IMG/VR virus record: IMGVR_UViG_3300032236_001530
Coordinates: 1-64,000 of that record
Reading direction: 5' to 3' (one strand)
Origin: a virus
Length of the DNA stretch: 64,000 bases
The translations under genes were made by a program, and so were the position numbers. The notes below the pieces were generated by a model. It saw nothing but the letters and a program-made list of their open reading frames with translations. It did not search any database and was not told where the DNA came from. This document shows positions 1 through 64,000 of this stretch, piece by piece (the stretch's first letter is position 1; every line of letters starts with the position of its first letter).

Positions 1-359
1 CATCCTTTGACCTTGTTAGTGATACATTAAAAAATGATATCAATGATATTCTTATAGCCATGAAAGATGATGATGATACTATAAGATTCGTTGTTCAAGG
101 GCTACCTCACCCTATCAATAGATTGTCTATTAATATTTATTTTACTGAAGATCCTTATGATACTAATGGTAAAGATAAGATATTAGATACTAATAAATAT
201 GAAGATGAGTTATTAAGATTAAATGATTATTTAGAAATGAATGGTTATACATTCTCTTCTTATAACTATCCAGGTGTAAGTTATGATGAAGTAACAAATG
301 ACTTCAATAAAATATTTGAGATAAAGCCAATCAATGGTTTAAATTTAATTTACAAATGA
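1..359 (+). CDS. Partial (5' truncated) member of the N-tagged paralog family
   Basis: Frame is open from window start (…DINDILIAMKDDD…RLNDYLEMNGY), matching the shared DIxDIxxExxDxG / RIxDY core. Confidence 0.75.
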   Translation, partial: SFDLVSDTLKNDINDILIAMKDDDDTIRFVVQGLPHPINRLSINIYFTEDPYDTNGKDKILDTNKYEDELLRLNDYLEMNGYTFSSYNYPGVSYDEVTNDFNKIFEIKPINGLNLIYK

Positions 360-787
360 GATATCTAAAGACATATAAAGTATTTGAATCTTCTTCTGAT
401 GAGGTTAAACAATATCTAACGGATATCTTCTTAGATATTCAAGATAAAGGAATTGAATTTGTAGGTATCAGTTCAACTACGACTAATGAAGAATTAGATA
501 CTTGCACAGTTATTATTGGTGATAGAAAGACTGCTAGGTTTAGAGCTAGAATGGAACGTAATACTAAAGTATTTCACTTATCAGATGTTTATGATAGTAT
601 TCAAATGGCTAAGAGTTATATGTCTGATGAAGGTTTCTCAGTTAATGATGTTAGAATCATTTCACCAGATAAATATGGTGAATTTGAAGTGTATGATCCT
701 TTATATAGTTTTAGTTTATATGAAAAAGGTAAAGGTGAATTGTTTAAAAAGCCAATTACTTATTTAGAATTAAAGTTCAGTAAATAA
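356..787 (+). CDS. N-tagged family protein (putative capsid-internal)
   Basis: Starts MRYLKTYKVFES; core YLTDIFLDIQDKG. Confidence 0.85.
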   Translation: MRYLKTYKVFESSSDEVKQYLTDIFLDIQDKGIEFVGISSTTTNEELDTCTVIIGDRKTARFRARMERNTKVFHLSDVYDSIQMAKSYMSDEGFSVNDVRIISPDKYGEFEVYDPLYSFSLYEKGKGELFKKPITYLELKFSK

Positions 788-797
788 TATATACACT

Positions 798-1433
798 ATG
801 AGATTTTTAAAAAGAATAAATGAAGGTTGGTCGGATGATTATGTAACAGACTTTTCTGATAATGGATTTACTATAGAAGAAACACCATCTAATATAAAAG
901 GTTCAATAAGTAAAGGTAAGTTTTTAGTAACTGATTTAAATAACTGGTTCACTGAAATGACAGATAAGTTATCAGATGATTATAAAGTCTTATCAGCTAA
1001 AACATTCTTTAATCAAACTACTGGTAATGCTAATTTTGAAATTGTGGTAGCTGAGACTGGCTTAGAAAGTGTTACTATTAATGTAGATGGTGCTGATATC
1101 GAATTTATACCTAAAACAATTATTTATATAAGTCATTATACTGATGTAAGCACTCTTCAATGGGGTGGTTTTTCTGTTAAGGGTAGATTATCAACCGGTC
1201 TAAATAAGACATTCTCAATATCCATTAAATGGAAAGATGATTTCAAAGAAATTAGTTTCTCATTATCGAATAAAGCAAGAGGTGTTACTATAACTAAAGA
1301 AAATATAGAAAAGGTATTCACGTTATTTGATTCAGGTCAAGTTAATTTTTCTAGTGAATTAACTTCTAATATTTATTCATCTAGAAAAGCTTTAGAGGAT
1401 ATTGGAATAATTAGATCAAAACTATCAGAATAA
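798..1433 (+). CDS. N-tagged hypothetical protein
   Basis: Starts MRFLKRINEG; TAATATATAC just upstream. Confidence 0.85.
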   Translation: MRFLKRINEGWSDDYVTDFSDNGFTIEETPSNIKGSISKGKFLVTDLNNWFTEMTDKLSDDYKVLSAKTFFNQTTGNANFEIVVAETGLESVTINVDGADIEFIPKTIIYISHYTDVSTLQWGGFSVKGRLSTGLNKTFSISIKWKDDFKEISFSLSNKARGVTITKENIEKVFTLFDSGQVNFSSELTSNIYSSRKALEDIGIIRSKLSE

Positions 1434-1901
1434 TTATTTAATCCTACAACTGGTTAACATAAAGTCTATCACAAATCTTGGTGTTTGACTTTGACTTTGA
1501 ATAACATCAGGTCCTAAATAATCTTTTAATCTTAAATAAACATCTTCTGATGTTCTGATAAGTTCGGTAGCATTATTTAATGATAGAATACTTGGCTCAC
1601 ACATAACTTCTAATCTTATCGGATGTCTTAATATATCATAACGAGTTTCTTTAACTGTAGCATATGACATAACGTCAGAGTCAAAAGAGTAATTAATTGG
1701 TTCCATTTCACAAGTTACTACTTCACCACTTTCTATCCAGTTATTAAATACTTTATTATCCACACGCCAGCTCATATTATCTAAGTTAACCCATTTGATT
1801 TCAAACTTTTTAGTATCCTCTAACTCTAAAAGAATATCTTCTATAGTTTCTTTATCAGGTAAGTCTTTAGGAAGTCTATTATGTAAATTAAGATTGCCCA
1901 T
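1434..1901 (-). CDS. Hypothetical protein with the family core but no typical N-tag
   Basis: TIEDILLELEDT…RLKDYL core. Confidence 0.75.
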   Translation of the reverse strand: MGNLNLHNRLPKDLPDKETIEDILLELEDTKKFEIKWVNLDNMSWRVDNKVFNNWIESGEVVTCEMEPINYSFDSDVMSYATVKETRYDILRHPIRLEVMCEPSILSLNNATELIRTSEDVYLRLKDYLGPDVIQSQSQTPRFVIDFMLTSCRIK

Positions 1902-2191
1902 TATAATATAGTTTGTAATTTCTTTTCTCTTAATACATCTAAAGGTATTTCTTCAATCACAATATTAATCGCTGAAGAATAATGACCAGTCACTGAGATA
2001 CAAGCAATACCTATAACCTTATGATTAACATAAGGAGCATAACGACCTTGACCTTTAACAACTTCCCACTCCATAGAAACCTCATCCCAATCATTTAAGA
2101 GTATTCTATAACTACCTGGGTTGTCTTTATAAAGGACTCTAACCATTGAGTTACGTTCAATATACTCGTCTATGAATTCTTTTAGTGTCAT
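1901..2191 (-). CDS. C-tagged hypothetical protein
   Basis: Ends LREKKLQTIL. Confidence 0.8.
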   Translation of the reverse strand: MTLKEFIDEYIERNSMVRVLYKDNPGSYRILLNDWDEVSMEWEVVKGQGRYAPYVNHKVIGIACISVTGHYSSAINIVIEEIPLDVLREKKLQTIL

Positions 2192-2478
2192 AATAATTTA
2201 TTTAACTTGTAATTTCTAATTGCTTGTAAAACCTCATCACATTGTGAAAAGTCTAAACCCATATCATCTGTGAATATATTACCTACTAATTTAGTTTCAC
2301 CATCATAATCTTCATTGACCAATTTAGATAGTTCAGCACTATCATATTCATATAACTGTGATTTGAAAAGTGAATATTCATAACCAACCGCATAATACCA
2401 CTTACTATTTAAATAAAGAAATCTTGACCAACTATTTACGGTTTGACCAATATCCCAAACGTCACCATTCTTAATCAT
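2188..2478 (-). CDS. C-tagged hypothetical protein
   Basis: Ends IRNYKLNKLL. Confidence 0.8.
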   Translation of the reverse strand: MIKNGDVWDIGQTVNSWSRFLYLNSKWYYAVGYEYSLFKSQLYEYDSAELSKLVNEDYDGETKLVGNIFTDDMGLDFSQCDEVLQAIRNYKLNKLL

Positions 2479-2807
2479 GTAGTAATATTTCTATTTTAAT
2501 ATCTCTTAGAAAGACTTTCATCTTTTCTTTATCTACTCTTAGTGCGTCACTTGGAATAACATCGTGATGAGTTAACGCATAAGTTAAACCACCACCGTGT
2601 TCTTTATAAGTATACCAAAAGTAATCAGCCTCAGGTTCTCTCAAAAGAATATCTAATATATCTTTTAATGATTCGCCTTCAACATAAAGTCTCATATTGA
2701 TAGTGAGATTCTTCTCCACAAGGACGTGGACCTACTTTAGGGTTATTACTTTTTAATAACCATTGAGTAAAGTCTTCAGTAAAACATTCTCTTAACCTTT
2801 CTATCAT
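2471..2807 (-). pseudogene. Frameshifted paralog of 6397..6720 (pseudogene or +1 recoded gene)
   Basis: ATG at 2807 gives MIERLRECFTEDFTQWLLKSNNPKVGP (matches the paralog N-terminus); the C-terminal match is in the +1 frame; total length 337 nt = 3n+1. Confidence 0.75.
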
Positions 2808-3049
2808 TAATAAGTTGTTAGAATTGATACATCTTGATTAGGAATCCAATACAATTCATCTAATGATTTTACAGTGTCAGTAGAAGCATTAAGATAGTAT
2901 CTACTAAACTTTTCAATAGCCTCTTCTTTAGAATTAGCTTTACAGATAGCGGCATCATCTTGACACCCTGGTAAGAAAGCCGCCATGTGAATATCATCGT
3001 CTTTTGGTTCTACTCGATCACCATAACTGGTGTAAATATAAATGTTCAT
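2807..3049 (-). CDS. Hypothetical protein
   Basis: ORF track; packed within operon. Confidence 0.7.
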   Translation of the reverse strand: MNIYIYTSYGDRVEPKDDDIHMAAFLPGCQDDAAICKANSKEEAIEKFSRYYLNASTDTVKSLDELYWIPNQDVSILTTY

Positions 3050-3148
3050 TATTAAAGGATGTTAAGTTCTACTTCTTTAATTTCTAGTTGATTTAGGATA
3101 AACTCTACTTTTAGGTGCGGTTACTATAATCTTAACCTCGTCACCATT

Positions 3149-3598
3149 TTATTGTTTATTAAAGTGTTTTGAGAAATCGAAGTCTTTTACCAAGACTTTA
3201 TATTTAAGTGAGCCAATACCATTATCAGTTACAATCCATATTAAAGGTTTAATACTCATAATATAATCTACTAAGGCTTCTGGTACTTCACCAAATACTT
3301 CAGTGTATTTAGCTCTAGCATCATCTACTTTTACATAGTATTGATTGCCTTCTATAAATTCGTTTACGGATTTAGTACAGGTGTATAAAGAAACTAAACC
3401 ATTATCAATATCTAAATTGATTCTGGTATCTTCTTCTTCAGCCATCTGGTCTTTAAGATCACCAATCTGATTCTTTAGTTCTTTGATGATATCAGTATGT
3501 TCGGCAATAAGTGATTCATCAATTGAATCTATAAGACTTTGTTTAGCATCAATAGTTTGTGCTTCATCAAAATCTTCTATTAATTGTTCTATATTCAT
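3149..3598 (-). CDS. Acidic coiled-coil hypothetical protein
   Basis: ORF; TACATTTG promoter just upstream. Confidence 0.75.
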   Translation of the reverse strand: MNIEQLIEDFDEAQTIDAKQSLIDSIDESLIAEHTDIIKELKNQIGDLKDQMAEEEDTRINLDIDNGLVSLYTCTKSVNEFIEGNQYYVKVDDARAKYTEVFGEVPEALVDYIMSIKPLIWIVTDNGIGSLKYKVLVKDFDFSKHFNKQ

Positions 3599-3622
3599 AA
3601 TACAAATGTAAGAAATTAATTT

Positions 3623-3847
3623 TTATATTCCTAATTCTTTTAATTTAAATTCTCTTTCCCATTCAATAATATCACTTTCTAAATAACTCTTTAAAATCCT
3701 TTCACGAGGAGTTTGAACAAAATATCTAACTTCACCAGGAACATAATAAGAATCACCGTGATATGGTTTAACTTCTTTTACTATTTTTACTTGTAGAAGC
3801 CGATTGTTTATTTTAATATAAGTGATATCACCTCTTTCATATCTCAT
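3623..3847 (-). CDS. C-tagged hypothetical protein
   Basis: Ends EREFKLKELGI. Confidence 0.8.
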   Translation of the reverse strand: MRYERGDITYIKINNRLLQVKIVKEVKPYHGDSYYVPGEVRYFVQTPRERILKSYLESDIIEWEREFKLKELGI

Positions 3848-4071
3848 AGTATCTTATTTAATTTTTGTTCACGATACTCTTCTAATGATATCCATCTATC
3901 TCTTGAGAGTTTATTAGCACCATTAAATACAAAGGGCCAACTATCACCATTATCATCTCGCACTAAAAAATAAGCGGAATCATCACCATCGGTCATTTTG
4001 ATAAAATCATATATCTTACCTACACTCAATATATCTTCGAGTTGAATATTATTAATACAAACTAATTTCAT
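3844..4071 (-). CDS. C-tagged small beta-barrel-like protein
   Basis: MKLVCINN…LSVGKIY…; ends YREQKLNKIL. Confidence 0.8.
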   Translation of the reverse strand: MKLVCINNIQLEDILSVGKIYDFIKMTDGDDSAYFLVRDDNGDSWPFVFNGANKLSRDRWISLEEYREQKLNKIL

Positions 4072-4310
4072 ATTCCTAGTTTATCTATTTGTTGTTCACG
4101 ATAATCTTCTAAGGTAATAAAGTTATCAGGGTTAACATCCATAGTTGTTTCTAATTTATCGTGGTATATAATAAGATGATCCTCAGTACCCCAAGTTGAT
4201 CTATCATACACTTCAAAGATATCACCTTTACAGTAAGCTCTTTCATAATAAACCCCATTATGATGATGTGGTGAACGAAAAGGCGCATCATTAATAGCAA
4301 TTACTTTCAT
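4068..4310 (-). CDS. C-tagged hypothetical protein
   Basis: Ends YREQQIDKLGI. Confidence 0.8.
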   Translation of the reverse strand: MKVIAINDAPFRSPHHHNGVYYERAYCKGDIFEVYDRSTWGTEDHLIIYHDKLETTMDVNPDNFITLEDYREQQIDKLGI

Positions 4311-4627
4311 AAAAATTTATTTATTTTAATTTCTCTAATAGCTGATTTTAATATATTTTTATATACTTCCCTAAACTCTGATAGTTTACACGAGATATCT
4401 TCACCTATCTCCTTTTTACTATTACCCACATTATCTTCATTGATTCCACAAGATTCATCTAAGATAGTTTTAATTCTAGTACAATTAAAAATAACATCAT
4501 CATTATCTAAAAATTCAATTGATTTTATATAAACATCAATAGCCATTTTATCACCAGTAACAACTGATTTATTAAACTCATATATGTGTTTAACTATAAC
4601 ATCGTTATCCGATTTTGTTAATATCAT
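4307..4627 (-). CDS. C-tagged hypothetical protein
   Basis: Ends IREIKINKFL. Confidence 0.8.
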   Translation of the reverse strand: MILTKSDNDVIVKHIYEFNKSVVTGDKMAIDVYIKSIEFLDNDDVIFNCTRIKTILDESCGINEDNVGNSKKEIGEDISCKLSEFREVYKNILKSAIREIKINKFL

Positions 4628-4872
4628 AGTATCTTGTCTAATTGTTTTTGACGGTATTCTTCTAATGTAATAAAATCATTCTCATTATTTAGGTCAATAA
4701 GATATGATCGACCATCATCACCTATAAAAGAAGTGATGCTTAAATCAACATCAGTAAATGGACATATAGAGACATCCTTGATGAATTCATATACCTTTCC
4801 CTCTGTTAATAATTGCTTATTAACATAATTACTATTAATACAAACCCATTTAGATTTAATTGTGGTATTCAT
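4624..4872 (-). CDS. C-tagged small beta-barrel-like protein (start revised to MNTT)
   Basis: WVCIN…LTEGKVY; ends YRQKQLDKIL; the upstream extension is the promoter. Confidence 0.8.
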   Translation of the reverse strand: MNTTIKSKWVCINSNYVNKQLLTEGKVYEFIKDVSICPFTDVDLSITSFIGDDGRSYLIDLNNENDFITLEEYRQKQLDKIL

Positions 4873-4909
4873 AATGCAAATATACAAAATATTATTTAAT
4901 ATATACTAT
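4873..4909. promoter_or_regulatory. Back-to-back promoters: host-type TAnnTTTG (minus) and AATATATA motif (plus)
   Basis: gcaaatata and taatatatac within 37 nt between divergent ATGs; the same layout recurs about 10 times. Confidence 0.7.
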
Positions 4910-5167
4910 ATGAGAATTAAAAGATTTAACGAAGAGTGGGAATACACTTATAAGGAAGAACCAGATACTTTAAGAGTAATGGGCAATGATGCTTATAAAT
5001 CACCTATAAGTAATTCAGTTATTAAATTATCAGTAACTAAGAATAAAAATGGTAGAACCAATGCTCTTGTTATTCAAACTAATGAAGGTGGTGCTGTTAT
5101 TAATGATCCAGCCGGTATTGATAAGTTAATTGATTGGTTAATGGAATACAAAGATACAATGTATTAA
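4910..5167 (+). CDS. N-tagged protein, paralog of 59217..59474
   Basis: Starts MRIKRFNEE; same length and highly similar to the 59217 ORF. Confidence 0.85.
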   Translation: MRIKRFNEEWEYTYKEEPDTLRVMGNDAYKSPISNSVIKLSVTKNKNGRTNALVIQTNEGGAVINDPAGIDKLIDWLMEYKDTMY

Positions 5168-5391
5168 TTCTTTTCAAACATTACTAAAATAGTTTTAGCT
5201 TCTTCAATTCTAAGAGATAAAACATAAGTATCAATTTGAAAGGCTATTGGATCACCACCAGGTGCTACAAATAGTTTAGTTATTTCAGTTCCCTCAATAC
5301 AACCCATTTCAACTAATCTTTGAGCAAAATTGCTTTGTTGAACTGAATCAATCTTATATGGTTTACCTATTTTTATAGTATCTGCTGTCAT
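5164..5391 (-). CDS. feoA: FeoA-family protein
   Basis: RLVEMGCIEGTEI…APGGDPI…LSLRIEEAKTI is a typical FeoA signature. Confidence 0.85.
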   Translation of the reverse strand: MTADTIKIGKPYKIDSVQQSNFAQRLVEMGCIEGTEITKLFVAPGGDPIAFQIDTYVLSLRIEEAKTILVMFEKN

Positions 5392-5630
5392 AGTATAGAA
5401 CTCAATTTAATATCTCGTTCTTTTTGCTTAAGTCTTGATTCATATTCAGATAAGGGTATGAATATTCTTTCTTCAAATGGTGCTCTGTAAGTAGCAACTA
5501 TAGCTGGTATTGAATTATACTTTTCTCTTAATAGTACATTATCCCAAATCATAAAAGATTTCTTATCTTCTTCTGGTAGGAATTCAAATAGAATATCATA
5601 ATCAAATTTCATATTCTTAATGTATTTCAT
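5388..5630 (-). CDS. C-tagged hypothetical protein
   Basis: Ends ERDIKLSSIL. Confidence 0.8.
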   Translation of the reverse strand: MKYIKNMKFDYDILFEFLPEEDKKSFMIWDNVLLREKYNSIPAIVATYRAPFEERIFIPLSEYESRLKQKERDIKLSSIL

Positions 5631-5947
5631 ATACCTAATGTTTTTAATTTATTATCTCTTACTACAGATTTATAGTTCTCGATTAGTTTATGAACCTCAT
5701 CGGCTTTAATATGTTCATCATTACACAGACACCAATTCATTTGATAACACTCTGCTTGTGCCCAATCATCATCATCTTCAGTTCTATAAATATAACCTAC
5801 ACTATATTTATTACCTAAGATTTCAAATTTGTATTCAGCACCTTGATCGTTGTTGTATTCATCACCTTCAAATATCTCTCGGTGTTTAAATTGGATAGGA
5901 GAATCTTTTAAGTTTCTAATATATCCAAATAGTTCTTCATTATTCAC
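5627..5947 (-). CDS. C-tagged hypothetical protein
   Basis: Ends VRDNKLKTLGI; TATATTTG upstream. Confidence 0.8.
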   Translation of the reverse strand: MNNEELFGYIRNLKDSPIQFKHREIFEGDEYNNDQGAEYKFEILGNKYSVGYIYRTEDDDDWAQAECYQMNWCLCNDEHIKADEVHKLIENYKSVVRDNKLKTLGI

Positions 5948-5992
5948 ATGGCAAATATAAGGAATATATTTCAGTATTTTTATATATACCTT

Positions 5993-6400
5993 ATGAAATA
6001 TTTAAAAAAATTTAATGAAGAATACCTTGATAAAGAAGTATCTGATTACTTAGCAGATATTGGTATTGCTCTTCAAGATATCGGAGTTAAGATGGTGTTT
6101 CAAAATCAAGGTAGCAAAGTAATAATGTATCTAACTGGTGGTATCGGATTTACTTTTACATTAGCCGATATCAGAGAAGAAGTAAATCACATTATACATT
6201 TTATGGAAGCTTCCGGTCATAAGTTATTATCAGCTAGATATAAACCATATAGACAAAATATTATATGGACTATTATGTATGAGGTAGATAGATTAAATAG
6301 ATGGGGTATACCTCAACAAAAAGAAGATATCTTTGATATTCAAGATTTTGATTTAAGTAAAGAAAGAATAGAAAGCTTTGAGTTAAAGTTTTCTAACTAA
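5993..6400 (+). CDS. N-tagged family protein (start revised)
   Basis: MKYLKKFNEE; YLADIGIALQDIG; ends ELKFSN like the 356 ORF. Confidence 0.85.
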   Translation: MKYLKKFNEEYLDKEVSDYLADIGIALQDIGVKMVFQNQGSKVIMYLTGGIGFTFTLADIREEVNHIIHFMEASGHKLLSARYKPYRQNIIWTIMYEVDRLNRWGIPQQKEDIFDIQDFDLSKERIESFELKFSN

Positions 6401-6720
6401 TTTAATAACATTTTTAATTTAATATCTCTTAGAAATACTTTAATCTTTTCTTTATTAACTCTTAGTGCATTAGATGGCACAACATCGTGATGTGGTAAAG
6501 CATAAGTTAAACCACCACCGTGTTCTTTATAAGTATACCAAAAGTAATCAGCCTCAGGTTCTCTTAAAAGAATATCTAATATCTCTCTTAATGATTCACT
6601 TTCAACATCAATTCTCATGTTGGTAAATCTTTGTTCACCTAAATAAGGACCTACCTTTGGATTATTACTTTTTAATAACCAAGTAGTGAAATCTTCTATA
6701 AAGCATTCTTTTAATTTCAT
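6397..6720 (-). CDS. C-tagged hypothetical protein (intact paralog of 2471..2807)
   Basis: Shared EPEADYFWYTYKEHGGGLTYAL; ends LRDIKLKMLLN. Confidence 0.85.
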   Translation of the reverse strand: MKLKECFIEDFTTWLLKSNNPKVGPYLGEQRFTNMRIDVESESLREILDILLREPEADYFWYTYKEHGGGLTYALPHHDVVPSNALRVNKEKIKVFLRDIKLKMLLN

Positions 6721-7007
6721 AGTAATTGATTTAATTTTTCATCACGAAATATTTCAATAATTTCTGATTCTGTTATTCCTAAAAATCCTCTTTTATTGAA
6801 AACAAAGATTTCTTTTTCAGTGGCTAATCTATGTTTGTATTGAGACGTATCAATATAACCAAATATATTATACTTACTTACACCACCTTCGTCATGATAA
6901 TTTTCTAATGAATAAAACATTAAACGATTAGATTTAAATGCTTTACCCATGGTGATATTACCACTAGGCCATATCCTAACTACTAAATCATTTTCTTTCA
7001 TAATCAT
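6717..7007 (-). CDS. C-tagged hypothetical protein
   Basis: Ends FRDEKLNQLL. Confidence 0.8.
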   Translation of the reverse strand: MIMKENDLVVRIWPSGNITMGKAFKSNRLMFYSLENYHDEGGVSKYNIFGYIDTSQYKHRLATEKEIFVFNKRGFLGITESEIIEIFRDEKLNQLL

Positions 7008-7062
7008 TTAATTCATCATCCCGTTATCTAAATCTTTATTATTAAAGGGTATCCACATAGAA

Positions 7063-7308
7063 TTATTCTTTAATTAACCTATATTTACCATAGTACCATG
7101 ATCCGGTAAACACAATAGTTTTATCTTCGGAGTTATTAGTTTTCAACCAGAAGTCATGATCCCATCCATTAGTATTCATATCATCATCAAAAATATATCC
7201 AAATTCTTCGAGTATATTTAGTACGGTATCAGGGATAGCATAGTCTAATGCTAGTTCTTTTTGGTCACTATTAATAAAGTTTTGTATAATTGTTTTCATA
7301 TATTTCAT
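7063..7308 (-). CDS. Hypothetical protein
   Basis: ORF track. Confidence 0.7.
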   Translation of the reverse strand: MKYMKTIIQNFINSDQKELALDYAIPDTVLNILEEFGYIFDDDMNTNGWDHDFWLKTNNSEDKTIVFTGSWYYGKYRLIKE

Positions 7309-7378
7309 ATTAATTTATCAATTTGTAATTCGTTTTAATCTGTTTTAAAGTCTTTTGCATAATTATTTCTTTTTCTTA

Positions 7379-7726
7379 TTATTTTTTTACTACTTTGAAT
7401 AGTGCTTTTTCAATTGAATAACCATTATTAATAAAATATTTTAAACTATCTACATTACAATGTGCATAAATAGTTTTCTCAGAATCTTTTATTTTAGAGT
7501 CACGATAGTTCCAAAGAAGTTTATAAATACCTTTTTCGCGATGCTCTTTTTTAACAAAAGCATGGCATAAGTATATCACAGATGGGTGTTCTACATACGA
7601 AACAATACCTACTAATTCTTCTTTAATAAAACAACCATAGTATGTTGCAAATTCATCTAGTAGGTCAGGTTTAATCTCAGAGAATTCCTGATATACTTCT
7701 TTGTATGTTATTTTTTTTATCTCCAT
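7379..7726 (-). CDS. GNAT-family acetyltransferase (start revised to MEIKK)
   Basis: AFVKKEHREKGIYKLL acetyl-CoA motif A. Confidence 0.75.
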   Translation of the reverse strand: MEIKKITYKEVYQEFSEIKPDLLDEFATYYGCFIKEELVGIVSYVEHPSVIYLCHAFVKKEHREKGIYKLLWNYRDSKIKDSEKTIYAHCNVDSLKYFINNGYSIEKALFKVVKK

Positions 7727-7763
7727 GTTGCAAAAATAAGGAATTAATTTAATAATATAAGGA

Positions 7764-7973
7764 TTAAACCCCAATCAATTTCTTTCTCTTAGAAAAATTA
7801 TACATAACGGCTACAACTAAAACAACGGCTACAAATGATAAGAATAGTGGTATGTAATAATTTTGATGATGTTGAATTGGATAACCAATACCTGGTACCC
7901 ATCTTGATGTATCAACTTGTGCAAATACCGATCCTGATAAAAAGGTAAGAAATATAAATAAAATGTTTTTCAT
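7764..7973 (-). CDS. Small secreted/membrane protein
   Basis: Signal peptide SVFA|Q and C-terminal TM helix. Confidence 0.7.
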   Translation of the reverse strand: MKNILFIFLTFLSGSVFAQVDTSRWVPGIGYPIQHHQNYYIPLFLSFVAVVLVVAVMYNFSKRKKLIGV

Positions 7974-8144
7974 GATGTTTTTTTGCATTTATATAGCTTA
8001 TGATAAAGTATGTTTATTAATTATGATATATAATTAATGTTTATTTATTTAGGGTTTGTATCTACTATAGTGCTTTTGTTTTTAATTGATGTTTTTATAT
8101 TTAAAAAGATTAAGAAATCAAAGTGAGTTATTAATATATATGTT

Positions 8145-8450
8145 ATGGAAAATATTAAAAGTTTTGAAAGTTTCACAAATGAAGGGTTGAAAAGTAAGAT
8201 AGCAACAGGTGCTGTGGCTTTATCTACATTAATGCCTATGTCTGGTAAATCACAAGATAAAGATGGTGATAAAACTGAAGATAAAAAAGAACAAGTTTAT
8301 ACAGCTACTAGAATTGGTAAGTTAAAAAATTATAATGTTGTTTATTTCAAAAGAGATACTAAGTCAAAATTTTCTTTTTATCCAATCTTTATAAAACTAA
8401 AAGACACTACTAGAACCTATAATGTAGGTGATACTATACAAGTACAATAA
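8145..8450 (+). CDS. N-tagged protein with signal-peptide-like segment after the tag
   Basis: MENIKSFESFTNE then GLKSKIATGAVALSTLMPMSGKS|Q. Confidence 0.8.
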   Translation: MENIKSFESFTNEGLKSKIATGAVALSTLMPMSGKSQDKDGDKTEDKKEQVYTATRIGKLKNYNVVYFKRDTKSKFSFYPIFIKLKDTTRTYNVGDTIQVQ

Positions 8451-8451
8451 T

Positions 8452-8805
8452 ATGAAACACTTAAAATCATACAACGAGTCATTTACTTCTGATATTATAC
8501 CAATGGCGGCATCTATGCTTTCTGTATTAGCCTTAGTTACGATACCATTTATACCAGTAGCTTTAGCTGATGCTAAAAAAGATAAAGAAGATAAATTAAA
8601 AAAGATGGCTATCAGAGATAGTGTCATGAGAACTATCTTAGAAAAGATAGGTAGAAACTATCAAGCTCAGGCTTTATTGAACTCTTATAAATTAGGTGAA
8701 ATAAGTATTGAAGAGTTTGCTAATAAGATGAAAAGTATATTAAAACTTATTTTAACACCGACTCAATATGGTTATTGTGAAGATGTTATAGATAGCTTAA
8801 AATAG
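8452..8805 (+). CDS. N-tagged membrane/secreted protein (start revised)
   Basis: MKHLKSYNES then hydrophobic MAASMLSVLALVTIPFIPVALA. Confidence 0.8.
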   Translation: MKHLKSYNESFTSDIIPMAASMLSVLALVTIPFIPVALADAKKDKEDKLKKMAIRDSVMRTILEKIGRNYQAQALLNSYKLGEISIEEFANKMKSILKLILTPTQYGYCEDVIDSLK

Positions 8806-8822
8806 TTTTAATCAATTTTATA

Positions 8823-9224
8823 TTACCATCTTCCTTGTTCTCTTAATCCTTTATATGTTTCTAATTCTTCACCAGTTTTAACCCAGTGATTCCAATTCTT
8901 TCTTAATTTATCAAAATCATAATCTAAAGCCGAACCACCGTGTCTTTTTACATGCGACATAACAGATTCAGATACAATAGAAAAATGGTCGTATTCATTT
9001 TTACCACAACCACAAGCGGTTGACCTGCCGTTGTTATATTCCCAAACTAAAGGTTTAAGATTACAATTAGGACAAACGAGCCACCCATCTAATTTATTAG
9101 GAATTTGGTAAGCAGATATACATTTGTATTTACCACTAATTATATCAATTTTAATATCTCTTACTGATTGTGTGGTATTATCCATACTTTTTATTTGACT
9201 TATTTTATTAATTCTACAAACCAA
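8823..9224 (-). CDS. Zn-ribbon-like hypothetical protein
   Basis: CPNC…CGCG; start uncertain (possibly 9185). Confidence 0.7.
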   Translation of the reverse strand: MVCRINKISQIKSMDNTTQSVRDIKIDIISGKYKCISAYQIPNKLDGWLVCPNCNLKPLVWEYNNGRSTACGCGKNEYDHFSIVSESVMSHVKRHGGSALDYDFDKLRKNWNHWVKTGEELETYKGLREQGRW

Positions 9225-9236
9225 GTATCTTACGCT

Positions 9237-9794
9237 TTAGCATAATATTGAATTTAATTTATAATCTCTAATTGCTAATTCTCTTTCTGCCTTTTCTTCC
9301 CAAATACGATAAGACGTATATTGAGAATCACCTGCCTTCCAAATACCCATCACATCAAACTCATGTGGATTGAAACCAGCTTTGGTTTCATTAAACATAA
9401 CATTGTAAGGAGTATAAATATTCTTTTTAAGACCTTTATACTTACCTTCTGTCTCTACTACATCACCAGGTAAAGTAGCACCTGAATAAGATATCTGACT
9501 TTCACCACACGGAACAAGGGTAATAATACCCTTATTCTTAATCAACTGAACATCTTCTGAACTTGCTGCCGCCCTCATTACACGAACTGATTGCTCAAGA
9601 AAATCAGGATCTGATTTATCCATATTATAAATCTGATAAGAAGCAGAAACATTAGAACCACCAAACATAAAGTAAGGTGCCTCCCAATTCATTCTACCTA
9701 AAAAATCCGTCTTACGATTATAAAAGAACAACCAGTCATGTAATAACTGATTATCATACAACCAAACAGAATATATTTTATAAATTAGATCCAT
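9237..9794 (-). CDS. C-tagged hypothetical protein
   Basis: Ends IRDYKLNSILC. Confidence 0.8.
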   Translation of the reverse strand: MDLIYKIYSVWLYDNQLLHDWLFFYNRKTDFLGRMNWEAPYFMFGGSNVSASYQIYNMDKSDPDFLEQSVRVMRAAASSEDVQLIKNKGIITLVPCGESQISYSGATLPGDVVETEGKYKGLKKNIYTPYNVMFNETKAGFNPHEFDVMGIWKAGDSQYTSYRIWEEKAERELAIRDYKLNSILC

Positions 9795-9978
9795 TGTCTA
9801 ATACCTTTTCGATTTTAGAATCTCTTGTTGACTTTATTCGTTCAAGTTCCATTTGGATTTTAATCAAAGTGACTTCATCACAGACTCTATCCATCTGATT
9901 ATAAACAGATTCAACACCCCGTATATATAACTCTTGTAGGAATGCTAATCTTTTTTCTTTCCTTTCTAAAGTATTCAT
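9778..9978 (-). CDS. C-tagged hypothetical protein
   Basis: TRDSKIEKVL near C-terminus; TATCTTTG upstream. Confidence 0.75.
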   Translation of the reverse strand: MNTLERKEKRLAFLQELYIRGVESVYNQMDRVCDEVTLIKIQMELERIKSTRDSKIEKVLDNGSNL

Positions 9979-10028
9979 TATAATATTTTTAGCAAAGATA
10001 AAGTATTTATTATCAATAAAAAAATAAT

Positions 10029-10673
10029 TTATAAAGATTTAAACATACTTATTGTTTTTATTGGGTCTTCTGTTGAAAAAACAGAATTACCAGCCACAAG
10101 TGCATCAGCACCTGTATCCATTAACAATTTAGCATTACTTAAATTAACACCACCATCTATTTCAATAATAGGATTGACCTTATTAATTTCTATTAAATAT
10201 TTTAATTGTTTTACTTTTTTATAGGTGTTGGTAATGAAACTCTGACCACCAAAGCCAGGATTTACCGACATAATCAAAACTAAATCAACAGCTGAAATAA
10301 TATCTTCTAAAGTATTAATTGGTGTGTGAGGATTAATAGCAACACCAGCTTTCATTCCAGCTGACTTAATAGCAGCAATAGTGCGATGTAAATGTGGTGA
10401 GCATTCGGAATGTATTGTTAAAATATCAGCACCTGCGTCTCTGAATTCATTGATCCATTTCTCTGGTTCAACTATCATAAGATGTGTGTCTAATGTTTTA
10501 TTGGTTAATTTTTTAATGGCTTTAAGTACGGGTAAGCCAAAAGATATGTTCGGTACGAATCTACCATCCATGATATCAATATGTAACCAATCGCATTCGG
10601 ATTGATTAAGCATTTCAATATCTCGCTGTAGATTAGCGAAATCTGCGGATAAAACTGAAGGTGATAGTATCAT
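10029..10673 (-). CDS. rpe: Ribulose-phosphate 3-epimerase
   Basis: SPSVLSADF, HIDIMDGRFVPN, MSVNPGFGGQ, IDGGV motifs. Confidence 0.97.
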   Translation of the reverse strand: MILSPSVLSADFANLQRDIEMLNQSECDWLHIDIMDGRFVPNISFGLPVLKAIKKLTNKTLDTHLMIVEPEKWINEFRDAGADILTIHSECSPHLHRTIAAIKSAGMKAGVAINPHTPINTLEDIISAVDLVLIMSVNPGFGGQSFITNTYKKVKQLKYLIEINKVNPIIEIDGGVNLSNAKLLMDTGADALVAGNSVFSTEDPIKTISMFKSL

Positions 10674-10702
10674 ATGAGTTATATAATAATGTATATGATT
10701 GT

Positions 10703-11461
10703 TTAAATTAAAGACTTAATATTTAATTTTTCATCTTGACTTTGTAACCAAGTATTTACTCTTTTACGATAAGACATATGAATATCAGCTTTTTCAATTT
10801 CTTCTTGAGCTTCTTTTAATTCTTTATCATACTTACCAGGTGTGGATTGTTTATATAACTCAATTAAACGCTTATTTATTGATATCATTTCTTCATCACT
10901 ACCATTACTAATATACTCAATTGATTGTTTTAAGCACTTAGCAATTGTAAGATTTTTTTCATACCAACCTCTACCTTTAACCCAAGCAATTTCATCAGGT
11001 GTTAAAACAATATCTTTTTCTTGGTAAAAATCATCTAAAGCTAACATTTCTTTCAAAGCTTTATTGTTACGAGTCAACCACTCAGAGTAATCTTTCATAA
11101 CTTCTGGATTTTGTAAATAAGTAAGAAGACCTGGCTCAAGTAAACCTTTATTTTCTAAAGTCACTAATCCTAAATACAATCTAACAAAATGTAAGTACCT
11201 TCCTTTATGACGATTATAATCACCATCAGTTCCTTCATCTTCCCACACATTATATCCTTTTGTAGGCATATAAAAAATGTTTGACTCTGGGTGTCCGATT
11301 GACCCACCGGTGTGACAATCTTTAACCAAACCTTCTTGGATAAGTTCATCAAGATATTGGGCATATTCACTTGATTTTACTTTGACAATTCCGGATAATC
11401 CTTGACCACTTTGTTTTTGAATTCTGATTAGACTTTTATAAACTTCTGATTTTGTTACCAT
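10703..11461 (-). CDS. Hypothetical protein (start revised to MVTKS)
   Basis: Long ORF; N-terminus is wHTH-like (LDELIQEGLV). Confidence 0.75.
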   Translation of the reverse strand: MVTKSEVYKSLIRIQKQSGQGLSGIVKVKSSEYAQYLDELIQEGLVKDCHTGGSIGHPESNIFYMPTKGYNVWEDEGTDGDYNRHKGRYLHFVRLYLGLVTLENKGLLEPGLLTYLQNPEVMKDYSEWLTRNNKALKEMLALDDFYQEKDIVLTPDEIAWVKGRGWYEKNLTIAKCLKQSIEYISNGSDEEMISINKRLIELYKQSTPGKYDKELKEAQEEIEKADIHMSYRKRVNTWLQSQDEKLNIKSLI

Positions 11462-11474
11462 TGATATATTTGTT

Positions 11475-11963
11475 TTATTTATTATAAAATATTCTAGCAC
11501 TTATTACATCACAGCAATGACAAAATGCTGCTAAAGGTGACATAACTCTTTCATCTTTTTTATAATCATCACCTTCACCGTGAATATACTTTAGTGCTAA
11601 CTTTTGATCGTTATTTAGTTGGATATTGAAGTGTTTAATTAATTCGGCTCTTATATCATTATCATTTCTAGGCATGGTTGAAAAGAACCAAGGGTATTCT
11701 GATTGAGAATATTTAATAGGCTTTTCTATATCGTGTAGAAAAAGCACTAAGATAGCATCTGATAAATCAATAGGTGGTTTTAATTGAGCATATAAAATAG
11801 TGGCATATTCCATAGTATTTTTAATATGGTCAAAATAGCCACCTTTCCAATTCTGGTGGTTATGTGATGAACCTTTAGCATCAGGGTAGTTATCTAAAAA
11901 GAATTGCCACATCTGTTTACAAGATTCTTTATTATTATCATTAATAAGCTCTAAGTAATTCAT
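11475..11963 (-). CDS. HD-domain phosphohydrolase
   Basis: HQNWKGGYFDH, LHDIEK, H…D motifs. Confidence 0.85.
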   Translation of the reverse strand: MNYLELINDNNKESCKQMWQFFLDNYPDAKGSSHNHQNWKGGYFDHIKNTMEYATILYAQLKPPIDLSDAILVLFLHDIEKPIKYSQSEYPWFFSTMPRNDNDIRAELIKHFNIQLNNDQKLALKYIHGEGDDYKKDERVMSPLAAFCHCCDVISARIFYNK

Positions 11964-11969
11964 ATCTAT

Positions 11970-12215
11970 TTATAAAATTTCAATTACATCTTGTAAGCAC
12001 AATTTAATAAGACTTGCTTTGATTTCAGAATCAGGTAGTTTTTGTACTTCGGCTAACATCTTTAAATTTCTATCTTTATCCGCATTAGCATCTGATATTA
12101 CACTATCTGAGATACTACTTAGATCTCTGAAATATTTGTTATAACTAATGGATTCATAGTCATCTGGATCCGCATTAGATATTAATTTGTTGATTAAATT
12201 TAATGTACTTGTCAT
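11970..12215 (-). CDS. Hypothetical protein
   Basis: ORF; TATCTTTG upstream. Confidence 0.7.
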   Translation of the reverse strand: MTSTLNLINKLISNADPDDYESISYNKYFRDLSSISDSVISDANADKDRNLKMLAEVQKLPDSEIKASLIKLCLQDVIEIL

Positions 12216-12302
12216 TTTAAGATTTTTTAATTTAATTTATTATCATGATTTAGATACAAAGATAAAAAAGGTATTTGATATAACAAAATTAATATATAAA
12301 AT

Positions 12303-12602
12303 ATGAAACATCTAAAAAAATATAATGAAAACAAATCATCTTATAGATTAACTATAGTTGATTTTACTGGAGGTGGTGACGGTGTTACTGCTCTTTATGT
12401 TAATGGCGAATTAGAAAAATATGGTGATTACTACCACGATAAAATTGATGAGTGGATTGAAGGATTTGAAGCCGGTGTTAAAATGACTGGTGCTTTTGTA
12501 GAAGTTGAAAAAGAAGAGTGTAAAGACGCTGATATGATTGAAGCCATATCTGAGTTGGCAGATACACCACCACAATCAATACACGATGTTAGAGGAATAT
12601 GA
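12303..12602 (+). CDS. N-tagged hypothetical protein
   Basis: MKHLKKYNEN; TAATATATA upstream. Confidence 0.85.
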   Translation: MKHLKKYNENKSSYRLTIVDFTGGGDGVTALYVNGELEKYGDYYHDKIDEWIEGFEAGVKMTGAFVEVEKEECKDADMIEAISELADTPPQSIHDVRGI

Positions 12603-13015
12603 AATACTTAAAAACATATAAAATATTTGAATCTAGTAAAGATGCTTATCATGATTTAATGATGGTTCTAAATGATTTATTTGATGAATGGGGTATTATA
12701 TCATATTCTAATGAAAGATTTGGAGATGATGTTGAAGATTATCCTGAACATAAATTCTGGGCATTTAGAGATGGTAGTGGTGATATTATGACTAACAATA
12801 TAGACTCAATAAAAGATGTTAAAGATATAGTTATTTACAATATATCAACTAATGATAAAGATAAATTCATGAGTGACTTAATAAGTTATAAGGAACAAAT
12901 AGAAAAGGTAACTGGTAAAAAGCTTCAAATACAAGAAGAAGAAGTTAATAACTTATTTAATGATTATATACTCAGATTATGGGATTCATACAAGAAAACA
13001 ATAATTCAGTTATAA
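12599..13015 (+). CDS. N-tagged family protein
   Basis: MKYLKTYKIFES. Confidence 0.85.
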   Translation: MKYLKTYKIFESSKDAYHDLMMVLNDLFDEWGIISYSNERFGDDVEDYPEHKFWAFRDGSGDIMTNNIDSIKDVKDIVIYNISTNDKDKFMSDLISYKEQIEKVTGKKLQIQEEEVNNLFNDYILRLWDSYKKTIIQL

Positions 13016-13017
13016 GT

Positions 13018-13440
13018 ATGAGATACTTGAAAACATATAAAATATTTGAATCATCACATGATGAAATGATGAATGTTCGTTATGGTGCTGATGTAGTGCA
13101 AGAATGTGATTCCGTCATTGCTGATATCAAAGATATGTTATTAGAATTAACAGACGTTGGTCTTCACACTTCAGTTGGTTATACACCAATGACATTAGCA
13201 TATCAAGAAAAAACACCTAAAATATGTGTTGAGATATCAACTTATGTTGGTGTAATAACCGCAAGGACAAGGGTTCATACTGCTGGTAAATTTTTAAAAG
13301 GTGATACCGATTACACATCAGAAGTTAGAGAAACTATTGAAAGAATAAAAGAATATGTTAAGTCAAGAGGTTATCTTAAAGGTGATGGTGAGTGGGAAAG
13401 TAATCACAGACAGATATATCAAATGCTAATACAAAAATGA
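13018..13440 (+). CDS. N-tagged family protein (start revised)
   Basis: MRYLKTYKIFES; DIKDMLLELTDVG…ERIKEY. Confidence 0.85.
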   Translation: MRYLKTYKIFESSHDEMMNVRYGADVVQECDSVIADIKDMLLELTDVGLHTSVGYTPMTLAYQEKTPKICVEISTYVGVITARTRVHTAGKFLKGDTDYTSEVRETIERIKEYVKSRGYLKGDGEWESNHRQIYQMLIQK

Positions 13441-14246
13441 GATACTTAAAAACATATAAAATATTTGAATCAACAATATCTAAAACAGAGTTGGTTAACA
13501 AAATTAGATACTATTCTAATTGGTTACATAACTATATGAAAGATGTTAATAAGTACACTACTAGTAATCTTAACTTTGGTTTTTCTTTCAATACTGAATT
13601 AGAGATAAACCAAATATTTAGTGTTACTAATGAATTAAATGACGATTCATCGGATGGTTTGATTACCGCTATCGCAAATGAGTTTATTACATGGTCTAAA
13701 TATTTCACAGAAAATAGATGGGGTTATAGAAAAGAAGATATTATCCGTAGAGGAATGTTTCATGAGTTATTACCTGAAAGTAATATCTACTTTTTTACAG
13801 ACTATGATAACTATACAGATGAATATAAGACAAAGAATAAATATGTTTTGTACACGCAAGAATTAAATCATGATTTATATGTTTATGTTGGTTTAACTAT
13901 TCAAAGATTAATTTCAGGAACTATTTGGGATATTCCTGGAAAGAAACAATTTACAGATATTGATAAAGATTTTATTTTAGATAGTTTAAGATCTGATTAT
14001 GATTTAGATGAAAGTTATATTCTAAAAGCATCTGCTATGATAGATTCTTATAAATTGATACAGAGAAAAGTATCACAAAACAGAGGAATATCTATTAGAT
14101 TACCTTTAATTGGCGAAAGATGGAAACATATTGTAATAGACAACAATTCAGATTTTATGTATAGACTACAATCTTATTTTAATGGTGCTATTTTAATACC
14201 ATCATACTATGATTATTATAAAATATATTTACCATTTTATAAATAA
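13437..14246 (+). CDS. N-tagged hypothetical protein
   Basis: MRYLKTYKIFES. Confidence 0.85.
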   Translation: MRYLKTYKIFESTISKTELVNKIRYYSNWLHNYMKDVNKYTTSNLNFGFSFNTELEINQIFSVTNELNDDSSDGLITAIANEFITWSKYFTENRWGYRKEDIIRRGMFHELLPESNIYFFTDYDNYTDEYKTKNKYVLYTQELNHDLYVYVGLTIQRLISGTIWDIPGKKQFTDIDKDFILDSLRSDYDLDESYILKASAMIDSYKLIQRKVSQNRGISIRLPLIGERWKHIVIDNNSDFMYRLQSYFNGAILIPSYYDYYKIYLPFYK

Positions 14247-14283
14247 AGTACTTATTAATTTAAGAAAGATTAATATATAAAAC

Positions 14284-15378
14284 ATGCCAACTACAAGATT
14301 ATTCGCATATAATTCAGGGTCACCTATTTCTGGTGCAAGTCAGTCTGGAAACTTAGCTATATCAAACTCTTATATTAGTGGTTATAATTGGTGGGTTGGA
14401 CCAGATGAATCTTTAGGTTATGTAATTGCTCATACTGATACCAACACCGGTGTAAGAACCGAAAGAAATCACGCTGCTGTTATAGGTGTCAATGCTGTTG
14501 GCTTTTGGAGAACAGCAACTCAATCAGATTCAGCTTTTCTAACTATGTTTAATAACATATTCAATCAAAACTATGCTACAGCTTCTACTGCTGCCGACTG
14601 GTTGAATAATAATGGTTATTGGACTTCTTATTCAACATCAAGTACATTAGGAACAATAGGTAATCCAGCTGTAAGTGCTCAAGCTATTTATAATTCAGGA
14701 CAAACAACAAGTGGATGGTATTATATTAAAACTTCTAATATGGCTTCTGCTAGACAGATATATTGTAATATGACTGACCAAGGTGGTGGTTGGATGTTAA
14801 TGACTTATAATCCAAATGCTAGTTTAGGTCTTGGTACTCCTTATCCAAATCAATGGTTGGGTGGTACTGGATCATTCACCGCATCAGTTTCAATTGATGC
14901 TAGACAAGTTTGGTATCATAATGGAACTGCTCAATGTACTCAAGTTATGAAGATGGCTTCAACAGCTACCGCTTCTTTAATACCTTTACTTTCTAATGTT
15001 ATAATTGCTAATAAAGTAGTTTATACCAATCCAAGTAACTTACAATTAACAGCTACCTTCTCATCAGGAAGTGCTGTATTTGCTAATAATACACCTATGT
15101 CTGGTACTTGGTCCGCTATTAAAGGTCATACTCAAATGACTGGTCCACTAAATGTAAATGCTCCTGGTGATTGGGTTTATGCAACAACTGGACAATGGTG
15201 GACCGTCTGTGGACCATCTACGGCTTATCCAGATTCTCAAGGTAGAAGTGGTAATGCTCAAGGTTCTGGTTCTTGGGTAAATAATAATAATGCTAGTATA
15301 TATGGTATGGTTGATGTTGCTACAAGCGGTAACTCACTTAGTGCTACTATTAAAACCTATGCTGTTTTTATTAAATAA
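14284..15378 (+). CDS. Putative virion fibre/adhesin with fibrinogen-like domain
   Basis: SGWYYIK…IYCNMTDQGGGWML; N-terminal domain shared with 25471 ORF. Confidence 0.7.
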   Translation: MPTTRLFAYNSGSPISGASQSGNLAISNSYISGYNWWVGPDESLGYVIAHTDTNTGVRTERNHAAVIGVNAVGFWRTATQSDSAFLTMFNNIFNQNYATASTAADWLNNNGYWTSYSTSSTLGTIGNPAVSAQAIYNSGQTTSGWYYIKTSNMASARQIYCNMTDQGGGWMLMTYNPNASLGLGTPYPNQWLGGTGSFTASVSIDARQVWYHNGTAQCTQVMKMASTATASLIPLLSNVIIANKVVYTNPSNLQLTATFSSGSAVFANNTPMSGTWSAIKGHTQMTGPLNVNAPGDWVYATTGQWWTVCGPSTAYPDSQGRSGNAQGSGSWVNNNNASIYGMVDVATSGNSLSATIKTYAVFIK

Positions 15379-15388
15379 TTAATTATAT

Positions 15389-15586
15389 ATGGAAAATCTA
15401 AATAAAGTAAACGATACAGATTACACACCAATTAAAGGTGATAATGTTGTTTTAAATGGTAGATTGGGTTATTTACTAGATAACGATTTTAATCAAATAT
15501 TTTGGACTGATACAGAAGAAATTGAAGATTGGTCAGGTGGTTGGTTATCATTTTTAGACGCTGGTGGTCATTTACTTTTAATTTAA
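15389..15586 (+). CDS. Small hypothetical protein (possible fibre chaperone)
   Basis: Directly follows the fibre-like gene. Confidence 0.6.
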   Translation: MENLNKVNDTDYTPIKGDNVVLNGRLGYLLDNDFNQIFWTDTEEIEDWSGGWLSFLDAGGHLLLI

Positions 15587-16068
15587 ATACCCAACTCATC
15601 TAAAGCTTCTCTACGACTCATATAAGCATTAAATCCTGATCTGAATTCAGGACGAGACATTAAGTGATGATATAAAGAATCAGCATCAACTCTAAATATT
15701 GTATTAGGAAATGTTTCTGTATAGGTAGTTACCCTTGATAAAGAATCCCACTTACTAGTATTCTTTTTAATACACTTAACTACAATAGATTTTTGGTTCT
15801 TTTTTACAAACTCAATAATATCACCACTAATAAAATTAGGTCTATTAAATTCTTTAGAACCTGTTTGTACACCAGTTAGATAAGCATATCCATTAAAAGT
15901 ATAAGTACTACCAATCTCAATGTAATCCATAAGCATTGCTCTTTGTTTACTTTCTTTTATTTCCTCTAATCGAGCATTAGCTTTTAACAACTCAGATGAT
16001 TGATTTTGTAGTTGTTTAACCGTCTCAAGATTAGTATTTATTTGTGCTATTATTTGTGCTATTCTCAT
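15583..16068 (-). CDS. C-tagged hypothetical protein
   Basis: Ends RREALDELGI. Confidence 0.8.
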   Translation of the reverse strand: MRIAQIIAQINTNLETVKQLQNQSSELLKANARLEEIKESKQRAMLMDYIEIGSTYTFNGYAYLTGVQTGSKEFNRPNFISGDIIEFVKKNQKSIVVKCIKKNTSKWDSLSRVTTYTETFPNTIFRVDADSLYHHLMSRPEFRSGFNAYMSRREALDELGI

Positions 16069-16138
16069 ATTTTATTTTATATACAAAGATAGTAAAAGAT
16101 ATTAAATATATACACATGATTAAAAATAATTATTATTA

Positions 16139-17908
16139 ATGCCTACACCTACATTTGATTTCTACCAACGAGCTTATGCTATAAACCAAGCATGGGGTGA
16201 TACCACTAAAATTAGTTTAAGTAGTATTAAGATGGGTGGTACGGGTAATTTAGCTTATCAAGTTACAAAAACTTTTTATGCTGATGCTGCATCAAATAGT
16301 CCAAACTATAATATGATAGCTGGACCAAATTATTACAATAATAACTTCCAATATAACTCAGCTGGTCATACACATAGTGCTTCTTATTTACAATTTACAA
16401 ATGTTGGAAAGCCGGTTCCAGTAGCTGATAGTTTTTTTCAACAACCGTGGGACCAAACATCTAGACCATCCGCTTTAGGTGATTTTTATAGTAGTAATCT
16501 TTTTGGTGATTTAAGAGATGGTTCTTGGGTTGAAACTGGTAGTGATCCAAATATGAGTGGTCAGAATATAATCAATGTTTACAATATTAATGGTTCGAGT
16601 GGTCATATAGACTGGATATCCACTATTATTACCGGTTGTCCTTTTACTGCTGATTGTGCAAACACTAGATTATTTACACATCCAACTTTTAATAGTAATA
16701 GTGTCCCTGGTTACTCATATCCATCAAGTTTATCATTAATAGCTTATTTTGCTTGGGATGGTAGTGGTCAATTATACTACGAGCTATTTGGTTTTGATTA
16801 TACAGGTAATTCTTTGTACTCATTAACTAATTTAAATTTGCCTTTTTATGATGAGTTTCAATACCAAGGAAAACATGATATTTTTTTCTTACCAAATAGT
16901 ATGAATGGTTGTTTATTGATTTGGGGTCCTAATGCTGGTGGTCATCCTCAGATTTACGAAATCGACCTAAATGGTAGTATAATTAACAATGCTGATGCTG
17001 ATGCTGTTAGTTACTCATACGCACTAGATGTAATTTGCTGGGGTGATAATCACAGTTCGCTTATTTGGACAGCAGTTAGTAGTAGCACTAATCAGATAAA
17101 TAGTACATTAGCTTCTCATTGTAATTTATTTGATTGTGATTGTAATGATTATATTGAGGGTATTAATGGTCCACATAATGACACTTTCTATTTTGGAGAT
17201 GATCAAACAACTCATGGTTATATATATGGTTGGGCGATTAGTGTTGACGGTGGGGGTAATATAATAGGGGCTATTTCAGAGAGAAATTCACTTAGTGGTT
17301 TAAGTCTACCTGTGCTTAAAAGAGTTGTTGCAATTGCTCCATTTTCAATGGTTATTGGTGGTGATGGAATACACACCACAACACAAGTACTAGCAAGAAT
17401 ATCGTGCAAAAATAGTTGGTATACAGCAGTAAGATCTGGTAGTACTAATTGTTATGCTTATCCTACTACTTCACATCATACAGACTTTTTAGCTATGGAT
17501 CATAGCTATTGTCGTGATATTTATGGTGGTTATGACTCAACTGGTTTTTATACTTCTGGTCGTGAAACTGGATTACCTGTTGGTGCTGGTAATCAACATA
17601 TATTTAGTATAGATTCTGGGTTGAATAATTACTTTTTTTCAAATAACTATGTGAGTCAATATCAAAACCAAAACCAAACCGCCGTATCATATTCCTCTAT
17701 ACAAAATAACCTAATTTATTTAGGTCCTGCAAATTGGACTAATTCCAGTGGGTTGTCTTATGTTTATCTATCAATAACTAGTGGTGGTGCCGCATACCCT
17801 TTTAGTACACCCGCTGGTGCATCACCAGGTGTTGGTACAGGTGTTAGTTTTGTGGCTAGTTTTACAGCGAACGCTGGAGTTTTATTACTAACATTCTTTT
17901 ATGGTTAA
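16139..17908 (+). CDS. Large Gly/Ser/Asn-rich putative virion structural protein
   Basis: 589 aa, beta-rich composition, AATATATA upstream. Confidence 0.7.
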   Translation: MPTPTFDFYQRAYAINQAWGDTTKISLSSIKMGGTGNLAYQVTKTFYADAASNSPNYNMIAGPNYYNNNFQYNSAGHTHSASYLQFTNVGKPVPVADSFFQQPWDQTSRPSALGDFYSSNLFGDLRDGSWVETGSDPNMSGQNIINVYNINGSSGHIDWISTIITGCPFTADCANTRLFTHPTFNSNSVPGYSYPSSLSLIAYFAWDGSGQLYYELFGFDYTGNSLYSLTNLNLPFYDEFQYQGKHDIFFLPNSMNGCLLIWGPNAGGHPQIYEIDLNGSIINNADADAVSYSYALDVICWGDNHSSLIWTAVSSSTNQINSTLASHCNLFDCDCNDYIEGINGPHNDTFYFGDDQTTHGYIYGWAISVDGGGNIIGAISERNSLSGLSLPVLKRVVAIAPFSMVIGGDGIHTTTQVLARISCKNSWYTAVRSGSTNCYAYPTTSHHTDFLAMDHSYCRDIYGGYDSTGFYTSGRETGLPVGAGNQHIFSIDSGLNNYFFSNNYVSQYQNQNQTAVSYSSIQNNLIYLGPANWTNSSGLSYVYLSITSGGAAYPFSTPAGASPGVGTGVSFVASFTANAGVLLLTFFYG

Positions 17909-18396
17909 AATAATAACTTTCCAATTCTTTTAGCCTTTTCTACAAACTCTTGATAAGTACCATTATTCTCAATAACAATATCAGCATCTGATTTGTTTAT
18001 ATTAAATGATGTAGTTGGTTCCGAAGGTAGTCTATCAGAAGCATCTACCCAGATAATTAAATCAAATAACCCCTGTTTAACACATTCATCAAACTCCATT
18101 TTATCTCTCATACCAACATAACAATCAGTACGGCTTAAAATATCTTGAGCCAATCTAGCACGATTATCTTTATTATAATCACAAATGGCTAAGTACCATT
18201 CATCGCGATGATTAACACGATCGTTAAAGCATTCGTCTGGTGTTTTATAACCATACTTGTCTTTTAACTGATCATATAAAAAGAAATCAACTGATGCTTG
18301 TGAAGAAGACATAAAGGTTAAGCCAAAATGTTCTTGGAACAATTCAGCCAAAGTGTCTTTACCATGACGTGCATTCCCTAAGATTAATATTTTCAT
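17905..18396 (-). CDS. Deoxynucleoside monophosphate kinase-like P-loop protein
   Basis: ILILGNARHGKDT; D-x-x-I-x-N-N-G-T C-terminal motif. Confidence 0.75.
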   Translation of the reverse strand: MKILILGNARHGKDTLAELFQEHFGLTFMSSSQASVDFFLYDQLKDKYGYKTPDECFNDRVNHRDEWYLAICDYNKDNRARLAQDILSRTDCYVGMRDKMEFDECVKQGLFDLIIWVDASDRLPSEPTTSFNINKSDADIVIENNGTYQEFVEKAKRIGKLLF

Positions 18397-18779
18397 TGTA
18401 TAATTTCGTTTAACTTTTCTTGCCTAGTATAGCCAATTGGAAGTCTAGCTCCAAATCCACTTCTAATATCTTTTAAATTTTGCTCATGTGATTTTAAATA
18501 CTCAATCGCATCTGAAAAATATTCATAATGAGCTTTTGTTATATTGTCGTTTGATATATGAATATTAATATATTGGTAGTAATCATCTTCAATTAAGAAG
18601 TGTGTATTATTTTTCTTATAAGTAATTTTAGAGGAATATTTACCATCCCATATAATAAGTGATATACCTTCATTACCAAGCGGATTATCCTTTTTGGGTT
18701 TATCAGTATAATCATATTTAGTTACTTTAGAAAAACGAGTCAATATCTGATATCCGTAATCTGGATTTAGTATGTCCAT
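18393..18779 (-). CDS. C-tagged hypothetical protein
   Basis: Ends TRQEKLNEIIQ. Confidence 0.8.
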   Translation of the reverse strand: MDILNPDYGYQILTRFSKVTKYDYTDKPKKDNPLGNEGISLIIWDGKYSSKITYKKNNTHFLIEDDYYQYINIHISNDNITKAHYEYFSDAIEYLKSHEQNLKDIRSGFGARLPIGYTRQEKLNEIIQ

Positions 18780-18982
18780 TAGTTTAATATTTTATTAATT
18801 TTTCTATCTCTTAATTCATCAACAGGTATAATTTCTTCACAATGGTTTTTTGGTACTTCAATTACATAAGTGCCATAAACAGAAGAGTGTACGCCTTTGT
18901 AGGTGTTCTCTTTTTCTTCACAATCTTGTATTACAGAACCTTCCCAAAGTCCGTGGTATTCTTTAATAACTCTTACATTCAT
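18779..18982 (-). CDS. C-tagged hypothetical protein (start revised to MNVRV)
   Basis: Ends LRDRKINKILN. Confidence 0.8.
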   Translation of the reverse strand: MNVRVIKEYHGLWEGSVIQDCEEKENTYKGVHSSVYGTYVIEVPKNHCEEIIPVDELRDRKINKILN

Positions 18983-19060
18983 ACAAGCAAAGATATAAAA
19001 TATATTGATTTTTTCCAATTGTATAGGTATAAAAATAATATATAAAAATAAAAAGTAAAA

Positions 19061-19276
19061 ATGACTATAACAGAATTACAAACTAATTTACAAAGTGCTA
19101 CATTAAGAGGTGGTGGAAGCTACACAATAACATCTATTGAATGTAATCTTTCAGGAATTCCTATGAAAGTTGTTGGTAAAATAGGCACAGCTGATGCTTC
19201 ATGGAATGTGAATGGTTTATATATTACTAACACGCAAGATAGAACCAAAGATCTTATTATTGTACATACTACTTAA
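19061..19276 (+). CDS. Hypothetical protein
   Basis: ORF with TAATATATA upstream. Confidence 0.7.
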   Translation: MTITELQTNLQSATLRGGGSYTITSIECNLSGIPMKVVGKIGTADASWNVNGLYITNTQDRTKDLIIVHTT

Positions 19277-19294
19277 TATCATTTACTCTTGCAT

Positions 19295-19480
19295 TTAATT
19301 TATTTTATAATGATAAATCTTTAATGAGTCTACTAAAGTAGAATCTGGATGATTTATTGCTGCTTCTATTGAATCTGCTCTATCTGTTTCAATTGATTTT
19401 TTAACACTATATTTATACAAGCTATAGTAAAATAAAGATAAAACAGCTAACATAACAACTATTAATAGCTTAACTTTCAT
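19295..19480 (-). CDS. Small membrane-anchored protein
   Basis: N-terminal TM helix. Confidence 0.65.
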   Translation of the reverse strand: MKVKLLIVVMLAVLSLFYYSLYKYSVKKSIETDRADSIEAAINHPDSTLVDSLKIYHYKIN

Positions 19481-19525
19481 ATATTATTTAAATTTTTTAT
19501 CTACTTGGTAAATCCAAATAGGTAA

Positions 19526-19741
19526 TTAGTGCCTATGACCACCATAACCACCATGATATCCGCCACCTGGACGAGCGTATCCTGGGCGACCATAATATCC
19601 ATAATGAGGCATTGGTCTATAAAGAGGCATTGGTCTGTACCCATAGACTGGACGGTGATAATTATATGCGTAAGGCTCAATCATACAAGATTGTAAACTT
19701 AACAATAAAATCATTGACAATAGGAAAATTAACTTTTTCAT
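19526..19741 (-). CDS. Small lipoprotein with Tyr/Arg/Pro/Gly-rich tail (start revised)
   Basis: MKKLIFLLSMILLLSLQS|C; YRPMP repeats, GGYHGGYGGHRH. Confidence 0.75.
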   Translation of the reverse strand: MKKLIFLLSMILLLSLQSCMIEPYAYNYHRPVYGYRPMPLYRPMPHYGYYGRPGYARPGGGYHGGYGGHRH

Positions 19742-19770
19742 AGGATTTTTATTTTTATATATTAAAATTT

Positions 19771-20019
19771 TTATAATAAATCTTCTAATCTTTTTTCTCT
19801 CCACTCCTGTAGTGAAACAAATGCTTCTAATGGGTAAATATATTCGCTATTAATATCATCACCCCAAACTATACATCTTTTAAATTTTGGATTTTCATCC
19901 ATCTCATCTCCTTCTGGTACCGGTGTAGGTAATACAGAAATACTATATTGCTTACCAATAGTAAGATTACTAACGGTACCACCAACAACATTTAACTTCT
20001 TAACACAAATAACTATCAT
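19771..20019 (-). CDS. C-tagged small beta-barrel-like protein
   Basis: MIVICV…LTIGKQY; ends WREKRLEDLL. Confidence 0.8.
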   Translation of the reverse strand: MIVICVKKLNVVGGTVSNLTIGKQYSISVLPTPVPEGDEMDENPKFKRCIVWGDDINSEYIYPLEAFVSLQEWREKRLEDLL

Positions 20020-20429
20020 TTGCTCAATATTCTTTTTGCTTCAATATACTCTTCTTCTGAAAAGCCAATCCAGCCTCTACATCTTACAATATTGGGTAAA
20101 CCAAAAGATTGTATATCTCTTACATTATCATCTATTATAATAAATTTATTATAAGAGTTGCTAAATAACCAGCTTTCTATCTCGGCGCCTCTACCTTCAT
20201 CTGGAAAAATTGGCGTGAAATCAAAAATAGGTACAACTATACCTTGTTCTGTAAATATCTTTTGTAGTTGTTGTTTTGTATGATTTGTCCGCCAAGTTGA
20301 TGTAATAACCGGCTTTAAATCAAATTCTAAGCACAGCTTATTATACAAATCAACAGAAGTTTTATTCCATTGATTTCTATTAATTGTGTTTAAAACACCA
20401 TCTATATCTGTGAATATAAAATTATTCAT
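20016..20429 (-). CDS. HAD-superfamily protein (Swiss-army-knife RNA-repair type)
   Basis: DIDGVLN, ITSTWR, RGAEI, IIDD. Confidence 0.8.
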   Translation of the reverse strand: MNNFIFTDIDGVLNTINRNQWNKTSVDLYNKLCLEFDLKPVITSTWRTNHTKQQLQKIFTEQGIVVPIFDFTPIFPDEGRGAEIESWLFSNSYNKFIIIDDNVRDIQSFGLPNIVRCRGWIGFSEEEYIEAKRILSK

Positions 20430-20439
20430 TTTTACCTCC

Positions 20440-21138
20440 TTATTTTACAATTTCAAAATATCTTTCTCTTAATAACTTAAAGTAGTCATAATTGTTAATA
20501 CCATAATTACCAATAGCCCACATATCATTATACTCAACAACTACATTATCACCATTTTCTAACACACCAATATCAATTGTATAAGCAATTGGAAATTTAG
20601 ACTTATTAGAATTGATAACAGATTCTAAATATTCTTTACTTGGTGCTGTGAAAAAATCACCTGAGTAATTGTGAATATCAACAACTTTATCACGATGTAT
20701 ATAACAACGCCACTCACTTTTAATTGGACTCGGAAATACATCATACACCATCACCATTGTATCATCTGGTATATTAGATATTGAAGTATGTATCATTTTA
20801 TCAAGAACAAAACCTGTGAATAATTTAATATCAAAAGGTTTAATGAATACATCACCAATACTCTTAGCTTCACCTAAAGTCATTACTTTACATTCACGAT
20901 TTGAATTTTGTGGAACTCTAACATCAGTCTTTCCTACTTTAGAAAAAACTTCTTTCATAAATTCAACTGAACCAATAAAAACATTTGACTTAATCAATTG
21001 ATTAAACTTACCAGATTGAACCTCATCAAATGTTGTTAAACGAATATCTTGTGCATTATCTAATGCACCATAAAGACCACAAGCACAATCAAAGTGATGT
21101 GGTAGTTTTCTTTCGTTATCGGATTGTATGTATACCAT
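20440..21138 (-). CDS. ATP-grasp domain protein (DUF4343-like; start revised)
   Basis: VFIKP…KLFTGFV, SEWRCYI, YTIDIG, VVEYND. Confidence 0.75.
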   Translation of the reverse strand: MVYIQSDNERKLPHHFDCACGLYGALDNAQDIRLTTFDEVQSGKFNQLIKSNVFIGSVEFMKEVFSKVGKTDVRVPQNSNRECKVMTLGEAKSIGDVFIKPFDIKLFTGFVLDKMIHTSISNIPDDTMVMVYDVFPSPIKSEWRCYIHRDKVVDIHNYSGDFFTAPSKEYLESVINSNKSKFPIAYTIDIGVLENGDNVVVEYNDMWAIGNYGINNYDYFKLLRERYFEIVK

Positions 21139-21192
21139 ATAATGACAAATATACAAATAAGTTTCCAGAATGTCAAAATAATATATACTCTA

Positions 21193-22407
21193 ATGAAATA
21201 CTTAAAATCATATAAGATGTTTGAATCACTTTCATATAATGCTGATTGGAAAAAACACGATAGTGCTATTAGAGCTGAGTTGGAAAGAGATTTAAATGAT
21301 ATTCTTTTAGAGATTACGGATTTAGGATTCCGCTCACATATATCTGGTTGGACCAAAGGTCCTGAAGGTATGTCACATTTCAGCCATCCTTATGTTTGGA
21401 TTAGATCAACATCTAAAACACCGGTTCCTATGATTGAACACACAGAAGACGTAATTGAAAGAATTAAAGATTACCTATCTGGAAAGGGATATCAAACAAA
21501 AGTTAGATTTTTTAATGAAGGCAAATCTTCTATGCAGATTTATATTTACTTTGATTTAGATCTTAAAGATATTAATGAATCTGTTAATCCAGAAGATTTA
21601 GATTACAATCTCATTGAAGATGTAAAAGATATATTACTTCCTTTTTCTGATATGGGTATGAAAGTTAGTTGCGATTATACTAGTAAAGGTGATAGTATTG
21701 CAATTAATGTAATGACATCAAAAGAAAAAGCATTTGATATTAATGAGTATAAAGATGATATAGATTCACTTCTTTCTTATATGAAAGAAAATAACTGGGG
21801 TATATTGAACTTCAATTTAGGTATTGTTGAAAAGAAAGAAGATTGGTCAGGTACTCACTTATTACCAAGGAGTCAACAAATTATATCTTACCCAAATGGT
21901 CCTCTTCAATATGATAAAGTTAAGAATCCTACATTTTGGATAACTGCTGAATTTGTAAAGATTGTTTATACAAAAGTAAAAAGTGTTAAAGAGTCAGTAG
22001 AATCAGATACGGTTAAAAAAGATATTGAAGAAATATGTTATGAATTAACAGATTATGGTAAATTTAGAGTTGATATTAGACAAAATGTAAAATATTCTAG
22101 ATCCGCTTTCACCACTGGCAAAGAAGAGAAAGAATGGGTGGTGATTATATCACTTGATGATCATATGGATTATGATGGATTCTTACTAAGTGAAGTAGAA
22201 GATACTCTTATGAGAATAAAGTCATATCTTGGTTTAGGAAGATTTATGAGATGTGATGTACTTTTAGTTGGTGAACAAGATAGGAAACCACTTAATTATA
22301 TATCGGATGAAGATAGGAAAAATAATATAAACTTTCCATCTCCAAGAGGAATAGATAAATTAACCGATGAAAGAATAACAAATATAATTATTCACTACAC
22401 ATTATGA
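21193..22407 (+). CDS. N-tagged family protein with three tandem family units (start revised)
   Basis: MKYLKSYKMFES; three DIxxExxDxG cores separated by DINESV and VKESVES. Confidence 0.85.
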   Translation: MKYLKSYKMFESLSYNADWKKHDSAIRAELERDLNDILLEITDLGFRSHISGWTKGPEGMSHFSHPYVWIRSTSKTPVPMIEHTEDVIERIKDYLSGKGYQTKVRFFNEGKSSMQIYIYFDLDLKDINESVNPEDLDYNLIEDVKDILLPFSDMGMKVSCDYTSKGDSIAINVMTSKEKAFDINEYKDDIDSLLSYMKENNWGILNFNLGIVEKKEDWSGTHLLPRSQQIISYPNGPLQYDKVKNPTFWITAEFVKIVYTKVKSVKESVESDTVKKDIEEICYELTDYGKFRVDIRQNVKYSRSAFTTGKEEKEWVVIISLDDHMDYDGFLLSEVEDTLMRIKSYLGLGRFMRCDVLLVGEQDRKPLNYISDEDRKNNINFPSPRGIDKLTDERITNIIIHYTL

Positions 22408-22865
22408 GATACTTAAAATCATATAAATTATTTGAAGCCAGATTTGTAGAATTTAGAGAAATTGTTTCTACGATTAAAGATATCTGTCAAGAGTTTGAAG
22501 ATAATAATTGTAGATGTGAAATAGAACCAAAAGATGATATTCAATTAAATATTATATCACTTAAAAGTAGAGGACATCTTAGTAGTTTAACAATACCTTT
22601 TTATCTTGAAATAAATATTGATAGAATAATAATTAAACAAGATGATAATAGAAGTGGGTTTGGTGAATTTCCAGAATGGTTTATAGAGACATGTAGAAGA
22701 ATAGAAGATTTTATGTTATCTGAAGGTTTCAAAACTTTACCATCAGTTAGATATACCGTTGATTGGGAAAACTTTGATACAATTGATGAGTTAGAAGAAC
22801 AAACTGGATTAATATCAAAAGTAAAATTAGAATTTATACCTAATGAAGTACCTAAAGAAATATAA
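22404..22865 (+). CDS. N-tagged family protein
   Basis: MRYLKSYKLFEA; IKDICQEFED. Confidence 0.85.
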   Translation: MRYLKSYKLFEARFVEFREIVSTIKDICQEFEDNNCRCEIEPKDDIQLNIISLKSRGHLSSLTIPFYLEINIDRIIIKQDDNRSGFGEFPEWFIETCRRIEDFMLSEGFKTLPSVRYTVDWENFDTIDELEEQTGLISKVKLEFIPNEVPKEI

Positions 22866-23235
22866 GCTATTTGAATCCTATAAAGAAATACTAGATAACA
22901 TCGAAGATATCTTTCGTGAGATAGAAGATGTTGGATTTAGAATTGAATATAACAAAGGTGGAGTTGATGAAATAACTAAAATCTATATTGAGAAATTTGA
23001 TGCTAATAATGATTCAATACCTTATATACCAAATCAAGATTTTGTACTGGCTTTACAACATTTAATTTCATACCTCAGTAAAGATTATGATATTGAAATA
23101 GAAACTATACACCAATCACAATGTGTTGATTTTTTAAGCACAAAAGATGGCTTAACCGAAAAAGACGCTACAATCATAGGTGATTATAAAGCACCTATTG
23201 ATTATATTAGAATTGTAATAAGTAATAAAGATTAG
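22843..23235 (+). CDS. N-tagged family protein
   Basis: MKYLKKYKLFES; IEDIFREIEDVG. Confidence 0.85.
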   Translation: MKYLKKYKLFESYKEILDNIEDIFREIEDVGFRIEYNKGGVDEITKIYIEKFDANNDSIPYIPNQDFVLALQHLISYLSKDYDIEIETIHQSQCVDFLSTKDGLTEKDATIIGDYKAPIDYIRIVISNKD

Positions 23236-23237
23236 TA

Positions 23238-23615
23238 TTAGTATATACCTTGTCCAAATGAATCGTGTTTAATTGATTCCTTACAATATAAATCCCAAAT
23301 TAAAAGTGCAGTACAATTAGTATTTTGTATAATCAATTCACATTCTTCCGGAACATCATCATAGTGAATATCAATTTCTAATTCTTTTATCTTACTCCAT
23401 TTCCAAGCACCTTCAGTGAAGTAAATATTTTCTTCTGGTATATTTAACCTCTTAGCAACCGAATAAACATCTGGGTTTTTTTGATCCGAACAACGAGCCG
23501 TGATGATAAAAACATTACAAGCTTCAGCCGATTTAAGCAATAAATTAGCTTTACACTGGATGATATCCTCACCCAGAGTACAATCAAAATCAAAGCTAAT
23601 TTTTAACGGTTTCAT
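23238..23615 (-). CDS. HAD-like phosphatase (start revised)
   Basis: SFDFDCTL, IITAR, HYDD. Confidence 0.75.
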   Translation of the reverse strand: MKPLKISFDFDCTLGEDIIQCKANLLLKSAEACNVFIITARCSDQKNPDVYSVAKRLNIPEENIYFTEGAWKWSKIKELEIDIHYDDVPEECELIIQNTNCTALLIWDLYCKESIKHDSFGQGIY

Positions 23616-24121
23616 AATAAATATTCTAATACTGATTTCCAATTTGGAAACTTATCAGTTGCAAAGTGAATGTGTTCTCCTTTAAATTCTGTTACCCCAT
23701 ATTTCTTTCTATCATCAATTAAAGCTCTACCTGTAAATAAACTTTTATCATTTGATAGAATCAATCTTTTATAAGCTACTTCACCTAAATACTTTTCAAC
23801 CCATATTCTTTTATCTGTATAACAAGAAACATTTTCCCAACAAGGTGCTGATAAAATATAAACTTCATATTTTTCTGATAACTTCTTAAAGGCTTCAATA
23901 GCACCTTCAACTGGTGGTAAATCAATATAAAACCCTTGAGTATGATAAAACTTCTTTTTGAATAAATCATCAACTGATAATCCTAACTTATCAGACCAAA
24001 CTTTCATACCGGCTTCAGCGTCAGCAAGTACGCCATCCATATCAATAAATAAAAGCTCTTTAGGATTTTTTAGATATCCATAAACTGGATCCTTTTCGCT
24101 ATTTCCATATAACTCACTCAT
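23612..24121 (-). CDS. 5'(3')-deoxyribonucleotidase (NT5C-type HAD)
   Basis: DMDGVLAD, LPPVEGA, KRIWV, LIDD. Confidence 0.85.
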   Translation of the reverse strand: MSELYGNSEKDPVYGYLKNPKELLFIDMDGVLADAEAGMKVWSDKLGLSVDDLFKKKFYHTQGFYIDLPPVEGAIEAFKKLSEKYEVYILSAPCWENVSCYTDKRIWVEKYLGEVAYKRLILSNDKSLFTGRALIDDRKKYGVTEFKGEHIHFATDKFPNWKSVLEYLL

Positions 24122-24157
24122 ATCACAAATATATGGATATTATATGAGAAATCAAAG

Positions 24158-24667
24158 TTATAGTTTCATTTCAATTCTTAAACTTGAAAAAGAAATATAA
24201 TCACCTATACCATTAAAATCATCTGGTTTATACCAACCTATACCAAACTCAATACCACTATTAAACATTCTAAAAGGTGAGTTAGTATTGTATTTAATTC
24301 CTATTTTAGCAAGTTCTTGAGCGGTTTTACCACTAATACCTGGTGTTAATTCATTACCAGAGTAATCATAATACCAATCATTTAATCTAATGATGGCATC
24401 TTTAACTTCTTTCCATAAAAATAAACTACCAGGATATTTACCACCAGGAGGAGCTGGAACATTTGGTATAACTCTGTCAGGAGATCCCCAGGGTCTCTGA
24501 ATACGGATTTCTAAATAAATATCTGAATGTTTTTTACCTTCAACATCTTTTCTTAATCTAGAAGTTTCGACTTGAAGACCATTATCTTCTACTTCAACAA
24601 GGATGTCTCTTACCTCATTTTCCAATTCATCTATATTAAATGACTCAAACAACTTTAGATATTTCAT
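24158..24667 (-). CDS. N-tagged family protein
   Basis: MKYLKLFES; VRDILVEVEDNG. Confidence 0.85.
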   Translation of the reverse strand: MKYLKLFESFNIDELENEVRDILVEVEDNGLQVETSRLRKDVEGKKHSDIYLEIRIQRPWGSPDRVIPNVPAPPGGKYPGSLFLWKEVKDAIIRLNDWYYDYSGNELTPGISGKTAQELAKIGIKYNTNSPFRMFNSGIEFGIGWYKPDDFNGIGDYISFSSLRIEMKL

Positions 24668-24700
24668 AGGATTATATATTTATTTTAATATATACTTTTA

Positions 24701-25096
24701 ATGAGATACTTAAAACTATTTGAATCATTCACATCTATTGGTGATTTAGTACAAGATGCTAAAGATATCTGTTTAGAATTAAATGATGATGGTATAACAA
24801 CCAAATGTTATTATAATCCACCTTACGTTATTAATAGTAATATTCATCCTGAGTTTATATCCATTGGAATGGAAAGACTTGTAAGTGATGAAAATGATTA
24901 TTATGATGTTTTAAGTTGGGGTGAGATTAATGAAGTAATTGATAGATTAATTTATTACTTTGAATCAAATAATTGGAAATTATCAAGTATTTTAATAGAT
25001 GGTGATAATTTAATTAACCCTAAAGAATGGATAGAATCACTTAGAAAAAAAGTTCATTATTCTTTTACTGGAATAACAATTAATTTCTCAAAATAA
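24701..25096 (+). CDS. N-tagged family protein
   Basis: MRYLKLFES; AKDICLELNDDG. Confidence 0.85.
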   Translation: MRYLKLFESFTSIGDLVQDAKDICLELNDDGITTKCYYNPPYVINSNIHPEFISIGMERLVSDENDYYDVLSWGEINEVIDRLIYYFESNNWKLSSILIDGDNLINPKEWIESLRKKVHYSFTGITINFSK

Positions 25097-25122
25097 TATA
25101 TAAGAAAAATAATCACTACGAA

Positions 25123-25233
25123 ATGGCAAGAGCAAGTAAAAAAGGTAAAAAAGGTAAATCTAGAAAAAGTTTTTTAAAAGATTTAAAGAGAGCTAAACAA
25201 AATGATATTGTTATTAAGTCTTTATCTAAATAA
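25123..25233 (+). CDS. Small basic peptide (36 aa), not in ORF track
   Basis: MARASKKGKKGKSRKSFLKDLKRAKQNDIVIKSLSK; TAATATATA upstream, terminator downstream. Confidence 0.65.
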   Translation: MARASKKGKKGKSRKSFLKDLKRAKQNDIVIKSLSK

Positions 25234-25236
25234 CTG

Positions 25237-25262
25237 AAAACCCACCATAAGGTGGGTTTTTT
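25237..25262. terminator. Bidirectional intrinsic terminator
   Basis: aaaacccacc-ataa-ggtgggtttt between convergent genes. Confidence 0.85.
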
Positions 25263-25384
25263 TAATACTTTGATATGCCGTGTGTTAATATGTTGTAAAT
25301 TACCAACGCGACAAAAGTCGCCATAACTAGTACCATAAGTATCGTACTTTTGTTTCTTAAAATTTTACTACCAATTGTTCTCAT
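25262..25384 (-). CDS. Small membrane protein (40 aa), not in ORF track
   Basis: MRTIGSKILRNKSTILMVLVMATFVALVIYNILTHGISKY; TATCTTTG upstream. Confidence 0.6.
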   Translation of the reverse strand: MRTIGSKILRNKSTILMVLVMATFVALVIYNILTHGISKY

Positions 25385-25470
25385 ATATAAATTATTTTAT
25401 TGTTGTAGTGATTAGTATTACAAAGATAAGTAATTTATTTTAATTTGCAAAATTTAATATATAATTTTAT

Positions 25471-26466
25471 ATGAGTTCAAGATTATATGCTTATAACACG
25501 GGTGCTACCGTTTCGGGTGCTAGTCAGTCAGGAAACCTAGCAATTTCTAATGACTTAAAGGGAGGTGGTGCTGTTCAATGGTGGTATGGCCCAGACGAAA
25601 CATCAGGGTATGTTATCGCTTATCCAGATACTTCAGGTAAAAGAAAGTCAAATGGAGTTACTATTAGTAATGCCGTTGGTTTCAGAAGAACATCAACTAA
25701 AACAGATGCTGAATTTATATCACTTGCTAATAGCATCACTGGTCAAGGATTTGCATCAGCATCCATAGCAGTCAATTGGTTAAACACAAATGGTTATTAT
25801 ACATCATATGCAATTGCATCAATAGTCACTTCAGGGTTGGTAATGAATTTAGACGCTGGTGATTTATCATCATATCCAGGTAGTGGACTAACATGGTCAA
25901 GTCTTGTTAATGGTTATAAAGGCACATTAGGAACTGGTGTAGGATTCACATCAAGTAATGGAGGTGCATTGACATTTAATGGTGGTGCTGCAGCATATGT
26001 AAATATGTACTCATCAGCTAGTGGTTTAGCTTCAGTAACTAATAATATCTCTGTTGAAGCTTGGTATCAAAGTACTAACAACCATCCGGCAATTTTGCGT
26101 ACGGGTATTAGTAGTTCGGGTTTTGTATTTGGATATTATAGTGGAACTGGCACCTCTTGGAAAACTACAAAATACGGTGTTATAGATCTAAACGCTGGTG
26201 CAATTCCGCAAAATACATCTTGGCATCAAGTTGTATTAACATATTCAAGTACAACAGGAACCAGAATTTATATCGACGGGGTTCTAAGCAGTCCAACCTC
26301 AGCAAATACTAGTAATATAGCAGCTGGTACTGAATTTTCTATAGGTAGAAGTGAAGACATACAACACGTTGGTAATATTGCTATATTCCGTTGGTATAGC
26401 TCTGTATTATCAGCCACTGATGTATTGCAAAACTTTAATGCTGTAAAATCAAGATTTGGATTATAA
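25471..26466 (+). CDS. Putative virion fibre/adhesin with LamG-like jellyroll
   Basis: GLVMNLDAG…SYPGSG, WHQVVLTY…IYIDGV, LSATDVLQNFNAVKSRFGL; N-terminal domain shared with 14284 ORF. Confidence 0.75.
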   Translation: MSSRLYAYNTGATVSGASQSGNLAISNDLKGGGAVQWWYGPDETSGYVIAYPDTSGKRKSNGVTISNAVGFRRTSTKTDAEFISLANSITGQGFASASIAVNWLNTNGYYTSYAIASIVTSGLVMNLDAGDLSSYPGSGLTWSSLVNGYKGTLGTGVGFTSSNGGALTFNGGAAAYVNMYSSASGLASVTNNISVEAWYQSTNNHPAILRTGISSSGFVFGYYSGTGTSWKTTKYGVIDLNAGAIPQNTSWHQVVLTYSSTTGTRIYIDGVLSSPTSANTSNIAAGTEFSIGRSEDIQHVGNIAIFRWYSSVLSATDVLQNFNAVKSRFGL

Positions 26467-26493
26467 GACTGACATAGTATGAATATATAACTT

Positions 26494-27027
26494 ATGTCAA
26501 GAAAATCAAGTATTAAAAAGATTAAAAGAAATAACTCTGAATCAAAAAACATAGAAGCTGCACTTTCTATGTATCTGTATGAAAAACAACACTCACCGAT
26601 TACAACAAGATTTACTGGCTATGGTTTAGCTGAATGTGATGTAATATCCATCAGTAAGTCAGATTATATTTATGAGTATGAAATTAAAATTTCTCGTTCT
26701 GATTTTAGAGCTGATTTCAATAAAGACAAGCATAAATTAATGCTTGAAAGAAAGGGAACTAAAACCAGAATGATTAAAGAAAATAATCAAATGGTTAAAG
26801 ATACTTTATACCTAACATGTAATTACTTTAACTTTGTTGTACCAACTGGATTAGTAACAGCGGAAGAAGTTCCAGAATATGCTGGTTTAATTTATATGGA
26901 TGAAAATTTGAATTTTGAGATAATAAAAAAAGCCCCTCTTTTGCACAAAGAGAAGGCTACTTATAATTTTATAAGACAACTATCACATAACTTAACTTGT
27001 AAGTTAGTATTCAAAAAGGTAAGTTAA
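26494..27027 (+). CDS. PD-(D/E)XK nuclease-like protein (MmcB-like)
   Basis: ECDVI…EYEIKISRSDFRAD…NYFNFVVP…EVPEYAGLI. Confidence 0.7.
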   Translation: MSRKSSIKKIKRNNSESKNIEAALSMYLYEKQHSPITTRFTGYGLAECDVISISKSDYIYEYEIKISRSDFRADFNKDKHKLMLERKGTKTRMIKENNQMVKDTLYLTCNYFNFVVPTGLVTAEEVPEYAGLIYMDENLNFEIIKKAPLLHKEKATYNFIRQLSHNLTCKLVFKKVS

Positions 27028-27425
27028 GAGATAGGGTTTTGTTTTATCTCGAATATACTATATTCGTGTTCTTTTTTACCGTGATAAAACTTTTCTAAAG
27101 CCACTTTCATATTCTTAGCATGGAAGTAAGATTTATAAGTTTTACCCTCACCTATCTTTGACCAATTGATGGTGTAAGATGTTTCTGTTTGTGTGTGATA
27201 TCTAACCCAATTTAAAGCTTCTGTTAGACCATCTAAGACATCACTACAAGTAATATCAACTAACAAAAACTCTTCTTTTTTCATAGGATTATATGTAATC
27301 ACTGAAATTGATTTAAGTGTTTCATCTTCGTTTTTATTATACTCGAAGTGAGTGTGACAACCATTATCAAATTTAATTAATTTTGATATTTCAGATTCTA
27401 AGGATAATTGCTTTTCCATATACAA
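27024..27425 (-). CDS. Hypothetical protein
   Basis: ORF; TATATTTG upstream. Confidence 0.75.
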   Translation of the reverse strand: MYMEKQLSLESEISKLIKFDNGCHTHFEYNKNEDETLKSISVITYNPMKKEEFLLVDITCSDVLDGLTEALNWVRYHTQTETSYTINWSKIGEGKTYKSYFHAKNMKVALEKFYHGKKEHEYSIFEIKQNPIS

Positions 27426-27489
27426 TAGATTTTATATACAAATATAAGATTAATTTAATTAATATATACAATCAAATTAAATATTTTTT

Positions 27490-27846
27490 ATGAAAAAACT
27501 AACCGAAATGATCAATGAACAAGTAAATGTTGGTGTACAACCACTTAATACCGAATTACTATTCATTACTAAAGGCGAACAACAAGTAGGTAGTTTACTT
27601 TTAATCTATAATGAAAATAAAGCTTCTATTTATTCGGTAGAAGTACTTAATAATCACCGTGGTCACGGCTATGGTAAGAGATTAGTTGAAAATGCTATCG
27701 CTAGATGTAAGCAAAGAATGTGTGAGTCGATTGAGTTAAACACTGAAATCGACAATACGATTGCTAACAATCTTTATAGATCAATGGGATTTGAATTAAG
27801 AGGCTTAAAAGATAGCTTTAATAACTATATTAAACCTCTTAATTAA
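27490..27846 (+). CDS. GNAT acetyltransferase with N-tag variant
   Basis: MKKLTEMINEQ; VLNNHRGHGYGKRL; NTIANNLYRSMGF. Confidence 0.85.
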   Translation: MKKLTEMINEQVNVGVQPLNTELLFITKGEQQVGSLLLIYNENKASIYSVEVLNNHRGHGYGKRLVENAIARCKQRMCESIELNTEIDNTIANNLYRSMGFELRGLKDSFNNYIKPLN

Positions 27847-28068
27847 TTATTGATGTTTGATAGTGTCTCCTACGTTGTATAAATCGCAAGGTGCGTTAAA
27901 GACATTCATACCACGATTCCAGTAGTAAACACATTCGGTGTCTACTTCATATTTTTCAACAACCATCCATTTGCTGAATTTATACTTTGATGGTATCTTA
28001 CCAAATTTCGGAGAGCAACTAAGTGCAGTGATTGCTACAATAGTAAGAGCAATAAAAATTCTTTTCAT
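27847..28068 (-). CDS. Small lipoprotein
   Basis: …AITALS|C lipobox. Confidence 0.7.
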   Translation of the reverse strand: MKRIFIALTIVAITALSCSPKFGKIPSKYKFSKWMVVEKYEVDTECVYYWNRGMNVFNAPCDLYNVGDTIKHQ

Positions 28069-28102
28069 TTAATAAATTTTATATAAAGTTAAGATAATTT
28101 AT

Positions 28103-28510
28103 TTAATTAAACAAATCATTTATTATAAAGTCTCGTTGAATTGCTTTAGGAAATAATCTTATAATATCTTTTTTACTATCTAAAATAATAGAGCCGTGTT
28201 TATAGGACTCGTATATTTCTTCTACACCATCTTTGACTATATTTCCTTCTAAATAAATAGTTAGTATTTGACCATTATTTACATCAACCCAAATGTTAAT
28301 AAGATCATTAAATTTCAATTTATAAAACATCCTCCACTTAGGGTGGGTTTTTTTAACCTCGACAAGCACACTTTTTCTATTAACGGTTTGATACTTTGTT
28401 TCATGTGTATCCGGAACCATTTTATATGGTTCATTCCACTTATCAGAGTGCTTTCTATGTGGCTCACATTTTTTGAACCCCATACTCAATAATTTTTTAT
28501 GTGTATTCAC
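28103..28510 (-). CDS. C-tagged hypothetical protein
   Basis: Ends QRDFIINDLFN. Confidence 0.75.
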   Translation of the reverse strand: MNTHKKLLSMGFKKCEPHRKHSDKWNEPYKMVPDTHETKYQTVNRKSVLVEVKKTHPKWRMFYKLKFNDLINIWVDVNNGQILTIYLEGNIVKDGVEEIYESYKHGSIILDSKKDIIRLFPKAIQRDFIINDLFN

Positions 28511-28569
28511 ATGGGCAAATATAAGTATTTAAAATAAAAAACCTCATTTAAGAGGGTTAATATTTTAAT

Positions 28570-29313
28570 CTATTTTCTTTTTTTAAGAAACTCTTTTGTT
28601 TTATCTAATAAATATTTAGGTAAAGCATTACCAACAAGTGCGTATTTATTCTTAATATCTCTACCTAATTCTTTAGCACTAAAGAAATTACCAGATAATT
28701 TAACTTCATATTTTTTGCCTCTGTATGTAACGGTAATTAAGTATTTATAAAAATCAGAATCCGATGGCTCAACATTTATAACTTTAATTAATTCTATTTC
28801 TTTGAAAGCTCTTGTGATTAGTTCTGACTTTTCTTTAGTCATTTTTTCTTGATATTCCATCATTGCTAATTTAGCTTCATCTGGAATAGATTTAATTCTA
28901 TCTACAATTTCTCTTTTCTCTTCTGATTGCCAATCTATGTAGAATGGATCATCGTTGTTTCTTGGTCTAAAAACATCATAATATAATTTTTCACCATCTA
29001 CCACACCACCTTGACCCCAGTGTGTTCCACCAGAATAAGAACCTAATTCAGATGCTTCTTGAGGAATATAATCCCAAGTTAATCTTAGTTTGTAACCATC
29101 TTTGAAATTAATACGGTACATATTAGCAGTTTTATTATGACCATAGAAACGACCAGGGTTAGTTGAACACCAGTTAGTATCTTTGTTTTGTTGCTTAACA
29201 GAATCAAATGTCTTAGACACCTTAACTTCAAGATTATCATCTTTGTAAAGAGTAGGTGTGTTTTGTGATGTTTCAACAAACTCAAATAATTTATATGTTA
29301 TTAAATATTTCAT
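28570..29313 (-). CDS. N-tagged hypothetical protein
   Basis: MKYLITYKLFEF; TNWCST motif; TAATATATA upstream on minus strand. Confidence 0.8.
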   Translation of the reverse strand: MKYLITYKLFEFVETSQNTPTLYKDDNLEVKVSKTFDSVKQQNKDTNWCSTNPGRFYGHNKTANMYRINFKDGYKLRLTWDYIPQEASELGSYSGGTHWGQGGVVDGEKLYYDVFRPRNNDDPFYIDWQSEEKREIVDRIKSIPDEAKLAMMEYQEKMTKEKSELITRAFKEIELIKVINVEPSDSDFYKYLITVTYRGKKYEVKLSGNFFSAKELGRDIKNKYALVGNALPKYLLDKTKEFLKKRK

Positions 29314-29316
29314 TGA

Positions 29317-30405
29317 TTATATATTATTTCTCAACCAATTAATTTTTGATTCGTGTAGTAATAAACAAGGGCTTGTTGTAAAGAATTCAAATCCAAATTG
29401 CTTTGCTTTATTAAACCTACCTAATTTAGAAGTATCTCTAATTACTTCAAGTTCCTTAGGTACTTCAAAACCCTTTGAATACTTGGTCATAATAAATAAA
29501 TCATCTGTAAACTCTTGATCTATCTTTGACCAAAGTGCTAAGTCAGGTGAGCCAGCAAATACAATTTGTGAATTATCAAATGGTATTACTAAATAATTAT
29601 CAGAGCCAGAACCAAAGTAGTTGGCTCCTTCTTTTGTAGTAGAGCCAATTAAACTTTTATATCTTGGAACTGGATAATCTTTTCTTAAATCAAAAAATGT
29701 TTTATAATTGTACTTTCCAATAGTTCCTTTTCTTTCCTTTTCTAAGAATAAACCTAATTGACCAAAATCTCTACCTGATTTTCGCCAGAGTTGGTCATTC
29801 ATAAAAGAAAAGTTTTTACAATTCTCTTTTAATATTTTTAAGAATTCTTCTTCACTTATTTTTTTGGTTCTTGATGTAGAATCTCTTGAAACTAAAGTAT
29901 CAACCGATTCATTTATAGTAAGTAATTCCTCACATCTATTTAAATTATCCATTTGAAAATCAGACATTCTATCAGATGAGAATATTTGTTTTGCTTCTTC
30001 TAATGTAACCCATTTCCACTCATCAACTTCTGGAAAGACTGGCTTACCATTTCTGATAACCATTGAATCACAATGTAAATTAAAACCAGAAAGATCTTCT
30101 TCAACTTTAACAAAAAATCCTTTCAGATATTTGTTAGAATCTTTGTATTTAAGCTCATTAAAATCTCCCTGGTGGACGATCGTTAACTCATCCAATACAA
30201 TACCTGTTTCTTCAAATAACTCTCTTTTTGCTACTTCAAATTGGTTAGTTTCACCTTTATCTGCTCTACCTTTAGGAACTCCCCAAACGGTAGATCTAAA
30301 TCCTGTTGGATGTTGTATCAATAACAAATTATTAGCATCAAATAGATAGATACCACAAGTTATTCTTTTCTCTAAAGATTCGTTATATGTTTTTAAGTAT
30401 CTCAT
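29317..30405 (-). CDS. N-tagged Nudix hydrolase fused to a second domain
   Basis: MRYLKTYNES; PKGRADKGE…AKRELFEETG Nudix box; internal TINESV junction. Confidence 0.85.
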   Translation of the reverse strand: MRYLKTYNESLEKRITCGIYLFDANNLLLIQHPTGFRSTVWGVPKGRADKGETNQFEVAKRELFEETGIVLDELTIVHQGDFNELKYKDSNKYLKGFFVKVEEDLSGFNLHCDSMVIRNGKPVFPEVDEWKWVTLEEAKQIFSSDRMSDFQMDNLNRCEELLTINESVDTLVSRDSTSRTKKISEEEFLKILKENCKNFSFMNDQLWRKSGRDFGQLGLFLEKERKGTIGKYNYKTFFDLRKDYPVPRYKSLIGSTTKEGANYFGSGSDNYLVIPFDNSQIVFAGSPDLALWSKIDQEFTDDLFIMTKYSKGFEVPKELEVIRDTSKLGRFNKAKQFGFEFFTTSPCLLLHESKINWLRNNI

Positions 30406-31012
30406 CTATTTTATTCGCCAATTGATAGTCTAACTCTGTGATTTTATCACCAGCATCATGTGTTGATAAAGTAAGTTCTATTTTGTTATATACCCAATTA
30501 ATTTCTGGATGATGATTCATCGATTCACAGATAGTAGCAAGTCTATTAATAAAAGCTAAAGCCTCGTTAAAATCTTTGAATTCAAATTTTCTTTTTAACT
30601 TATCATTCTTTTCAATCCATTTGAGTTCATTTTTATCAAAGATAAAAGCTATTTCATATATCATATTATTTTGAACAAACTCAGAATCACTAACAAATTG
30701 TCTAAAGTAATTCCAACCCGAACCTGAAAAGTTTTGAGACATATGGTGACGACTCTTTTGTGGATAATAGTTAAGAACTATTTTACCTAATCTCCAGTTA
30801 TCACTAATAACATCTAAAGATCTTTCAAAGTAATCTTTAACATCTGACCAATTAAATAATTTATCACGAGAAACATCAATAGAAACCATTTCTAGACCCT
30901 GTGGTCTAATATCCACATCAACATCATATCCATCGTCCTTTAACTCAAGGAATATGTCCTCAACGTCTTGTTCTAAAGATTCAAATAGTTTATATTTCTT
31001 TAAGTATTTCAT
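30383..31012 (-). CDS. N-tagged family unit fused to a pterin-4a-carbinolamine dehydratase domain
   Basis: MKYLKKYKLFES; FEFKDFNEALAF…NHHPEI…LSTHDAG…ITELD. Confidence 0.85.
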   Translation of the reverse strand: MKYLKKYKLFESLEQDVEDIFLELKDDGYDVDVDIRPQGLEMVSIDVSRDKLFNWSDVKDYFERSLDVISDNWRLGKIVLNYYPQKSRHHMSQNFSGSGWNYFRQFVSDSEFVQNNMIYEIAFIFDKNELKWIEKNDKLKRKFEFKDFNEALAFINRLATICESMNHHPEINWVYNKIELTLSTHDAGDKITELDYQLANKIDEILKNI

Positions 31013-31389
31013 TAAAAAGGATATTCAGTTTTTTCAGCACCTGGTATTCTAAAAGATATATGAATCCTATTATCCACAGAGACCATTAATTTACCTTCAA
31101 TTTTTAATTCATCACATGCTCTTTTGTAGCAAACACTAATATCTTTAACCAATTCAAGATACTTTTCATATCTTTCAACCATTTGTTCGGGTGTCATTTT
31201 AGAACCCAGTGGTTGTTCTTTAGTCCAAGGTTTTATTGTAACTTGATATTCAATATCATTTGAATCCAAAGAAAATTCAACTTGAATTGTAGTATCATCT
31301 ATTAATTCAGCAAATATATCTTTAAGTATCTTATCCATTTCAAGACACTTCTCAGCTAAACTCTCATTGAATTTTTTTAAGTATTTCAT
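31012..31389 (-). CDS. N-tagged family protein
   Basis: MKYLKKFNES; LKDIFAELIDD. Confidence 0.85.
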   Translation of the reverse strand: MKYLKKFNESLAEKCLEMDKILKDIFAELIDDTTIQVEFSLDSNDIEYQVTIKPWTKEQPLGSKMTPEQMVERYEKYLELVKDISVCYKRACDELKIEGKLMVSVDNRIHISFRIPGAEKTEYPF

Positions 31390-31456
31390 ATAATATATAT
31401 TAAAATTAATATTTTGAAAATAAAAATCAATATATAATCAAAATTAATTTTATCTT

Positions 31457-31687
31457 ATGAGTGAAAACTTAGGAACCATTAAAATTATGGAAGGTAGAAT
31501 CATTACTAAAAAAAATGATGTAACCGAAGTTTGGAGTCGAGGTGGTGGAGACCCAAATAACTACATAGTTTATAACGGATCTACATACCGACTATTAAAT
31601 AACAAAGAGCAAGAAAAAGAATTGAAAAAGAAATACGAGGAAATCGAAGACGACCTTGATATCTTCGATGATAATGCTCCTTTTTAA
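31457..31687 (+). CDS. Hypothetical protein with acidic SSB-like tail
   Basis: Ends DDLDIFDDNAPF. Confidence 0.7.
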   Translation: MSENLGTIKIMEGRIITKKNDVTEVWSRGGGDPNNYIVYNGSTYRLLNNKEQEKELKKKYEEIEDDLDIFDDNAPF

Positions 31688-31691
31688 AATA

Positions 31692-31720
31692 AAAAACCTC
31701 AGATTTCTCTGAGGTTTCTT
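31692..31720. terminator. Intrinsic terminator
   Basis: aaacctcag-atttct-ctgaggttt. Confidence 0.8.
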
Positions 31721-31721
31721 T

Positions 31722-32255
31722 TTATCTTTTATTTCTTATCTTTTTACCTAAAACATCTTTCTGACTTGATGTGCCTTTTCTAATATGTTTAATTATTACT
31801 TTAAGTTGCACATTACCATCTGTTGTTGTATAAGTCTTTCCACCATACTTAATCACACCGATACCTCTATTCCAATTCTTAGCCAAAAGTGTATATGTAT
31901 CATCGCTACTTACACCAAATGGTAAAACCTTATTAGCACCATCCTCAAATCGAAATAAATAAACACCATCTGCGGCCTGACCTTCAAATAAACAAGGTGT
32001 GCCTTTTTTAATAACAATTTTATCATAGTTATTTATATCTGATAAAATGATTTCACCGTTGGATGTAAAAGAAGCATCTTGATCGTCGGATGACCTTTCA
32101 AGGAAAATTGTTTCTGAAACCCAAAACTGAACATTACCCAGTGTGTTGGAATCCAGATTATATGTTTTTCTAACGGTGTCTGTGAATAAAACTTTTTTAC
32201 TAGAGCCACAAGATGCTAGTAAAATTAAAGATAGGATAAATAGTAAATTTTTCAT
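31722..32255 (-). CDS. Lipoprotein
   Basis: MKNLLFILSLILLAS|CG. Confidence 0.8.
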   Translation of the reverse strand: MKNLLFILSLILLASCGSSKKVLFTDTVRKTYNLDSNTLGNVQFWVSETIFLERSSDDQDASFTSNGEIILSDINNYDKIVIKKGTPCLFEGQAADGVYLFRFEDGANKVLPFGVSSDDTYTLLAKNWNRGIGVIKYGGKTYTTTDGNVQLKVIIKHIRKGTSSQKDVLGKKIRNKR

Positions 32256-32256
32256 A

Positions 32257-32679
32257 TTATAATTTGTGATTGTTTTTTAAGAAGTCGACAATAAAGATTA
32301 TAGCACAACCTGTTATAACAGCACCTAACTTTTTTGTATTTTTTTGGCGCATATTATACTCTTCAATTGGGTTAAGTTTAACTTTGTAACTTTGTGAGTT
32401 ATAAATTCTTGTATTAGAATAAGCCTTATATTCTGAATACTCACTCTTTGGTTGATTTGATTTATAATTAGAAAAATCAACTTTTGACTGAGTTGGTTTG
32501 TAATCTGAATAATTAGTAGTTGTGTTAACAGAATATTCTGTTTTAAGTGAGTCTAATGTTTGTGCTTTAGCTTTTGTTGCTAATACAAATATAATGGCTA
32601 GTATCATTAATAGCCAAAGTAACTTTTTGAGGAATTTAAAAAGTAGATAAACTACTACCAAGAATATTAATATTTTCAT
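32257..32679 (-). CDS. Membrane/secreted protein
   Basis: Hydrophobic N-terminus AKA|Q, YSxYK repeats, C-terminal TM helix. Confidence 0.7.
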   Translation of the reverse strand: MKILIFLVVVYLLFKFLKKLLWLLMILAIIFVLATKAKAQTLDSLKTEYSVNTTTNYSDYKPTQSKVDFSNYKSNQPKSEYSEYKAYSNTRIYNSQSYKVKLNPIEEYNMRQKNTKKLGAVITGCAIIFIVDFLKNNHKL

Positions 32680-32731
32680 ATAGTGGTTATTTTATAACAC
32701 AAATATACAAAGTGTTTTTTATAAAACCAAA

Positions 32732-33409
32732 TTATATTCCTAAATTATCTAATTTTCTTCTACGAATTTCTGTTTTTATTAGAGCTTGTAATTTTTCTTT
32801 TTTTGATTCAGTATAACCTTGAACAGATATTTCACCATGTTCATCTTGTTTAGCATATCTTTTTAATTCTTCTGCGTAAAAGTAATTAATAAACGTAGTA
32901 TCATATTCAAAATTACTTAACTCTTCTACCAACTCTTTAGTTTGAAATTCAACCTTCTTAAAATTCAAAATAATCAAATCAACATCTATATAAATTATCT
33001 TATCGGTATACTTATCAATCAAATCTGAATAAAATAGATTCATATACTCAACCACATAAGGTGATTGAATTTTCATATAAAGTGAGTTACAATGAACTTT
33101 CCATTTTTGATATTCACCAGAATCACCAGAAACACTAGATAATAATTTTAAATCTTTTTTGTTTTTAAGAAACCATCTAACCCTTTCAATATCTTCTTTC
33201 CATTTTTCATCTATCAAACCAGCATCAAACAAACCAATTAGTAAAGATGGAAAAAGTGCGTTCAAATCTATTTGAACTACATCTTCATATAGATTACCTC
33301 TACTGAAATCACCTAAATGATGTATTCTTTTATCTCTAACAACCCAATTATTAAAACTAAGACCTTCTAATTTTTTTAGACGTTCTATATAATCCTGTCT
33401 TAGTTTCAT
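32732..33409 (-). CDS. Miniature family-B DNA polymerase palm-like protein, C-tagged
   Basis: IDLNALFPSLL (motif A), KVHCNSLY (motif B), IIYIDVD (motif C) in order; ends RRRKLDNLGI. Confidence 0.65.
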   Translation of the reverse strand: MKLRQDYIERLKKLEGLSFNNWVVRDKRIHHLGDFSRGNLYEDVVQIDLNALFPSLLIGLFDAGLIDEKWKEDIERVRWFLKNKKDLKLLSSVSGDSGEYQKWKVHCNSLYMKIQSPYVVEYMNLFYSDLIDKYTDKIIYIDVDLIILNFKKVEFQTKELVEELSNFEYDTTFINYFYAEELKRYAKQDEHGEISVQGYTESKKEKLQALIKTEIRRRKLDNLGI

Positions 33410-33861
33410 ATTCCTAATTCTTTTAACTTTTCTTCACGAACTTCTGATAAAAATCCTTTTGGATAAAACTGAACAATAAAACGATATCCTTGATTAGTCA
33501 TATAATCAACTCTACTATTCTCAAACTTTGTTTCACCTGAGTTAGAACCGGCTCTTGGCATAACTTCATCTGATGGATCCCAAAACATATTAACGAATCT
33601 ATATTCTAATGTTTTGCGCCATTTATCTTTAGCATTATCAATGTAAGGGTTTGTATTATTTTGATCGTAGATTGAATTAGAAATACCATCTTCAAAATTA
33701 AATGTAACTTTGTAACAGAACTCAATTTCTGGATAACCAGTGTAATATTTATCCATTCTGAATAAATTAACAGATTCTACTTTACGAGAGTGACCATCAA
33801 CTTTAATTGATTCAATTACCTCTTTCCACTTATCAGTTAATATTTTAGAAAATACATCCAT
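33406..33861 (-). CDS. C-tagged hypothetical protein
   Basis: Ends VREEKLKELGI. Confidence 0.8.
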   Translation of the reverse strand: MDVFSKILTDKWKEVIESIKVDGHSRKVESVNLFRMDKYYTGYPEIEFCYKVTFNFEDGISNSIYDQNNTNPYIDNAKDKWRKTLEYRFVNMFWDPSDEVMPRAGSNSGETKFENSRVDYMTNQGYRFIVQFYPKGFLSEVREEKLKELGI

Positions 33862-34196
33862 TACAATCCTAATTCTTTTAATCTTTGTTCTCTTACTTCT
33901 TGTATAGAAGGTAATTTAACTCTGGTTGATTTACCTTTTGTACCATCTGATAATGTAGGCGCATATTTACCTGCCTTTGATATACCAGATGTACGAGAAA
34001 ATAGTTTCTTTTCTTTAATTGGAAGAAATCCCTTCATAGATGAAAATTGAGCTTGTGTTATTTCAATTATCTCATGATGTAAATATTTTCTACAATCATC
34101 ACTTTCACCTACCCAACGAGCAAGCAAATGAAGATGGTACTGACCATTATTCTCAGTTATATAATCACCACTATTTGAGTTTATCCAATAATTCAT
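33861..34196 (-). CDS. C-tagged hypothetical protein
   Basis: Ends VREQRLKELGL. Confidence 0.8.
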   Translation of the reverse strand: MNYWINSNSGDYITENNGQYHLHLLARWVGESDDCRKYLHHEIIEITQAQFSSMKGFLPIKEKKLFSRTSGISKAGKYAPTLSDGTKGKSTRVKLPSIQEVREQRLKELGL

Positions 34197-34197
34197 A

Positions 34198-34563
34198 TTA
34201 TACTAATCTACAAGGTATTTCTAAATCTTCTGATAGGTAATAAATAGCACATACTCTGTGATACCCATCAGCTATAATTAAGCGATTTTCACTTCTAACT
34301 AAAAGCACAGGTGATAACATTTCACCTTTCTTTACTTTCTTTAAATTCTTTTTAACATGGATATTATCCTTAGGTAACATCGGTAATCGAGAAGCTCGCA
34401 AAACATCTTTTGCTTTCTTTTTAGTTGTATCTGCTTCCCTTAAAGACTTAACAATCTTAGTTACTTTTGCTTCATTAAAATGTAGGTCTAAGTAGTCTGA
34501 TGCTGCCGGAAAATCATGTTCCTCTGGATTTTCTAACCAGATTGCTTTTTTACTTTTCTTCAT
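34198..34563 (-). CDS. ParB/sulfiredoxin-like domain protein
   Basis: SPVLLVR…LIIADGYHRV. Confidence 0.7.
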   Translation of the reverse strand: MKKSKKAIWLENPEEHDFPAASDYLDLHFNEAKVTKIVKSLREADTTKKKAKDVLRASRLPMLPKDNIHVKKNLKKVKKGEMLSPVLLVRSENRLIIADGYHRVCAIYYLSEDLEIPCRLV

Positions 34564-34939
34564 TTAATTTATCTTTTATGAATTTTTTACATTTTTTATA
34601 ATACTTATTTTCAAACTCTCTGGCTTGAACCTCAAATGGATTTAAGTCATATCCCCATTCTTCATCTAATTTACAATAAATTCTATTATCAGGAAGTGAA
34701 GGCATTTGGAGAAAATGACAATATTCATGAATGATTGTTTTTATTATATCTTTTTTTGTTTTACAATTTAATGGGAAAACTTTAATAACTCTATTAACAT
34801 AAGAGCCATAGTATCTTTTATATCTTCTATCATAAGAAATAACAAGGTCACAATCTTTGGTTTTCAAAGGTGAGCCCCATTTTAATTGACACCATTTAAA
34901 TGCTAATTCTGCTACCTTAGTGGATTTATCTTGAGTCAT
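34550..34939 (-). CDS. Zincin-like metallopeptidase (start revised)
   Basis: TIIHEYCHFLQ…YDLNPFEVQAR. Confidence 0.75.
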   Translation of the reverse strand: MTQDKSTKVAELAFKWCQLKWGSPLKTKDCDLVISYDRRYKRYYGSYVNRVIKVFPLNCKTKKDIIKTIIHEYCHFLQMPSLPDNRIYCKLDEEWGYDLNPFEVQAREFENKYYKKCKKFIKDKLNEEK

Positions 34940-34990
34940 GTTACAAAGATACAAAAATTATTTACAATAAACAAATTAATATATACAATT

Positions 34991-36127
34991 ATGATTAAGA
35001 AATTTAATGATTTTAGTGAATCTTTATTAGAAAGTTTGCTTAATGAGTCTATTCTTTATTTTTCACCAGACTTTAGAAATAAATTAAAGATGATGAAGAA
35101 TAAAACAACAAGTTTAGTTATAAATAACATAACTAATGACTTGTTGAATTTAGAAGGTGAAAACCTTGACTCTGATGTAACATTTATTGATTTATCAAAA
35201 GATGAAGGATTTCTACACTTTATGCCTATGGCTAAAGCAATTGATAAAATACACACAAAGTTTCCAACAACTAAAGGTGTTGATGGCTTAGACGTTCAAG
35301 TAGATACCTACACCAATGACCTGTTGTATGATAGAGAAATGGATGGTTGGAACATTGGCATTTATAAAGGAACTAACTCAATTAAAGTTGGTAAGTTTAT
35401 CCAAAAAGTAATGCCTGGTAAATATAATGATAAACAAATTGAGGAATTTGTAAATAATCTAAAATCTATTCAAAGTAATAATCAAGAAAAAATAAGTCTT
35501 GTAAAAGGAGAAGATATTAAATATTGGTATAATAAGGATAATTACTTATCACAATCAGGAAGTTTAGGTAATTCTTGTATGGCTGATAAAGACTTTTTTG
35601 ATATCTACGTTAAAAACCCAGATGTTTGTAGATTGTTAATAATGACTATTGGTGATAAACTAATAGGTAGAGCACTTGTTTGGAAGATAAATTCTTGTGA
35701 ATATGCCACGCTCCCGATTGATGGTGATGATTTAAATTTTGAATATTATATCGATAGAGTTTATACTAGCAAAGATTATCAAATAAACATAATAAAAGAT
35801 TATGCAAGAAATCAAAGGTGGGCTCTTCGTTCGTCTAACGGATATTCAAGTGGACAAGGTATTGAATATAAAGGCAAAGAAATAGAGGTTAAAATGTCTG
35901 TTAAGATTAATAGTAAGATAAAATATAAATCTTATCCCTATATGGATACTTTTGTAAGATATGATTATGTAACTGGTTTACTTTGGAATGATGATAGAAA
36001 AGATAGGAATACAAGAGGTCATATTCTTAGATCAACTCAAGGTGATTACTTAGAAGGTTATCCAAGAGGATATATTAGAAGATTTGGTGATTACTTTGGA
36101 TTAAATCTTCCACCATTCGGAGAATAA
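34991..36127 (+). CDS. N-tagged hypothetical protein (start revised)
   Basis: MIKKFNDFSESLLESLLNES; SLGNSCM, GRALVW, YIDRVY, YPYMDT motifs. Confidence 0.85.
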   Translation: MIKKFNDFSESLLESLLNESILYFSPDFRNKLKMMKNKTTSLVINNITNDLLNLEGENLDSDVTFIDLSKDEGFLHFMPMAKAIDKIHTKFPTTKGVDGLDVQVDTYTNDLLYDREMDGWNIGIYKGTNSIKVGKFIQKVMPGKYNDKQIEEFVNNLKSIQSNNQEKISLVKGEDIKYWYNKDNYLSQSGSLGNSCMADKDFFDIYVKNPDVCRLLIMTIGDKLIGRALVWKINSCEYATLPIDGDDLNFEYYIDRVYTSKDYQINIIKDYARNQRWALRSSNGYSSGQGIEYKGKEIEVKMSVKINSKIKYKSYPYMDTFVRYDYVTGLLWNDDRKDRNTRGHILRSTQGDYLEGYPRGYIRRFGDYFGLNLPPFGE

Positions 36128-36131
36128 TAAT

Positions 36132-36162
36132 AAAAAACCCACTCAAATGAGTGGGTTTTTTT
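36132..36162. terminator. Bidirectional intrinsic terminator
   Basis: aaaaaacccactca-aa-tgagtgggtttttt. Confidence 0.85.
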
Positions 36163-37700
36163 TATTTAATTTGAAACAAATCTTTATATGTAGTGATAGT
36201 TGATTTATCTATTCTAACATTAATATGACTAGGATCTAACTTATCAGTTGTATCAACTCCCATAGCCGCCATAACTTCTTTAACCTCGTGTATAATAGCT
36301 TTGTGATAGTTATAAACACGAACTCTTTTTTCAGCTGGATTAAGACCTTTAACTAAGTGAGGATTTTGAGTAGCAATACCAACAGGACAAGTATTCTTAT
36401 TACATTCTCTTGCTTGAATACAACCTAAACTCAACATAAAAGCTCTAGCAGCATTTACGCAATCCGCACCAATTGATAACAATTTAACGATATCAAAGCT
36501 TGTAGAAGCTTTACCAGAAGCAATAATTTTAACTTGGTCTCTTAAACCATTTAATTTCAATTGTTGATCAATAAAAACTAAAGCATCTACTAATGGTGTA
36601 CCAATACTATTTGTGAAAACAATTGGAGCAGCACCAGTTCCACCTTCACCACCATCAATTGTGATAAAGTCTGGGAAGGTGTTAATTTTTTTCATATGGG
36701 CAATTAACTCAGCTACTTCTTGTTCATCACCTAAGCACATTTTAATACCAATAGGTTTGCCGTTACTTAATTGACGAAGTTTCTTTACGAAACGTAACAT
36801 ACTATCTGGGTTATTAAAAGCGGTATGATAAGGAGGACTCATTACATCAACGCCTGGTTCAACACCGCGAATTTCAGCAATTTCTTTTGTATTCTTTTTA
36901 GCAGGTAAGATACCACCATGACCAGGCTTAGCACCTTGAGATAATTTAATCTCAATCATTTTAACTTGCGGTAACATAGCATTTCTTTTGAAAGCAGCAT
37001 CGTCAAAAACTCTAACACCTTTTTCAGTTTTACCAGCACCAAAATAACCTGTACCTATTTGAAAACAAAGGTCACCACCTTCTTCTTTGTGATAAGGAGA
37101 TAAACCGCCTTCACCTGTGTTTTGATAAAAGTTACCTAATTTAGCACCACCATTGATGGCTTTAACAGCAGCATCAGAAAGAGCACCATAACTCATAGCA
37201 CTTACATTAAATATACTGGCACTATAAGGTCGAGTGCAGAATTTAGAACCGATTGTAACTCGTGGTTCTGTTATTTGTTTAATATCTTTAGGATACATTG
37301 AGTGTTTAACAAACTCATATCCTTTTTCATAAACATCTAATTGAGTACCAAAAGGAGTTGTATTAATATCACCTTTTGCTTTTTGATAAACATCAGAACG
37401 AGCCTCACGATTGTAAGGAGTACCGTTGGTATCATCTTCAATAAAATATTGTTGAATTTTACTTCTTTCATGCTCAAATACCCAACGAAGTCTACCGATT
37501 AAAGGGTAGTTTCTAAGAAGTGAGTGTTGGGTTTGTATAATATCATGTATAACTACCCCAAGACCGATACCGGTCAGGATAGTTATAAACAATGATATTT
37601 CAAAAGAAGTTGTACTTTTTGATAGGAATGTTAATGTGGCAAATAAAGCAGTCAATATAATAAAGATTGCTAAAATCTTACCTCTTGTTAATTTGCTCAT
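36162..37700 (-). CDS. FMN-binding glutamate synthase family protein with N-terminal TM helices
   Basis: SAMSYGALS, NTGEGG, EIKLSQGAKPGHGG, DGGEGGTGAAP, GCIQARECNKNTCPVG. Confidence 0.92.
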   Translation of the reverse strand: MSKLTRGKILAIFIILTALFATLTFLSKSTTSFEISLFITILTGIGLGVVIHDIIQTQHSLLRNYPLIGRLRWVFEHERSKIQQYFIEDDTNGTPYNREARSDVYQKAKGDINTTPFGTQLDVYEKGYEFVKHSMYPKDIKQITEPRVTIGSKFCTRPYSASIFNVSAMSYGALSDAAVKAINGGAKLGNFYQNTGEGGLSPYHKEEGGDLCFQIGTGYFGAGKTEKGVRVFDDAAFKRNAMLPQVKMIEIKLSQGAKPGHGGILPAKKNTKEIAEIRGVEPGVDVMSPPYHTAFNNPDSMLRFVKKLRQLSNGKPIGIKMCLGDEQEVAELIAHMKKINTFPDFITIDGGEGGTGAAPIVFTNSIGTPLVDALVFIDQQLKLNGLRDQVKIIASGKASTSFDIVKLLSIGADCVNAARAFMLSLGCIQARECNKNTCPVGIATQNPHLVKGLNPAEKRVRVYNYHKAIIHEVKEVMAAMGVDTTDKLDPSHINVRIDKSTITTYKDLFQIK

Positions 37701-37750
37701 GATTATGATTTTTAATACACAAATATACGAAAGTTTTTGATATTGTGAAA

Positions 37751-38458
37751 TTATTTCTGGTTAAATTTGAAACCTGTTGCTTTTTCAATATCTTCTTTCT
37801 TAACTTTCCAGTGGTCTAAACCTACTGGTTTATCAGCTGTGTTGTCAAAAATATAATACTCATAAGTTTTTGTTTTCTTAATATAAATAACTTTCCAACA
37901 TTTAGTAGGGATATGTAAACCATCAATTATTGTTGCTGTTCCAAATGAACCACACCAAACATATACTGAATCATATTGTAAAGCTAATTCTCTTGTTCTT
38001 TCTTCTAATTTTTTCCAATCACCTGCATTTAATGAGTGATATTGTGGAGCCATATTAGTAAAATAAAAACACTCAGTTAATACTTTTTGAGCATCAACTT
38101 TTTTACCAGCTACCGTAATCGGACATTCATTATCCGCTGCAGGACACATATGGCCTCTATCAAAACCTTTTAATGATTTAGCTTTTTGTGCTTGGTTAGC
38201 AGCATCATACTCTTTTTGAATATCTGAACTTTTCTCAACAATTGGATCAGGTCCAAATTGGTCTTTTCTTTCTATTTGGTCACAACCACATCTTTCTTTT
38301 GTGTCCCACCATTGAACTAAAAGAGGGTAATCTAATGTAGGACTCCAAAGTGTTGTATAGCCACTATGTTTAATTGTAACCGTGTCTTTTGGAATCTGAG
38401 CCAACGCTTGACCTACCACGAAGAATAATGTGATAAGCGATAATAATAGTTTTTTCAT
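37751..38458 (-). CDS. Secreted DNA/RNA non-specific endonuclease
   Basis: Signal ALA|Q; FDRGHMCPAAD, TNMAPQ, LNAGDWKKLE. Confidence 0.92.
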   Translation of the reverse strand: MKKLLLSLITLFFVVGQALAQIPKDTVTIKHSGYTTLWSPTLDYPLLVQWWDTKERCGCDQIERKDQFGPDPIVEKSSDIQKEYDAANQAQKAKSLKGFDRGHMCPAADNECPITVAGKKVDAQKVLTECFYFTNMAPQYHSLNAGDWKKLEERTRELALQYDSVYVWCGSFGTATIIDGLHIPTKCWKVIYIKKTKTYEYYIFDNTADKPVGLDHWKVKKEDIEKATGFKFNQK

Positions 38459-38508
38459 ACTGAATTTAATTTTAGATATATATTAAATTCTTCTGATTTC
38501 GTGGGTTT

Positions 38509-38853
38509 TTATTTCCAAATTATCTGTACTGCTAGAATTCCAGCGGCCAAACATAGACATACTATAGTTTTTGGCGTGAATGGTTCTTTCATTATAAATG
38601 ATGATAATAAAGCAAATACGATAGCACCAACAGCAAATCCAATAAGTCGTCCAGGCCAAACCTCACCATTAAATGCTAAAGCACAATATTTAGTAAAATA
38701 AATTAGTAAAAGTGAAATCGGAAATCCAAAAATAAAAGCCATTGAAATAGGGTGATTCTTAGCCCAAGTCCAAAAGAATTGACTTTGTAATTGTAAGTAA
38801 GCCAACGATTGTGCAATAGTAACAATTACCAATGATATTATAAAGTTTTTCAT
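38509..38853 (-). CDS. Small 4-TM membrane protein (DMT/SMR-like)
   Basis: Four hydrophobic helices; xKEP before the last helix. Confidence 0.7.
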   Translation of the reverse strand: MKNFIISLVIVTIAQSLAYLQLQSQFFWTWAKNHPISMAFIFGFPISLLLIYFTKYCALAFNGEVWPGRLIGFAVGAIVFALLSSFIMKEPFTPKTIVCLCLAAGILAVQIIWK

Positions 38854-39368
38854 AATCCTAAATTTTCTAATTTAACTCTTCTATCAAATGCCACTTCATC
38901 AACTAAATGATACTCATTTTTATCCATATTAAAACCTTTCATAAAAGAATCGATATTAAAATGATTGTTCATACTATCCAATAATGATTTACATTCATCA
39001 AGTATAGTTTGTTCAGTATCACCATCTTGGAATGGTCTAAATATCGAGTAACTAATTGGTCTGTCACCATTTATGTATTCAACATCACCACAATCTAATT
39101 CAATTCTCCATTTATTTCCGTGTTCCCAATATCTTCTATTAATGGATCTTACGAGAAAAAATAACCCTTCTTGTGTACATTCTTCGATATGTAAGAATAT
39201 TAAAAGACCATACCATCCACTTTTCATTTTATTAAATGATTTGTCTAATGTTGTACTTTGTACATGAACTCCTGGTAAAGCTTGAATAGCCATTAACAAA
39301 TCTTTATACTCTTTCTTGAGTTTATATCTGTTGATATCTGGTGTTTCTTTTCTTAAAATCATTCCCAT
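38850..39368 (-). CDS. C-tagged hypothetical protein
   Basis: Ends DRRVKLENLGL. Confidence 0.8.
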   Translation of the reverse strand: MGMILRKETPDINRYKLKKEYKDLLMAIQALPGVHVQSTTLDKSFNKMKSGWYGLLIFLHIEECTQEGLFFLVRSINRRYWEHGNKWRIELDCGDVEYINGDRPISYSIFRPFQDGDTEQTILDECKSLLDSMNNHFNIDSFMKGFNMDKNEYHLVDEVAFDRRVKLENLGL

Positions 39369-39562
39369 ATTTGTTCAATTTTTTTATTTCTTTCTTCATC
39401 AACTGGGTAAAATAGTTCTTTTGTATACCAAAGATTTCTCAATTCATCATCAACAATTTTAAATCCAATATTATCAATATCAGTTACCACATAAGATTTA
39501 TCAATAGTTAGACCTTTAAGTTTACCAACCGAATCATTATCTGATTTACATCTAACTATCAT
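39359..39562 (-). CDS. C-tagged small beta-barrel-like protein
   Basis: MIVRC…LTIDKSY; ends ERNKKIEQIWE. Confidence 0.8.
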   Translation of the reverse strand: MIVRCKSDNDSVGKLKGLTIDKSYVVTDIDNIGFKIVDDELRNLWYTKELFYPVDEERNKKIEQIWE

Positions 39563-39900
39563 ACTCCAATCTTATTTAATTTAACTTCTCTTAGAAATGG
39601 TGTGATAATCTTATATGTCAATTCAATCATTGAGTTTTCAGATGTGTATATTTGATTATCAACCTCAACATGAATTTTATAATTTATTATATCAAACTCA
39701 CCAGTATCTGACCACATTTGAACTACACTATAATTCTTTTCAATTCTTATTTGTGTTGAAATATCATCTTGTTTATAATAATAATAAAGTAAATAGTGAT
39801 TATCTTGAGAGACAATAATCAAATCATCTATTAATAATCTCGAACTGAAGTTAAACCCATCATAAATAAGTTTAATATCTTTCCAAAGTTTTTCTAACAT
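39559..39900 (-). CDS. C-tagged hypothetical protein
   Basis: Ends LREVKLNKIGV. Confidence 0.8.
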   Translation of the reverse strand: MLEKLWKDIKLIYDGFNFSSRLLIDDLIIVSQDNHYLLYYYYKQDDISTQIRIEKNYSVVQMWSDTGEFDIINYKIHVEVDNQIYTSENSMIELTYKIITPFLREVKLNKIGV

Positions 39901-40295
39901 AATATTGTTTCAATTTTTTTATCTCTTTCAAATGATTTAGTTACATCTGTGAATAACCAACTTTTATTTTCAACCTTTCCTGTATCTAAGTTCTTTTCAA
40001 TTAGACCTTTTGATATAATACTTTCTGTTTTATACTCAGTGATATCACCATTGTTATAAACAACTCTTTCAAGATAAGCATATGCCTCTGATGTTGGTGA
40101 TGATTTGAAAAAGCGAACAACTACTACATCACCTTTAGACAATTCAATAGTATCAGTTTCATCCCAATCACTAATATCTCTCATATCACCACATCTTTTA
40201 TCTCTACAATTTGACCATGAAATATCATTATTAACTAAAAAGAAATTCTCTTTTTGTAATTTCTCATGTATTTGACCAGGTATATAATTCATCAT
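39894..40295 (-). CDS. C-tagged hypothetical protein
   Basis: Ends ERDKKIETILC. Confidence 0.8.
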   Translation of the reverse strand: MMNYIPGQIHEKLQKENFFLVNNDISWSNCRDKRCGDMRDISDWDETDTIELSKGDVVVVRFFKSSPTSEAYAYLERVVYNNGDITEYKTESIISKGLIEKNLDTGKVENKSWLFTDVTKSFERDKKIETILC

Positions 40296-40579
40296 ACTAA
40301 TTGGTTTAATTTGTATTCTCTTATAAGAGGTTTAATATAATTTATATCATCTTCTCTAAAGCACCTATTATTTAAGAAACCAGGTGATGTTATAAACTTT
40401 TCTGTTTTAATAACATCTTCTGGTTTAGAATCCGGTTTAATTTGTAAAGCAATAGTACTTATATAACCATATGCTTCTAGATTACCAACTTTAGAAGTAT
40501 AATATTGTATTTCTCTAACGAGGTTACCAACTCTTAGATATAATCTATCTTCAGGGTATTTTATGTAGTCATATCTCAT
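40292..40579 (-). CDS. C-tagged hypothetical protein
   Basis: Ends IREYKLNQLV. Confidence 0.8.
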   Translation of the reverse strand: MRYDYIKYPEDRLYLRVGNLVREIQYYTSKVGNLEAYGYISTIALQIKPDSKPEDVIKTEKFITSPGFLNNRCFREDDINYIKPLIREYKLNQLV

Positions 40580-40884
40580 GATAATAAATTTTCTAATTGT
40601 GAATCCCTCATTGCATTATTTAATAAAGGAATTATCTTCTCGGCATAAGGATTTCCATTGCTAATAACTTTTTTATCAATTAATAAAATTCCTAAATTTT
40701 TATCTTTATGATATAAACTAAATCCTTGTTTTTCGATTTTCCAATCAAACTCATTTATAACTGGAGCCAATGAATACTTATCTCGTAAATATTCTAAATC
40801 ATCCGAAAACTCATAACTAATCAAATCTCTATCAGGATTTGATATAGCATGACTTCCTTTATATTCTATTACAACATATCTCAT
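40576..40884 (-). CDS. C-tagged hypothetical protein
   Basis: Ends MRDSQLENLLS. Confidence 0.8.
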   Translation of the reverse strand: MRYVVIEYKGSHAISNPDRDLISYEFSDDLEYLRDKYSLAPVINEFDWKIEKQGFSLYHKDKNLGILLIDKKVISNGNPYAEKIIPLLNNAMRDSQLENLLS

Positions 40885-41462
40885 TTTAATAACCTTTCCA
40901 ATTGTAAATTTCTCAATTCATCAGTAGTTCTATGAAACCACCAAGTTCTTTCATAAGCTTGTCTTAATTGTCGCCAATTAGGCATTGAATCCCAAACACC
41001 ATATATCAAAAGATAATCGTGCCACATTGGTAGTCGTTGAATTTCTGTTTCAACTTCACCCATATAATGGTGATATTTCTTACCTTCGTATTTATATTCA
41101 TACTTAACTTGCCACTCCCAAGTTCTACGACAATCTACCCACTCAAGTTCTACGGTTTGATCACAAGGTAAAGAATTTAGATAAAGACCTAACTTTGGAT
41201 AAAACAACTCGTGGTCATGTGGTACATTAGATTTGTATCTACCATCCATCAGTTTCTCATAAAGAAAAAACTGACCTATTTTTTGAGGTCTATTTGTATC
41301 AAAGTAGTTATACTTATCAAAATGATTCTTAAATAGAGTTTTGTCAACTAATTGAACATCAGAATTGACTTCTGAAAACTGCAACGTAATATGTTGATCT
41401 TTTTCAATTTCTCTAATGTAAATTGACTTTTCCTTACTCTTTAAAATTTCTTCTTTTGTCAT
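40881..41462 (-). CDS. C-tagged hypothetical protein
   Basis: Ends LRNLQLERLLK. Confidence 0.8.
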   Translation of the reverse strand: MTKEEILKSKEKSIYIREIEKDQHITLQFSEVNSDVQLVDKTLFKNHFDKYNYFDTNRPQKIGQFFLYEKLMDGRYKSNVPHDHELFYPKLGLYLNSLPCDQTVELEWVDCRRTWEWQVKYEYKYEGKKYHHYMGEVETEIQRLPMWHDYLLIYGVWDSMPNWRQLRQAYERTWWFHRTTDELRNLQLERLLK

Positions 41463-42094
41463 AATTTAATTTCCTCAACTACCTCATTAAGAAGTTTAAA
41501 TTTCTTATAAATTCTACTATATCTATACTGGTCGTCACATTCAACATAATATTTTTTATCACCAATAGAAATGGTTGAAATGCGAGGAGCTTCTTTTTCT
41601 TTGTAAATAAATCTTAATTTACTCTCTATCATTTCTGATAGAATTTCTCTCACACGAAGATGATAATGTTTAGTGTTACCTTGTAAAGATTGATACAATT
41701 CACCAAGTTCAAATGCCTTCTCATTGGAAAGTAAAAATTCTAATTTTTCATTTCTATTGTTAATTGTTTTTTCAGTATTGAATTTAACTAAATCAGCCGA
41801 ACGAATTCCCCAAGAATCATACTCCGAATTCTTACTTAACTCTCTTTGATAAATTTTACCTTCTCGGTTGAAATAAACTTTTCTTTTATCCTTTTCAAAT
41901 TCTTGTACTTCACTAACAATTCTATCAACACAATCAATAACAAGTTTTTGTCTATTTGAATGTCTTTCAAAAGCTTTGAGATATAGTTCATGAACCTCAT
42001 CAATAGTCCAAGCCTTTGGTTCACGTTTGAACTTCAATTTGAAAAGGTCTGAGTTTCCCCAAAATCTCTGATAATTTAAATGATTATATCCCAT
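41459..42094 (-). CDS. Hypothetical protein with internal copy of the C-tag (start revised)
   Basis: Internal NRNEKLEFLLS. Confidence 0.8.
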   Translation of the reverse strand: MGYNHLNYQRFWGNSDLFKLKFKREPKAWTIDEVHELYLKAFERHSNRQKLVIDCVDRIVSEVQEFEKDKRKVYFNREGKIYQRELSKNSEYDSWGIRSADLVKFNTEKTINNRNEKLEFLLSNEKAFELGELYQSLQGNTKHYHLRVREILSEMIESKLRFIYKEKEAPRISTISIGDKKYYVECDDQYRYSRIYKKFKLLNEVVEEIKL

Positions 42095-42153
42095 ATAATG
42101 GCAAATATACAAAATAGTTTAATAAATCCAAAATCAAATTTAATATATAGGGT

Positions 42154-45100
42154 ATGGCTATTAAATACATTATAGATAACTCAGATAACTCATTAGGTAC
42201 TCAAAGTATAAATGGTACCGTTTCCGTTGGCAACTTAACAATAACCGATATACAATCAACCACCGGTCTAACAAACTATGTAGTTGTTGATAGTGATGGT
42301 AATACTTTCTATCAAACAGGTGGTGGAGGTGGAACAAGTAGTCCTATTTTAGGAACATCACACTCTGTTCCTATGTATAACACTAATGGTATTGGATTAA
42401 CAGATAGCGTTGCTTACATTTTCCCAGCTAAATATAATAACACTGCATCAAATGGCTACTCAAATCCTATACCGGATACTTTAATAGTTGGTGGTACTAA
42501 AATTGGCGCTTCAACAAATTATCCACAAACGGTTGGTGTTATTGATAATGGTACAACAGCAAATGGTTTAGCTAGATATCCACAACTTATGGTAATCGCG
42601 GGTACAGCTTACCCTGGTGGTTACACAGCTGGTGTTGCTGCTATTAGTGCTATGGTTATTGATGGTGTTAAAAATAGAAGAGCAACTTTATTTTATAACT
42701 ACAATGATGGAGTTTGGGGCTTATCAGATACAGGGTCTACTGGGGGTGACACATTTGCTTTGTTTCAATCAACAAAAAGAGTGATGTCTGTTTTTAGTAC
42801 AGGTCATGTTAACTTTCAAAATGGTGGTACACATTCAGATTCTGGTAATTTCTTTACCATTGTTGGTACTTCATCTTTCACTGGTGGCAAATTAGAAATA
42901 GGAACAGATTCTGGAATACAACTTTTGGGTTTAACTTCAGGTACTCCTACTTCAACTGGTCAGGCAATTGGTGTTGATGCGTCAGGTAATATTATTACGG
43001 TAGTTGGTGGGGGTGGTAGCACGGGCTCATCTGGATCTAGTGGTTCCTCTGGATCTAGTGGTACATCAGGGTTTAACGGTTCAAGTGGATCTTCCGGATC
43101 TTCTGGTACTTCAGGTAATAGTGGATCTTCGGGTACTTCAGGTAATAGCGGATCTTCTGGTTCCTCAGGCTCATCTGGTTTAAGTGGTTCTTCAGGATCA
43201 TCCGGTGTAAATGGTACATTTATGGGATCTAGTGGTACATCTGGTGTTAGTGGATCATCAGGTTCAAGTGGTATATCAGGTTCTTCTGGATCAAATGGGT
43301 CTTCAGGTACATCTGGTATATCGGGGTCTTCTGGATCAAGCGGATCTTCAGGTTCCTCTGGATCGAGCGGTTCATCTGGTATATCGGGTTCTTCTGGATC
43401 AAATGGGTCTTCAGGTACATCTGGTTTATCCGGTTCTTCTGGGTTAAGTGGATCTTCAGGTTCCTCTGGATCAAGCGGTTCAAGTGGTATTAATGGATCT
43501 AGTGGTTCATCTGGCTTATCAGGATCTAGTGGCTCATCTGGATATAGTGGATCTTCAGGTTCCTCTGGAACAAGTGGTTCTTCTGGGTTATCAGGATCAA
43601 GTGGATCTTCGGGTATTGATGGATCAAGTGGATCATCTGGCTTATCAGGATCTAGTGGCTCTTCAGGTTTATCTGGATCAAGTGGTTCATCTGGCTTATC
43701 TGGATCAAGTGGATCTTCGGGTATTGATGGATCAAGTGGCTCTTCAGGTTTATCTGGATCAAGTGGCTCTTCAGGTTTATCTGGATCAAGTGGATCTTCG
43801 GGTTTATCTGGATCAAGTGGATCTTCGGGTTTATCTGGATCAAGTGGCTCTTCAGGTTTATCTGGATCAAGTGGATCTTCGGGTATTGATGGATCAAGTG
43901 GCTCTTCAGGTTTATCTGGATCAAGTGGATCTTCGGGTTTATCTGGATCAAGTGGATCATCTGGCTTATCAGGATCAAGTGGATCATCTGGTTCATCGGG
44001 ATCAAGTGGTTCAAGTGGTAACTCAGGTTCTTCAGGATCAAGTGGTTCATCTGGCTTATCAGGATCGAGCGGTTCATCTGGATTATCTGGATCGAGCGGT
44101 TCATCAGGTTTATCTGGCTCAAGTGGATCTTCGGGTATTGATGGATCAAGTGGATCTTCAGGTCTATCAGGATCAAGTGGCTCATCCGGATTATCAGGAT
44201 CAAGTGGTTCATCAGGTTTATCAGGATCGAGTGGTTCTTCCGGGTTATCTGGATCAAGTGGTTCCTCTGGGTTTGGTGGATCAAGTGGCTCATCCGGATT
44301 ATCAGGATCAAGTGGCTCATCTGGATTATCAGGATCAAGTGGCTCATCAGGTCTATCAGGATCAAGTGGATCTTCGGGTTTATCAGGATCAAGTGGCTCA
44401 TCTGGGGTTGATGGATCGAGCGGTTCATCGGGTTTATCAGGATCAAGTGGCTCATCAGGTTTATCAGGATCAAGTGGATCATCTGGCTTATCAGGATCAA
44501 GTGGATCATCTGGCTTATCAGGATCAAGCGGCTCATCTGGCTTATCAGGATCAAGTGGATCTTCGGGTTTATCAGGATCAAGTGGCTCTTCAGGAAACTC
44601 TGGTTCCAGTGGATCAAGTGGCACATCTGGATTATCTGGTTCTAGTGGATCATCCGGTACATCGGGTAGTAGTGGCTCAAGTGGTACATCCGGTTCACAT
44701 GGTTCATCTGGATCAAGTGGAACTTCTGGATCAAGTGGCTCATCTGGATCAAGTGGAACATCAGGTGTTAACGGTTATTCAGGAGTTGATGGTACATCTG
44801 GATCTTCAGGATCTTCTGGTAACTCCGGTTCAAGTGGTTCATCAGGTAACTCCGGTTCAAGTGGTTCATCAGGTAATTCTGGATCAAGTGGCTCATCGGG
44901 TAACTCTGGTAGCAGTGGTTCATCAGGATCTTCTGGTAGTTCAGGATTGAGTGGATCTTCTGGTAGTAGTGGAACATCGGGTAAAGATGGTCCATTAAAT
45001 GGTCCTTATTCTAATCCAAATGGTCCGGTTACTGGTGGTTATCTTGGTCAATTATATTTTGGTTCAGATGGTAGTGTTTGGAATTGGAATGGTAGTAGCT

Positions 45101-45654
45101 GGTTATATAGTGGTAACATATCTGGTTCTTCTGGATCAAGTGGTTCATCTGGTGTTAATGGATATGGTTCATCAGGATCTTCGGGTGTCAGTGGATCAAG
45201 TGGGTCATCAGGTGTTTCTGGATCATCAGGATCTTCAGGTGTTAGTGGATCATCAGGTGTTTCTGGATCAAGCGGCTCTTCTGGTGTTAATGGATCAGGA
45301 TCAAGTGGGTCATCTGGTATTAGCGGTTCATCTGGATCAAGTGGTTCATCCGGTGTTAATGGTTCTGGATCAAGTGGATCAAGTGGGTCATCAGGAACTG
45401 ATGGATCAAGTGGTTCATCCGGTGTATCTGGATCAAGTGGTTCATCCGGTGTTAGTGGTGGTGTGACTAATGCAGGTGCTTTAGCCACTGCTTGGGGTCT
45501 ACCAGGTGATTTAAAAAATGGTAATTGCCAACCTCTTGATGGTGATGGTAACCCAATAGGACCCGCGGGTATATGGGTATTTAGATATGATGGTGATCCA
45601 GATGCAACCTATGGTCCTTGTTTTAAACTTAAAATATGTTGTGAATTACCTTAA
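42154..45654 (+). CDS. Gly-X-Y (GSS) repeat protein, putative virion fibre/glycoprotein
   Basis: 1166 aa; beta-rich N-terminal ~285 aa then long (GSS/GLS/GTS/GID) repeats; TAATATATA upstream. Confidence 0.9.
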   Translation: MAIKYIIDNSDNSLGTQSINGTVSVGNLTITDIQSTTGLTNYVVVDSDGNTFYQTGGGGGTSSPILGTSHSVPMYNTNGIGLTDSVAYIFPAKYNNTASNGYSNPIPDTLIVGGTKIGASTNYPQTVGVIDNGTTANGLARYPQLMVIAGTAYPGGYTAGVAAISAMVIDGVKNRRATLFYNYNDGVWGLSDTGSTGGDTFALFQSTKRVMSVFSTGHVNFQNGGTHSDSGNFFTIVGTSSFTGGKLEIGTDSGIQLLGLTSGTPTSTGQAIGVDASGNIITVVGGGGSTGSSGSSGSSGSSGTSGFNGSSGSSGSSGTSGNSGSSGTSGNSGSSGSSGSSGLSGSSGSSGVNGTFMGSSGTSGVSGSSGSSGISGSSGSNGSSGTSGISGSSGSSGSSGSSGSSGSSGISGSSGSNGSSGTSGLSGSSGLSGSSGSSGSSGSSGINGSSGSSGLSGSSGSSGYSGSSGSSGTSGSSGLSGSSGSSGIDGSSGSSGLSGSSGSSGLSGSSGSSGLSGSSGSSGIDGSSGSSGLSGSSGSSGLSGSSGSSGLSGSSGSSGLSGSSGSSGLSGSSGSSGIDGSSGSSGLSGSSGSSGLSGSSGSSGLSGSSGSSGSSGSSGSSGNSGSSGSSGSSGLSGSSGSSGLSGSSGSSGLSGSSGSSGIDGSSGSSGLSGSSGSSGLSGSSGSSGLSGSSGSSGLSGSSGSSGFGGSSGSSGLSGSSGSSGLSGSSGSSGLSGSSGSSGLSGSSGSSGVDGSSGSSGLSGSSGSSGLSGSSGSSGLSGSSGSSGLSGSSGSSGLSGSSGSSGLSGSSGSSGNSGSSGSSGTSGLSGSSGSSGTSGSSGSSGTSGSHGSSGSSGTSGSSGSSGSSGTSGVNGYSGVDGTSGSSGSSGNSGSSGSSGNSGSSGSSGNSGSSGSSGNSGSSGSSGSSGSSGLSGSSGSSGTSGKDGPLNGPYSNPNGPVTGGYLGQLYFGSDGSVWNWNGSSWLYSGNISGSSGSSGSSGVNGYGSSGSSGVSGSSGSSGVSGSSGSSGVSGSSGVSGSSGSSGVNGSGSSGSSGISGSSGSSGSSGVNGSGSSGSSGSSGTDGSSGSSGVSGSSGSSGVSGGVTNAGALATAWGLPGDLKNGNCQPLDGDGNPIGPAGIWVFRYDGDPDATYGPCFKLKICCELP
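43015..45456 (+). repeat. Coding tandem repeat (9/27-nt period) encoding Gly-Ser-Ser triplets, in two blocks
   Basis: ggatcaagt/ggatcttct-type units, interrupted around 44985-45120 by a YFGSDGSVWNWNGSSW segment. Confidence 0.95.
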
Positions 45655-45655
45655 T

Positions 45656-45684
45656 AAAAAACCCACTCATTTGAGTGGGTTTTA
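45656..45684. terminator. Bidirectional intrinsic terminator
   Basis: aaaacccactca-tt-tgagtgggtttt; reverse complement of the hairpin at 36132. Confidence 0.85.
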
Positions 45685-45690
45685 TTTTTG

Positions 45691-45806
45691 TACAAGAGGA
45701 TGGATTCGCACCAACACGATTTAGTTACCTATCAATCAACCTCATTAAAAGGTCACGTCTGCTAATTACATTTCGCTAGCAAAATGTTTATTTCCGCCAC
45801 TCTTGT
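45691..45806 (-). tRNA. Aberrant tRNA-Leu(UAA)-like gene with D-loop hairpin insert
   Basis: Acceptor ACAAGAG/CTCTTGT+A; TGGCGGAA…AGACG D-arm; ACCT-TTTAATG-AGGT; long variable arm; GTTGG-TGCGAAT-CCATC. Confidence 0.65.
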
Positions 45807-46456
45807 TAGTCGTAAAGTTTTATAAAATCTTTACCATATTTTTCTATTACATAATTTAGAAAAGGTTTAATTCTATCTTTATCTATTAGCTCTATTTTAT
45901 TTTTAAATCCTTCCAACTTGGATACTGACTGATCCGTTATATAACCTTTTATCTCAAAAAAAGTATCATCTATTTTGAAATCTGGGTAATATTTATGTTC
46001 TTTTCCTTGGAAAATATATTTAAATGATTCAAAATTTCTTTCAAATTTAATACCATGGTCTATATTATAGATTACCCATGCCAATTCCCAGCTACTATCA
46101 CACCAATATCCTTTATATCTACCTTTCTTACCTCTACCACTACCTTTTCTATAACCACCACCAACTTCTTTCATTTTTTTGGATATCTTATCTCTTCTTG
46201 ATTCTTCGTTGATTTCTTTTCTATCACCTCTATTATATGACTCTTTTATACCTTTTGATAACTTATCAACATAATCATTATACCAATCAAGTCCAAACTT
46301 ATCAATATAATTTATACCTTTATTCCAACCACCTGCTTTCCCTCTTTTAATTTTTCTCCTTGGACCTCTACCATCACAAGAATTAATATGTTTTTCAATG
46401 GATGATTTTATATAAAAGTTACATTTTGGGCAAATATGGTTAATCTCGTTTTTCAT
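45806..46456 (-). CDS. Freestanding PD-(D/E)XK homing-endonuclease-like protein
   Basis: CPKC Zn knuckle, WNKG motif, DSSWELA…YYPDF…EIKG; stop codon abuts the tRNA-like gene. Confidence 0.7.
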   Translation of the reverse strand: MKNEINHICPKCNFYIKSSIEKHINSCDGRGPRRKIKRGKAGGWNKGINYIDKFGLDWYNDYVDKLSKGIKESYNRGDRKEINEESRRDKISKKMKEVGGGYRKGSGRGKKGRYKGYWCDSSWELAWVIYNIDHGIKFERNFESFKYIFQGKEHKYYPDFKIDDTFFEIKGYITDQSVSKLEGFKNKIELIDKDRIKPFLNYVIEKYGKDFIKLYD

Positions 46457-46495
46457 ATAGTATATATAAAAATCAAGACTACCTCTTTATACCAC

Positions 46496-46645
46496 TTATT
46501 CATCCATATCAACATCAGAAACTATATGTTTTCTACAAAATTTAGCCATTTTTGAATTTGGGTAATGATTGTATAAAAACTCAGATACTAAAATAGGAAA
46601 GCCTAATAAAGATAAAGATATCAAAAATATTATTATAATATTCAT
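46496..46645 (-). CDS. Small membrane protein (49 aa), not in ORF track
   Basis: MNIIIIFLISLSLLGFPILV…; start overlaps the upstream stop. Confidence 0.55.
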   Translation of the reverse strand: MNIIIIFLISLSLLGFPILVSEFLYNHYPNSKMAKFCRKHIVSDVDMDE

Positions 46646-46911
46646 TACTTAAAAGTAAATACTTTATATGGTGCTAAAATTGTTACTTTAGAACCATTAG
46701 AATTATAATACCAAATAGAGTCTGAGTTTTGACCATAAATGGTATCTGTTATTGCAATAGCTGGCTTATAGTCAGTATCACTTACTTGATTACCTACATA
46801 AGAGTATTTTCTACTCTCTACCTTAACAAGACCTTCTATTTTATATTTATACTCCTTTTGTTTACAAGAAAAGAGACAAATACTTAAAAGTATAAAAATA
46901 TATTTTTTCAT
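46645..46911 (-). CDS. Lipoprotein
   Basis: MKKYIFILLSICLFS|CK. Confidence 0.8.
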   Translation of the reverse strand: MKKYIFILLSICLFSCKQKEYKYKIEGLVKVESRKYSYVGNQVSDTDYKPAIAITDTIYGQNSDSIWYYNSNGSKVTILAPYKVFTFK

Positions 46912-46912
46912 A

Positions 46913-47272
46913 TTATTTGTTTTTAATTTTTATCATATCGTTTGCAACACGATCAACATTTTTTTGGTCTAAGTAACCCATTTTATTACATATATCCATA
47001 ATAAATTTTTTAGACGGTTTACCATATATAGTACCTAAAATCACGCCTGTCTTTGTGTGCTTTATTAAAGTAACATTTTCATCATTTTCTGAACGACTTG
47101 CAATTATTACAAAGTTACAACAAAATTCATTATCAGATCTCATACTAACAAAATGAGTTGTATCTGATGAGTTTTTATATTTATACTCAATTGTAATAGA
47201 TGGTGTATTTTCGGCTTTGACTAATTGACTCCCAGTCAATATAATCAATAATATTAATGCTAACTTTTTCAT
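46913..47272 (-). CDS. Secreted hypothetical protein
   Basis: Signal peptide …VKA|E; TATATTTG upstream. Confidence 0.75.
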   Translation of the reverse strand: MKKLALILLIILTGSQLVKAENTPSITIEYKYKNSSDTTHFVSMRSDNEFCCNFVIIASRSENDENVTLIKHTKTGVILGTIYGKPSKKFIMDICNKMGYLDQKNVDRVANDMIKIKNK

Positions 47273-47300
47273 AAAACAAATATAATAAAAAAAATTTAAA

Positions 47301-48413
47301 TTAAAAATTATTAACAGAATTAATTATTAAATCTACTTCATCAGTTGTTAAAAAAGGATGAATTGGTAATGAAACAATTCTATCGGCCCATTCATCAGTT
47401 ACCTTACTTGAATACACAATATCCATAGAACTATCAAAGATAGCTGTTTTATGAATTGGAATAGGGTAGTGAATAATTGTTGTGATACCATTAGAAGCCA
47501 TATGTTTTTCAAATGTTTGTCTATCATCAACCATTACACAAAAAATATGATATGAATGTAAAGTACAATCTCCATAAACTTTTGGTAAAGTAACCTTATC
47601 ATTATTCATTTCATTTAGAAATCTTGTAACAATCTCATTCTTAGTCATAGTCCAAGATTTCAAGTGCTTTAACTTCTCAGAAAGAATAATTGCTTGCATT
47701 GAATCTAATCTATGATTGTTACCCAACTCATCATAGTAATACTTAACTTTAGAGCCATAGTTTCTAAGTGATTTTAATCTTGTATTTAACTCTTCTGAAT
47801 TTGTAGTAATAATACCAGCATCACCAGCAGCACCTAAGTTTTTACCGGGATATAAAGAGTAAACAGCCATATCACCATAAGAACCTAAGTGATTACCTTT
47901 ATATCTTGTTTCGTGTGATTGAGAACAATCTTCTAAAATACCAAAGTTGTATTTCTTAGACAAATCTACAATTTTATCCATATCACAAGCTTGTCCATAT
48001 AAGTGAACAGGAATAACAACAACTTTACCATAAACACCTCTCCATTTTTCTAAGAAAGATTCTAAACTATTAACATCAATAGTAAAGTATTCATTTTGGT
48101 CAACTAAAGCCACCTTTGGTTTATCACCTGGTAGATTCTTAACAGCTAAATAATCAGCGATAAATGTGTTAGCCGGTATAATAACTAAGTCATTTGATTT
48201 CAAATCATATGTTTGTAAAGCTAATTTCAGACCGTCTGTACCGTTTGAAACACCAACTGCGTATTTAACTCCAAAGTATTCAGCAAATTGTTGCTCAAAC
48301 TCTGCTACTGATTTTCCATTTATATAAGAGCCTTCGTGTCCTAACTTGTCTATTTTTTCAAGAACCACTTCTCTAATTGTTTGCCATTGTTTTCCTAAAT
48401 CGTTAAATTGCAT
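47301..48413 (-). CDS. DegT/DnrJ/EryC1/StrS sugar aminotransferase
   Basis: VSNGTDGL, PVHLYGQ, EDCSQSH, SLYPGKNLGAAGDAG. Confidence 0.95.
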   Translation of the reverse strand: MQFNDLGKQWQTIREVVLEKIDKLGHEGSYINGKSVAEFEQQFAEYFGVKYAVGVSNGTDGLKLALQTYDLKSNDLVIIPANTFIADYLAVKNLPGDKPKVALVDQNEYFTIDVNSLESFLEKWRGVYGKVVVIPVHLYGQACDMDKIVDLSKKYNFGILEDCSQSHETRYKGNHLGSYGDMAVYSLYPGKNLGAAGDAGIITTNSEELNTRLKSLRNYGSKVKYYYDELGNNHRLDSMQAIILSEKLKHLKSWTMTKNEIVTRFLNEMNNDKVTLPKVYGDCTLHSYHIFCVMVDDRQTFEKHMASNGITTIIHYPIPIHKTAIFDSSMDIVYSSKVTDEWADRIVSLPIHPFLTTDEVDLIINSVNNF

Positions 48414-49221
48414 ATTCTAAATTCATTGTTATTTTTAATGTTATATTCTTATTTTCTATAAAGTTATCTGATGTAAAAAAGTAATCCATAGCTAAATGTA
48501 AAGGTGATTTTGTGTTAGATAAATCCTCTAAACCTTTACCACTTACAATTGTTTTTTTAACATCATCGAATACAATAATCTCATCATCTTCTGTTATAAA
48601 TAAAGCGACTCTGTTTTTAGTTTTATGTTGCCAAGAAGAGTTAATAATAACTTGTAAGCCATCTTTATAATACCAACTAATATTAGATCCAAATTCTTCA
48701 TTTGACTTAATTGAGAATTCATTCCAAGTAAAGTCAAAATTATCTAAACCAAAGATGTAGTAAAGTATTGATAAATCATGTGATGATAAATCAGGTATAG
48801 AACCACAATCATGTCTAACTGGACCATCATTAGTTCTATTAAGAATAACTTGTTTGATTTTCTTTTTAGATACTATTTTTTTAACTCTATCAATACAAGG
48901 ATTAAAAGTATAAACCCAATCAACAAATAACATATTGTTATTTTTATCCATCAGTGAGTAAATATCATTAGCTTCTTTTGATGTTAGTGCTAAAGGTTTC
49001 TCGCACCAAATTCTTTTGTTTTTATATTGACCAATTTTACTTAAAACTTCATGATGTGAAGTGAAAGGCGTTATAACAAAATAGTAGTCATAAGTATCAT
49101 CTAACTCATTAAAGTTATCCAAAACTATATCAATTATTTTAACATCATCATATCCCAATGACATTAAGTTTTTATGGATTATTTTACCCCAATATCCATA
49201 TCCTATTAAGCAAATTCTCAT
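48403..49221 (-). CDS. Gfo/Idh/MocA NAD-dependent oxidoreductase
   Basis: IGYGYWG, WCEKP, DLSSHDL. Confidence 0.9.
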   Translation of the reverse strand: MRICLIGYGYWGKIIHKNLMSLGYDDVKIIDIVLDNFNELDDTYDYYFVITPFTSHHEVLSKIGQYKNKRIWCEKPLALTSKEANDIYSLMDKNNNMLFVDWVYTFNPCIDRVKKIVSKKKIKQVILNRTNDGPVRHDCGSIPDLSSHDLSILYYIFGLDNFDFTWNEFSIKSNEEFGSNISWYYKDGLQVIINSSWQHKTKNRVALFITEDDEIIVFDDVKKTIVSGKGLEDLSNTKSPLHLAMDYFFTSDNFIENKNITLKITMNLEYAI

Positions 49222-49652
49222 ATTTGTCTTGTTATTTTTGCTGGGTTACCATAAGCAACACAATTATCTGGTATGTCTTTAGTAACAACAGAACCAGCAC
49301 CAATTATTACATTATTTCCTATTTTAACAGGTAAAATTGTTGAATTTGAACCAATTCTAACTCTATCACCAACTATTGTTTCCTTCATTTTCCAACTTTC
49401 AATTAAGTCAGAATCGAATATATCATTAGTAAACATCACACCATGTCCAATGAATGTGTTTTTACCTATCTTAACACCTGATGGTATAAATGAATGAGAG
49501 CTAATAATTGAGTATTCACCGACTTCAGCATCTTTTTGTATTTCTACAAATGGTCCAATTTTAACATTATCACCAATAGTACAACCATATAAATTAACTG
49601 GTTCTACAATTGATACATTTTCACCTAAGTTTATATTTTTAATTCCTGCCAT
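49218..49652 (-). CDS. Hexapeptide-repeat sugar N-acyltransferase
   Basis: Left-handed beta-helix repeats; GVMFTND, GAGSVVTKD, GNPAK. Confidence 0.92.
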   Translation of the reverse strand: MAGIKNINLGENVSIVEPVNLYGCTIGDNVKIGPFVEIQKDAEVGEYSIISSHSFIPSGVKIGKNTFIGHGVMFTNDIFDSDLIESWKMKETIVGDRVRIGSNSTILPVKIGNNVIIGAGSVVTKDIPDNCVAYGNPAKITRQI

Positions 49653-49656
49653 ATTT

Positions 49657-50709
49657 TTATTTTATTTTTAAGTGTATTTTTTCTTCATGTATTAAGATGT
49701 TATTCTCATATGCTTTTATTAAAAAACTATAAAAATTATCTTCTGTATTATATGAAGGTGCCATGAAGTAGTTTATATCTTTAGCTAAACTGATAGGTGT
49801 TGCATAAATTAAAAACCCATCATCGCTGTTGTAAATTTCAAACACCAAATTCATATCTCTTTGTACTTTTGTTATCTTAAAAGCGTTATCATATCTTGTA
49901 AAATTCAATGTAAAATCATGACTAAAAACTGATAGCTCTTCGTGTAAACAAGGTATCTCAACACCTCTTCCTTTATGAAAAGCCTCACTAAATTCAAGTT
50001 TATCCTTTTCTTCATTCCAATTATAAGTACACCTTAAATCAACTGGTATACTACCATCATATCCACAATATCTAAACCTTTGATATACTATTTTATCTTT
50101 AGACCTAATATCACTACTTAGCCAAGAATTGTGTTTTATATGAGCTACATTTTTTGGAATCTCTAAACCATTAGCATCACTTAATAAAACACCATTGTTA
50201 TAAGTGAATTGATTATCAAAGTAAAAGGAACTTATACCTCCATTTCTATCAGTTCTTATAATTCTTTCATGAGTGTAATCTTGGAATAGGTTTTCTTCTA
50301 TTGTTAAATTTTTAAAGTTAACAGAATACCAATCATTTTCAGGATTTTTGTTTATGAAGTCTATAATATTTAATATTTGCTCTTTTGTATAACATTCATC
50401 ACCATCCAATACCCATATTAAATCACAATTTTGTTTATTAAGTAAATTCAAACAAAGATTTCTACTCTCATCTTCTCCTAATAGATTTTTACCTTTTGTT
50501 GTTATTAAAAAGTCAATATCATATTCTGATAATATTTTAAGTGTTTCTTGATTTCTAAATGGTATACCTAATTTATAGTAGTCAGAAAACATACCGCTAT
50601 TGGCTGCTATCACAATCTCATTATCTTGCTTTAGTTCAAACCAAGGATCTAAACAATCTTTTATATACTTTTCGCAGTTATAAACCGTGAGTAATACTCC
50701 TATCTTCAT
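49657..50709 (-). CDS. GT-A fold (GT2-like) glycosyltransferase
   Basis: LLTVYNCEKYI…RN…WVLDGDE. Confidence 0.8.
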   Translation of the reverse strand: MKIGVLLTVYNCEKYIKDCLDPWFELKQDNEIVIAANSGMFSDYYKLGIPFRNQETLKILSEYDIDFLITTKGKNLLGEDESRNLCLNLLNKQNCDLIWVLDGDECYTKEQILNIIDFINKNPENDWYSVNFKNLTIEENLFQDYTHERIIRTDRNGGISSFYFDNQFTYNNGVLLSDANGLEIPKNVAHIKHNSWLSSDIRSKDKIVYQRFRYCGYDGSIPVDLRCTYNWNEEKDKLEFSEAFHKGRGVEIPCLHEELSVFSHDFTLNFTRYDNAFKITKVQRDMNLVFEIYNSDDGFLIYATPISLAKDINYFMAPSYNTEDNFYSFLIKAYENNILIHEEKIHLKIK

Positions 50710-50723
50710 ATAAAGTTTTTATT

Positions 50724-51488
50724 TTATTCTTTCCAAAAGTTTACGGTTCTTAAATCACCATTGCCTAAAAAAAGTACAAAGCTTTTGAATCCAAGTCTGT
50801 TCATTCTATTAACAAAATTCTCTTGAAAAGCATCAAAGTGTTCGTTTAGTTTGTGAAACTCACAAGATAAACATCTAAGTGATGACAAGTTTTCATCAGT
50901 AATTGCTGTTAAAACATCAACTTCACCACCTTCTATATCCATCTTCATGAAATCAATTTTATCAGAAAATGTACCAAATAAATCGTTTATACCAACTACA
51001 TAAGCTTTTTCTTGATGTATTACTGGTCTATTATTTACCGCTTCATCTTTTGATGAACCACCACCAATGTGAGTATAATCGGTATGAATTTTAAAATCTA
51101 CCCATTTATTTTGAGCACCTACCGCCATTTTATAAACTAATGTTTTAGGTCCTCTATTCTTAATTAGACAATTAAAGGTTGGAGTTAAAGGTTCGAATGA
51201 TATAACTTTAGAAGCGCCTCTAAATTCAGCTCTATGTGCGAATATACCAATGTTACCACCGATATCTAATACAACATCACCTTCTTTAATAAAACAACCA
51301 TATCTTTCATAATCACAACCATTATCATCATAAACGAAATTAGTAAACATTTCATGCCACATGTAATTGTTTCCATCAAACTCACCAGCGTGATATTTTT
51401 CTAGTGTAAAATTTTTATTTTCTTCTGATAAATCTCTTAGAACTTCATTTCCTTCTTTATCTAAAGTCCATATTTTTTTGTTTCCCAT
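50724..51488 (-). CDS. FkbM-family methyltransferase
   Basis: VLDIGGNIG, SFEP, IDFMKMDIEGGE. Confidence 0.9.
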   Translation of the reverse strand: MGNKKIWTLDKEGNEVLRDLSEENKNFTLEKYHAGEFDGNNYMWHEMFTNFVYDDNGCDYERYGCFIKEGDVVLDIGGNIGIFAHRAEFRGASKVISFEPLTPTFNCLIKNRGPKTLVYKMAVGAQNKWVDFKIHTDYTHIGGGSSKDEAVNNRPVIHQEKAYVVGINDLFGTFSDKIDFMKMDIEGGEVDVLTAITDENLSSLRCLSCEFHKLNEHFDAFQENFVNRMNRLGFKSFVLFLGNGDLRTVNFWKE

Positions 51489-51489
51489 A

Positions 51490-52161
51490 CTATCTTTTTT
51501 TAATTATTATTTTAATGTTTTCACCAACTCTGTGATTACTTATTAAATCCCAATCAGTATTTTCTTTTTGACACCAATGATATATCATAGAACCTTTACC
51601 AACTATATCATATGTGATATCAATTCTTTTAGATTCACCTGTATATTCACCATTTGATAGTTCGCTCCAATTAACCCAGGTTCCTTTAAGGAAGTTATCA
51701 TCAACTATCACTATTGAACCAGATGGCATTTTATCTTTTATAGCTACAAATTCAAGCCAACCATGCAACATGGAAGGAACCGGATTCATTAAATCTAAGT
51801 CACATGAATCTAAATGAACTAAATTTGGAGTACCATTATAACCTTCTAAAAACTTAACCGAGTCTGATACATAATGGTATATTTTTAATCCAGGTATATA
51901 CTTATCAAAAATTTCTTTACTTCTATTTACTATATCTTCGTAGATATCAACAGAGTGGTAAACCCCATATGTTGATTCAGTTATTTTTGCTAAATACAAT
52001 CCAAAACACCCATCTTCTAAATTTTGACTAGCGCCTGTCTCAATACACTCTACTTTATCAAAGTTAAAATGTTCTTTCAAAGCCAAATAAACATCATTTG
52101 ATTGGTTTATTCTTTTATCTGATATTGATTGGTAAAAGTCTAATTCTTTTTTAGTATCCAT
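51490..52161 (-). CDS. Class I SAM-dependent methyltransferase-like protein (start revised to MDTKK)
   Basis: IETG, SVDI, DSVKFL, LVHLDS, IVIVDD. Confidence 0.75.
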   Translation of the reverse strand: MDTKKELDFYQSISDKRINQSNDVYLALKEHFNFDKVECIETGASQNLEDGCFGLYLAKITESTYGVYHSVDIYEDIVNRSKEIFDKYIPGLKIYHYVSDSVKFLEGYNGTPNLVHLDSCDLDLMNPVPSMLHGWLEFVAIKDKMPSGSIVIVDDNFLKGTWVNWSELSNGEYTGESKRIDITYDIVGKGSMIYHWCQKENTDWDLISNHRVGENIKIIIKKR

Positions 52162-54038
52162 TATATCTTGTAAAAGTTTTCTATCTGTTGCATAACAGAT
52201 TCTGGTGTAATTGCTTTTGTACAAATGAATCTTCTTGCTTCATCATTTCTATAGACTGGGCACCATAACCAATCATTCGCATTAAATGGGTATTTATGAA
52301 AACAACCATGGCAAACTGATTCCTCATAGATTCTCAATGTTTTATCATCGATATATTCATTATCTTTTGATGTAGCATTTGAAATAATAACCGTTGGTTT
52401 ACCTAAACCTTGAGCAACCCAAGTCAAACCACTACTCAGACCAATAAACATTTCAGCGTGTTGAAGATAATTTAAAACTTCATTAAAAGGAAGACCTATT
52501 TTTCTAACCGCTTTACTTGGTACTTCATTCATATGACCCGGTATACCAAAAGAAAAATCTTTTTCTACAACAACAGGTGTTAAACCTTTCTTTCTTAACA
52601 TTTTACAAAGTTCATCCCAAGCACCTGGGTGGTTCCAGTATTTACATTGTGCTGTACTATGTACACCAATACAAACATACTTAGCTTTTATTGGTCTTTC
52701 GCCATTTGGTTTGTCTACTTTTAATACCGTGCCTTTATCACTTATATTAAAGTCTTTAGCATAACCTTCTAAAAGAGGAACATCAAATTTATATGTTGTT
52801 AAAATCTTCTCATTATGAGCTATGTTATTAACATACCAAATACCTTCTTCTGGTGTGAATTTAATATTAGCTTCATCCTTTTTATAAATCATTAGGTTAG
52901 GATATGAAGCTCTGAATAGTTCAGGTAATTTACAAATAACTGAAACATCTTTACCTGATTCCTGTCTCCACTTTTCTATAATAGCCATTGCACCAACACT
53001 ATCTCCTAAAGCATTACTTTGAATCTCAACTAATGTTCTTGGTTTAGTTATTTGTCTTTCTACCTTTATAACATCATTTGTTTTACCCCAAACATTTTTT
53101 ATTTCTTCCAGTACTGGAACATAAGATGGGTTACATTCAAAAGATGGTTTCTTTTCTAAACAAGTTGATATTAAAGTAACAGCTTGTATATGACCCCAAT
53201 CTCTTAAAGAGTATTTAAGATCTGATGCGCAGTGTAACTGACAACCACCAACAACATAAGAATATTTATATTGCTGTGAGCTTTTTCTCCAAGGTGCTCT
53301 ATACTCGGATTTAATAGAACTACCTAATTGGATTATATTTACATCTGTTGTACCGGCTAAATGTAATATACCAGAATCCATTGTGATAACACAATTCGAT
53401 TTGTTAATAATGTGCCAAGATTGGTCTAGTGTTGTCTTATTAGTCAAGTCTAAACCATTTTTAATATCTAATTTGAATACTGGTTTTAAAGTTGTTCCAC
53501 TATAATCAGATTCTTCTTTAGCATCTTTACCAATACTAACTACTGGTATACCTAACTCTTCAAGTGATATAATAAGTGCTTGCCAATTATATTTACTCCA
53601 AGTTCTTGAATCCCAAGATTGAGCTGGGTGAATAACAACATATTTTTCTGGTAGCTGAATTCCTGATAAACAAGACTCGTCTGATTGTGGAAAATAATCA
53701 CAATTCATTTCATCTGGGGTTAACATAAACCCTAAATCTTTTGCGTGGAACTGACGAATGTCACACATAGCATGTTTGAATTCGATACCACGAGAATCTG
53801 TTTTACCTAATAAAAAGAATGTTTTATGAAGGTTATATTTTTCAGATAGTTGTTCTTCTGTATATTGATTAAAGTCTAAGCTTTCATCTACATAAGGACA
53901 ATTCTTAAAAAGATAAGGATGATTTGATATAACCGTTATTGGTGATTGAAAAATTTGAGATAGCTTCTTTATTGTTGGTGTTGCTGATATAAGATCACCC
54001 ATAGCACCAGCTGAAGAATAAAATGCTTGTTTTTTCAT
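52161..54038 (-). CDS. Two-module glycosyltransferase: GT9-like plus TibC/Aah-like heptosyltransferase
   Basis: N-half MGD…VVIHP…TMDSGILHLA; C-half LGD…YVCIGVHSTAQCKYWN…IGLSSGLTWVA…VCHGC…WCP…FICTKAITP. Confidence 0.85.
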   Translation of the reverse strand: MKKQAFYSSAGAMGDLISATPTIKKLSQIFQSPITVISNHPYLFKNCPYVDESLDFNQYTEEQLSEKYNLHKTFFLLGKTDSRGIEFKHAMCDIRQFHAKDLGFMLTPDEMNCDYFPQSDESCLSGIQLPEKYVVIHPAQSWDSRTWSKYNWQALIISLEELGIPVVSIGKDAKEESDYSGTTLKPVFKLDIKNGLDLTNKTTLDQSWHIINKSNCVITMDSGILHLAGTTDVNIIQLGSSIKSEYRAPWRKSSQQYKYSYVVGGCQLHCASDLKYSLRDWGHIQAVTLISTCLEKKPSFECNPSYVPVLEEIKNVWGKTNDVIKVERQITKPRTLVEIQSNALGDSVGAMAIIEKWRQESGKDVSVICKLPELFRASYPNLMIYKKDEANIKFTPEEGIWYVNNIAHNEKILTTYKFDVPLLEGYAKDFNISDKGTVLKVDKPNGERPIKAKYVCIGVHSTAQCKYWNHPGAWDELCKMLRKKGLTPVVVEKDFSFGIPGHMNEVPSKAVRKIGLPFNEVLNYLQHAEMFIGLSSGLTWVAQGLGKPTVIISNATSKDNEYIDDKTLRIYEESVCHGCFHKYPFNANDWLWCPVYRNDEARRFICTKAITPESVMQQIENFYKI

Positions 54039-54083
54039 TAACTAATTAAAAATTTATAGTTATATGTTACAAGTATCAATTTG

Positions 54084-54842
54084 TTACAATAAATTAAAAT
54101 TATCTTTGTCTTTTATAAAAGGTAATTGTGTTCTTACCTTGTTTAATTCAAGCTTAGATAGTGTTGTAGTAAAAACATCCTCACTTTGTGAACTTATATA
54201 AAGCGTTTCACCTAAAGCATTTACTAAAGAAGTATCACCGTTATATGATAAATTATTACCGTCTTCACCAATTCTATTAACACCAATTACATAACATTGA
54301 TTCTCAATAGCTCTTGCTACTAATAAACTTCTCCAAGCCAATTTTCTTTTATTTGGCCAGTTAGCCACATAAATTAAAACATCATAATCTTCTACGTTTC
54401 TAGACCAAACAGGAAATCTTAAATCATAACAAATCAGTGGACAGATTTTCCAATCTTTATATTCAATAATTAATTTTGAATTACCTGGTGTATAATGTTC
54501 GTCTTCACCAGCAAATGAGAAAAGATGTCTTTTATCATAATGATGAATAGAACCATCAGGATTGACCCAAATAAATCGGTTGAAGTATTTACCTTCTTCT
54601 TCAATTATAATTGAACCACATATCGCTAAATCTTTCTCAGAGGCATTCTGCTTCATCCATTGAGTAGTTTTGCCGTCCATTTTTTCTGCATGTGGTTTTG
54701 GGTTCATTGTGAATCCAGTAGTAAACATTTCAGGTAAGATAATTAAATCAGATTCTATATTATCAATTTTACTTTGATAATTTTTAAGATTGGAATCTAT
54801 ATCTTCCCAGATTATATTAGTTTGTATTGTTGTTATGTTCAT
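54084..54842 (-). CDS. Nitrilase-family amidohydrolase (YafV/omega-amidase-like; start revised)
   Basis: LPEMFTTGF, YDKRHLF, ICYDLRFP, ARAIENQ. Confidence 0.9.
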   Translation of the reverse strand: MNITTIQTNIIWEDIDSNLKNYQSKIDNIESDLIILPEMFTTGFTMNPKPHAEKMDGKTTQWMKQNASEKDLAICGSIIIEEEGKYFNRFIWVNPDGSIHHYDKRHLFSFAGEDEHYTPGNSKLIIEYKDWKICPLICYDLRFPVWSRNVEDYDVLIYVANWPNKRKLAWRSLLVARAIENQCYVIGVNRIGEDGNNLSYNGDTSLVNALGETLYISSQSEDVFTTTLSKLELNKVRTQLPFIKDKDNFNLL

Positions 54843-55165
54843 TATATAGAAAAGGACTGACCGCAACCACAATTTCTTGAGGCATTGGGATTGTTAAATG
54901 TAAAACCTTTACCGTTAAGACCACCAGAGTAATCTAATTCTGTTCCAAATAAATAAAGAAAGCTTTTTTTATCACAAACAATCTTTACACCTTTGTCTTC
55001 AAATTCTTGATCGCCTTCACTTAATTTATCATCAAATGAAAGATCATAAGATAATCCAGAGCAACCACCACCTTTAACACCAACACGAATGAATGGATTG
55101 ATGAGGTCTTCTTCTTTCATTAATTTAATAGCTTGTTCTTTGGCAGACTCAGTTATAGTTATCAT
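54842..55165 (-). CDS. iscA: IscA/HesB A-type Fe-S carrier
   Basis: GGGCSGLSY, FNNPNASRNCGCGQSF. Confidence 0.93.
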   Translation of the reverse strand: MITITESAKEQAIKLMKEEDLINPFIRVGVKGGGCSGLSYDLSFDDKLSEGDQEFEDKGVKIVCDKKSFLYLFGTELDYSGGLNGKGFTFNNPNASRNCGCGQSFSI

Positions 55166-55179
55166 AATTAGTTATAATA

Positions 55180-55205
55180 AAAAAACCCCAAAAAGATGGG
55201 GTTTA
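55180..55205 (-). terminator. Intrinsic terminator
   Basis: aaacccca-aaaga-tggggttt with A-tract. Confidence 0.7.
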
Positions 55206-55224
55206 TTTTTATTTTTTATAAAAT

Positions 55225-55566
55225 TTATTTTAATTCTTCTGTAATTTCTTTAGCAATTTCTTTAGGGTCTTTATCAGGATTTGCAGCAATTGTATCAGCG
55301 ATTCTTTTATTAACCGCATCTTTTTTCTCTTTACTGAACTTTAAGTAGGATGGTAAAAAAGCACCACCTACTAAACCTAAAGCACCAAGTACACCCGATA
55401 CCGTTTCCCAGTTATAAACTAAGTCGTGAGTACCATCATAATGTGATTGTTGTAACCATTGTACAAAGTTATTATATATGTCAGATACAGCAGCAAAGTC
55501 GAATTCTTCGTTAACTTTAACTTCTTGTTTTTCTGAATAAGATTCAAATCTTTTAAGATGTTTCAT
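55225..55566 (-). CDS. N-tagged membrane protein (start revised)
   Basis: MKHLKRFESYSE…VNEE; TM helix VSGVLGALGLVGGAFL. Confidence 0.8.
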   Translation of the reverse strand: MKHLKRFESYSEKQEVKVNEEFDFAAVSDIYNNFVQWLQQSHYDGTHDLVYNWETVSGVLGALGLVGGAFLPSYLKFSKEKKDAVNKRIADTIAANPDKDPKEIAKEITEELK

Positions 55567-55660
55567 AATTAATATTTTTAATTTTATATACATTATATAT
55601 TAATTATGAAAATTACATTTTAATACTGAACTTTATTCATTAAAATTCATATTAAATATT

Positions 55661-55855
55661 ATAAAAAAATTCCTAATACTCACACTGGTATTATCTTTGG
55701 TTATATCTTCCTGTAAGAAAGAAAATACGGTTTTACCAAAACAAAATATTATTAAAGTAGATTCGTTGAAGGTGAATATACCACAAAAGGCAAAGCCAAG
55801 TACAAAAAAGAAAAGATGTCGTAGGATATTAAAACTACTACATCTTAAACATTAA
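55661..55855 (+). CDS. Lipoprotein-like ORF with ATA start (or start-loss pseudogene)
   Basis: (I)KKFLILTLVLSLVISS|CKKEN…; no in-frame ATG/GTG/TTG upstream. Confidence 0.5.
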   Translation: MKKFLILTLVLSLVISSCKKENTVLPKQNIIKVDSLKVNIPQKAKPSTKKKRCRRILKLLHLKH

Positions 55856-55857
55856 TA

Positions 55858-56217
55858 CTATTTTAGTATTTCATCTATTTTATTATCTCTTTTTATGTCT
55901 TTGTTATTAGATAGAAATTGACTCCAGGATTGCAGTAAACCATCATTCTTTCTAAGTTTTATTTGCTTTCTAACATTTATTTTTATAAGAAAAATTAAAA
56001 TAAATTGTAATATTTTATTTATACCGATTGATCTTAGCTCATAGAATTTACTATCTGTGTTTAACTTAAAGTACCAAACTTCACCATCAAAATCTTTTTT
56101 AATTGTTAAATACTTATTTGAGTAGAAGTCAGTTCTACCTTCGGTAGACCATTTACTATCTTTGCTAATTATTTCTCTTATAATAAATCTTCTTAAATCC
56201 TTAATTGAATTATCCAT
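55858..56217 (-). CDS. C-tagged hypothetical protein
   Basis: Ends KRDNKIDEILK. Confidence 0.8.
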   Translation of the reverse strand: MDNSIKDLRRFIIREIISKDSKWSTEGRTDFYSNKYLTIKKDFDGEVWYFKLNTDSKFYELRSIGINKILQFILIFLIKINVRKQIKLRKNDGLLQSWSQFLSNNKDIKRDNKIDEILK

Positions 56218-56237
56218 GTAAATATTAATTATTTTGT

Positions 56238-56498
56238 TTACTTTGATTTTTTCAACTCTTTTCTTGCAATCATTTTTAATTTAAGATTGTAGATTTCATG
56301 GTCTGTTAAACCAATAAATGAGTCAATTACTATTGTTTCTTCTTTTCCCTTAAAAGGTCTTTCTTTATATTCATCACTTAATTCATCATCATTTGTTTTT
56401 ACAACAATGACTTTTTTTAAAGTATCTGTTTTACTTACGGTTTGAGAAAAAGTAAATAAAGGTAATATAAATAAGGTTAGTGTGAATATTTTCTTCAT
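56238..56498 (-). CDS. Secreted hypothetical protein
   Basis: Signal TFS|Q; TATATTTG upstream. Confidence 0.75.
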   Translation of the reverse strand: MKKIFTLTLFILPLFTFSQTVSKTDTLKKVIVVKTNDDELSDEYKERPFKGKEETIVIDSFIGLTDHEIYNLKLKMIARKELKKSK

Positions 56499-56521
56499 AT
56501 AACAAATATAGTTAATTTTTA

Positions 56522-56722
56522 TCAGTCTTCAAAATTATTATCATCTTCATTTAAAAAATCTTCATAAATCTGAAACTCTTCTAATCTCCATAACATCTTA
56601 CCCGCTTCATCCAATTCATCAAACTTTTCCCAATCTCTATTTCTTCTAGCATAAAATATTTGTTGCATAGTTAGCTTTTCGGAAATTTTAATTAAATTAT
56701 AATTTAAAAGATCTTTATTCAT
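56522..56722 (-). CDS. Hypothetical protein
   Basis: ORF; AATATATA upstream on minus strand. Confidence 0.65.
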   Translation of the reverse strand: MNKDLLNYNLIKISEKLTMQQIFYARRNRDWEKFDELDEAGKMLWRLEEFQIYEDFLNEDDNNFED

Positions 56723-56769
56723 AATTATTTTATATATTTAAACTTAAATTTCTAAAAAAGTATAATAGT

Positions 56770-56910
56770 ATGCAAAATTTAATTTACAAGATTCAAAGAT
56801 GGTTCGACTTAAATTTATCTTGGTTCTTCATCAATGCTCGTAAACAAGAAGCTTGGTGTGAACATCTTAAAGAAAAGTATCCTGAAGATTACCAAAAAAG
56901 TATTAAATAA
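56770..56910 (+). CDS. Small hypothetical protein (46 aa), not in ORF track
   Basis: MQNLIYKIQRWFDLNLSWFFINARKQEAWCEHLKEKY…. Confidence 0.6.
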   Translation: MQNLIYKIQRWFDLNLSWFFINARKQEAWCEHLKEKYPEDYQKSIK

Positions 56911-56925
56911 ATTAAAATAAAAAAT

Positions 56926-57111
56926 ATGATAGAATCTATGGGAGACGCAGAAATGTCAGCAGCACCAAGTTATCGTTGGGAAAATCAACAATACTTGTTG
57001 AAAACGATTATGAACCAATTAGGAATGACTGAACAAGATTTAGAAAAAGATCCTTCTTGGGTTAAAGCCAAAGTAAGAGAATCTAATATTGATAAAGTAT
57101 TAGAAAACTAA
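56926..57111 (+). CDS. C-tagged small protein (only plus-strand member)
   Basis: Ends VRESNIDKVLEN. Confidence 0.75.
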   Translation: MIESMGDAEMSAAPSYRWENQQYLLKTIMNQLGMTEQDLEKDPSWVKAKVRESNIDKVLEN

Positions 57112-57115
57112 AAAT

Positions 57116-57142
57116 AAAACCTCTCAATTGAGAGGTTTTTTT
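57116..57142. terminator. Bidirectional intrinsic terminator
   Basis: aaaacctctcaa-ttgagaggtttt. Confidence 0.8.
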
Positions 57143-57536
57143 ATTTTAACTTGTGCCAGAACTTTTCAGGTAAATGGATATTTTCAACATTGATAGCTTC
57201 CATAAAAAGAGGAGCTATATCTTTTGGTTTATAACCAGCCAATCCACAACCAATCTCAGTAACTAAAAATATCAAATTAGGATTATTTTTAGCAAATTCA
57301 ATAAACTCATCAACAAAGGGTTTAATCTCTGTTATTGTTAATGTTCTTTTAATAGAAGCATCTTTTGTAGGTATACCATAAGTTCTACCTTGTAGACCAG
57401 CGGCTTGACCCCACTTAGCACCCCAACCTAAAGCAGTTTTAGCAGCACCTTTTCCATGTCGACCTGATAGATTTGAACCAAAAACAAATATGTTTCCAGT
57501 CTCAAGCTTCTTTATATTATCTGGTGTTATTCTCAT
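57141..57536 (-). CDS. Conserved phage macrodomain-like protein (A1S_2505-type)
   Basis: IFVFGSNLSGRHGKGAA, YGIPTK, VTEIGCGLAG. Confidence 0.75.
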   Translation of the reverse strand: MRITPDNIKKLETGNIFVFGSNLSGRHGKGAAKTALGWGAKWGQAAGLQGRTYGIPTKDASIKRTLTITEIKPFVDEFIEFAKNNPNLIFLVTEIGCGLAGYKPKDIAPLFMEAINVENIHLPEKFWHKLK

Positions 57537-57596
57537 TTTAGTTGTATTAATTAAATTAAATTTGTTTTTTCGAGTTGTTAATTAAATATATAGAGT

Positions 57597-58511
57597 ATGA
57601 AGCATATAAAAGAATTTAGTCTTTTTGAATCAGTTCATGAGAATTCTTGGGATTATAATGAATTAATGGGTAGACTTTTACACCTATATGGTTCTATTCC
57701 AGTTCCTAAAGAAAAATCATCTGTTGTTATAAGTAAAATTATTCAATCATCAATGGGTGAGTTATTTACTCTTGGTGAAAATGTTGATATTAACTTTTGT
57801 AAAGTACATGATAAAATTAGATTTAGTGACTATTTTGATTCTTTACTTGAAGATAAAGATGTAAGAGGTCATAACTTTGAAGGTCTTGTATGTGGTCTTT
57901 TTGGTGGTAGACTATCAACAAGAGGTGCTAAATACGACTTAACAATTGATAGTCAAAGATATAGTGTGAAATTCGTAGACCATAAAAATAAAGCACCTGA
58001 AATTGGCAGATTCAAAAGTATTATAACAACTAAGAAAAATGTAAACCAAGCCGTTATAGATGGTGGTGGTTTAACAAATGTTTTCAGAGGCACTGATACT
58101 AGATTAAAAAGAAAAATATGGAACGCTATTACTCCTGAAATTGATGGCTGGATTTTAGCTTACCCGGATAATATTGATAACCCCACAAACATTGTATTAA
58201 ATGTTGTTGATAAACCAGAAATGTTTAGAATTATAAATGAAGGTTTTGTTGTGGCACCAAAAGGCGGTTATAATGATATTTACTCACTTGCTTTAAGTTC
58301 AAGATATATTAATGAAGGTGATTATATAAAAAGTGTTATTAAAATTCCTCAAGTTTCTTTTGCTGAATTAAAAGAAGAATATAAAACAATTCAAGATGAA
58401 AACTGGGCAGTGAGTGTATTTGGTAATATGGGTTATAAAATGAGACCCGATGTTCTTAGATATATTAGAATGAATAAAGAAACAATTATTAAAAGGCTTA
58501 GTGAAATTTAA
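57597..58511 (+). CDS. N-tagged protein, possible restriction-endonuclease-like fold
   Basis: MKHIKEFSLFES; RGHNFEGLV…KYDL…YSVK resembles a PD-(D/E)XK variant. Confidence 0.7.
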   Translation: MKHIKEFSLFESVHENSWDYNELMGRLLHLYGSIPVPKEKSSVVISKIIQSSMGELFTLGENVDINFCKVHDKIRFSDYFDSLLEDKDVRGHNFEGLVCGLFGGRLSTRGAKYDLTIDSQRYSVKFVDHKNKAPEIGRFKSIITTKKNVNQAVIDGGGLTNVFRGTDTRLKRKIWNAITPEIDGWILAYPDNIDNPTNIVLNVVDKPEMFRIINEGFVVAPKGGYNDIYSLALSSRYINEGDYIKSVIKIPQVSFAELKEEYKTIQDENWAVSVFGNMGYKMRPDVLRYIRMNKETIIKRLSEI

Positions 58512-58519
58512 TTAGTAAT

Positions 58520-58552
58520 AAAAAAGCCTCAGATTTCTCTGAGGCTTTTTTT
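58520..58552. terminator. Bidirectional intrinsic terminator
   Basis: aaaaagcctcag-atttct-ctgaggcttttt; same core as 31692. Confidence 0.85.
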
Positions 58553-59156
58553 ATTTAAAATAACCAAGTTCTTTTAATGATAAATAAGCAAAATAAACAC
58601 CAAATATACCCATAATAAGACTCATTGTATATACCGCATATACCACAATTAAGGCTGAGAATGATACCGATAACCAAGAAGCAATTCTTCTATTTTTATA
58701 TCGATTTTTAGAAAGATTTGCTATACTTCTAACAATCTGACCACCATCCATTGGATATATTGGTAAAATATTAAATATAAATAAAAACAAATTAATATTA
58801 TACATATCATTAACAAATTCATGTATTGGTCCAACCGGACAATAAGGCTCTATAAAATAACACAATAAAGAAAGAATTAGTGTACTTATAGGACCAGCCG
58901 CTGTAATTGGAATTGAATCCCTGTCGTGCATATTTGAATCTATTGCAGCAGCACCAGAAATCATATCAATTGTGATTCCATAAACTTTATAACCTTTTTG
59001 ATTAGCCATCCAAGCATGACCCAATTCATGTATTAGAACTGAAACAAAGACCGCGCCGACTGCAATTGGTGGTAGCATTAAAAATAATAGGAAGAACCAA
59101 ATACTAACTGATACTGGTGCTCCTCGGAAATTAAATAATTTAAACGATTGTTTCAT
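58551..59156 (-). CDS. Site-2 protease (peptidase M50)
   Basis: HELGH, AAGP, FNILPIYPMDGG. Confidence 0.92.
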   Translation of the reverse strand: MKQSFKLFNFRGAPVSVSIWFFLLFLMLPPIAVGAVFVSVLIHELGHAWMANQKGYKVYGITIDMISGAAAIDSNMHDRDSIPITAAGPISTLILSLLCYFIEPYCPVGPIHEFVNDMYNINLFLFIFNILPIYPMDGGQIVRSIANLSKNRYKNRRIASWLSVSFSALIVVYAVYTMSLIMGIFGVYFAYLSLKELGYFK

Positions 59157-59216
59157 GTGTATATTTTTTACAAATGTAAGGAATATTATTAAATAATAAA
59201 ATTAAATATATACTTT

Positions 59217-59474
59217 ATGAGAATTAAAAGATTTAACGAGGATTGGGAATATACAATTACTGAAAAAGATGATGAGTTAAGTATTTTGGGTAGTGATGCT
59301 TACAAATCACCACATTCAAACTCGGTTGTTAAACTATCAACTACTAAGAATAAAAACGGTAGAACCGAAGCAATCATTATTCAAACTAATCAACACGGAA
59401 CAATTATTAATGACCCAGCTGGAATTGATAAGATAATAGATTGGTTAATGGAATACAAAGATAGAATGTATTAA
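59217..59474 (+). CDS. N-tagged protein, paralog of 4910..5167
   Basis: MRIKRFNED…INDPAGIDK.IDWLMEYKD. Confidence 0.85.
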   Translation: MRIKRFNEDWEYTITEKDDELSILGSDAYKSPHSNSVVKLSTTKNKNGRTEAIIIQTNQHGTIINDPAGIDKIIDWLMEYKDRMY

Positions 59475-59491
59475 TCAAAACTATTTAAAAT

Positions 59492-59520
59492 AAAAAAGAC
59501 CAAGATAAATCTTGGTCTTA
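59492..59520 (-). terminator. Terminator closing the ncRNA cassette
   Basis: aagaccaagat-aa-atcttggtctt with U-tract on minus strand. Confidence 0.75.
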
Positions 59521-59529
59521 AAAATAAAA

Positions 59530-60445
59530 CGCTGAGATTACACGTTCAGTGTGGCATCTTTGACTGGATTATTGTTTCCCAGTTTTATCCACCATCTTTT
59601 GAATGGTATCACCACAGTGACGGTTAGTTTGACTAACCACTTCTTGAGTTACTGAATACTCTCCACTTACTCTGCTTACTCAACCCTCGCAGGCTGATTC
59701 GGGATTCGACCCCCTATAAGTTTTTCGATGAAATCACATCCGCCTTTCGAGCTTATGTGGCTATGGACATCCCATAACTAAGTAGTCACCTTTCTATCAG
59801 TAACTAGGTAACACTTTCGATTTAAGTTTTAATTTTTACGTCAAAAAGTAAATTTTAGTGCTTGTAGATTGTGTCGAAGTAGTGGTCACCTCTCAGCTCC
59901 CAAAGCTTTTGGCCTCAAGAATACTGGACTACTCCGTGTGATGCCTCCATCACAACTCTTTAAGATATCTTCACCACGATTCACCTTACGGCTCACCTAC
60001 ACCCTTGGTAGAGTGATTAGTGTTCATTAACAGCACCACCTGTACAATGAATTGTCTTTCGACTTTGAGACACCTCTCAAGTTGAAACTCGCGATGATAA
60101 TAACTGGTGGGTCACCATTTCTCGCAAAATTTCTACAGGTTATTCTTATTGCTCTTCCGAACTCAACTGAACAATCTACACTTGCCCAGTCACCAATCCA
60201 TTTCCCTACGGAGTTACCCTCAGTACTTCAGGATTAGTGATATCCTGCTTGCTTACTCGACCTTGGTTACCCAAGACGCAAACACAATTCGCAGTTGTGT
60301 TCACTTTATCCCCCTTTCAAGGTTTATTTAACGACTATAAGCGGCCGTTGTCTTCACATTAGCCGAAGCTAATGATTCAACATATCATTCAAGGATTAAT
60401 AGACCTCACTGTCTATCAACTTACGTCTCTTGTGAGAGAACCTTT
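59530..60445 (-). ncRNA. Large structured ncRNA, GOLLD-like (~900 nt)
   Basis: GC-richer, no credible ORF, many GNRA/UUCG hairpins, 10-bp long-range helix (59863-59872 with 60171-60180), downstream of tRNAs; family assignment from size, context and recalled motifs; boundaries approximate. Confidence 0.7.
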
Positions 60446-60447
60446 AA

Positions 60448-60460
60448 TTTCAAAGAACTT
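60448..60460 (-). promoter_or_regulatory. boxA-like antitermination element
   Basis: AAGTTCTTTGAAA, identical copy at 61095-61107. Confidence 0.6.
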
Positions 60461-60514
60461 TATTTATAGTTTTTATTTTTACTTTGTTTAGAAAAATAAA
60501 AAATATTTTTTCTG

Positions 60515-60586
<72 letters not shown>

Positions 60587-60594
60587 ATTTGTAG

Positions 60595-60754
60595 TAGCCC
60601 GTAGAGGATTCGAACACTCTGTTTTCTAACCGAAAAGTTAGACGTCCTAAACATCAGGTCACGACTTGAGAGGATTGGCACCTTCTCATAACCCACCTTG
60701 GAGTCGTTTTGTTGACCGTCTGTTTCTCTTGCGAGTCCAGTAGACGAACGGGCC
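60595..60754 (-). tRNA. tRNA-Glu-like gene with ~85-nt D-loop insert and 8-nt anticodon loop
   Basis: GGCCCGT/ACGGGCT+A; TTCGTCTACTGG…TTTAGGAC; TCTAA-CTTTTCGG-TTAGA; TTCGAATCCTCT. Confidence 0.75.
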
Positions 60755-60813
60755 AAATAATTACCTAACATTGAACTTTTTGCCATATAGGACTTAGTCA
60801 AGTTAGGATTTTG

Positions 60814-60887
60814 TAGCGTGTAGAGGATTCGAACCTCTGTTCTTCGGGCGAAAACCCGACCGTCCTGAGCCGCTAGACGAACACGCC
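60814..60887 (-). tRNA. tRNA-Glu-like gene with 8-nt anticodon loop
   Basis: GGCGTGT/ACACGCT+A; GTC-TAGCGGCTCAG-GAC; GTCGG-GTTTTCGC-CCGAA; AGAGG-TTCGAAT-CCTCT. Confidence 0.8.
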
Positions 60888-60904
60888 ATTTGTTTTTTGT
60901 TTCA

Positions 60905-61298
60905 CAAAGATAAGAAGAATTTTTTAATCTACCAAATCTTTTTTCAATTTTTTTTATCTCGATTTAGTTGTTTACCTCCTTTCTGCCTGTAATCGGGAGG
61001 ATTACTGTATAATCAGGCTATTAACTTCTAAACCGATTTTGTTTTACAAAGATAAGGAGACTTTTTCATTTCACCAAATCTTTTTTTATTTTTTTTTCAA
61101 AGAACTTATCAGACGTTTCTGATTTGTTTTACAAAGATAAGGACACTTTTTTAATCTACCAAATCTTTTTCAAAAAAAGGGTTATGATTTTATCCTTCGT
61201 GATGGGGAGCGCTTATCATAATTAAGTTTTGCGTATTATACCAACACCCTTTGTTTCAATTGTGAATACAAAGATAGTATATTATTTTTAATTACAAA
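60905..61298 (-). promoter_or_regulatory. Four tandem Bacteroidota consensus promoters
   Basis: TATCTTTG at 60905, 61047, 61132, 61269, each with TTTG 20, 20, 20 and 18 nt upstream. Confidence 0.85.
61095..61123 (-). promoter_or_regulatory. boxB-like hairpin followed by boxA-like element
   Basis: ATCAGA-AACG-TCTGAT immediately before AAGTTCTTTGAAA. Confidence 0.55.
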
Positions 61299-61333
61299 AG
61301 TTTTTCTAAAATAATTTTTCAATATATAATTTT

Positions 61334-62182
61334 ATGAAGAAGATAATTACTTATATATGTTTTTTAACCTTAATAACATCTTGTGGTTTGTTTAAAAACC
61401 ATGTTAAAAGTGTTGATAATATTAAAAATACTTCTACAGATACACTATATGTAAACTCAATTAATATAGACTCTGTAAAAGAAATAAAAACAGAGGAGAT
61501 GAAACCTGATGAAGATGGAGAAGGCGTTGTTGATGTTGCTGATGGCTTGGCTGGTATGGGTAGTAATGAACACTCAAGAAAGGCTAATAGAAGACCAAGT
61601 AGTATAGAAGATAAACCAATAGAAGATAAGACTACACAAGACCAAATAATTAATCCAAATTTAGGTCTTGTTGCTTATTCTGTTCCATTAGAAATGATTG
61701 TAGGCAAAACTTATACAGCTAAACTAAGAATATCTAAAGAAAAAAATAAAATTGAATTGATAGGAGGTGATGGTGATCCTATAAGTGATGTTACAATAGA
61801 TTCAAAGATTACAATTGCTTCTATTAGGGTTGAACCTATTATGTCATCATCGTTAATATCAGATAGCTCAAAAATGGTAATACAAAATATATCATCACAA
61901 ACACAGGATATTGACAAAGATGGGTTTACTGAGTGGGAATGGAGATTAACACCGATAAAAGGCGGTGATGTTTTGTTAAGAATTGTTGTTGATGTTATTG
62001 ATCCAGCTACTAAGGTTAAGAAAGACATACCCGTTTATGATAAAGTTATAAAAGTTAAATCAAACTTAATATACGATATGGGTTGTTTTGTTAAAGATTA
62101 CTGGCAATGGCTTATAACTACAATAGTACTTCCATTTATTATTTGGTTTTATAATAAAAGAAGAAAAGAAAAAGAATCGTAA
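61334..62182 (+). CDS. Lipoprotein with C-terminal TM helix
   Basis: …LITS|CG; TEWEWRLTP; WQWLITTIVLPFIIWFY. Confidence 0.8.
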   Translation: MKKIITYICFLTLITSCGLFKNHVKSVDNIKNTSTDTLYVNSINIDSVKEIKTEEMKPDEDGEGVVDVADGLAGMGSNEHSRKANRRPSSIEDKPIEDKTTQDQIINPNLGLVAYSVPLEMIVGKTYTAKLRISKEKNKIELIGGDGDPISDVTIDSKITIASIRVEPIMSSSLISDSSKMVIQNISSQTQDIDKDGFTEWEWRLTPIKGGDVLLRIVVDVIDPATKVKKDIPVYDKVIKVKSNLIYDMGCFVKDYWQWLITTIVLPFIIWFYNKRRKEKES

Positions 62183-62301
62183 AATATTTATAACCATCTA
62201 AACCTTGGTTGGTACTAAATTATACCTCAATTTTATCATTTTTTGATGATCTTTTTACATTTTAAAACTTAATATATAAAGAAAATTAAGAATTAACCAC
62301 T

Positions 62302-64000
62302 ATGAAATTACTTAAATTTATAAGTAGCGCTTTGCTTCTTATGATCATTTCCTTACCAGCTTTCTCACAAACTGGTCCCCCAGCGCCTTCGTCCGGTAAC
62401 TGGGCTATTATCGATACCAACTATACAGTAGGTACAAACACTTTAGGTGTTACTAAAGCAAGAATCACTTTACAAAACACAACAGTTACAAAAACAACTG
62501 GCGTTCAGTTTAGAGTATTCTATGATAAAACAGCATTTGCTGCTGCAAGTGTTGCTTTAGTTGGCACACCTCCAAATTTATATCTACAATATGTAGATAA
62601 CAATGCAAATGGTTATGTTACTGTTACACTAGTTTATACTGGTTCAAGTAGTACATACTCACTATCAAATGGTCAAATGTTTGAAATAACATTTACGCAT
62701 GTTACTGCGACAACATTTGAGACATTATCATCAATTGGTAATCTAACTTGGACAGGAGCTTATCCTTATACTCAAGTAGCTTCAGCTCAATCTGGTATGG
62801 ATACCGTATTATCACTTTATAACTATGGTGGTAACTTTATCTTACCTCATCTATCATATCATGGTAGATTTGTTAACGTTACTGGTTCAGGTGCTAAAAA
62901 CTTAACATTAGCTCTACAAAAGAAACCTAAAACTGGTTCAACTTGGACAAATGTTAATACTTATGTAACAGATACTGCTGGTAGATTCTCATTCAATGAG
63001 ATTGTAGATACTACTTACTATAATGCTCGTTTAGCCGTTCAAGGTGATACAATGGGTGTTGGTAGTGTAATATCTGTAGCTGACGCACAATTAATTAACC
63101 AATGGGTTATTGGTGGTTCTACACCAACTGCTTGGAACTTCTACACAGGTGATGTAAATGGTGATAATAACCTAACTATCTCTGATGCTTATGGTGTTTT
63201 TGGTAGAATTGCTGGTAGATTCACTACTTGGCCAAATTCAGTTAAAGATATTAAATTCTTTACAGATGCTGAATACAACACAGTTGTTACATCACCATCA
63301 ACAAATATGACATCAACTGTTCCAGGTGTTACGAATTTCACATTTGATATCTTACCTGGTAATCCGGATTCAGTTATTTACCATGTATTAGTTCCGGGTG
63401 ATGCTAATAGCACAGGTTATCATATGGCTCGTCTAACTCCAATTGATATTATTAATCCAGTAAATGCTCCTAATCATTTAATTGATGAAACTGTTCAATA
63501 TGATTTTGTTGCACCTACTATTGAAGTAAATGTTCCTAATCTAACTGTTGAAGAAGGTAACTTAGTAAAACTTCCTGTTAAAGTATTTACAGGTGGCAGT
63601 AAAGTAGGATCTTTACAACTAGCCCTTAAATTTGATGGTAACTTATTAGAATTCAAACAAGTTATTAATAGTGAAAAAGCTATGAATTGGATGTCTTTTA
63701 TTAATCCAATGGATAGTGTTGTTGAGTGGGGTGGATATGATAGAACTAATGGTGAGAATCTATTCATCGATGGTGAAACAGTATTTACATTAGACTTCTT
63801 AGCTAAATCACCTAAAGACCAATGGGGTAAGTCACCTCTTTATACAACAAGAAAATTTGTTGGTGATGAAAGTTCTGGTGATATGAATTGTAAACCTACA
63901 AATGGTATCTATGCTGTCTATAAAATGGCAAATACATCAGTACCATTAAAATTAAATGAGATTTTAGTTTATCCTAATCCAACAACTGGTGAGGTTACAA
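62302..64000 (+). CDS. Partial secreted protein with cohesin/dockerin-like modules and T9SS sorting domain (runs off window)
   Basis: Open frame from ATG 62302; signal PAFS|Q; GDVNGDNNLTISDA; VGSLQLALKFDGNLLEF; ends ILVYPNPTTGEVT. Confidence 0.8.
   Translation, partial: MKLLKFISSALLLMIISLPAFSQTGPPAPSSGNWAIIDTNYTVGTNTLGVTKARITLQNTTVTKTTGVQFRVFYDKTAFAAASVALVGTPPNLYLQYVDNNANGYVTVTLVYTGSSSTYSLSNGQMFEITFTHVTATTFETLSSIGNLTWTGAYPYTQVASAQSGMDTVLSLYNYGGNFILPHLSYHGRFVNVTGSGAKNLTLALQKKPKTGSTWTNVNTYVTDTAGRFSFNEIVDTTYYNARLAVQGDTMGVGSVISVADAQLINQWVIGGSTPTAWNFYTGDVNGDNNLTISDAYGVFGRIAGRFTTWPNSVKDIKFFTDAEYNTVVTSPSTNMTSTVPGVTNFTFDILPGNPDSVIYHVLVPGDANSTGYHMARLTPIDIINPVNAPNHLIDETVQYDFVAPTIEVNVPNLTVEEGNLVKLPVKVFTGGSKVGSLQLALKFDGNLLEFKQVINSEKAMNWMSFINPMDSVVEWGGYDRTNGENLFIDGETVFTLDFLAKSPKDQWGKSPLYTTRKFVGDESSGDMNCKPTNGIYAVYKMANTSVPLKLNEILVYPNPTTGEVT

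Follow-up and report, generated by a model that had tools for sequence, protein, structure and literature searches.

The internal proteins of bacteriophage T4 are small, highly basic and DNA-associated, and their capsid-targeting sequence (CTS) was reportedly described by Mullaney and Black in 1996. CTSs are the propeptides of 10–20 aa found on T4 gp24 and the internal proteins (PMC5694885). The CTS, of sequence MKTYQEFIAE (PMC8442874), is removed from IPI, IPII and IPIII by the prohead protease gp21, as is the 10-aa propeptide of gp24 (PMC3012670, PMC8442874, PMC5694885), and every T4-type prohead protease cleaves after Glu (PMC5694885). Similarly, in phiKZ, 201phi2-1 and SPN3US, the propeptides of ejection or inner-body paralogues are cut by gp175/gp245 (PMC5694885, PMC7411985).

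In this study, we analyzed a window of 64,000 nt, meaning the whole stretch of DNA, from a 155-kb contig of an uncultivated huge Bacteroidota phage (a Mahaphage-type genome fragment). The original prediction listed 24 ORFs in this window whose products share a short N-terminal peptide, hereafter the tag; genome-wide counts refer to the 155-kb contig. The closest complete relative, LR756502.1 (642 kb), is syntenic with the contig at 40–82% amino-acid identity, and PTm1, an unrelated Bacteroidota jumbo phage with G+C equal to that of the contig, served as a control. No cultured relative bearing the tag was found.

The tag is similar to the T4 CTS in several respects. Both are N-terminal peptides of approximately 10 residues on otherwise unrelated proteins, with Lys close to the N-terminus, aromatic or aliphatic residues recurring at i, i+3 and i+6/7, and a hydrophobic-x-Glu end, and both go with late expression (predicted here from upstream boxes) and with diverse cargo in variable arrays. 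Additionally, LR756502.1 has a T4-type module of portal, protease and gp23-like capsid. The likeness between T4 MKTYQEFIAE and MIKKYQNFLNE of the tag is one of pattern, compared by eye, in peptides too short for statistics. In contrast, the two show no significant sequence homology, and the tag frequently has Phe or Tyr at P3, with Phe or Asn at P2. Moreover, T4 has a handful of carriers, whereas about 41–46 tagged ORFs occur in the 155 kb of the contig and 90–137 in the 642-kb relative, and the T4 proteins are basic, whereas most of the tagged cargo is acidic, with enzymes and a membrane protein among it.

phiKZ and SPN3US are likewise giant phages; they have paralogous head-internal families and T4-related proteases cleaving after Glu, and gp53 and gp54 of SPN3US have an identical 15-residue N-terminus bearing the cleavage motif. 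However, they belong to another phage lineage with other hosts, their propeptides often exceed 100 residues, and no one tag is common to dozens of unrelated proteins. They use the motif (S/A/G)-x-E, whereas S/A/G occupies P3 in about 3% of our tags; this type of motif was ruled out, as P3 is I/F/Y/L in 82%.

Distribution and conservation of the N-terminal tag

The tag comprises 9–12 residues, ends in Glu, and is shared by approximately one in five proteins of the contig. Its consensus is M-[KR]-[YH]-L-K-x-[YF]-(K-x)-[FN]-E-S, with the variants MIKK[FYW]xxFxxE and MRIKRFNE. Translation of all listed starts showed the peptide at the N-terminus of 24/24 ORFs, as originally claimed. The strict form M[KR][YFH][LI]K... 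is present in 17 of them, and variant forms occur at 4910, 59217, 8145, 34991 and 29313(-); the weakest tag is that of 27490. The tagged ORFs and one untagged reference gene are as follows (spacers in nt).

356–787 (+): tagged ORF, 143 aa, MRYLKTYKVFES; paralogous core (acidic helix after tag); no box; preceded by ORF 60–359
798–1433 (+): tagged ORF, 211 aa, MRFLKRINEG; box AATATATA 786–793, spacer 4
4910–5167 (+): tagged ORF, 85 aa, MRIKRFNEEW (variant MRIKRFNE); 73% identity to paralogue 59217; box 4898–4905, spacer 4
5993–6400 (+): tagged ORF, 135 aa, MKYLKKFNEE; paralogous core; box 5981–5988, spacer 4
8145–8450 (+): tagged ORF, 101 aa, MENIKSFESF; weak hydrophobic stretch behind tag; box 8133–8140, spacer 4
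8452–8805 (+): tagged ORF, 117 aa, MKHLKSYNES; one clear transmembrane helix behind tag
12303–12602 (+): tagged ORF, 99 aa, MKHLKKYNEN; heads run of four tagged genes; box 12291–12298, spacer 4
12599–13015 (+): tagged ORF, 138 aa, MKYLKTYKIFES, from translation
13018–13440 (+): tagged ORF, 140 aa, MRYLKTYKIFES; weak BLASTP link to 21193
13437–14246 (+): tagged ORF, 269 aa, MRYLKTYKIFES; LR756502.1 orthologue (47% identity) starts MKYLKGYKIFES
21193–22407 (+): tagged ORF, 404 aa, MKYLKSYKMFES; box 21180–21187, spacer 5
22404–22865 (+): tagged ORF, 153 aa, MRYLKSYKLFEA, from translation
22843–23235 (+): tagged ORF, 130 aa, MKYLKKYKLFES, from translation
24158–24667 (-): tagged ORF, 169 aa, MKYLKLFESF; divergent from 24701; box 24673–24680, spacer 5
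24701–25096 (+): tagged ORF, 131 aa, MRYLKLFESF; ORFan family, viruses only; box 24687–24694, spacer 6
27490–27846 (+): GNAT acetyltransferase, 118 aa, weak tag MKKLTEMINEQ; LR756502.1 homologue starts MKHIKTYKE; box 27461–27468, spacer 21
28570–29313 (-): tagged ORF, 247 aa, MKYLITYKLFEF; box 29318–29325, spacer 4
29317–30405 (-): tagged fusion, 362 aa, MRYLKTYNES, Nudix (residues 14–139) and ART-like domain
30383–31012 (-): tagged ORF, 209 aa, MKYLKKYKLFES, core N-domain and pterin-4a-carbinolamine dehydratase (PCD, residues 130–205)
31012–31389 (-): tagged ORF, 125 aa, MKYLKKFNES; heads run 31389 to 28570; box 31394–31401, spacer 4
34991–36127 (+): tagged ORF, 378 aa, class B tag MIKKFNDFSES; 30–31% identity to two paralogues elsewhere in the genome; box 34978–34985, spacer 5
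55225–55566 (-): tagged ORF, 113 aa, MKHLKRFESY; box farther upstream, about 35 nt
57597–58511 (+): tagged ORF, 304 aa, MKHIKEFSLFES; box 57585–57592, spacer 4
59217–59474 (+): tagged ORF, 85 aa, MRIKRFNEDW (variant MRIKRFNE); box 59205–59212, spacer 4
42154–45654 (+): untagged gene for a collagen-like tail fibre; TAATATATA box, spacer 4 to the ATG; late-class reference

In the motif scan of genome and relative proposed with the original prediction, the core pattern matched 22 times in the 155-kb genome translated in six frames, always right after a start Met and never internally, and in LR756502.1, 43 matches are N-terminal and 3 internal. A loose pattern recovered 41 of 221 ORFs on the contig versus 1 of 301 in PTm1, and recurrence by chance is excluded. 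Codons within the tag vary synonymously (Leu TTA/CTA/CTT/TTG, Ser TCN/AGT), so the tag is conserved at the protein level; K/R swaps also occur. P1 is Glu, P1' is Ser in 49% of tags, and the tag is kept across phages whose orthologues are only 35–70% identical. In both AF2 models, it is disordered (pLDDT <50, residues 1–13 and 1–17). Collectively, these results indicate that the tag is real, N-terminal, modular and selected as protein.

Proteins carrying the tag

In BLASTP comparisons among the tagged ORFs, the cargo was mostly unrelated; it ranges over Nudix, GNAT, PCD, PPK2, an ART-like domain, NFACT-R, lysozyme, an Acb1-like 2H phosphoesterase and many ORFans. Pfam confirmed GNAT (27490), Nudix (30405(-)) and PCD (31012(-)), and the acidic helix of the paralogous core is common to approximately 10 of the 24 ORFs. 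These four entries of the originally proposed cargo list therefore stand, as does membrane cargo for 8452, while 8145 has a weak stretch only and the "nuclease-like" entry was unconfirmed. Hydrophobic or transmembrane segments occur in one or two tagged proteins. The cargo is acidic, with a median pI of 5.1–5.3 and a pI <6 in 61–67%.

The Nudix domain of 30405(-) has an RppH/Ap4A-hydrolase-like fold, and the conserved C-terminal ART-like domain spans approximately 200 aa (29320–29928). With the AF2 model of this domain (pLDDT 81), ART enzymes made up most of the 36 best VIA-align matches, among them Arr, DarT, PARPs, diphtheria toxin and OspC3 (Z at most 5.2), and Foldseek returned nothing at E <0.1. 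Stand-alone homologues of the domain bear their own tags, and in other fusions, the tag is found at the new N-terminus. Collectively, the sequences support the view that the tag is a modular label on unrelated, apparently late proteins.

In related genomes, an NFACT-R gene of about 129 aa lies directly after the capsid gene. Its tag may be of class A, class B or another kind, and the E↓[SG]KK junction (arrow, putative cleavage position) is kept in 36 of 42 distinct sequences. Moreover, the tag-like peptide and junction persist internally in three fused forms of the protein. The Glu junction is fixed while the remainder of the tag is interchangeable.

Upstream box of tagged genes

The AATATATA box precedes 14 of the 24 ORFs, with a spacer of 4–6 nt in 13, and the box-less ORFs are located inside gene runs, which agrees with the original placement of the box upstream of the first genes of runs. 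A TAATATATA box 4–6 nt before the ATG is common to tagged, tail-fibre and baseplate genes, and a promoter-like box is also present at the portal gene. Since tail-fibre and baseplate genes bear it too, we take the box for a general mark of late genes that does not belong to the tag system. On the contig, a TATATA box at most 22 nt upstream occurs at 21/41 tagged versus 25/180 untagged genes (p 1e-6); in LR756502.1, the corresponding counts are 57/137 versus 98/826 (p 3e-15). Tagged genes are depleted of the host-type TAnnTTTG box (1/41 versus 27/180). Judged by these boxes, tagged genes share the promoter class of the structural genes and would belong to the late class.

Head module and capsid propeptide

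A search of the 155-kb contig gave no match for head genes of its own. LR756502.1 encodes a portal (phrog_213, 4e-59), a protease-scaffold fusion (phrog_207, 6e-28), whose S77 match of 20–23 bits is under the Pfam cut-off of 27, and a gp23-like capsid protein, and these genes are also present at 80 related loci. Tagged genes lie within the head operon of 40-odd related genomes. The tag is absent from tail, baseplate, portal and protease proteins.

In hhalign, one tagged family (74504–75505(-)) aligns to residues 34–93 of the capsid protein from LR756502.1 (probability 82%, E 1e-5). The final Glu of its tag aligns on the Glu of capsid INE↓N, a position that does not vary among 80 related capsid proteins, and the tag occupies the position of the last capsid propeptide helix. 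This family is thus homologous to the junction of capsid propeptide and mature protein, a likeness to the gp23 delta-domain. In contrast, the tag itself has no score against the capsid helix: a PSSM comparison gave no resemblance, and the match is limited to position and the downstream stretch. When aligned with T4 gp23, the T4 cleavage site lies approximately 24 residues downstream of INE↓N, with no Glu there. PTm1 has the same head module without tags; there, a 39-residue stretch beginning exactly at a Glu is common to the capsid protein and the product of the gene located between those for portal and protease (56% identity, E 2e-11).

Discussion

We lean, with some reservation, towards reading the tag as a T4 CTS-type capsid-targeting propeptide that would be cut after Glu. 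The tagged proteins would be made late, alongside head and tail proteins, and their amphipathic, aromatic N-terminal peptide may dock them on the scaffold or core of the assembling prohead. The hydrophobic-x-Glu end is of the type cut by T4-type prohead proteases, and cleavage is predicted after the terminal Glu, with the consensus [I/F/Y/L]-[F/N]-E↓[S/N/E/G/D/A]. The mature cargo would then stay in the head and enter the next cell with the DNA. Some cargo resembles known packaged effectors, namely the ART-like domain, for which T4 Alt is the comparison, Nudix, lysozyme and the Acb1-like 2H phosphoesterase. The original packaging proposal is partly supported, by the modular label, the hydrophobic-x-Glu end, the T4-type head module of the relative, the tagged family homologous to the capsid junction and the tagged genes in head operons; unlike in T4, the cargo is acidic. 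Capsid targeting is also opposed by at least one membrane protein (8452) and by the tagless PTm1 with the same head module. The contig devoid of head genes, the low S77 score of the relative's protease, the negative PSSM comparison and the gp23 alignment weigh against it as well. Furthermore, 15–20% of all genes would be head cargo, which to our knowledge is far beyond any known phage.

Rather unlikely, in our view, is that the tag serves as a docking or recognition label for a phage-encoded partner other than the prohead, such as a chaperone, a modifying enzyme, a cytoplasmic protease timing activity or the sorting machine of another compartment; the Glu would then end the recognized helix or mark a processing site unconnected with head assembly. 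The tag is modular, disordered and position-defined, like any address label, and acidic cargo as well as atypical head cargo (the membrane protein, PCD, PPK2, GNAT and NFACT-R) would suit such a partner. However, no candidate reader enzyme was seen co-occurring with the tag, and both the capsid-junction homology and the head-operon location indicate the head. Tail, baseplate, portal and protease proteins without the tag also speak against this partner, and because of them, the tag is not a general late-protein label.

Two further explanations dispense with an address. The shared start could be an inherited opening helix, derived from a single very large and rapidly diverging family of paralogues and carried into other genes on a recombining cassette of promoter plus first codons. 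The acidic helix in about 10/24 ORFs and weak BLASTP links, the tandem arrays, fused LR756502.1 paralogues with internal tags and the frequent co-travel of box and tag fit this; we nevertheless consider it improbable, given tags on Pfam domains of independent origin and on box-less internal genes, the swapping of tag classes on one orthologue around a fixed Glu junction, and retention of the tag among such divergent orthologues. A role of the first 10–12 codons as an expression element, acting as mRNA or nascent peptide to aid translation of late mRNAs that are nearly leaderless, in a host lacking Shine-Dalgarno pairing, seems very improbable. With the box 4–6 nt before the ATG, transcription may begin at the start codon or right beside it, and codon 3 is enriched in codons with a final C (TAC in 12/18 Tyr versus 21% in gene bodies, p 3e-5), a trend likewise found in LR756502.1. 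However, untagged tail-fibre and baseplate genes have the same box and spacing, box-less genes inside runs are tagged, synonymous variation is free at most tag positions, and the internal tag-like peptide and junction of fused proteins stand where an effect on initiation is impossible.

Within the capsid-targeting reading, a bolder and more doubtful version is that, in a lineage of huge Bacteroidota phages, the last helix of the capsid protein's propeptide, together with its cleavage site, became a portable label that loads approximately 15% of the proteome, >100 proteins, into the capsid. The loaded set might, equally tentatively, include the ART-like, Nudix, PPK2, NFACT-R, lysozyme and Acb1-like enzymes. 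The tag is placed on dozens to >100 different proteins, compared with the handful of T4 carriers. If the portable label were real, then, because it would load >100 proteins into the capsid, the phage would inject a set of ready-made effector proteins and not just DNA.

A Glu-terminated peptide tag at gene starts

Each of the 24 start codons listed in the original prediction opens an ORF that begins with a short peptide of 9–12 residues ending in Glu, hereafter the tag. The commonest form is M-[KR]-[YH]-L-K-x-[YF], followed by K-x-F-E-S, N-E-S or E-S-F. MRIKRFNE (ORFs starting at 4910 and 59217), MIKKFNDFSES (34991) and MENIKSFESF (8145) are variants, and MKKLTEMINEQ (27490) is the weakest tag. 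MKYLK/MKHLK-type tags are referred to as class A and MIKK-type tags as class B. When the motif scan was extended to the whole contig, about 41–46 carriers were found, and the syntenic relative LR756502.1 has 90 (strict pattern) to 137 (loose pattern, which takes in some false positives) among 963 simple ORF calls, with about 45 of them concentrated in a single 40-kb stretch.

All pattern matches among the 1,113 ATGs that have 45 or more sense codons behind them fall on gene starts, and the core pattern has 22 matches in a six-frame translation, 22 of 22 directly behind the start Met. In the Tenacibaculum jumbo phage PTm1 (29.7% G+C, same head-module type), 1 of 301 ORFs matches. The motif is not due to base composition. 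Moreover, synonymous codons vary freely within the tag (Leu as TTA, CTA, CTT or TTG; Ser as TCN or AGT), which argues for selection on the peptide. The exception is codon 3, which is enriched in C-ending codons in tagged ORFs of both the window and LR756502.1; Tyr at this position is encoded by TAC in 12 of 18 cases vs 21% in gene bodies (p = 3e-5), and TAT predominates at codon 7.

The tag is kept in orthologue pairs of the contig and LR756502.1 (MRYLKTYKIFES / MKYLKGYKIFES; MIKKWNEFIRE / MIKKWGDFIRE), with one-residue shifts that make ungapped tag identity across pairs uninformative. A separate tag "dialect" for each genome was ruled out, as the 30-kb contig L011 and the orthologues of an NFACT-R gene mix several classes. 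Equating the tag with the "basic and aromatic N-terminal extensions" of phage bS21 (Al-Shayeb et al.) was also rejected, the LR756502.1 bS21 being untagged. In the literature searched, the tag strings are absent and the system is undescribed. The tag is disordered in both AF2 models. Two fused paralogues of LR756502.1, 22663-23577 (-) and 34154-35059 (+), have a second, internal tag, which is preceded by Met in one and has Gly instead of Met in the other.

The contig as part of a huge phage

The window covers the first 64 kb of the contig, a single viral sequence of 155,228 bp with 30.8% G+C and both ends open. Its right half (92–155 kb) is syntenic with positions 87–160 kb of LR756502.1 at 40–82% amino-acid identity, and a 471,672-bp metagenomic contig encodes a protein identical to that of its ORF 74504-75505. 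These two observations indicate that the contig is a piece of a huge phage, and the identical protein makes the CheckV completeness of 83% for this record seem overestimated. For LR756502.1 itself, a curated "Mahaphage" genome of 642 kb, the predicted hosts are Bacteroidetes (PMC7162821). Blastn of a 6.7-kb stretch against the phage collection gave no match, and an IMG/VR scan with a baseplate protein returned no relatives. Neither an S77 protease nor a capsid protein was matched anywhere in the 155-kb contig; the head-assembly genes of this phage are predicted to lie beyond the fragment, and the head module described below was read from the relatives' genomes rather than from the window's phage.

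Unrelated cargo behind the tag

The claim that the tag sits on unrelated cargo held: once the first 14 residues are removed, most carriers have no BLASTP relationship. Three of the predicted cargo types were also recovered by Pfam, namely GNAT (27490), Nudix from residue 14 (30405, minus strand) and pterin-4a-carbinolamine dehydratase (31012, minus strand), and PPK2 cargo was found elsewhere in the contig. The paralogous core was likewise found, with about ten carriers sharing an acidic helix behind the tag and forming a virus-only ORFan family. In the loose set of LR756502.1, Pfam finds lysozyme, Nudix, methyltransferase, ankyrin, HNH, PrkA kinase and 2H/Acb1-like phosphoesterase. Overall, the cargo is acidic (median pI 5.1–5.3) and includes at least one membrane protein. 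Two further candidates were set aside. The tRNA-synthetase hit in the LR756502.1 set most probably reflects spurious matching by the loose pattern, as the carrier judged likely by its length begins MNFIEDKIIE; assignment of contig ORF 93769-95622 to PrkA was rejected, with only a weak DHH match found.

The Nudix protein also contains a conserved C-terminal domain that was modeled by AF2:

Window 29320-29928 (-): ART-like C-terminal 200 aa of the 362-aa Nudix protein

Over 100 metagenomic phage proteins contain this domain at 55–80% identity; an IMG/VR scan with it returned only two loci. When it stands alone it bears its own tag (e.g., MKHLKRFNES, MKFILEFNEY or MKIILEFQEF), and in fusions to other N-terminal domains the tag is found at the new N-terminus. 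Structural matches of the AF2 model are mainly ADP-ribosyltransferases at low Z (≤5.2). The domain has no Pfam match, its profile has no PDB sequence match, and Foldseek gave no significant match. L007 (LR756508.1, 243–284 kb) comes from a phage of 484 kb that encodes a clear S77 protease; its five ART-like-domain paralogues each begin with a different shared peptide of the form MKLKKxLxE.

Promoter-like boxes ahead of tagged genes

Two alternating promoter-like boxes, TAnnTTTG and TAATATATA, partition the genome (examples in the window at 4862-4905, 27425-27470 and 34940-34985). TAnnTTTG, the known Bacteroidota sigma-A -7 element, stands ahead of runs of small untagged minus-strand genes and is rarer at tagged genes (1/41 vs 27/180 untagged). 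TAATATATA lies 4–6 nt (near-leaderless) or about 20 nt ahead of tagged-gene ATGs, with the same placement at the genes for the collagen-like tail fibre (42154), baseplate hub and tail lysozyme.

TATATA box at tagged and untagged genes
This contig: tagged 21/41; untagged 25/180; p 1e-6
LR756502.1: tagged 57/137; untagged 98/826; p 3e-15

The original prediction placed AATATATA upstream of runs of tagged genes. Its position was confirmed for 14 of the 24 window carriers, the others lying inside runs. The box is a general late-type signal separate from the tag; as untagged structural genes have it at identical spacing, expression from it does not require the tag. The tail fibre gene, 42154-45654 (+), has 41–43% G+C vs 28–30% for the genome and is overlapped by numerous spurious ORFs on both strands.

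Tag junctions and the head module

The head module of LR756502.1 is T4-type, with a portal (phrog_213, 4e-59), a 699-aa protease-scaffold fusion at 225272-227371 (phrog_207, 6e-28; the Pfam S77 match is under the cut-off) and a gp23-like capsid protein whose N-terminus is similar to the T4 delta-domain. The tag is absent from portal, protease, capsid, tail and baseplate proteins. Three features link the tag, or the junction behind a Glu, to head assembly:

L001:10504-11505, genome 74504-75505 (-): 333-aa tagged protein, orthologue of an 81-aa protein of LR756502.1
L046:12178-13011: PTm1 ORF299, between the portal and protease genes
L099:11806-12195 and 40 other loci: tagged NFACT-R (DUF814) gene, directly after the major capsid gene

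Residues 32–86 of the LR756502.1 capsid protein match the 81-aa protein, which carries the tag and is encoded in the same genome (44% identity, within-proteome E 1e-6). In its 333-aa orthologue, the tag MKHLKRYKAFLE is followed by a Gly/Ala/Thr-rich stretch with AGMG and GSGD motifs; residues 3–55 show homology to the junction between capsid propeptide and N-arm, and an acidic region comes next. This family has at least 162 metagenomic proteins and is tagged in 120 of the best 120. Its profile aligns with capsid residues 34–93 (hhalign probability 82%, E 1e-5), and the last Glu of the tag sits on the Glu of capsid INE|N, in a segment that is invariant across 80 related metagenomic capsid genes. 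In PTm1, which by its capsid protein is the nearest cultured phage, the capsid protein and ORF299 match over 39 residues (56% identity, E 2e-11), and the shared stretch starts exactly at Glu in both (INE|SYG and LLE|SYG). A 165-aa protein of LR756502.1, 315773-316270 (L028), duplicates the whole capsid delta-domain and N-arm, with 32% identity over 104 aa, but lacks the shell domains; it may be a decoy or assembly factor.

The NFACT-R protein is about 129 aa in related loci (PF05670, 8e-16), and a location next to the capsid gene is unusual for an RNA-binding domain of the ribosome-quality-control type. Its first 8–13 residues alternate between class A (MKHLKQFE), class B (MIKKYNYFFE) and others (MKLKKYSQFNE, MRNLRTFKYFLKE), and the junction E|[SG]KKDKFP is retained in 36 of 42 distinct sequences. 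In three fused versions, both a tag-like peptide and the junction N-E|[SG]K are still found internally. In related loci, the third gene downstream of the capsid gene is likewise tagged, and the gene of about 455 aa that separates it from the NFACT-R gene is tagged in some genomes.

Interpretation of the tag

In T4, the capsid targeting sequences (CTS) are propeptides of 10–20 residues on gp24 and the internal proteins (PMC5694885), such as MKTYQEFIAE (PMC8442874), and T-even internal proteins are diverse, the CTS alone being conserved (PMC3012670). Cleavage after Glu is common to T4 gp21 and the proteases of phiKZ, 201phi2-1 and SPN3US (PMC5694885). Class A tags have I/F/Y/L at P3 (82%), F or N at P2, E at P1 and S at P1' (49%). 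The best-supported mechanism, toward which we lean by a modest degree, is that the tag is a CTS-like capsid-targeting propeptide, cut behind its terminal Glu by a T4-type prohead protease. Beyond the existence, modularity and apparent lateness of the tag and its fixed Glu junction, we infer the rest of this mechanism. The tag system would best be classed as a candidate member of the CTS principle of T4, in a new and greatly enlarged form.

However, several observations count against a CTS-like propeptide: the acidity of the cargo, the membrane-protein carrier, the same head module without tags in PTm1, and the weak S77 match of the relative's protease. Furthermore, the tag PSSM does not single out the propeptide helix of the capsid protein, whose sites rank 304th or lower, and alignment with T4 puts the capsid cleavage position about 24 residues downstream of INE|N, where there is no Glu. 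To our knowledge, the number of carriers is without precedent. A reader of the tag other than the prohead deserves some weight but seems unlikely. Inheritance of the tag within a giant paralogous family, combined with cassette recombination, appears improbable. It is very improbable that the tag is an expression element of near-leaderless late mRNAs; the internal tags weaken this explanation, as do the untagged genes that share the box.

Should the tag prove to be a capsid-loading signal, these huge phages would bring a large ready-made enzyme set into the cell at infection, which would change the view of early host take-over and counter-defence and would account for late-type promoters on many "host-manipulating" genes. 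The virion cargo of uncultivated phages would then be predictable by sequence alone, and the tag would be a short, cleavable natural handle to package foreign proteins in phage heads. Even with a reader other than the prohead, a 10-residue label on hundreds of unrelated proteins, encoded on metagenomic contigs that also number in the hundreds, would constitute an undescribed sorting system.

Follow-up and report, generated by a model that had tools for sequence, protein, structure and literature searches.

A fibre-like protein with Gly-X-Ser repeats

The window analysed here is a 64,000-nt stretch of a 155-kb record from a very large uncultured phage. Its plus strand encodes a fibre-like protein of 1166 aa (42154..45654), in which counting of the Gly-X-Y register identified 771 in-register residues (257 triplets), in agreement with the approximately 750 Ser-rich Gly-X-Y residues claimed in the earlier note, which had also placed this and all its other ORFs correctly. 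Ser occupies the Y position in 230/257 triplets (89%) and the X position in 166/257, exact GSS triplets account for 160/257, and the X and Y positions together are nearly all Ser, Leu, Thr, Val, Ile or Asn. There is one Pro among the 771 repeat residues, which lack the helix-stabilising Pro/Hyp or charge-pair content of collagen. The repeats (residues 285–948 and 991–1104; in-register runs of 72, 591, 15, 42, 21 and 30 residues) are interrupted by a short non-repeat knot (residues 949–990) and followed by a C-terminal domain that bears Cys. They are preceded by an N-terminal domain (approximately residues 1–284) common to other modular fibre-like proteins, one of which combines it with repeats of the adenovirus-shaft type and a PHROG domain for head decoration. 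The Pfam Collagen family (PF01391) matches the ORF with 338 bits, a score that is largely compositional. PHROG "tail fiber" matches to the repeat region are compositional as well. The gene has a GC content of 41–43% (vs. ~29% in its surroundings), and a terminator-like hairpin with an 11-bp stem and a T tract (45658..45683, plus strand) begins 4 nt past its stop codon. The sequence meets the collagen-like register; a trimeric triple helix of the Gly-X-Ser fibre is only inferred, as is its placement on the virion surface.

A tandem TibC-type enzyme

The minus strand encodes a 625-aa protein (52161..54038) related to GT9 (profile search, 2.1e-20), previously described as a fusion of GT9 and TibC-like parts retaining four Cys. 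The kinship with TibC was borne out, but instead of a fusion we found an internal tandem duplication: the protein comprises two TibC-type GT9 modules with four Cys in each, and its N and C halves align with each other over 274 columns (hhalign probability 97%, E 2.7e-11). The N-type GT9/TibC-like module (53073..54038, minus strand; residues 1–322) possesses a GD motif (D15) as well as four conserved Cys (C266, C270, C293, C302), with a donor pocket unlike that of the C module, in which Arg145 replaces Lys and His226 replaces Trp. The N-terminal beta-barrel of TibC (PF21129, TibC_1st) has no match in the 625-aa protein, where the second transferase module stands instead; a homologue in the cultured Microcystis phage Mel-JY01 shows a weak match to it.

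The C-type TibC/Aah-like module (52161..53051, minus strand; residues 330–625 and the stop codon) carries the match to the TibC/Aah family. NCBIfam TIGR04414 (hepto_Aah_TibC) matches residues 315–621 with 203.8 bits, a narrow margin over the cut-off of 200, vs. at most 62 bits for the LPS heptosyltransferase models. The best solved match of the C half is TibC itself (4RAP, sequence E 2.7e-29), and an AF2 model of the enzyme (pLDDT 76.8) retrieved only 4RAP/4RB4 as top Foldseek matches (E 6e-19, TM 0.64 on target), WaaC and RfaF being much weaker. The Cys residues of the iron finger (C576/C579/C593/C606, in the motifs CHGC, WCP and FICT) correspond to TibC C339/C342/C358/C370, are invariant in our alignment A1 and occur in 63/65 phage modules; their retention is evident from the alignment, and iron binding is only inferred. 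The iron-finger stretch 575–595 has low pLDDT in the model. The putative donor contacts T462, K466 and W540 correspond to TibC T226 and K230, which contact the beta-phosphate, and W305, which contacts the sugar (PMC4358343). By profile coordinates only, the GD-motif Asp (D346, 64/65 modules) may correspond to Asp-110, the catalytic base of TibC (PMC4358343); the residue-level alignment begins further on, at TibC residue 199. Altogether 63–65 of the 65 phage C modules keep the iron-finger Cys, the equivalents of T226, K230 and W305, and the GD Asp. Judged by HMM, sequence and fold comparisons, the C module is a true relative of the TibC/Aah (BAHT) family.

Methyltransferase and amino-sugar genes

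The genes from 54038 to 46645 overlap or nearly abut one another on the minus strand and contain no terminator-like site between them, which suggests a single operon. The one following the transferase (51490..52161) overlaps its stop codon by 1 nt and encodes a putative class I SAM methyltransferase of ~223 aa, counted from the likely start Met22 of a 244-aa ORF. This assignment rests on phrog_24975 and on ESM Atlas similarity (0.97) to Methyltransf_24 clusters, which is a lead only; homologues adjoin TibC-like genes in 5 other loci. The neighbouring FkbM-family methyltransferase (50724..51488) is better supported (TIGR01444, 71 bits vs. a cut-off of 37.7), and FkbM homologues lie within 10 kb of a TibC-like gene in 28/45 viral loci. 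Further along the minus strand lie genes for a GT2-like glycosyltransferase (49657..50709; a weak match to PF00535, 29.1 bits with a cut-off of 23.3) with homologues in 5/45 TibC loci and no relatives found in the PDB, a left-handed beta-helix (hexapeptide) N-acetyltransferase of amino sugars (49218..49652), whose nearest solved relatives are WxcM-like/FdtD (4MZU), QdtC (3FS8) and WlbB (3MQG), a Gfo/Idh/MocA oxidoreductase (48403..49221; 37.9 bits, cut-off 24) and a DegT-family PLP aminotransferase (47301..48413; PF01041, 3.6e-84). The cluster anticipated in the earlier note is thus present, except that its second methyltransferase remains a lead.

The nearest solved relatives of the DegT protein are 7N63, 7B0D, QdtB (3FRK), 5U1Z, DesV (2OGA) and WbpE (3NU7); QdtB, DesV and WbpE are C-3 aminotransferases, and the phage enzyme is assigned to the C-3 type on the strength of these relatives. 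The Gfo/Idh/MocA protein is a candidate nucleotide-sugar 3-dehydrogenase, with weak PDB matches and a similarity to UDP-GlcNAc 3-dehydrogenase (NF040723, 2.8e-15, 56.7 bits) far below the cut-off of 450. The proposal that this trio makes a 3-acetamido sugar is supported by the C-3 aminotransferase and by the FdtD/WxcM-like, QdtC and WlbB relatives of the acetyltransferase. The exact sugar cannot be assigned, since all NCBIfam equivalog scores are under their cut-offs, and no 3,4-ketoisomerase was seen. Two small ORFs of 119 and 88 aa (46645..47272, minus strand), for which no family match was found, form the tail of the putative operon, and their membership is uncertain.

Linkage of TibC-like genes to Ser-rich repeats across phages

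The co-occurrence of GSS repeats and TibC-like genes, whose absence would have counted against glycosylation of the fibre, was analysed in 72 viral records chosen solely by the pattern (G-[ST]-[ST])x7 and in 69 records chosen by any (G-X-Y)x10. TIGR04414 matched in 22/72 of the former and 0/69 of the latter (Fisher p = 8e-8); restricted to records of 100 kb or more, the figures were 9/13 and 0/7. Part of this contrast may be due to clade, because the two samples are not alike in habitat or phage type. In the reverse direction, 19/43 TibC-bearing records contain the repeat, including 5/7 of those at least 90% complete. The two genes are also close together: in 14/22 records no more than 10 kb separates the repeat from the TibC-like gene, and for records of 60 kb or more the figure is 10/14 vs. 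2.3 expected (P = 4e-6). With respect to breadth, 21 of the 25 clusters of TibC modules (<60% identity between clusters) contain at least one repeat-bearing record. In a clade defined by its sheath gene, where the TibC-like gene is near-universal and adjoins the sheath gene (27/36), GSS tracts occur in 12/27 TibC-positive vs. 0/9 TibC-negative records (p = 0.016). A control in which the DNA pattern of GSS was reversed gave 0 matches in 43 + 36 records, which places the GSS tract well outside what chance would produce.

The linkage extends to the residue type. In TibC-positive records the mean frequency of Ser at the Y position is 0.73 and that of Thr 0.04, and loci of the G-X-Thr type gave no TibC-like match in searchable records; TibC glycosylates Ser, not Thr (PMC4358343). 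Exceptions exist on both sides, as 50/72 GSS-bearing records have no detected TibC-like gene and 2/7 TibC-bearing genomes at least 90% complete have no GSS tract. Most of the sampled records are fragments, with GSS genes often at contig ends, and the pattern of seven perfect triplets overlooks short tracts (e.g. in TibC loci L002 and L020), so that "GSS-negative" genomes are perhaps not truly negative. Among 50,697 deposited phage genomes we found the TibC-type module in only four, representing three distinct phages. One is Mel-JY01, with a G-[ST]-[ST] ORF of at least 800 aa that ends ~2.4 kb upstream of the TibC-type gene, and with Ser-rich non-collagen fibre proteins encoded between the two; LR756501 has short repeat tracts 5–6 kb from its module. 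An autotransporter-type passenger was not matched by any of the ORFs scanned in the window, and what recurs beside phage TibC-like genes is a gene with Gly-X-Ser repeats. In phages, the presence of a TibC-like gene and its position both show a strong and specific link to genes for Ser-rich, Pro-free Gly-X-Y repeats.

The donor sugar

In TibC, Arg-286 contacts N1 of the adenine, thereby specifying ADP, and is essential (PMC4358343). The corresponding position in the phage enzyme is Val521, and in the 65 phage modules it is mostly M, T, V or I, with R in 16, nine of which belong to one phage. The heptose pathway genes GmhA and RfaE domain I were not found in the 155-kb record, and GmhA-like genes occur in just 3/45 TibC-bearing phage records. 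The loss of Arg-286 and the absence of ADP-heptose genes from the record suggest that the donor is possibly other than ADP-heptose, and heptosylation, which the earlier note mentioned for TibC/Aah, is therefore not established for the phage enzyme, although the host could still be the source of a heptose donor.

Proposed function and alternative explanations

Gene content, homology, conserved residues and the genomic linkage among phages were observed directly. The recurrence of the pairing in many phages suggests that this phage probably decorates its own fibre with sugars, as had been proposed from the single locus, and taken as a whole the best explanation, which we regard as reasonably probable, is O-glycosylation of the Gly-X-Ser fibre by the tandem TibC-type enzyme. 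Evidence for it comes entirely from comparative genomics; no glycan has so far been observed on any such fibre, and the acceptor, the sugar donors, the order in which the steps occur, the location in the virion and the role of the glycan are inferred. According to this model, the phage would make a long virion-surface fibre with a proline-free Gly-X-Ser shaft, whose Ser residues, most likely those at Y, would be O-glycosylated within the cytoplasm of the host, either prior to assembly or while it proceeds. The C module would attach the first sugar to Ser, and the N module, a diverged duplicate, might add a second sugar or stand in for the back-to-back partner of TibC. O-methylation of the sugars would fall to the FkbM enzyme and the putative second methyltransferase, and the dehydrogenase, C-3 aminotransferase and N-acetyltransferase would probably provide a 3-acetamido-3-deoxy nucleotide sugar, to be transferred by the GT2-like enzyme or the N module. 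The glycan could stabilise a Pro-free triple helix, shield the fibre or mediate adhesion; in other collagens hydroxyproline or glycosylated Thr stabilises the triple helix. Several points speak against this model: TibC naturally modifies a loop of a beta-helix rather than a Gly-X-Y helix, Arg-286, essential in TibC, is replaced by Val, the linkage has exceptions on both sides and a possible clade component, and the amino-sugar trio is missing from the other TibC loci examined.

The transferases and sugar genes could alternatively remodel host surface glycans (LPS, capsule or S-layer glycan), e.g. for superinfection block, their proximity to the fibre gene reflecting a shared hypervariable host-recognition region. 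Glycosyltransferase clusters of large aquatic myophages are customarily read in this way (PMC7029224), LPS heptosyltransferases are the classical members of GT9, and the trio resembles WbpB/E/D of O-antigen pathways and is not conserved with TibC-like genes. We nevertheless consider it quite unlikely, given that the C module falls in the protein-modifying BAHT branch (203.8 vs. at most 62 bits for LPS models), that no enzyme matched lipid-carrier, flippase or polymerase families, and that TibC-like genes are absent from the 69 other collagen-like phage records, which presumably carry fibre genes too, so that a generic "fibre region" effect fails to explain the link to the Ser type. That two-way, positional and specific link is equally hard to account for if the enzyme modifies other phage proteins (capsid, decoration protein or non-collagen Ser/Thr-rich fibres) rather than the Gly-X-Ser tract, an explanation we deem very unlikely. 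It would fit the glycosylation of capsid and tail-tube proteins reported for mycobacteriophages, the Ser-rich non-collagen fibres that Mel-JY01 encodes between its transferase and its GSS ORF, the TibC-like gene abutting the sheath gene in one clade, and some complete TibC-bearing genomes without the GSS pattern, which may however hold tracts too short for seven triplets.

A more serious possibility, though one we tend not to favour, is that the cluster serves two unrelated cargoes, the TibC-type enzyme and the methyltransferases acting on the fibre, and the DegT, Gfo/Idh/MocA, acetyltransferase and GT2-like proteins on a different target, e.g. a glycan of the host or some other phage glycoconjugate. 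In the 45 TibC loci, DegT, Gfo and acetyltransferase homologues number 0, 0 and 2, vs. 28 for FkbM; the trio was found in none of the other TibC loci examined, and its link to the fibre thus rests on adjacency in one phage. Against this separation stand the operon-like packing of 54038–46645 and the expectation that glycan decoration differs among phages. We found no publication describing glycosylation of a phage Gly-X-Ser fibre by a TibC-type enzyme. It is tempting, if rather doubtful, to extend fibre O-glycosylation to a widespread form of virion glycosylation, in which proline-free Gly-X-Ser triple-helical fibres of large aquatic phages would be sugared at nearly every Y-position Ser by BAHT-type enzymes drawn from the world of bacterial adhesins. 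There the glycan would substitute for hydroxyproline, the donors would be other than ADP-heptose, as most phage enzymes lack the ADP-reading Arg, and the tandem enzyme would represent a covalent version of the back-to-back TibC dimer, threading the fibre.

Comparison with known systems

The WbpB/WbpE/WbpD, WlbA/B/C and QdtB/QdtC routes include the nearest solved relatives of the phage aminotransferase and acetyltransferase, between whose genes a Gfo/Idh/MocA gene lies; unlike them, the phage shows a weak dehydrogenase match, no uronic-acid step and no ketoisomerase. BclA of the Bacillus anthracis exosporium forms a Pro-poor Gly-X-Thr filament densely O-glycosylated on its hydroxy residue with a rhamnose/anthrose glycan, whose amino, acylated, O-methylated sugar is made by an aminotransferase/acyltransferase/methyltransferase set. 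Unlike the phage fibre, it belongs to a bacterial spore and involves Thr instead of Ser and other transferase families, and is not known to involve a BAHT enzyme. Mimivirus has glycosylated fibrils, collagen-like proteins and virus-encoded amino-sugar pathways. It resembles the phage in combining its own nucleotide-sugar pathway (aminotransferase, N-acetyltransferase) with transferases and surface fibres, and differs in being a eukaryotic giant virus with other enzymes and sugars, in which the collagen-like proteins are not known to be the acceptor. Mycobacteriophages encode glycosyltransferases of GT2/GT-A types that modify their own structural proteins in the cytoplasm, namely C-terminal extensions of capsid and tail-tube proteins; neither a collagen-like substrate nor a BAHT enzyme is known there. 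"Virion glycosylation" is referred to in PMC11256854, among other papers.

The closest counterparts are the TibC-TibA and Aah-AIDA-I systems of E. coli (BAHT), to whose family the phage C module belongs by HMM, sequence and fold. Unlike them, the phage system is phage-encoded and has no autotransporter, its acceptor would be a Gly-X-Y repeat rather than a beta-helix loop, a duplicated transferase module replaces the N-terminal beta-barrel of TibC, and the enzyme lacks the Arg-286 adenine contact in a record without ADP-heptose genes. Two molecules of TibC act on one substrate (PMC4358343). Like TibC, the phage enzyme keeps the four-Cys iron finger and the equivalents of T226, K230 and W305, together with an Asp that, by profile coordinates, may be of the catalytic type; the acceptor residue of TibC, Ser and not Thr, matches the Ser-filled Y position of the phage fibre, and in both cases a repetitive, elongated substrate is hyper-modified, as proposed here for the fibre.

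A tandem TibC-type transferase

The 625-aa product of 52161..54038 (minus strand) had been read in the earlier note as a fusion of a GT9 glycosyltransferase with a TibC-like enzyme. The TibC likeness is borne out for the C-terminal half: residues 315–621 match the solved structure of TibC (4RAP, E-value 2.7e-29) and exceed the curated cut-off of TIGR04414 (203.8 vs 200 bits), the Aah/TibC profile of the bacterial autotransporter heptosyltransferase (BAHT) family. TibC is also the best solved fold for an AF2 model of the protein (pLDDT 76.8; E-value 6e-19, TM 0.64), with LPS heptosyltransferases far behind. The GT9-plus-TibC architecture, however, did not stand. When 16 homologues were aligned (alignment A1, identity down to 46%), each half showed four invariant Cys residues, and profile-profile comparison matched the N half to the C half over 274 columns (97% probability) with the GD and Cys motifs in register; we therefore regard the protein as a TibC-type module duplicated in tandem.

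The roles of individual TibC residues have been defined, among them Arg-286, which contacts adenine N1 and accounts for the ADP specificity (PMC4358343). The 625-aa protein retains the equivalents of the iron-finger Cys residues, T226, K230 and W305, and has Ser at the position of P300, as does Aah. The equivalent of Arg-286 is Val, and most of 65 phage modules have Met, Thr, Val or Ile there. The N module is further diverged (K230 to Arg, W305 to His). Neither GmhA nor RfaE domain I was found in the 155-kb source record, and a GmhA-like gene occurs in only 3 of 45 TibC-bearing phage records. The loss of Arg-286, the diverged pocket of the N module and the lack of these two heptose functions in the record leave the donor sugar open.

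Distribution and architectures

At least 329 proteins of the collection belong to the fusion family, nearly all of them metagenomic. Among species-representative genomes a single contig (27 kb, Saprospirales MAG) was found to encode the full-length fusion (45% identity), and an archaeal MAG contig of 6 kb matched the N module alone; the remaining six matches are distant (27–34% identity) and come from Selenomonadaceae and one Acidobacteriaceae MAG. Our scan of these genome contigs gave no indication that the fusion has its home in a cellular genome. The C module is present in only 4 of 50,697 deposited phage genomes, namely Microcystis phage Mel-JY01 and three huge-phage assemblies, including the largest published huge-phage genomes, LR756501.1 (735 kb) and LR756504.1. 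In the former, short G-[ST]-[ST] tracts lie 5–6 kb from the TibC-like module; in the latter no such tract was found within 20 kb of it.

A single-sequence search with the 625-aa protein gave no match in viral contigs, and the viral loci were recovered with alignment A1. In these contigs the module occurs alone (~295 aa), in N+C fusions, within proteins of 1200–1500 aa, or preceded by some 400–500 aa of unrelated N-terminal sequence. Where an N-type module occurs, the locus nearly always has a C-type module too; only short or cut contigs and locus L020 deviate from this. C-type modules are not always accompanied by an N-type one.

The source phage and its locus

The source record is linear (155 kb, CheckV 83%), and the window comprises its first 64 kb. 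An identical copy of the 625-aa protein is encoded on a 471,672-base contig, which suggests that the phage is probably huge. No nucleotide match of the cluster was found in deposited phages by megablast. The GC content is ~29% across the window and rises to 41–43% over the gene of the proposed substrate, a 1166-aa Gly-X-Ser repeat protein (42154..45654, plus strand). ORF calls confirmed the gene positions proposed earlier. The repeat gene converges on a minus-strand block (54038 to 46645) of overlapping or nearly abutting genes, and a strong terminator-like hairpin (45658–45683) lies 3' of its stop codon. Between the repeat gene and the sugar operon an HNH-like endonuclease (45806–46456, minus strand; PHROG endonuclease families) is encoded, which may be a mobile insertion. 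The gene immediately upstream of the transferase encodes a YafV-type carbon-nitrogen amidohydrolase (54084–54872, minus strand; NF007757, 287.8 bits vs cut-off 249), and a bidirectional terminator-like hairpin (55183–55204) is probably the upstream limit of the minus-strand operon comprising the amidohydrolase and the glycosylation genes.

Elsewhere the window encodes a protein with a fibrinogen C-terminal-like domain (14284–15378, plus strand; 2.4e-06), a glutamate-synthase-domain protein (36162–37700, minus strand; PF01645, 3.3e-91), a non-specific DNA/RNA endonuclease (37751–38458, minus strand; 5.6e-32) and a cohesin domain protein (62302–63999, plus strand; 4.2e-08). The genes for the amidohydrolase and the glutamate-synthase-domain protein belong to nitrogen metabolism and are unusual in a phage.

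Sugar and methylation enzymes

Pfam and NCBIfam searches confirmed the DegT aminotransferase, the Gfo/Idh/MocA protein, the hexapeptide acetyltransferase and, weakly, the GT2-like protein, and identified an FkbM methyltransferase. The nearest solved relatives of the aminotransferase are the C-3 aminotransferases QdtB, DesV, WbpE and 5U1Z, and those of the acetyltransferase are FdtD/WxcM-like proteins, QdtC and WlbB, enzymes that transfer an acetyl group to 3-amino sugars. On the strength of these relatives the reading that the two enzymes and the Gfo/Idh/MocA protein make a 3-acetamido-3-deoxy nucleotide sugar is well founded, with the dehydrogenase step only weakly supported. A 244-aa ORF of the block probably starts at Met22, with a one-base overlap with the transferase stop codon; it resembles class I SAM methyltransferases by language-model features only. 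No PDB relatives were found for this protein or for the GT2-like one.

The Gly-X-Ser protein

Of the 1166 residues of the product, 771 follow the Gly-X-Y register; they form six runs of up to 591 residues. Ser occupies the Y position of 230 of the 257 triplets and the X position of 166, and the other X residues are mainly Leu, Thr, Val, Ile and Asn; the repeats contain a single Pro. In the DNA, 27-base (9-residue) units form a degenerate array, 78% matching over 46 copies, so the repeat does not represent a clean, recent expansion. We rejected the long ORFs in other frames and on the opposite strand as mirror products (PEVP/LVPE-type strings) without flanking non-repeat domains that have homologues.

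Homologues of the N-terminal 290 residues retain the first ~60 residues, followed by unrelated distal parts. In one relative, a protein with adenovirus-shaft-like repeats and a head-decoration PHROG domain, the N-terminal domain is itself placed close to the C terminus. From this modular design, typical of phage fibres, we infer that the protein is a virion fibre. PHROG "tail fiber" matches to its C-terminal part are repeat-driven and were not counted as evidence. We also considered a packaged "tagged" protein and rejected this possibility, as the N-terminus is unlike the MKYLK-type tag and no capsid-targeting-type tag is present.

Co-occurrence of the repeat and the transferase

Scanning IMG/VR for seven consecutive GGN-WSN-WSN triplets yielded an arbitrary sample of at least 80 loci. 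The co-occurrence test suggested in the earlier note was positive: among the matches listed, 22 of 72 distinct searchable records have a TIGR04414 match (20 above the cut-off), as do 6 of the 9 records at least 90% complete. As a control we sampled loci with ten Gly-X-Y triplets irrespective of X and Y, most of them collagen repeats of the Pro, charge or Thr type; their 69 records gave no TIGR04414 match (Fisher p = 8e-8), and the contrast was kept in every size class. In the reverse direction, the repeat is present in 19 of 43 transferase-fetched records and in 5 of 7 complete ones; eight of the negatives are one phage fragment (16–24% complete) seen repeatedly.

In 14 of 22 double-positive records no more than 10 kb separates the repeat from the transferase; for records of at least 60 kb the count is 10 of 14 vs 2.3 expected (P = 4e-6). 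Several repeat genes run into contig ends, so this linkage is under-counted. More generally, Gly-X-Ser genes are very often found at viral contig ends (L003, L005, L031 and L085-type loci; G074, G085, G105), and since repeats break assemblies any census of them is biased downward. Our GSS screen of TibC loci, which required at least 60 residues in register, also misses short tracts in L002 and L020. Of 25 module clusters at 60% identity, 21 include a repeat-bearing record.

A search of the 155-kb fragment for the neutral markers Terminase_6N and Phage_sheath_1 found neither. As the record itself has neither, co-occurrence within a clade was assessed with relatives of the tail sheath of viral locus L042 (loci L338–L417). 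In this sheath-defined clade of aquatic myophages 27 of 36 records have the transferase, immediately beside the sheath gene, and the repeat is present in 12 of these 27 vs none of the 9 without it (p = 0.016). For a glycosyltransferase gene this amounts to a near-core position. In TibC-positive records the fraction of Y positions occupied by Ser is 0.73 vs 0.04 for Thr, and no TibC-like match was found in searchable records with G-X-Thr type loci; in these small numbers, the apparent preference agrees with the Ser-only specificity of TibC.

A cultured example is provided by Mel-JY01 (PP395634.1), in which nt 2–2401 (plus strand) form one open G-[ST]-[ST] frame that encodes at least 800 residues, Cys-rich knots among them, and probably runs on past the ends of the record. 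The deposited annotation has two opposite-strand "hypothetical proteins" there (WWT39286 and WWT39287, PEVP/LVPE strings), which are a mirror reading of the repeat ORF. Two Ser-rich fibre-like genes follow, and then a 1226-aa protein annotated as "methyltransferase FkbM", which actually contains an N-terminal GT4 domain, a weak TibC_1st barrel and a GT9/TibC module. Mel-JY01 can be grown, which makes the glycosylation hypothesis directly testable.

Implications

In a study of pelagimyophages such transferases are taken as modifiers of the host O-chain (PMC7029224), and our full-text literature search yielded no paper that connects phage glycosylation with TibC-type enzymes, heptosyltransferases or collagen-like repeats. 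Comparative genomics supports the alternative that the TibC-type enzyme glycosylates the putative fibre; there is no chemical evidence. If fibre glycosylation is confirmed, phages would have a third well-defined instance of virion glycosylation, this one among highly abundant phages of fresh and marine waters, and the BAHT family, known only as modifiers of virulence adhesins, would gain a second, probably larger natural role. It would also account for a collagen-like helix without proline, offer a simple enzyme/substrate pair, (Gly-X-Ser)n and one transferase, for densely glycosylated rods, and bear on how phage fibres withstand proteases, adhere to surfaces or are themselves recognised. Annotation practice is also corrected: many Gly-X-Ser genes are assigned to the wrong strand or interrupt assemblies, while labels such as "autotransporter heptosyltransferase" or "FkbM methyltransferase" are attached to the transferases.

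On this reading the locus is best filed, among known systems, with BAHT protein O-glycosylation, virion glycosylation and glycosylated collagen-like filaments. Its own features are the tandem two-module enzyme, the lost ADP-reading Arg and the attached 3-acetamido-sugar and methylation set.

What the first reader, a model, noticed from the sequence alone, without database searches (positions are those of the whole stretch)
59530..60445. ~900-nt GOLLD-like structured RNA
Seen: raised GC, hairpins such as CATTAGC-TTCG-GCTAATG, CTTGG-GTAA-CCAAG, GTC-GAAA-GAC, and a 10-bp helix spanning ~300 nt. Known: GOLLD RNAs are ~800-nt RNAs of unknown function often next to tRNAs in phages. The family assignment is from memory and context, not a search.
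Basis: partly seen in the sequence, partly recalled or inferred. Interest (0 to 1): 0.7.

Follow-up and report, generated by a model that had tools for sequence, protein, structure and literature searches.

The report
Phage GOLLD RNA with rRNA-style leader
The flagged stretch is a genuine, complete copy of GOLLD, a known giant phage RNA that builds protein-free cages. It is therefore an ordinary member of a known family, here set in a gene-free cassette laid out like a bacterial ribosomal-RNA operon.

Summary
Window 59529-59936 on the minus strand matches Rfam GOLLD (RF02032) over the full model at 269.8 bits (threshold 150). That model covers only the 3' half of the RNA.

The other half, up to about 60400, is a 5' domain shared with about 100 of 121 phage contigs fetched. 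On 70 aligned full-length copies:
- 94.9% of pair cells are standard pairs, against 38-43% when the partners are slid.
- 154 of 224 pairs change on both sides.

All three quoted hairpins and the 10-bp helix spanning 298 nt are present. The core of that helix covaries. The cage-forming contacts published for GOLLD env-38 are kept in a local variant: the L20-J13/15 kissing pair and the self-complementary L21a loop.

The gene sits in a roughly 1.8-kb non-coding cassette on the minus strand:
- four Bacteroidota-type promoters,
- a hairpin plus GTTCTTTGA,
- three tRNA or tRNA-like genes,
- a second GTTCTTTGA,
- GOLLD,
- a terminator.

GTTCTTTGA is the boxA word found before the 16S and 23S genes of the Bacteroidota genomes sampled. 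It precedes 61 of 68 related GOLLD loci.

This scan has already noted GOLLD with a boxA leader on many other genomes. Verdict: a new member of a known kind. Its function is still unknown.

The parts
59529..59936 (-). GOLLD 3' domain (the universally conserved half)
   Evidence: Rfam RF02032, 269.8 bits, full model, not truncated. Helices 24-39 covary.
59937..60400 (-). GOLLD 5' domain. The start is approximate: ATTAATCC at 60400-60393 aligns with the TTATCC that follows boxA in relatives.
   Evidence: blastn finds it in about 100 of 121 loci. Helices 3-23 of alignment A2 covary.
59863..59872 (-). 3' arm of the long-range helix, lying in the junction after the first 3'-domain hairpin. It pairs with 60171-60180, a hairpin loop of the 5' domain.
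   Evidence: Pair I4. The core is 96.9% paired and covaries.
59822..59862 (-). A/U-rich variable linker (junction J13/15), with no tRNA embedded here
   Evidence: It aligns to the unpaired, poorly conserved model positions of RF02032. Its length varies across A2.
59817..59820 (-). UCGA in junction J13/15, partner of the L20 loop UCGA at 59747-59750 (kissing pair; bridge B7 in env-38)
   Evidence: Columns 778-779 with 852-853 are 98.6% paired: G-C 43, C-G 26. The window has U-A and C-G.
59701..59714 (-). L21a-equivalent hairpin with a self-complementary UCGA loop
   Evidence: The window clade has GUCGAA where most relatives have CCGCAAGG. This matches the GC/CG switch reported for bridge B8 (PMC12286853).
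59681..59696 (-). P21b-equivalent hairpin, present in env-38 and absent in the S. agalactiae GOLLD
   Evidence: Matched in the covariance-model alignment. Loop variants are listed. The comparison with S. agalactiae comes from the review PMC12990946.
59486..59519 (-). Intrinsic terminator: a 10-bp stem and then a U run, 10 nt after the GOLLD 3' end
   Evidence: Terminator scan.
60450..60458 (-). boxA-like word GTTCTTTGA between tRNA-Met and GOLLD ('spacer' boxA)
   Evidence: Exact match. The same word precedes 61 of 68 related GOLLD loci. It also sits in Bacteroidota 16S leaders and 16S-23S spacers.
60514..60586 (-). tRNA-Met (CAU), directly upstream of GOLLD
   Evidence: ARAGORN and Rfam, 62.9 bits.
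60595..60757 (-). tRNA-like gene with an insert of about 95 nt in the D-arm region
   Evidence: Read from the sequence. The fold gives a cloverleaf but z is only -0.9. It is not called by ARAGORN or Rfam.
60813..60887 (-). tRNA-Glu-like gene whose anticodon loop has 6 or 8 nt (UUUUCG)
   Evidence: ARAGORN calls it 'tRNA-???' and Rfam tRNA scores 47.1 bits.
61097..61123 (-). Leader hairpin ATCAGA-AACG-TCTGAT (61123-61108) followed by boxA GTTCTTTGA (61105-61097)
   Evidence: Sequence and exact match. Relatives place the same hairpin plus boxA unit directly before GOLLD, and the stem covaries.
60905..61276 (-). Four tandem promoter-like sites of Bacteroidota type. The -7 box TATCTTTG lies at 61269-61276, 61132-61139, 61047-61054 and 60905-60912, each with TTTG about 20 nt upstream.
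   Evidence: Pattern matches and sequence. In relatives TAnnTTTG sits 34-36 nt before boxA in 35 of 53 distinct leaders.

Best explanation
The element is a GOLLD RNA gene of about 870 nt on the minus strand (about 60400 to 59529). It has the env-38-like architecture and lies in a large freshwater phage whose host is a Bacteroidota bacterium.

**Shown**
- Family membership.
- A conserved, covarying 5' domain and 3' domain.
- A covarying long-range helix that joins the two domains.
- Conservation of the loop contacts that bridge subunits in the solved cage.
- A gene-free cassette with host-type promoters, two copies of the host phylum's rRNA boxA word, tRNA genes and a terminator.

**Inferred**
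1. Host RNA polymerase starts at the tandem promoters.
2. boxA in the nascent RNA recruits NusB/S10. The resulting rRNA-type complex resists termination and lets the long untranslated, highly structured transcript be completed and folded.
3. RNase P and RNase Z release the tRNAs, leaving GOLLD.
4. GOLLD copies self-assemble into a closed RNA-only cage, probably a 14-mer as for env-38, through the L20-J13/15, L21a and L21b contacts.

What the cage does is not known. The leading published idea is enclosure or sequestration of translation components such as tRNAs or ribosomes during lytic growth.
For: **Membership and structure**
- RF02032 scores 269.8 bits against a cut-off of 150, over the full model.
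- The 5' domain is shared with about 100 of 121 viral-contig loci.
- On 70 sequences, 94.9% of pair cells are standard pairs against 38-43% when slid. 154 of 224 pairs change on both sides, and 0 of 500 shuffles reach the observed values.
- The tertiary pairs are 97.3% paired and covary.
- The L21a loop switches between GC and CG as published.
- P21b is present, as in the 14-mer env-38.

**Context**
- The record is a 155-kb virus record with a tail fibre gene.
- tRNA-Met lies directly upstream, as for env-38.
- A terminator follows 10 nt after the 3' end.

**boxA and promoters**
- An exact GTTCTTTGA lies upstream of 61 of 68 homologues. Background expectation is 0.05 per interval.
- The same word is the commonest 9-mer in the 16S leaders of the Bacteroidota genomes sampled. 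It is exact in 21 of 25 16S-23S spacers.
- It differs by one base from the B. subtilis boxA-like word and by one from the gamma-proteobacterial consensus.
- Bacteroidota-type -33/-7 promoters are present here and in the relatives.

**Expression**
- Contigs 99-100% identical over 111-235 nt occur in four metatranscriptome libraries from four studies.
Against: - No strand-specific reads or mapped ends exist. The RNA-library evidence comes from assembled contigs, which cannot show strand, ends or level and could include DNA carry-over.
- The mature 5' end is not fixed.
- Oligomer formation was not tested for this sequence.
- boxA function is inferred from sequence identity and position only.
- The one mycobacterial GOLLD locus examined has no such word within 7 kb upstream, so the leader is a clade feature and not a family feature.
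- In print, a Lactobacillus brevis prophage GOLLD was dispensable for phage production.
Confidence: 0.85

Rival explanations
1. It is another class of large structured RNA rather than GOLLD: ROOL, a group I or II intron, RNase P, or an rRNA fragment.
For: It is large, GC-enriched and hairpin-rich, and it lies next to tRNAs. ROOL shares these traits.
Against: Only GOLLD and tRNA models match at gathering score across the whole window. At E up to 5 the only addition is a sub-threshold DapZ match over the terminator.
Confidence: 0.01
2. The stretch encodes small proteins on the plus strand, and the apparent structure is incidental.
For: Open frames of 41-74 aa exist at 59869-60362 on the plus strand.
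Against: - None of these frames has a Pfam match above threshold.
- Substitutions among 70 homologues are compensatory within helices.
- The minus strand folds far better than the plus strand.
Confidence: 0.01
3. It is a genuine GOLLD, but GTTCTTTGA is not an antitermination signal. It would instead be part of the RNA's own fold (for example paired with the conserved CAAAGA near the 3' end) or a phage-specific promoter element.
For: - The word is invariant, so no covariation can decide the matter.
- A complementary CAAAGA exists in the 3' domain.
- The boxA next to GOLLD in this window lacks the usual hairpin and promoter just upstream.
Against: - The identical word sits in the 16S leaders and 16S-23S spacers of the host phylum.
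- A second copy lies upstream of the tRNAs, 640 nt from GOLLD, in the canonical order of promoter, hairpin and boxA.
- In relatives it lies 34-36 nt downstream of a -7 box, hence inside the transcript.
Confidence: 0.2
4. It is a genuine GOLLD that acts mainly as a decoy: a strong rRNA-operon mimic that draws Nus factors, S10/S4 or ribosomes away from the host, with cage formation secondary.
For: - The layout is rRNA-operon-like, with four promoters and two boxA words.
- Depth in RNA libraries is very high.
- The cryo-EM paper cites pull-down work in which ribosomes bind GOLLD.
Against: No direct evidence. The conserved inter-subunit contacts argue that the assembly itself is under selection.
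Confidence: 0.1

Closest known systems
GOLLD RNA (Rfam RF02032), in particular env-38 GOLLD (833 nt, D7 14-mer cage; Kretsch et al. 2025, PMC12286853)
   Same: - Full covariance-model match.
- Two-domain build with an A/U-rich linker.
- L20-J13/15 kissing pair and self-complementary L21a.
- P21b present.
- tRNA-Met directly upstream.
- Aquatic phage origin.
   Different: - The kissing contacts use a clade-specific UCGA variant, which could give 4 bp instead of 2.
- There are two extra small hairpins between boxA and the RNA body.
- Oligomer state was not tested here.
Streptococcus agalactiae GOLLD (700 nt, dodecamer; review PMC12990946)
   Same: The same family and the same conserved 3' domain.
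   Different: The S. agalactiae RNA lacks P21b and several 5' helices. The window RNA has P21b and is about 170 nt longer, so it resembles env-38 more closely.
Bacterial rrn operon control regions (tandem promoters, leader hairpin plus boxA, spacer tRNAs, spacer boxA)
   Same: - Stacked host-type promoters.
- A hairpin followed by the host phylum's boxA word.
- tRNA genes, and then a second boxA before the large structured RNA.
- A terminator at the end.
   Different: - The cargo is a phage RNA, not rRNA.
- No boxC was identified.
- Binding of Nus factors was not tested.
ROOL RNA
   Same: A large phage RNA near tRNAs that forms RNA-only cages.
   Different: Its sequence and fold are unrelated. 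No Rfam match was found here.

Membership tests
GOLLD (RF02032) | Covariance-model score at or above the curated gathering score, over the whole model | tested here: met
   269.8 bits against 150, model positions 1-416 of 416, no truncation.
GOLLD (RF02032) | Conserved 3'-domain helices maintained by compensatory change | tested here: met
   Helices 24-39 are 91-100% paired, and most pairs change on both sides.
GOLLD (RF02032) | Total size of about 800 nt or more, with a separate and less conserved 5' domain and a variable linker | tested here: met
   About 870 nt. The 5' domain is shared with about 100 of 121 loci and covaries. The linker lies at 59822-59862.
GOLLD (RF02032) | L20-J13/15 kissing interaction | tested here: met
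   98.6% paired, with G-C 43 and C-G 26. The window pairs UCGA with UCGA.
GOLLD (RF02032) | Self-complementary L21a loop (GC or CG) | tested here: met
   The window has GUCGAA where most relatives have CGCAAG. The mapping onto env-38 numbering is my inference: Rfam model position plus 420.
GOLLD (RF02032) | Phage or prophage context, near tRNA genes | tested here: met
   Virus record with a tail fibre gene. Three tRNA or tRNA-like genes lie upstream.
GOLLD (RF02032) | Homo-oligomeric RNA-only cage | not testable with these tools
   This needs mass photometry or cryo-EM of the transcript.
GOLLD (RF02032) | Expressed as a stable RNA | tested here: inconclusive
   Near-identical contigs occur in four metatranscriptome libraries, but contigs show neither strand nor ends.
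ROOL, group I/II introns, RNase P | Match to the family's covariance model | tested here: not met
   No match at gathering score or at E up to 5.
rrn-type boxA leader | The boxA word of the host lineage's rRNA operons, on the transcribed strand downstream of a promoter | tested here: met
   The word here and upstream of homologues. Bacteroidota 16S leaders and 16S-23S spacers. Promoters and position in the transcript.
rrn-type boxA leader | NusB/S10 binding and resistance to termination | not testable with these tools
   A biochemical or reporter assay is needed.

The most novel reading that the evidence does not exclude
The whole 1.8-kb cassette is a phage copy of an rRNA operon's control logic: stacked promoters, leader hairpin plus boxA, tRNAs, spacer boxA, large RNA, terminator. 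On this reading GOLLD and the phage tRNAs are made by the host's Nus-factor antitermination and RNA-chaperone complex. That complex may be needed for correct co-transcriptional folding and cage assembly. I found no paper in the held library that links GOLLD to boxA, though this scan has noted the link repeatedly on other phage genomes.
Probability: 0.55. Interest if true: 0.5.

Novelty: new member of a known kind. Interest (0 to 1): 0.3.

Why it matters
GOLLD's function is a long-standing open question, and cages were solved only in 2025. This copy adds no new class. It does offer:
- a well-delimited natural variant of the inter-subunit contacts (UCGA in place of GC or GG/CC), which could serve in compensatory-mutation tests of cage assembly;
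- a clear example of the rRNA-operon-like way in which Bacteroidota phages express GOLLD together with tRNAs.

The promoter type and the boxA word also point to a Bacteroidota host for an uncultured phage.

Tried and rejected
- **Coverage gaps in RNA libraries.** RNA-library contigs gave no cover on 59400-59501 or 60369-60470. Several contigs from two studies end at 60343/60344. Contigs cannot show ends, and strain variation at the adjacent variable hairpin can break assemblies. I draw no 5' end from this.
- **Motif in the literature.** Literal searches for the boxA word found only unrelated primer sequences.
- **Raw pattern counts.** Counts of the word in two bacterial genomes were uninformative.
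- **boxA tracking the host phylum.** Only 1 of 121 genomes sampled from the family of the Mycobacterium record has GOLLD. That locus, inside a tRNA array, has no boxA-like word within 7 kb upstream. The test could not be made, and the leader is not universal to GOLLD.
- **Bacterial genomes with this GOLLD type.** The scan found only 5 contigs: a Mycobacterium isolate and four metagenome bins. This is too few to name a host.
- **A 5'-3' closing helix.** A pairing of the conserved UUAUCC after boxA with GGAUAA in the 3' domain is possible, but both sides are invariant (helices 1-2). I cannot tell.
- **DapZ match.** The match at 59488-59628 (22 bits against 56) is sub-threshold and overlaps the terminator.
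- **Open frames.** The frames overlapping the RNA have no family match above threshold.
- **The interrupted tRNA-like gene.** Its fold is no better than shuffles.

Full report
**Observation**

The flagged span is richer in G+C than its surroundings: 0.38-0.43 against 0.23-0.31.
- CATTAGC-TTCG-GCTAATG at 60347-60364
- CTTGG-GTAA-CCAAG at 60262-60275
- GTC-GAAA-GAC at 60054-60063

The "10-bp helix spanning ~300 nt" is the perfect inverted repeat 60171-60180 with 59863-59872, with 298 nt between the arms. The minus strand folds to -268.1 kcal/mol (z -5.8). The plus strand folds to -216.4 (z -4.1).

**Identity**

A scan of the whole window against Rfam gives three matches at gathering score. They are GOLLD (RF02032) at 59529-59936 on the minus strand and two tRNAs. 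The GOLLD match scores 269.8 bits against a cut-off of 150, E 8e-76, over model positions 1-416 of 416. A permissive scan of 59400-61100 adds only a sub-threshold DapZ match over the terminator. So ROOL, introns and RNase P are excluded. The window belongs to a 155-kb virus record with one GOLLD copy and a collagen-like tail fibre gene.

**The other half**

The Rfam model covers only the conserved 3' domain.
- blastn finds two uncultured phage genomes of 634 and 642 kb that align at 76-79% over 59532-60346.
- A motif scan of IMG/VR returned at least 119 loci.
- About 100 of the 121 loci also share the 5' half.
- The 69 distinct full-length homologues are 833-919 nt as extracted.

I aligned them with the window (A2) and counted pairs on an RNAalifold structure.
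- There are 224 pairs in 39 helices.
- 94.9% of cells are standard pairs, against 38-43% when partners are slid by 1-3 columns.
- 154 pairs change on both sides, and no shuffle of 500 reaches the observed values.

The 5'-domain helices (columns 72-633) behave like those of the 3' domain. Open frames on the plus strand have no family match above threshold.

**Tertiary and quaternary contacts**

Its 6-bp core is 96.9% paired and switches G-C to A-U in 41 against 24 sequences.

The published env-38 structure is a D7 14-mer. Its subunits are bridged by an L20-J13/15 kissing pair and by symmetric L21a and L21b loops, among other contacts (PMC12286853).
- By position (Rfam model position plus 420), the L20-J13/15 pair falls at columns 778-779 with 852-853. 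It is 98.6% paired, with G-C 43 and C-G 26.
- The window and its closest relatives carry UCGA on both sides (59817-59820 and 59747-59750), which could give 4 bp.
- The L21a-equivalent loop reads GUCGAA here and CCGCAAGG in most relatives. This is the GC/CG switch the paper reports.
- P21b is present. It is absent from the S. agalactiae dodecamer and present in env-38.

I therefore expect an env-38-like cage. This is an inference.

**How it is expressed**

A terminator (59519-59496 plus a U run) follows the 3' end. tRNA-Met lies 114 nt upstream of the RNA body, as for env-38.

A 9-mer, GTTCTTTGA, lies at 60450-60458 and again at 61097-61105. Both copies are on the minus strand, and there are only three exact copies in the 64 kb.
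- The word is exact in 61 of 68 distinct homologue loci, 20-170 nt upstream of the RNA body on the GOLLD strand. Background expectation, even allowing one mismatch, is 0.05 per interval.
- I drew 16S genes with flanks from 22 genomes of the phylum that holds a Saprospiraceae bin, which is Bacteroidota. There the word is the commonest 9-mer upstream of 16S, typically 78-210 nt before it. It is exact in 21 of 25 16S-23S spacers.
- It differs by one base from the B. subtilis boxA-like consensus (PMC13753749). It also differs by one base from the gamma-proteobacterial consensus GYTCTTTAANA (PMC5725501).

In relatives the usual order is:
1. TTGACA-like box
2. about 19 nt
3. TAnnTTTG
4. a short covarying hairpin
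5. boxA
6. GOLLD

The -7 box lies 34-36 nt before boxA in 35 of 53 distinct leaders. That the TAnnTTTG/TTTG promoter is typical of Bacteroidota is general knowledge and was not tested here.

The window has four such promoters: -7 boxes at 61269-76, 61132-39, 61047-54 and 60905-12. The second is followed by the hairpin ATCAGA-AACG-TCTGAT and boxA. Three tRNA or tRNA-like genes then intervene before the second boxA and GOLLD. This recalls the arrangement of spacer tRNAs and spacer boxA in rRNA operons.

No canonical promoter lies between tRNA-Met and GOLLD, so co-transcription with the tRNAs is likely.

The leader is a clade feature. The one mycobacterial GOLLD locus examined sits in a tRNA array, has a tRNA in its linker, and has no boxA-like word within 7 kb upstream.

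**Expression evidence**

The stretch occurs in freshwater, lake, estuary and marine metagenomes. In four metatranscriptome libraries from four studies, assembled contigs 99-100% identical over 111-235 nt lie across 59530-60347. Contigs cannot show strand, ends or level, so this is consistent with expression but does not prove it.

**Comparison and novelty**

This is a member of GOLLD by every sequence-level criterion I could test. It is closest in build to env-38.

Papers in the held library that mention both GOLLD and antitermination do not link the two. This scan has, however, recorded GOLLD with a boxA leader on many other genomes: 352 notes hold both words. The element is therefore ordinary, with a modestly interesting expression context.

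**Function**

Function remains unknown in print. A Lactobacillus brevis prophage GOLLD accumulates during lytic growth but is dispensable. The cage is proposed to enclose tRNAs, ribosomes or other cargo.

Noticed in passing
window 60813-60887 (-) and 60595-60757 (-): Two tRNA-Glu-like genes share an anticodon loop UUUUCG of 6 nt, or 8 nt if the closing pair opens. ARAGORN calls the first 'tRNA-???'. The second carries an insert of about 95 nt in the D-arm region and is not called at all. The related huge phages carry similar odd tRNAs beside GOLLD (L002 901-988, L003 2337-2410).
   Followed up: partly
window 60601-60681: One metatranscriptome contig (run X16, depth 132) matches this part of the interrupted tRNA-like gene with no differences. 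It has 18-20 unlike letters at both ends, so a relative with other flanks carries the same piece.
   Followed up: no
window 60980-61040 (-): Between the third and fourth promoter lies a G+C-rich inverted repeat (CCTCCCGATTACAGG ... GGAGG) of unknown role. It has no boxA after it.
   Followed up: no
L123 (Mycobacterium sp. contig), reverse strand 7317-7746: A mycobacterial GOLLD 3' domain inside a tRNA array has a tRNA-Gln gene within its linker. This matches the published embedded-tRNA arrangement.
   Followed up: partly
window 59456-59463 (-): A further TATCTTTG box on the minus strand lies inside the plus-strand frame 59217-59474. It is downstream of the GOLLD terminator and upstream of the minus-strand gene 58551-59156, and may be that gene's promoter.
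   Followed up: no
window 60426-60439 and 60398-60417 (-): Two small hairpins (TCTCT-CACA-AGAGA and GATAGAC-AGTGAG-GTCTATT) lie between the second boxA and the GOLLD body. Most relatives have only about 10 nt there.
   Followed up: partly
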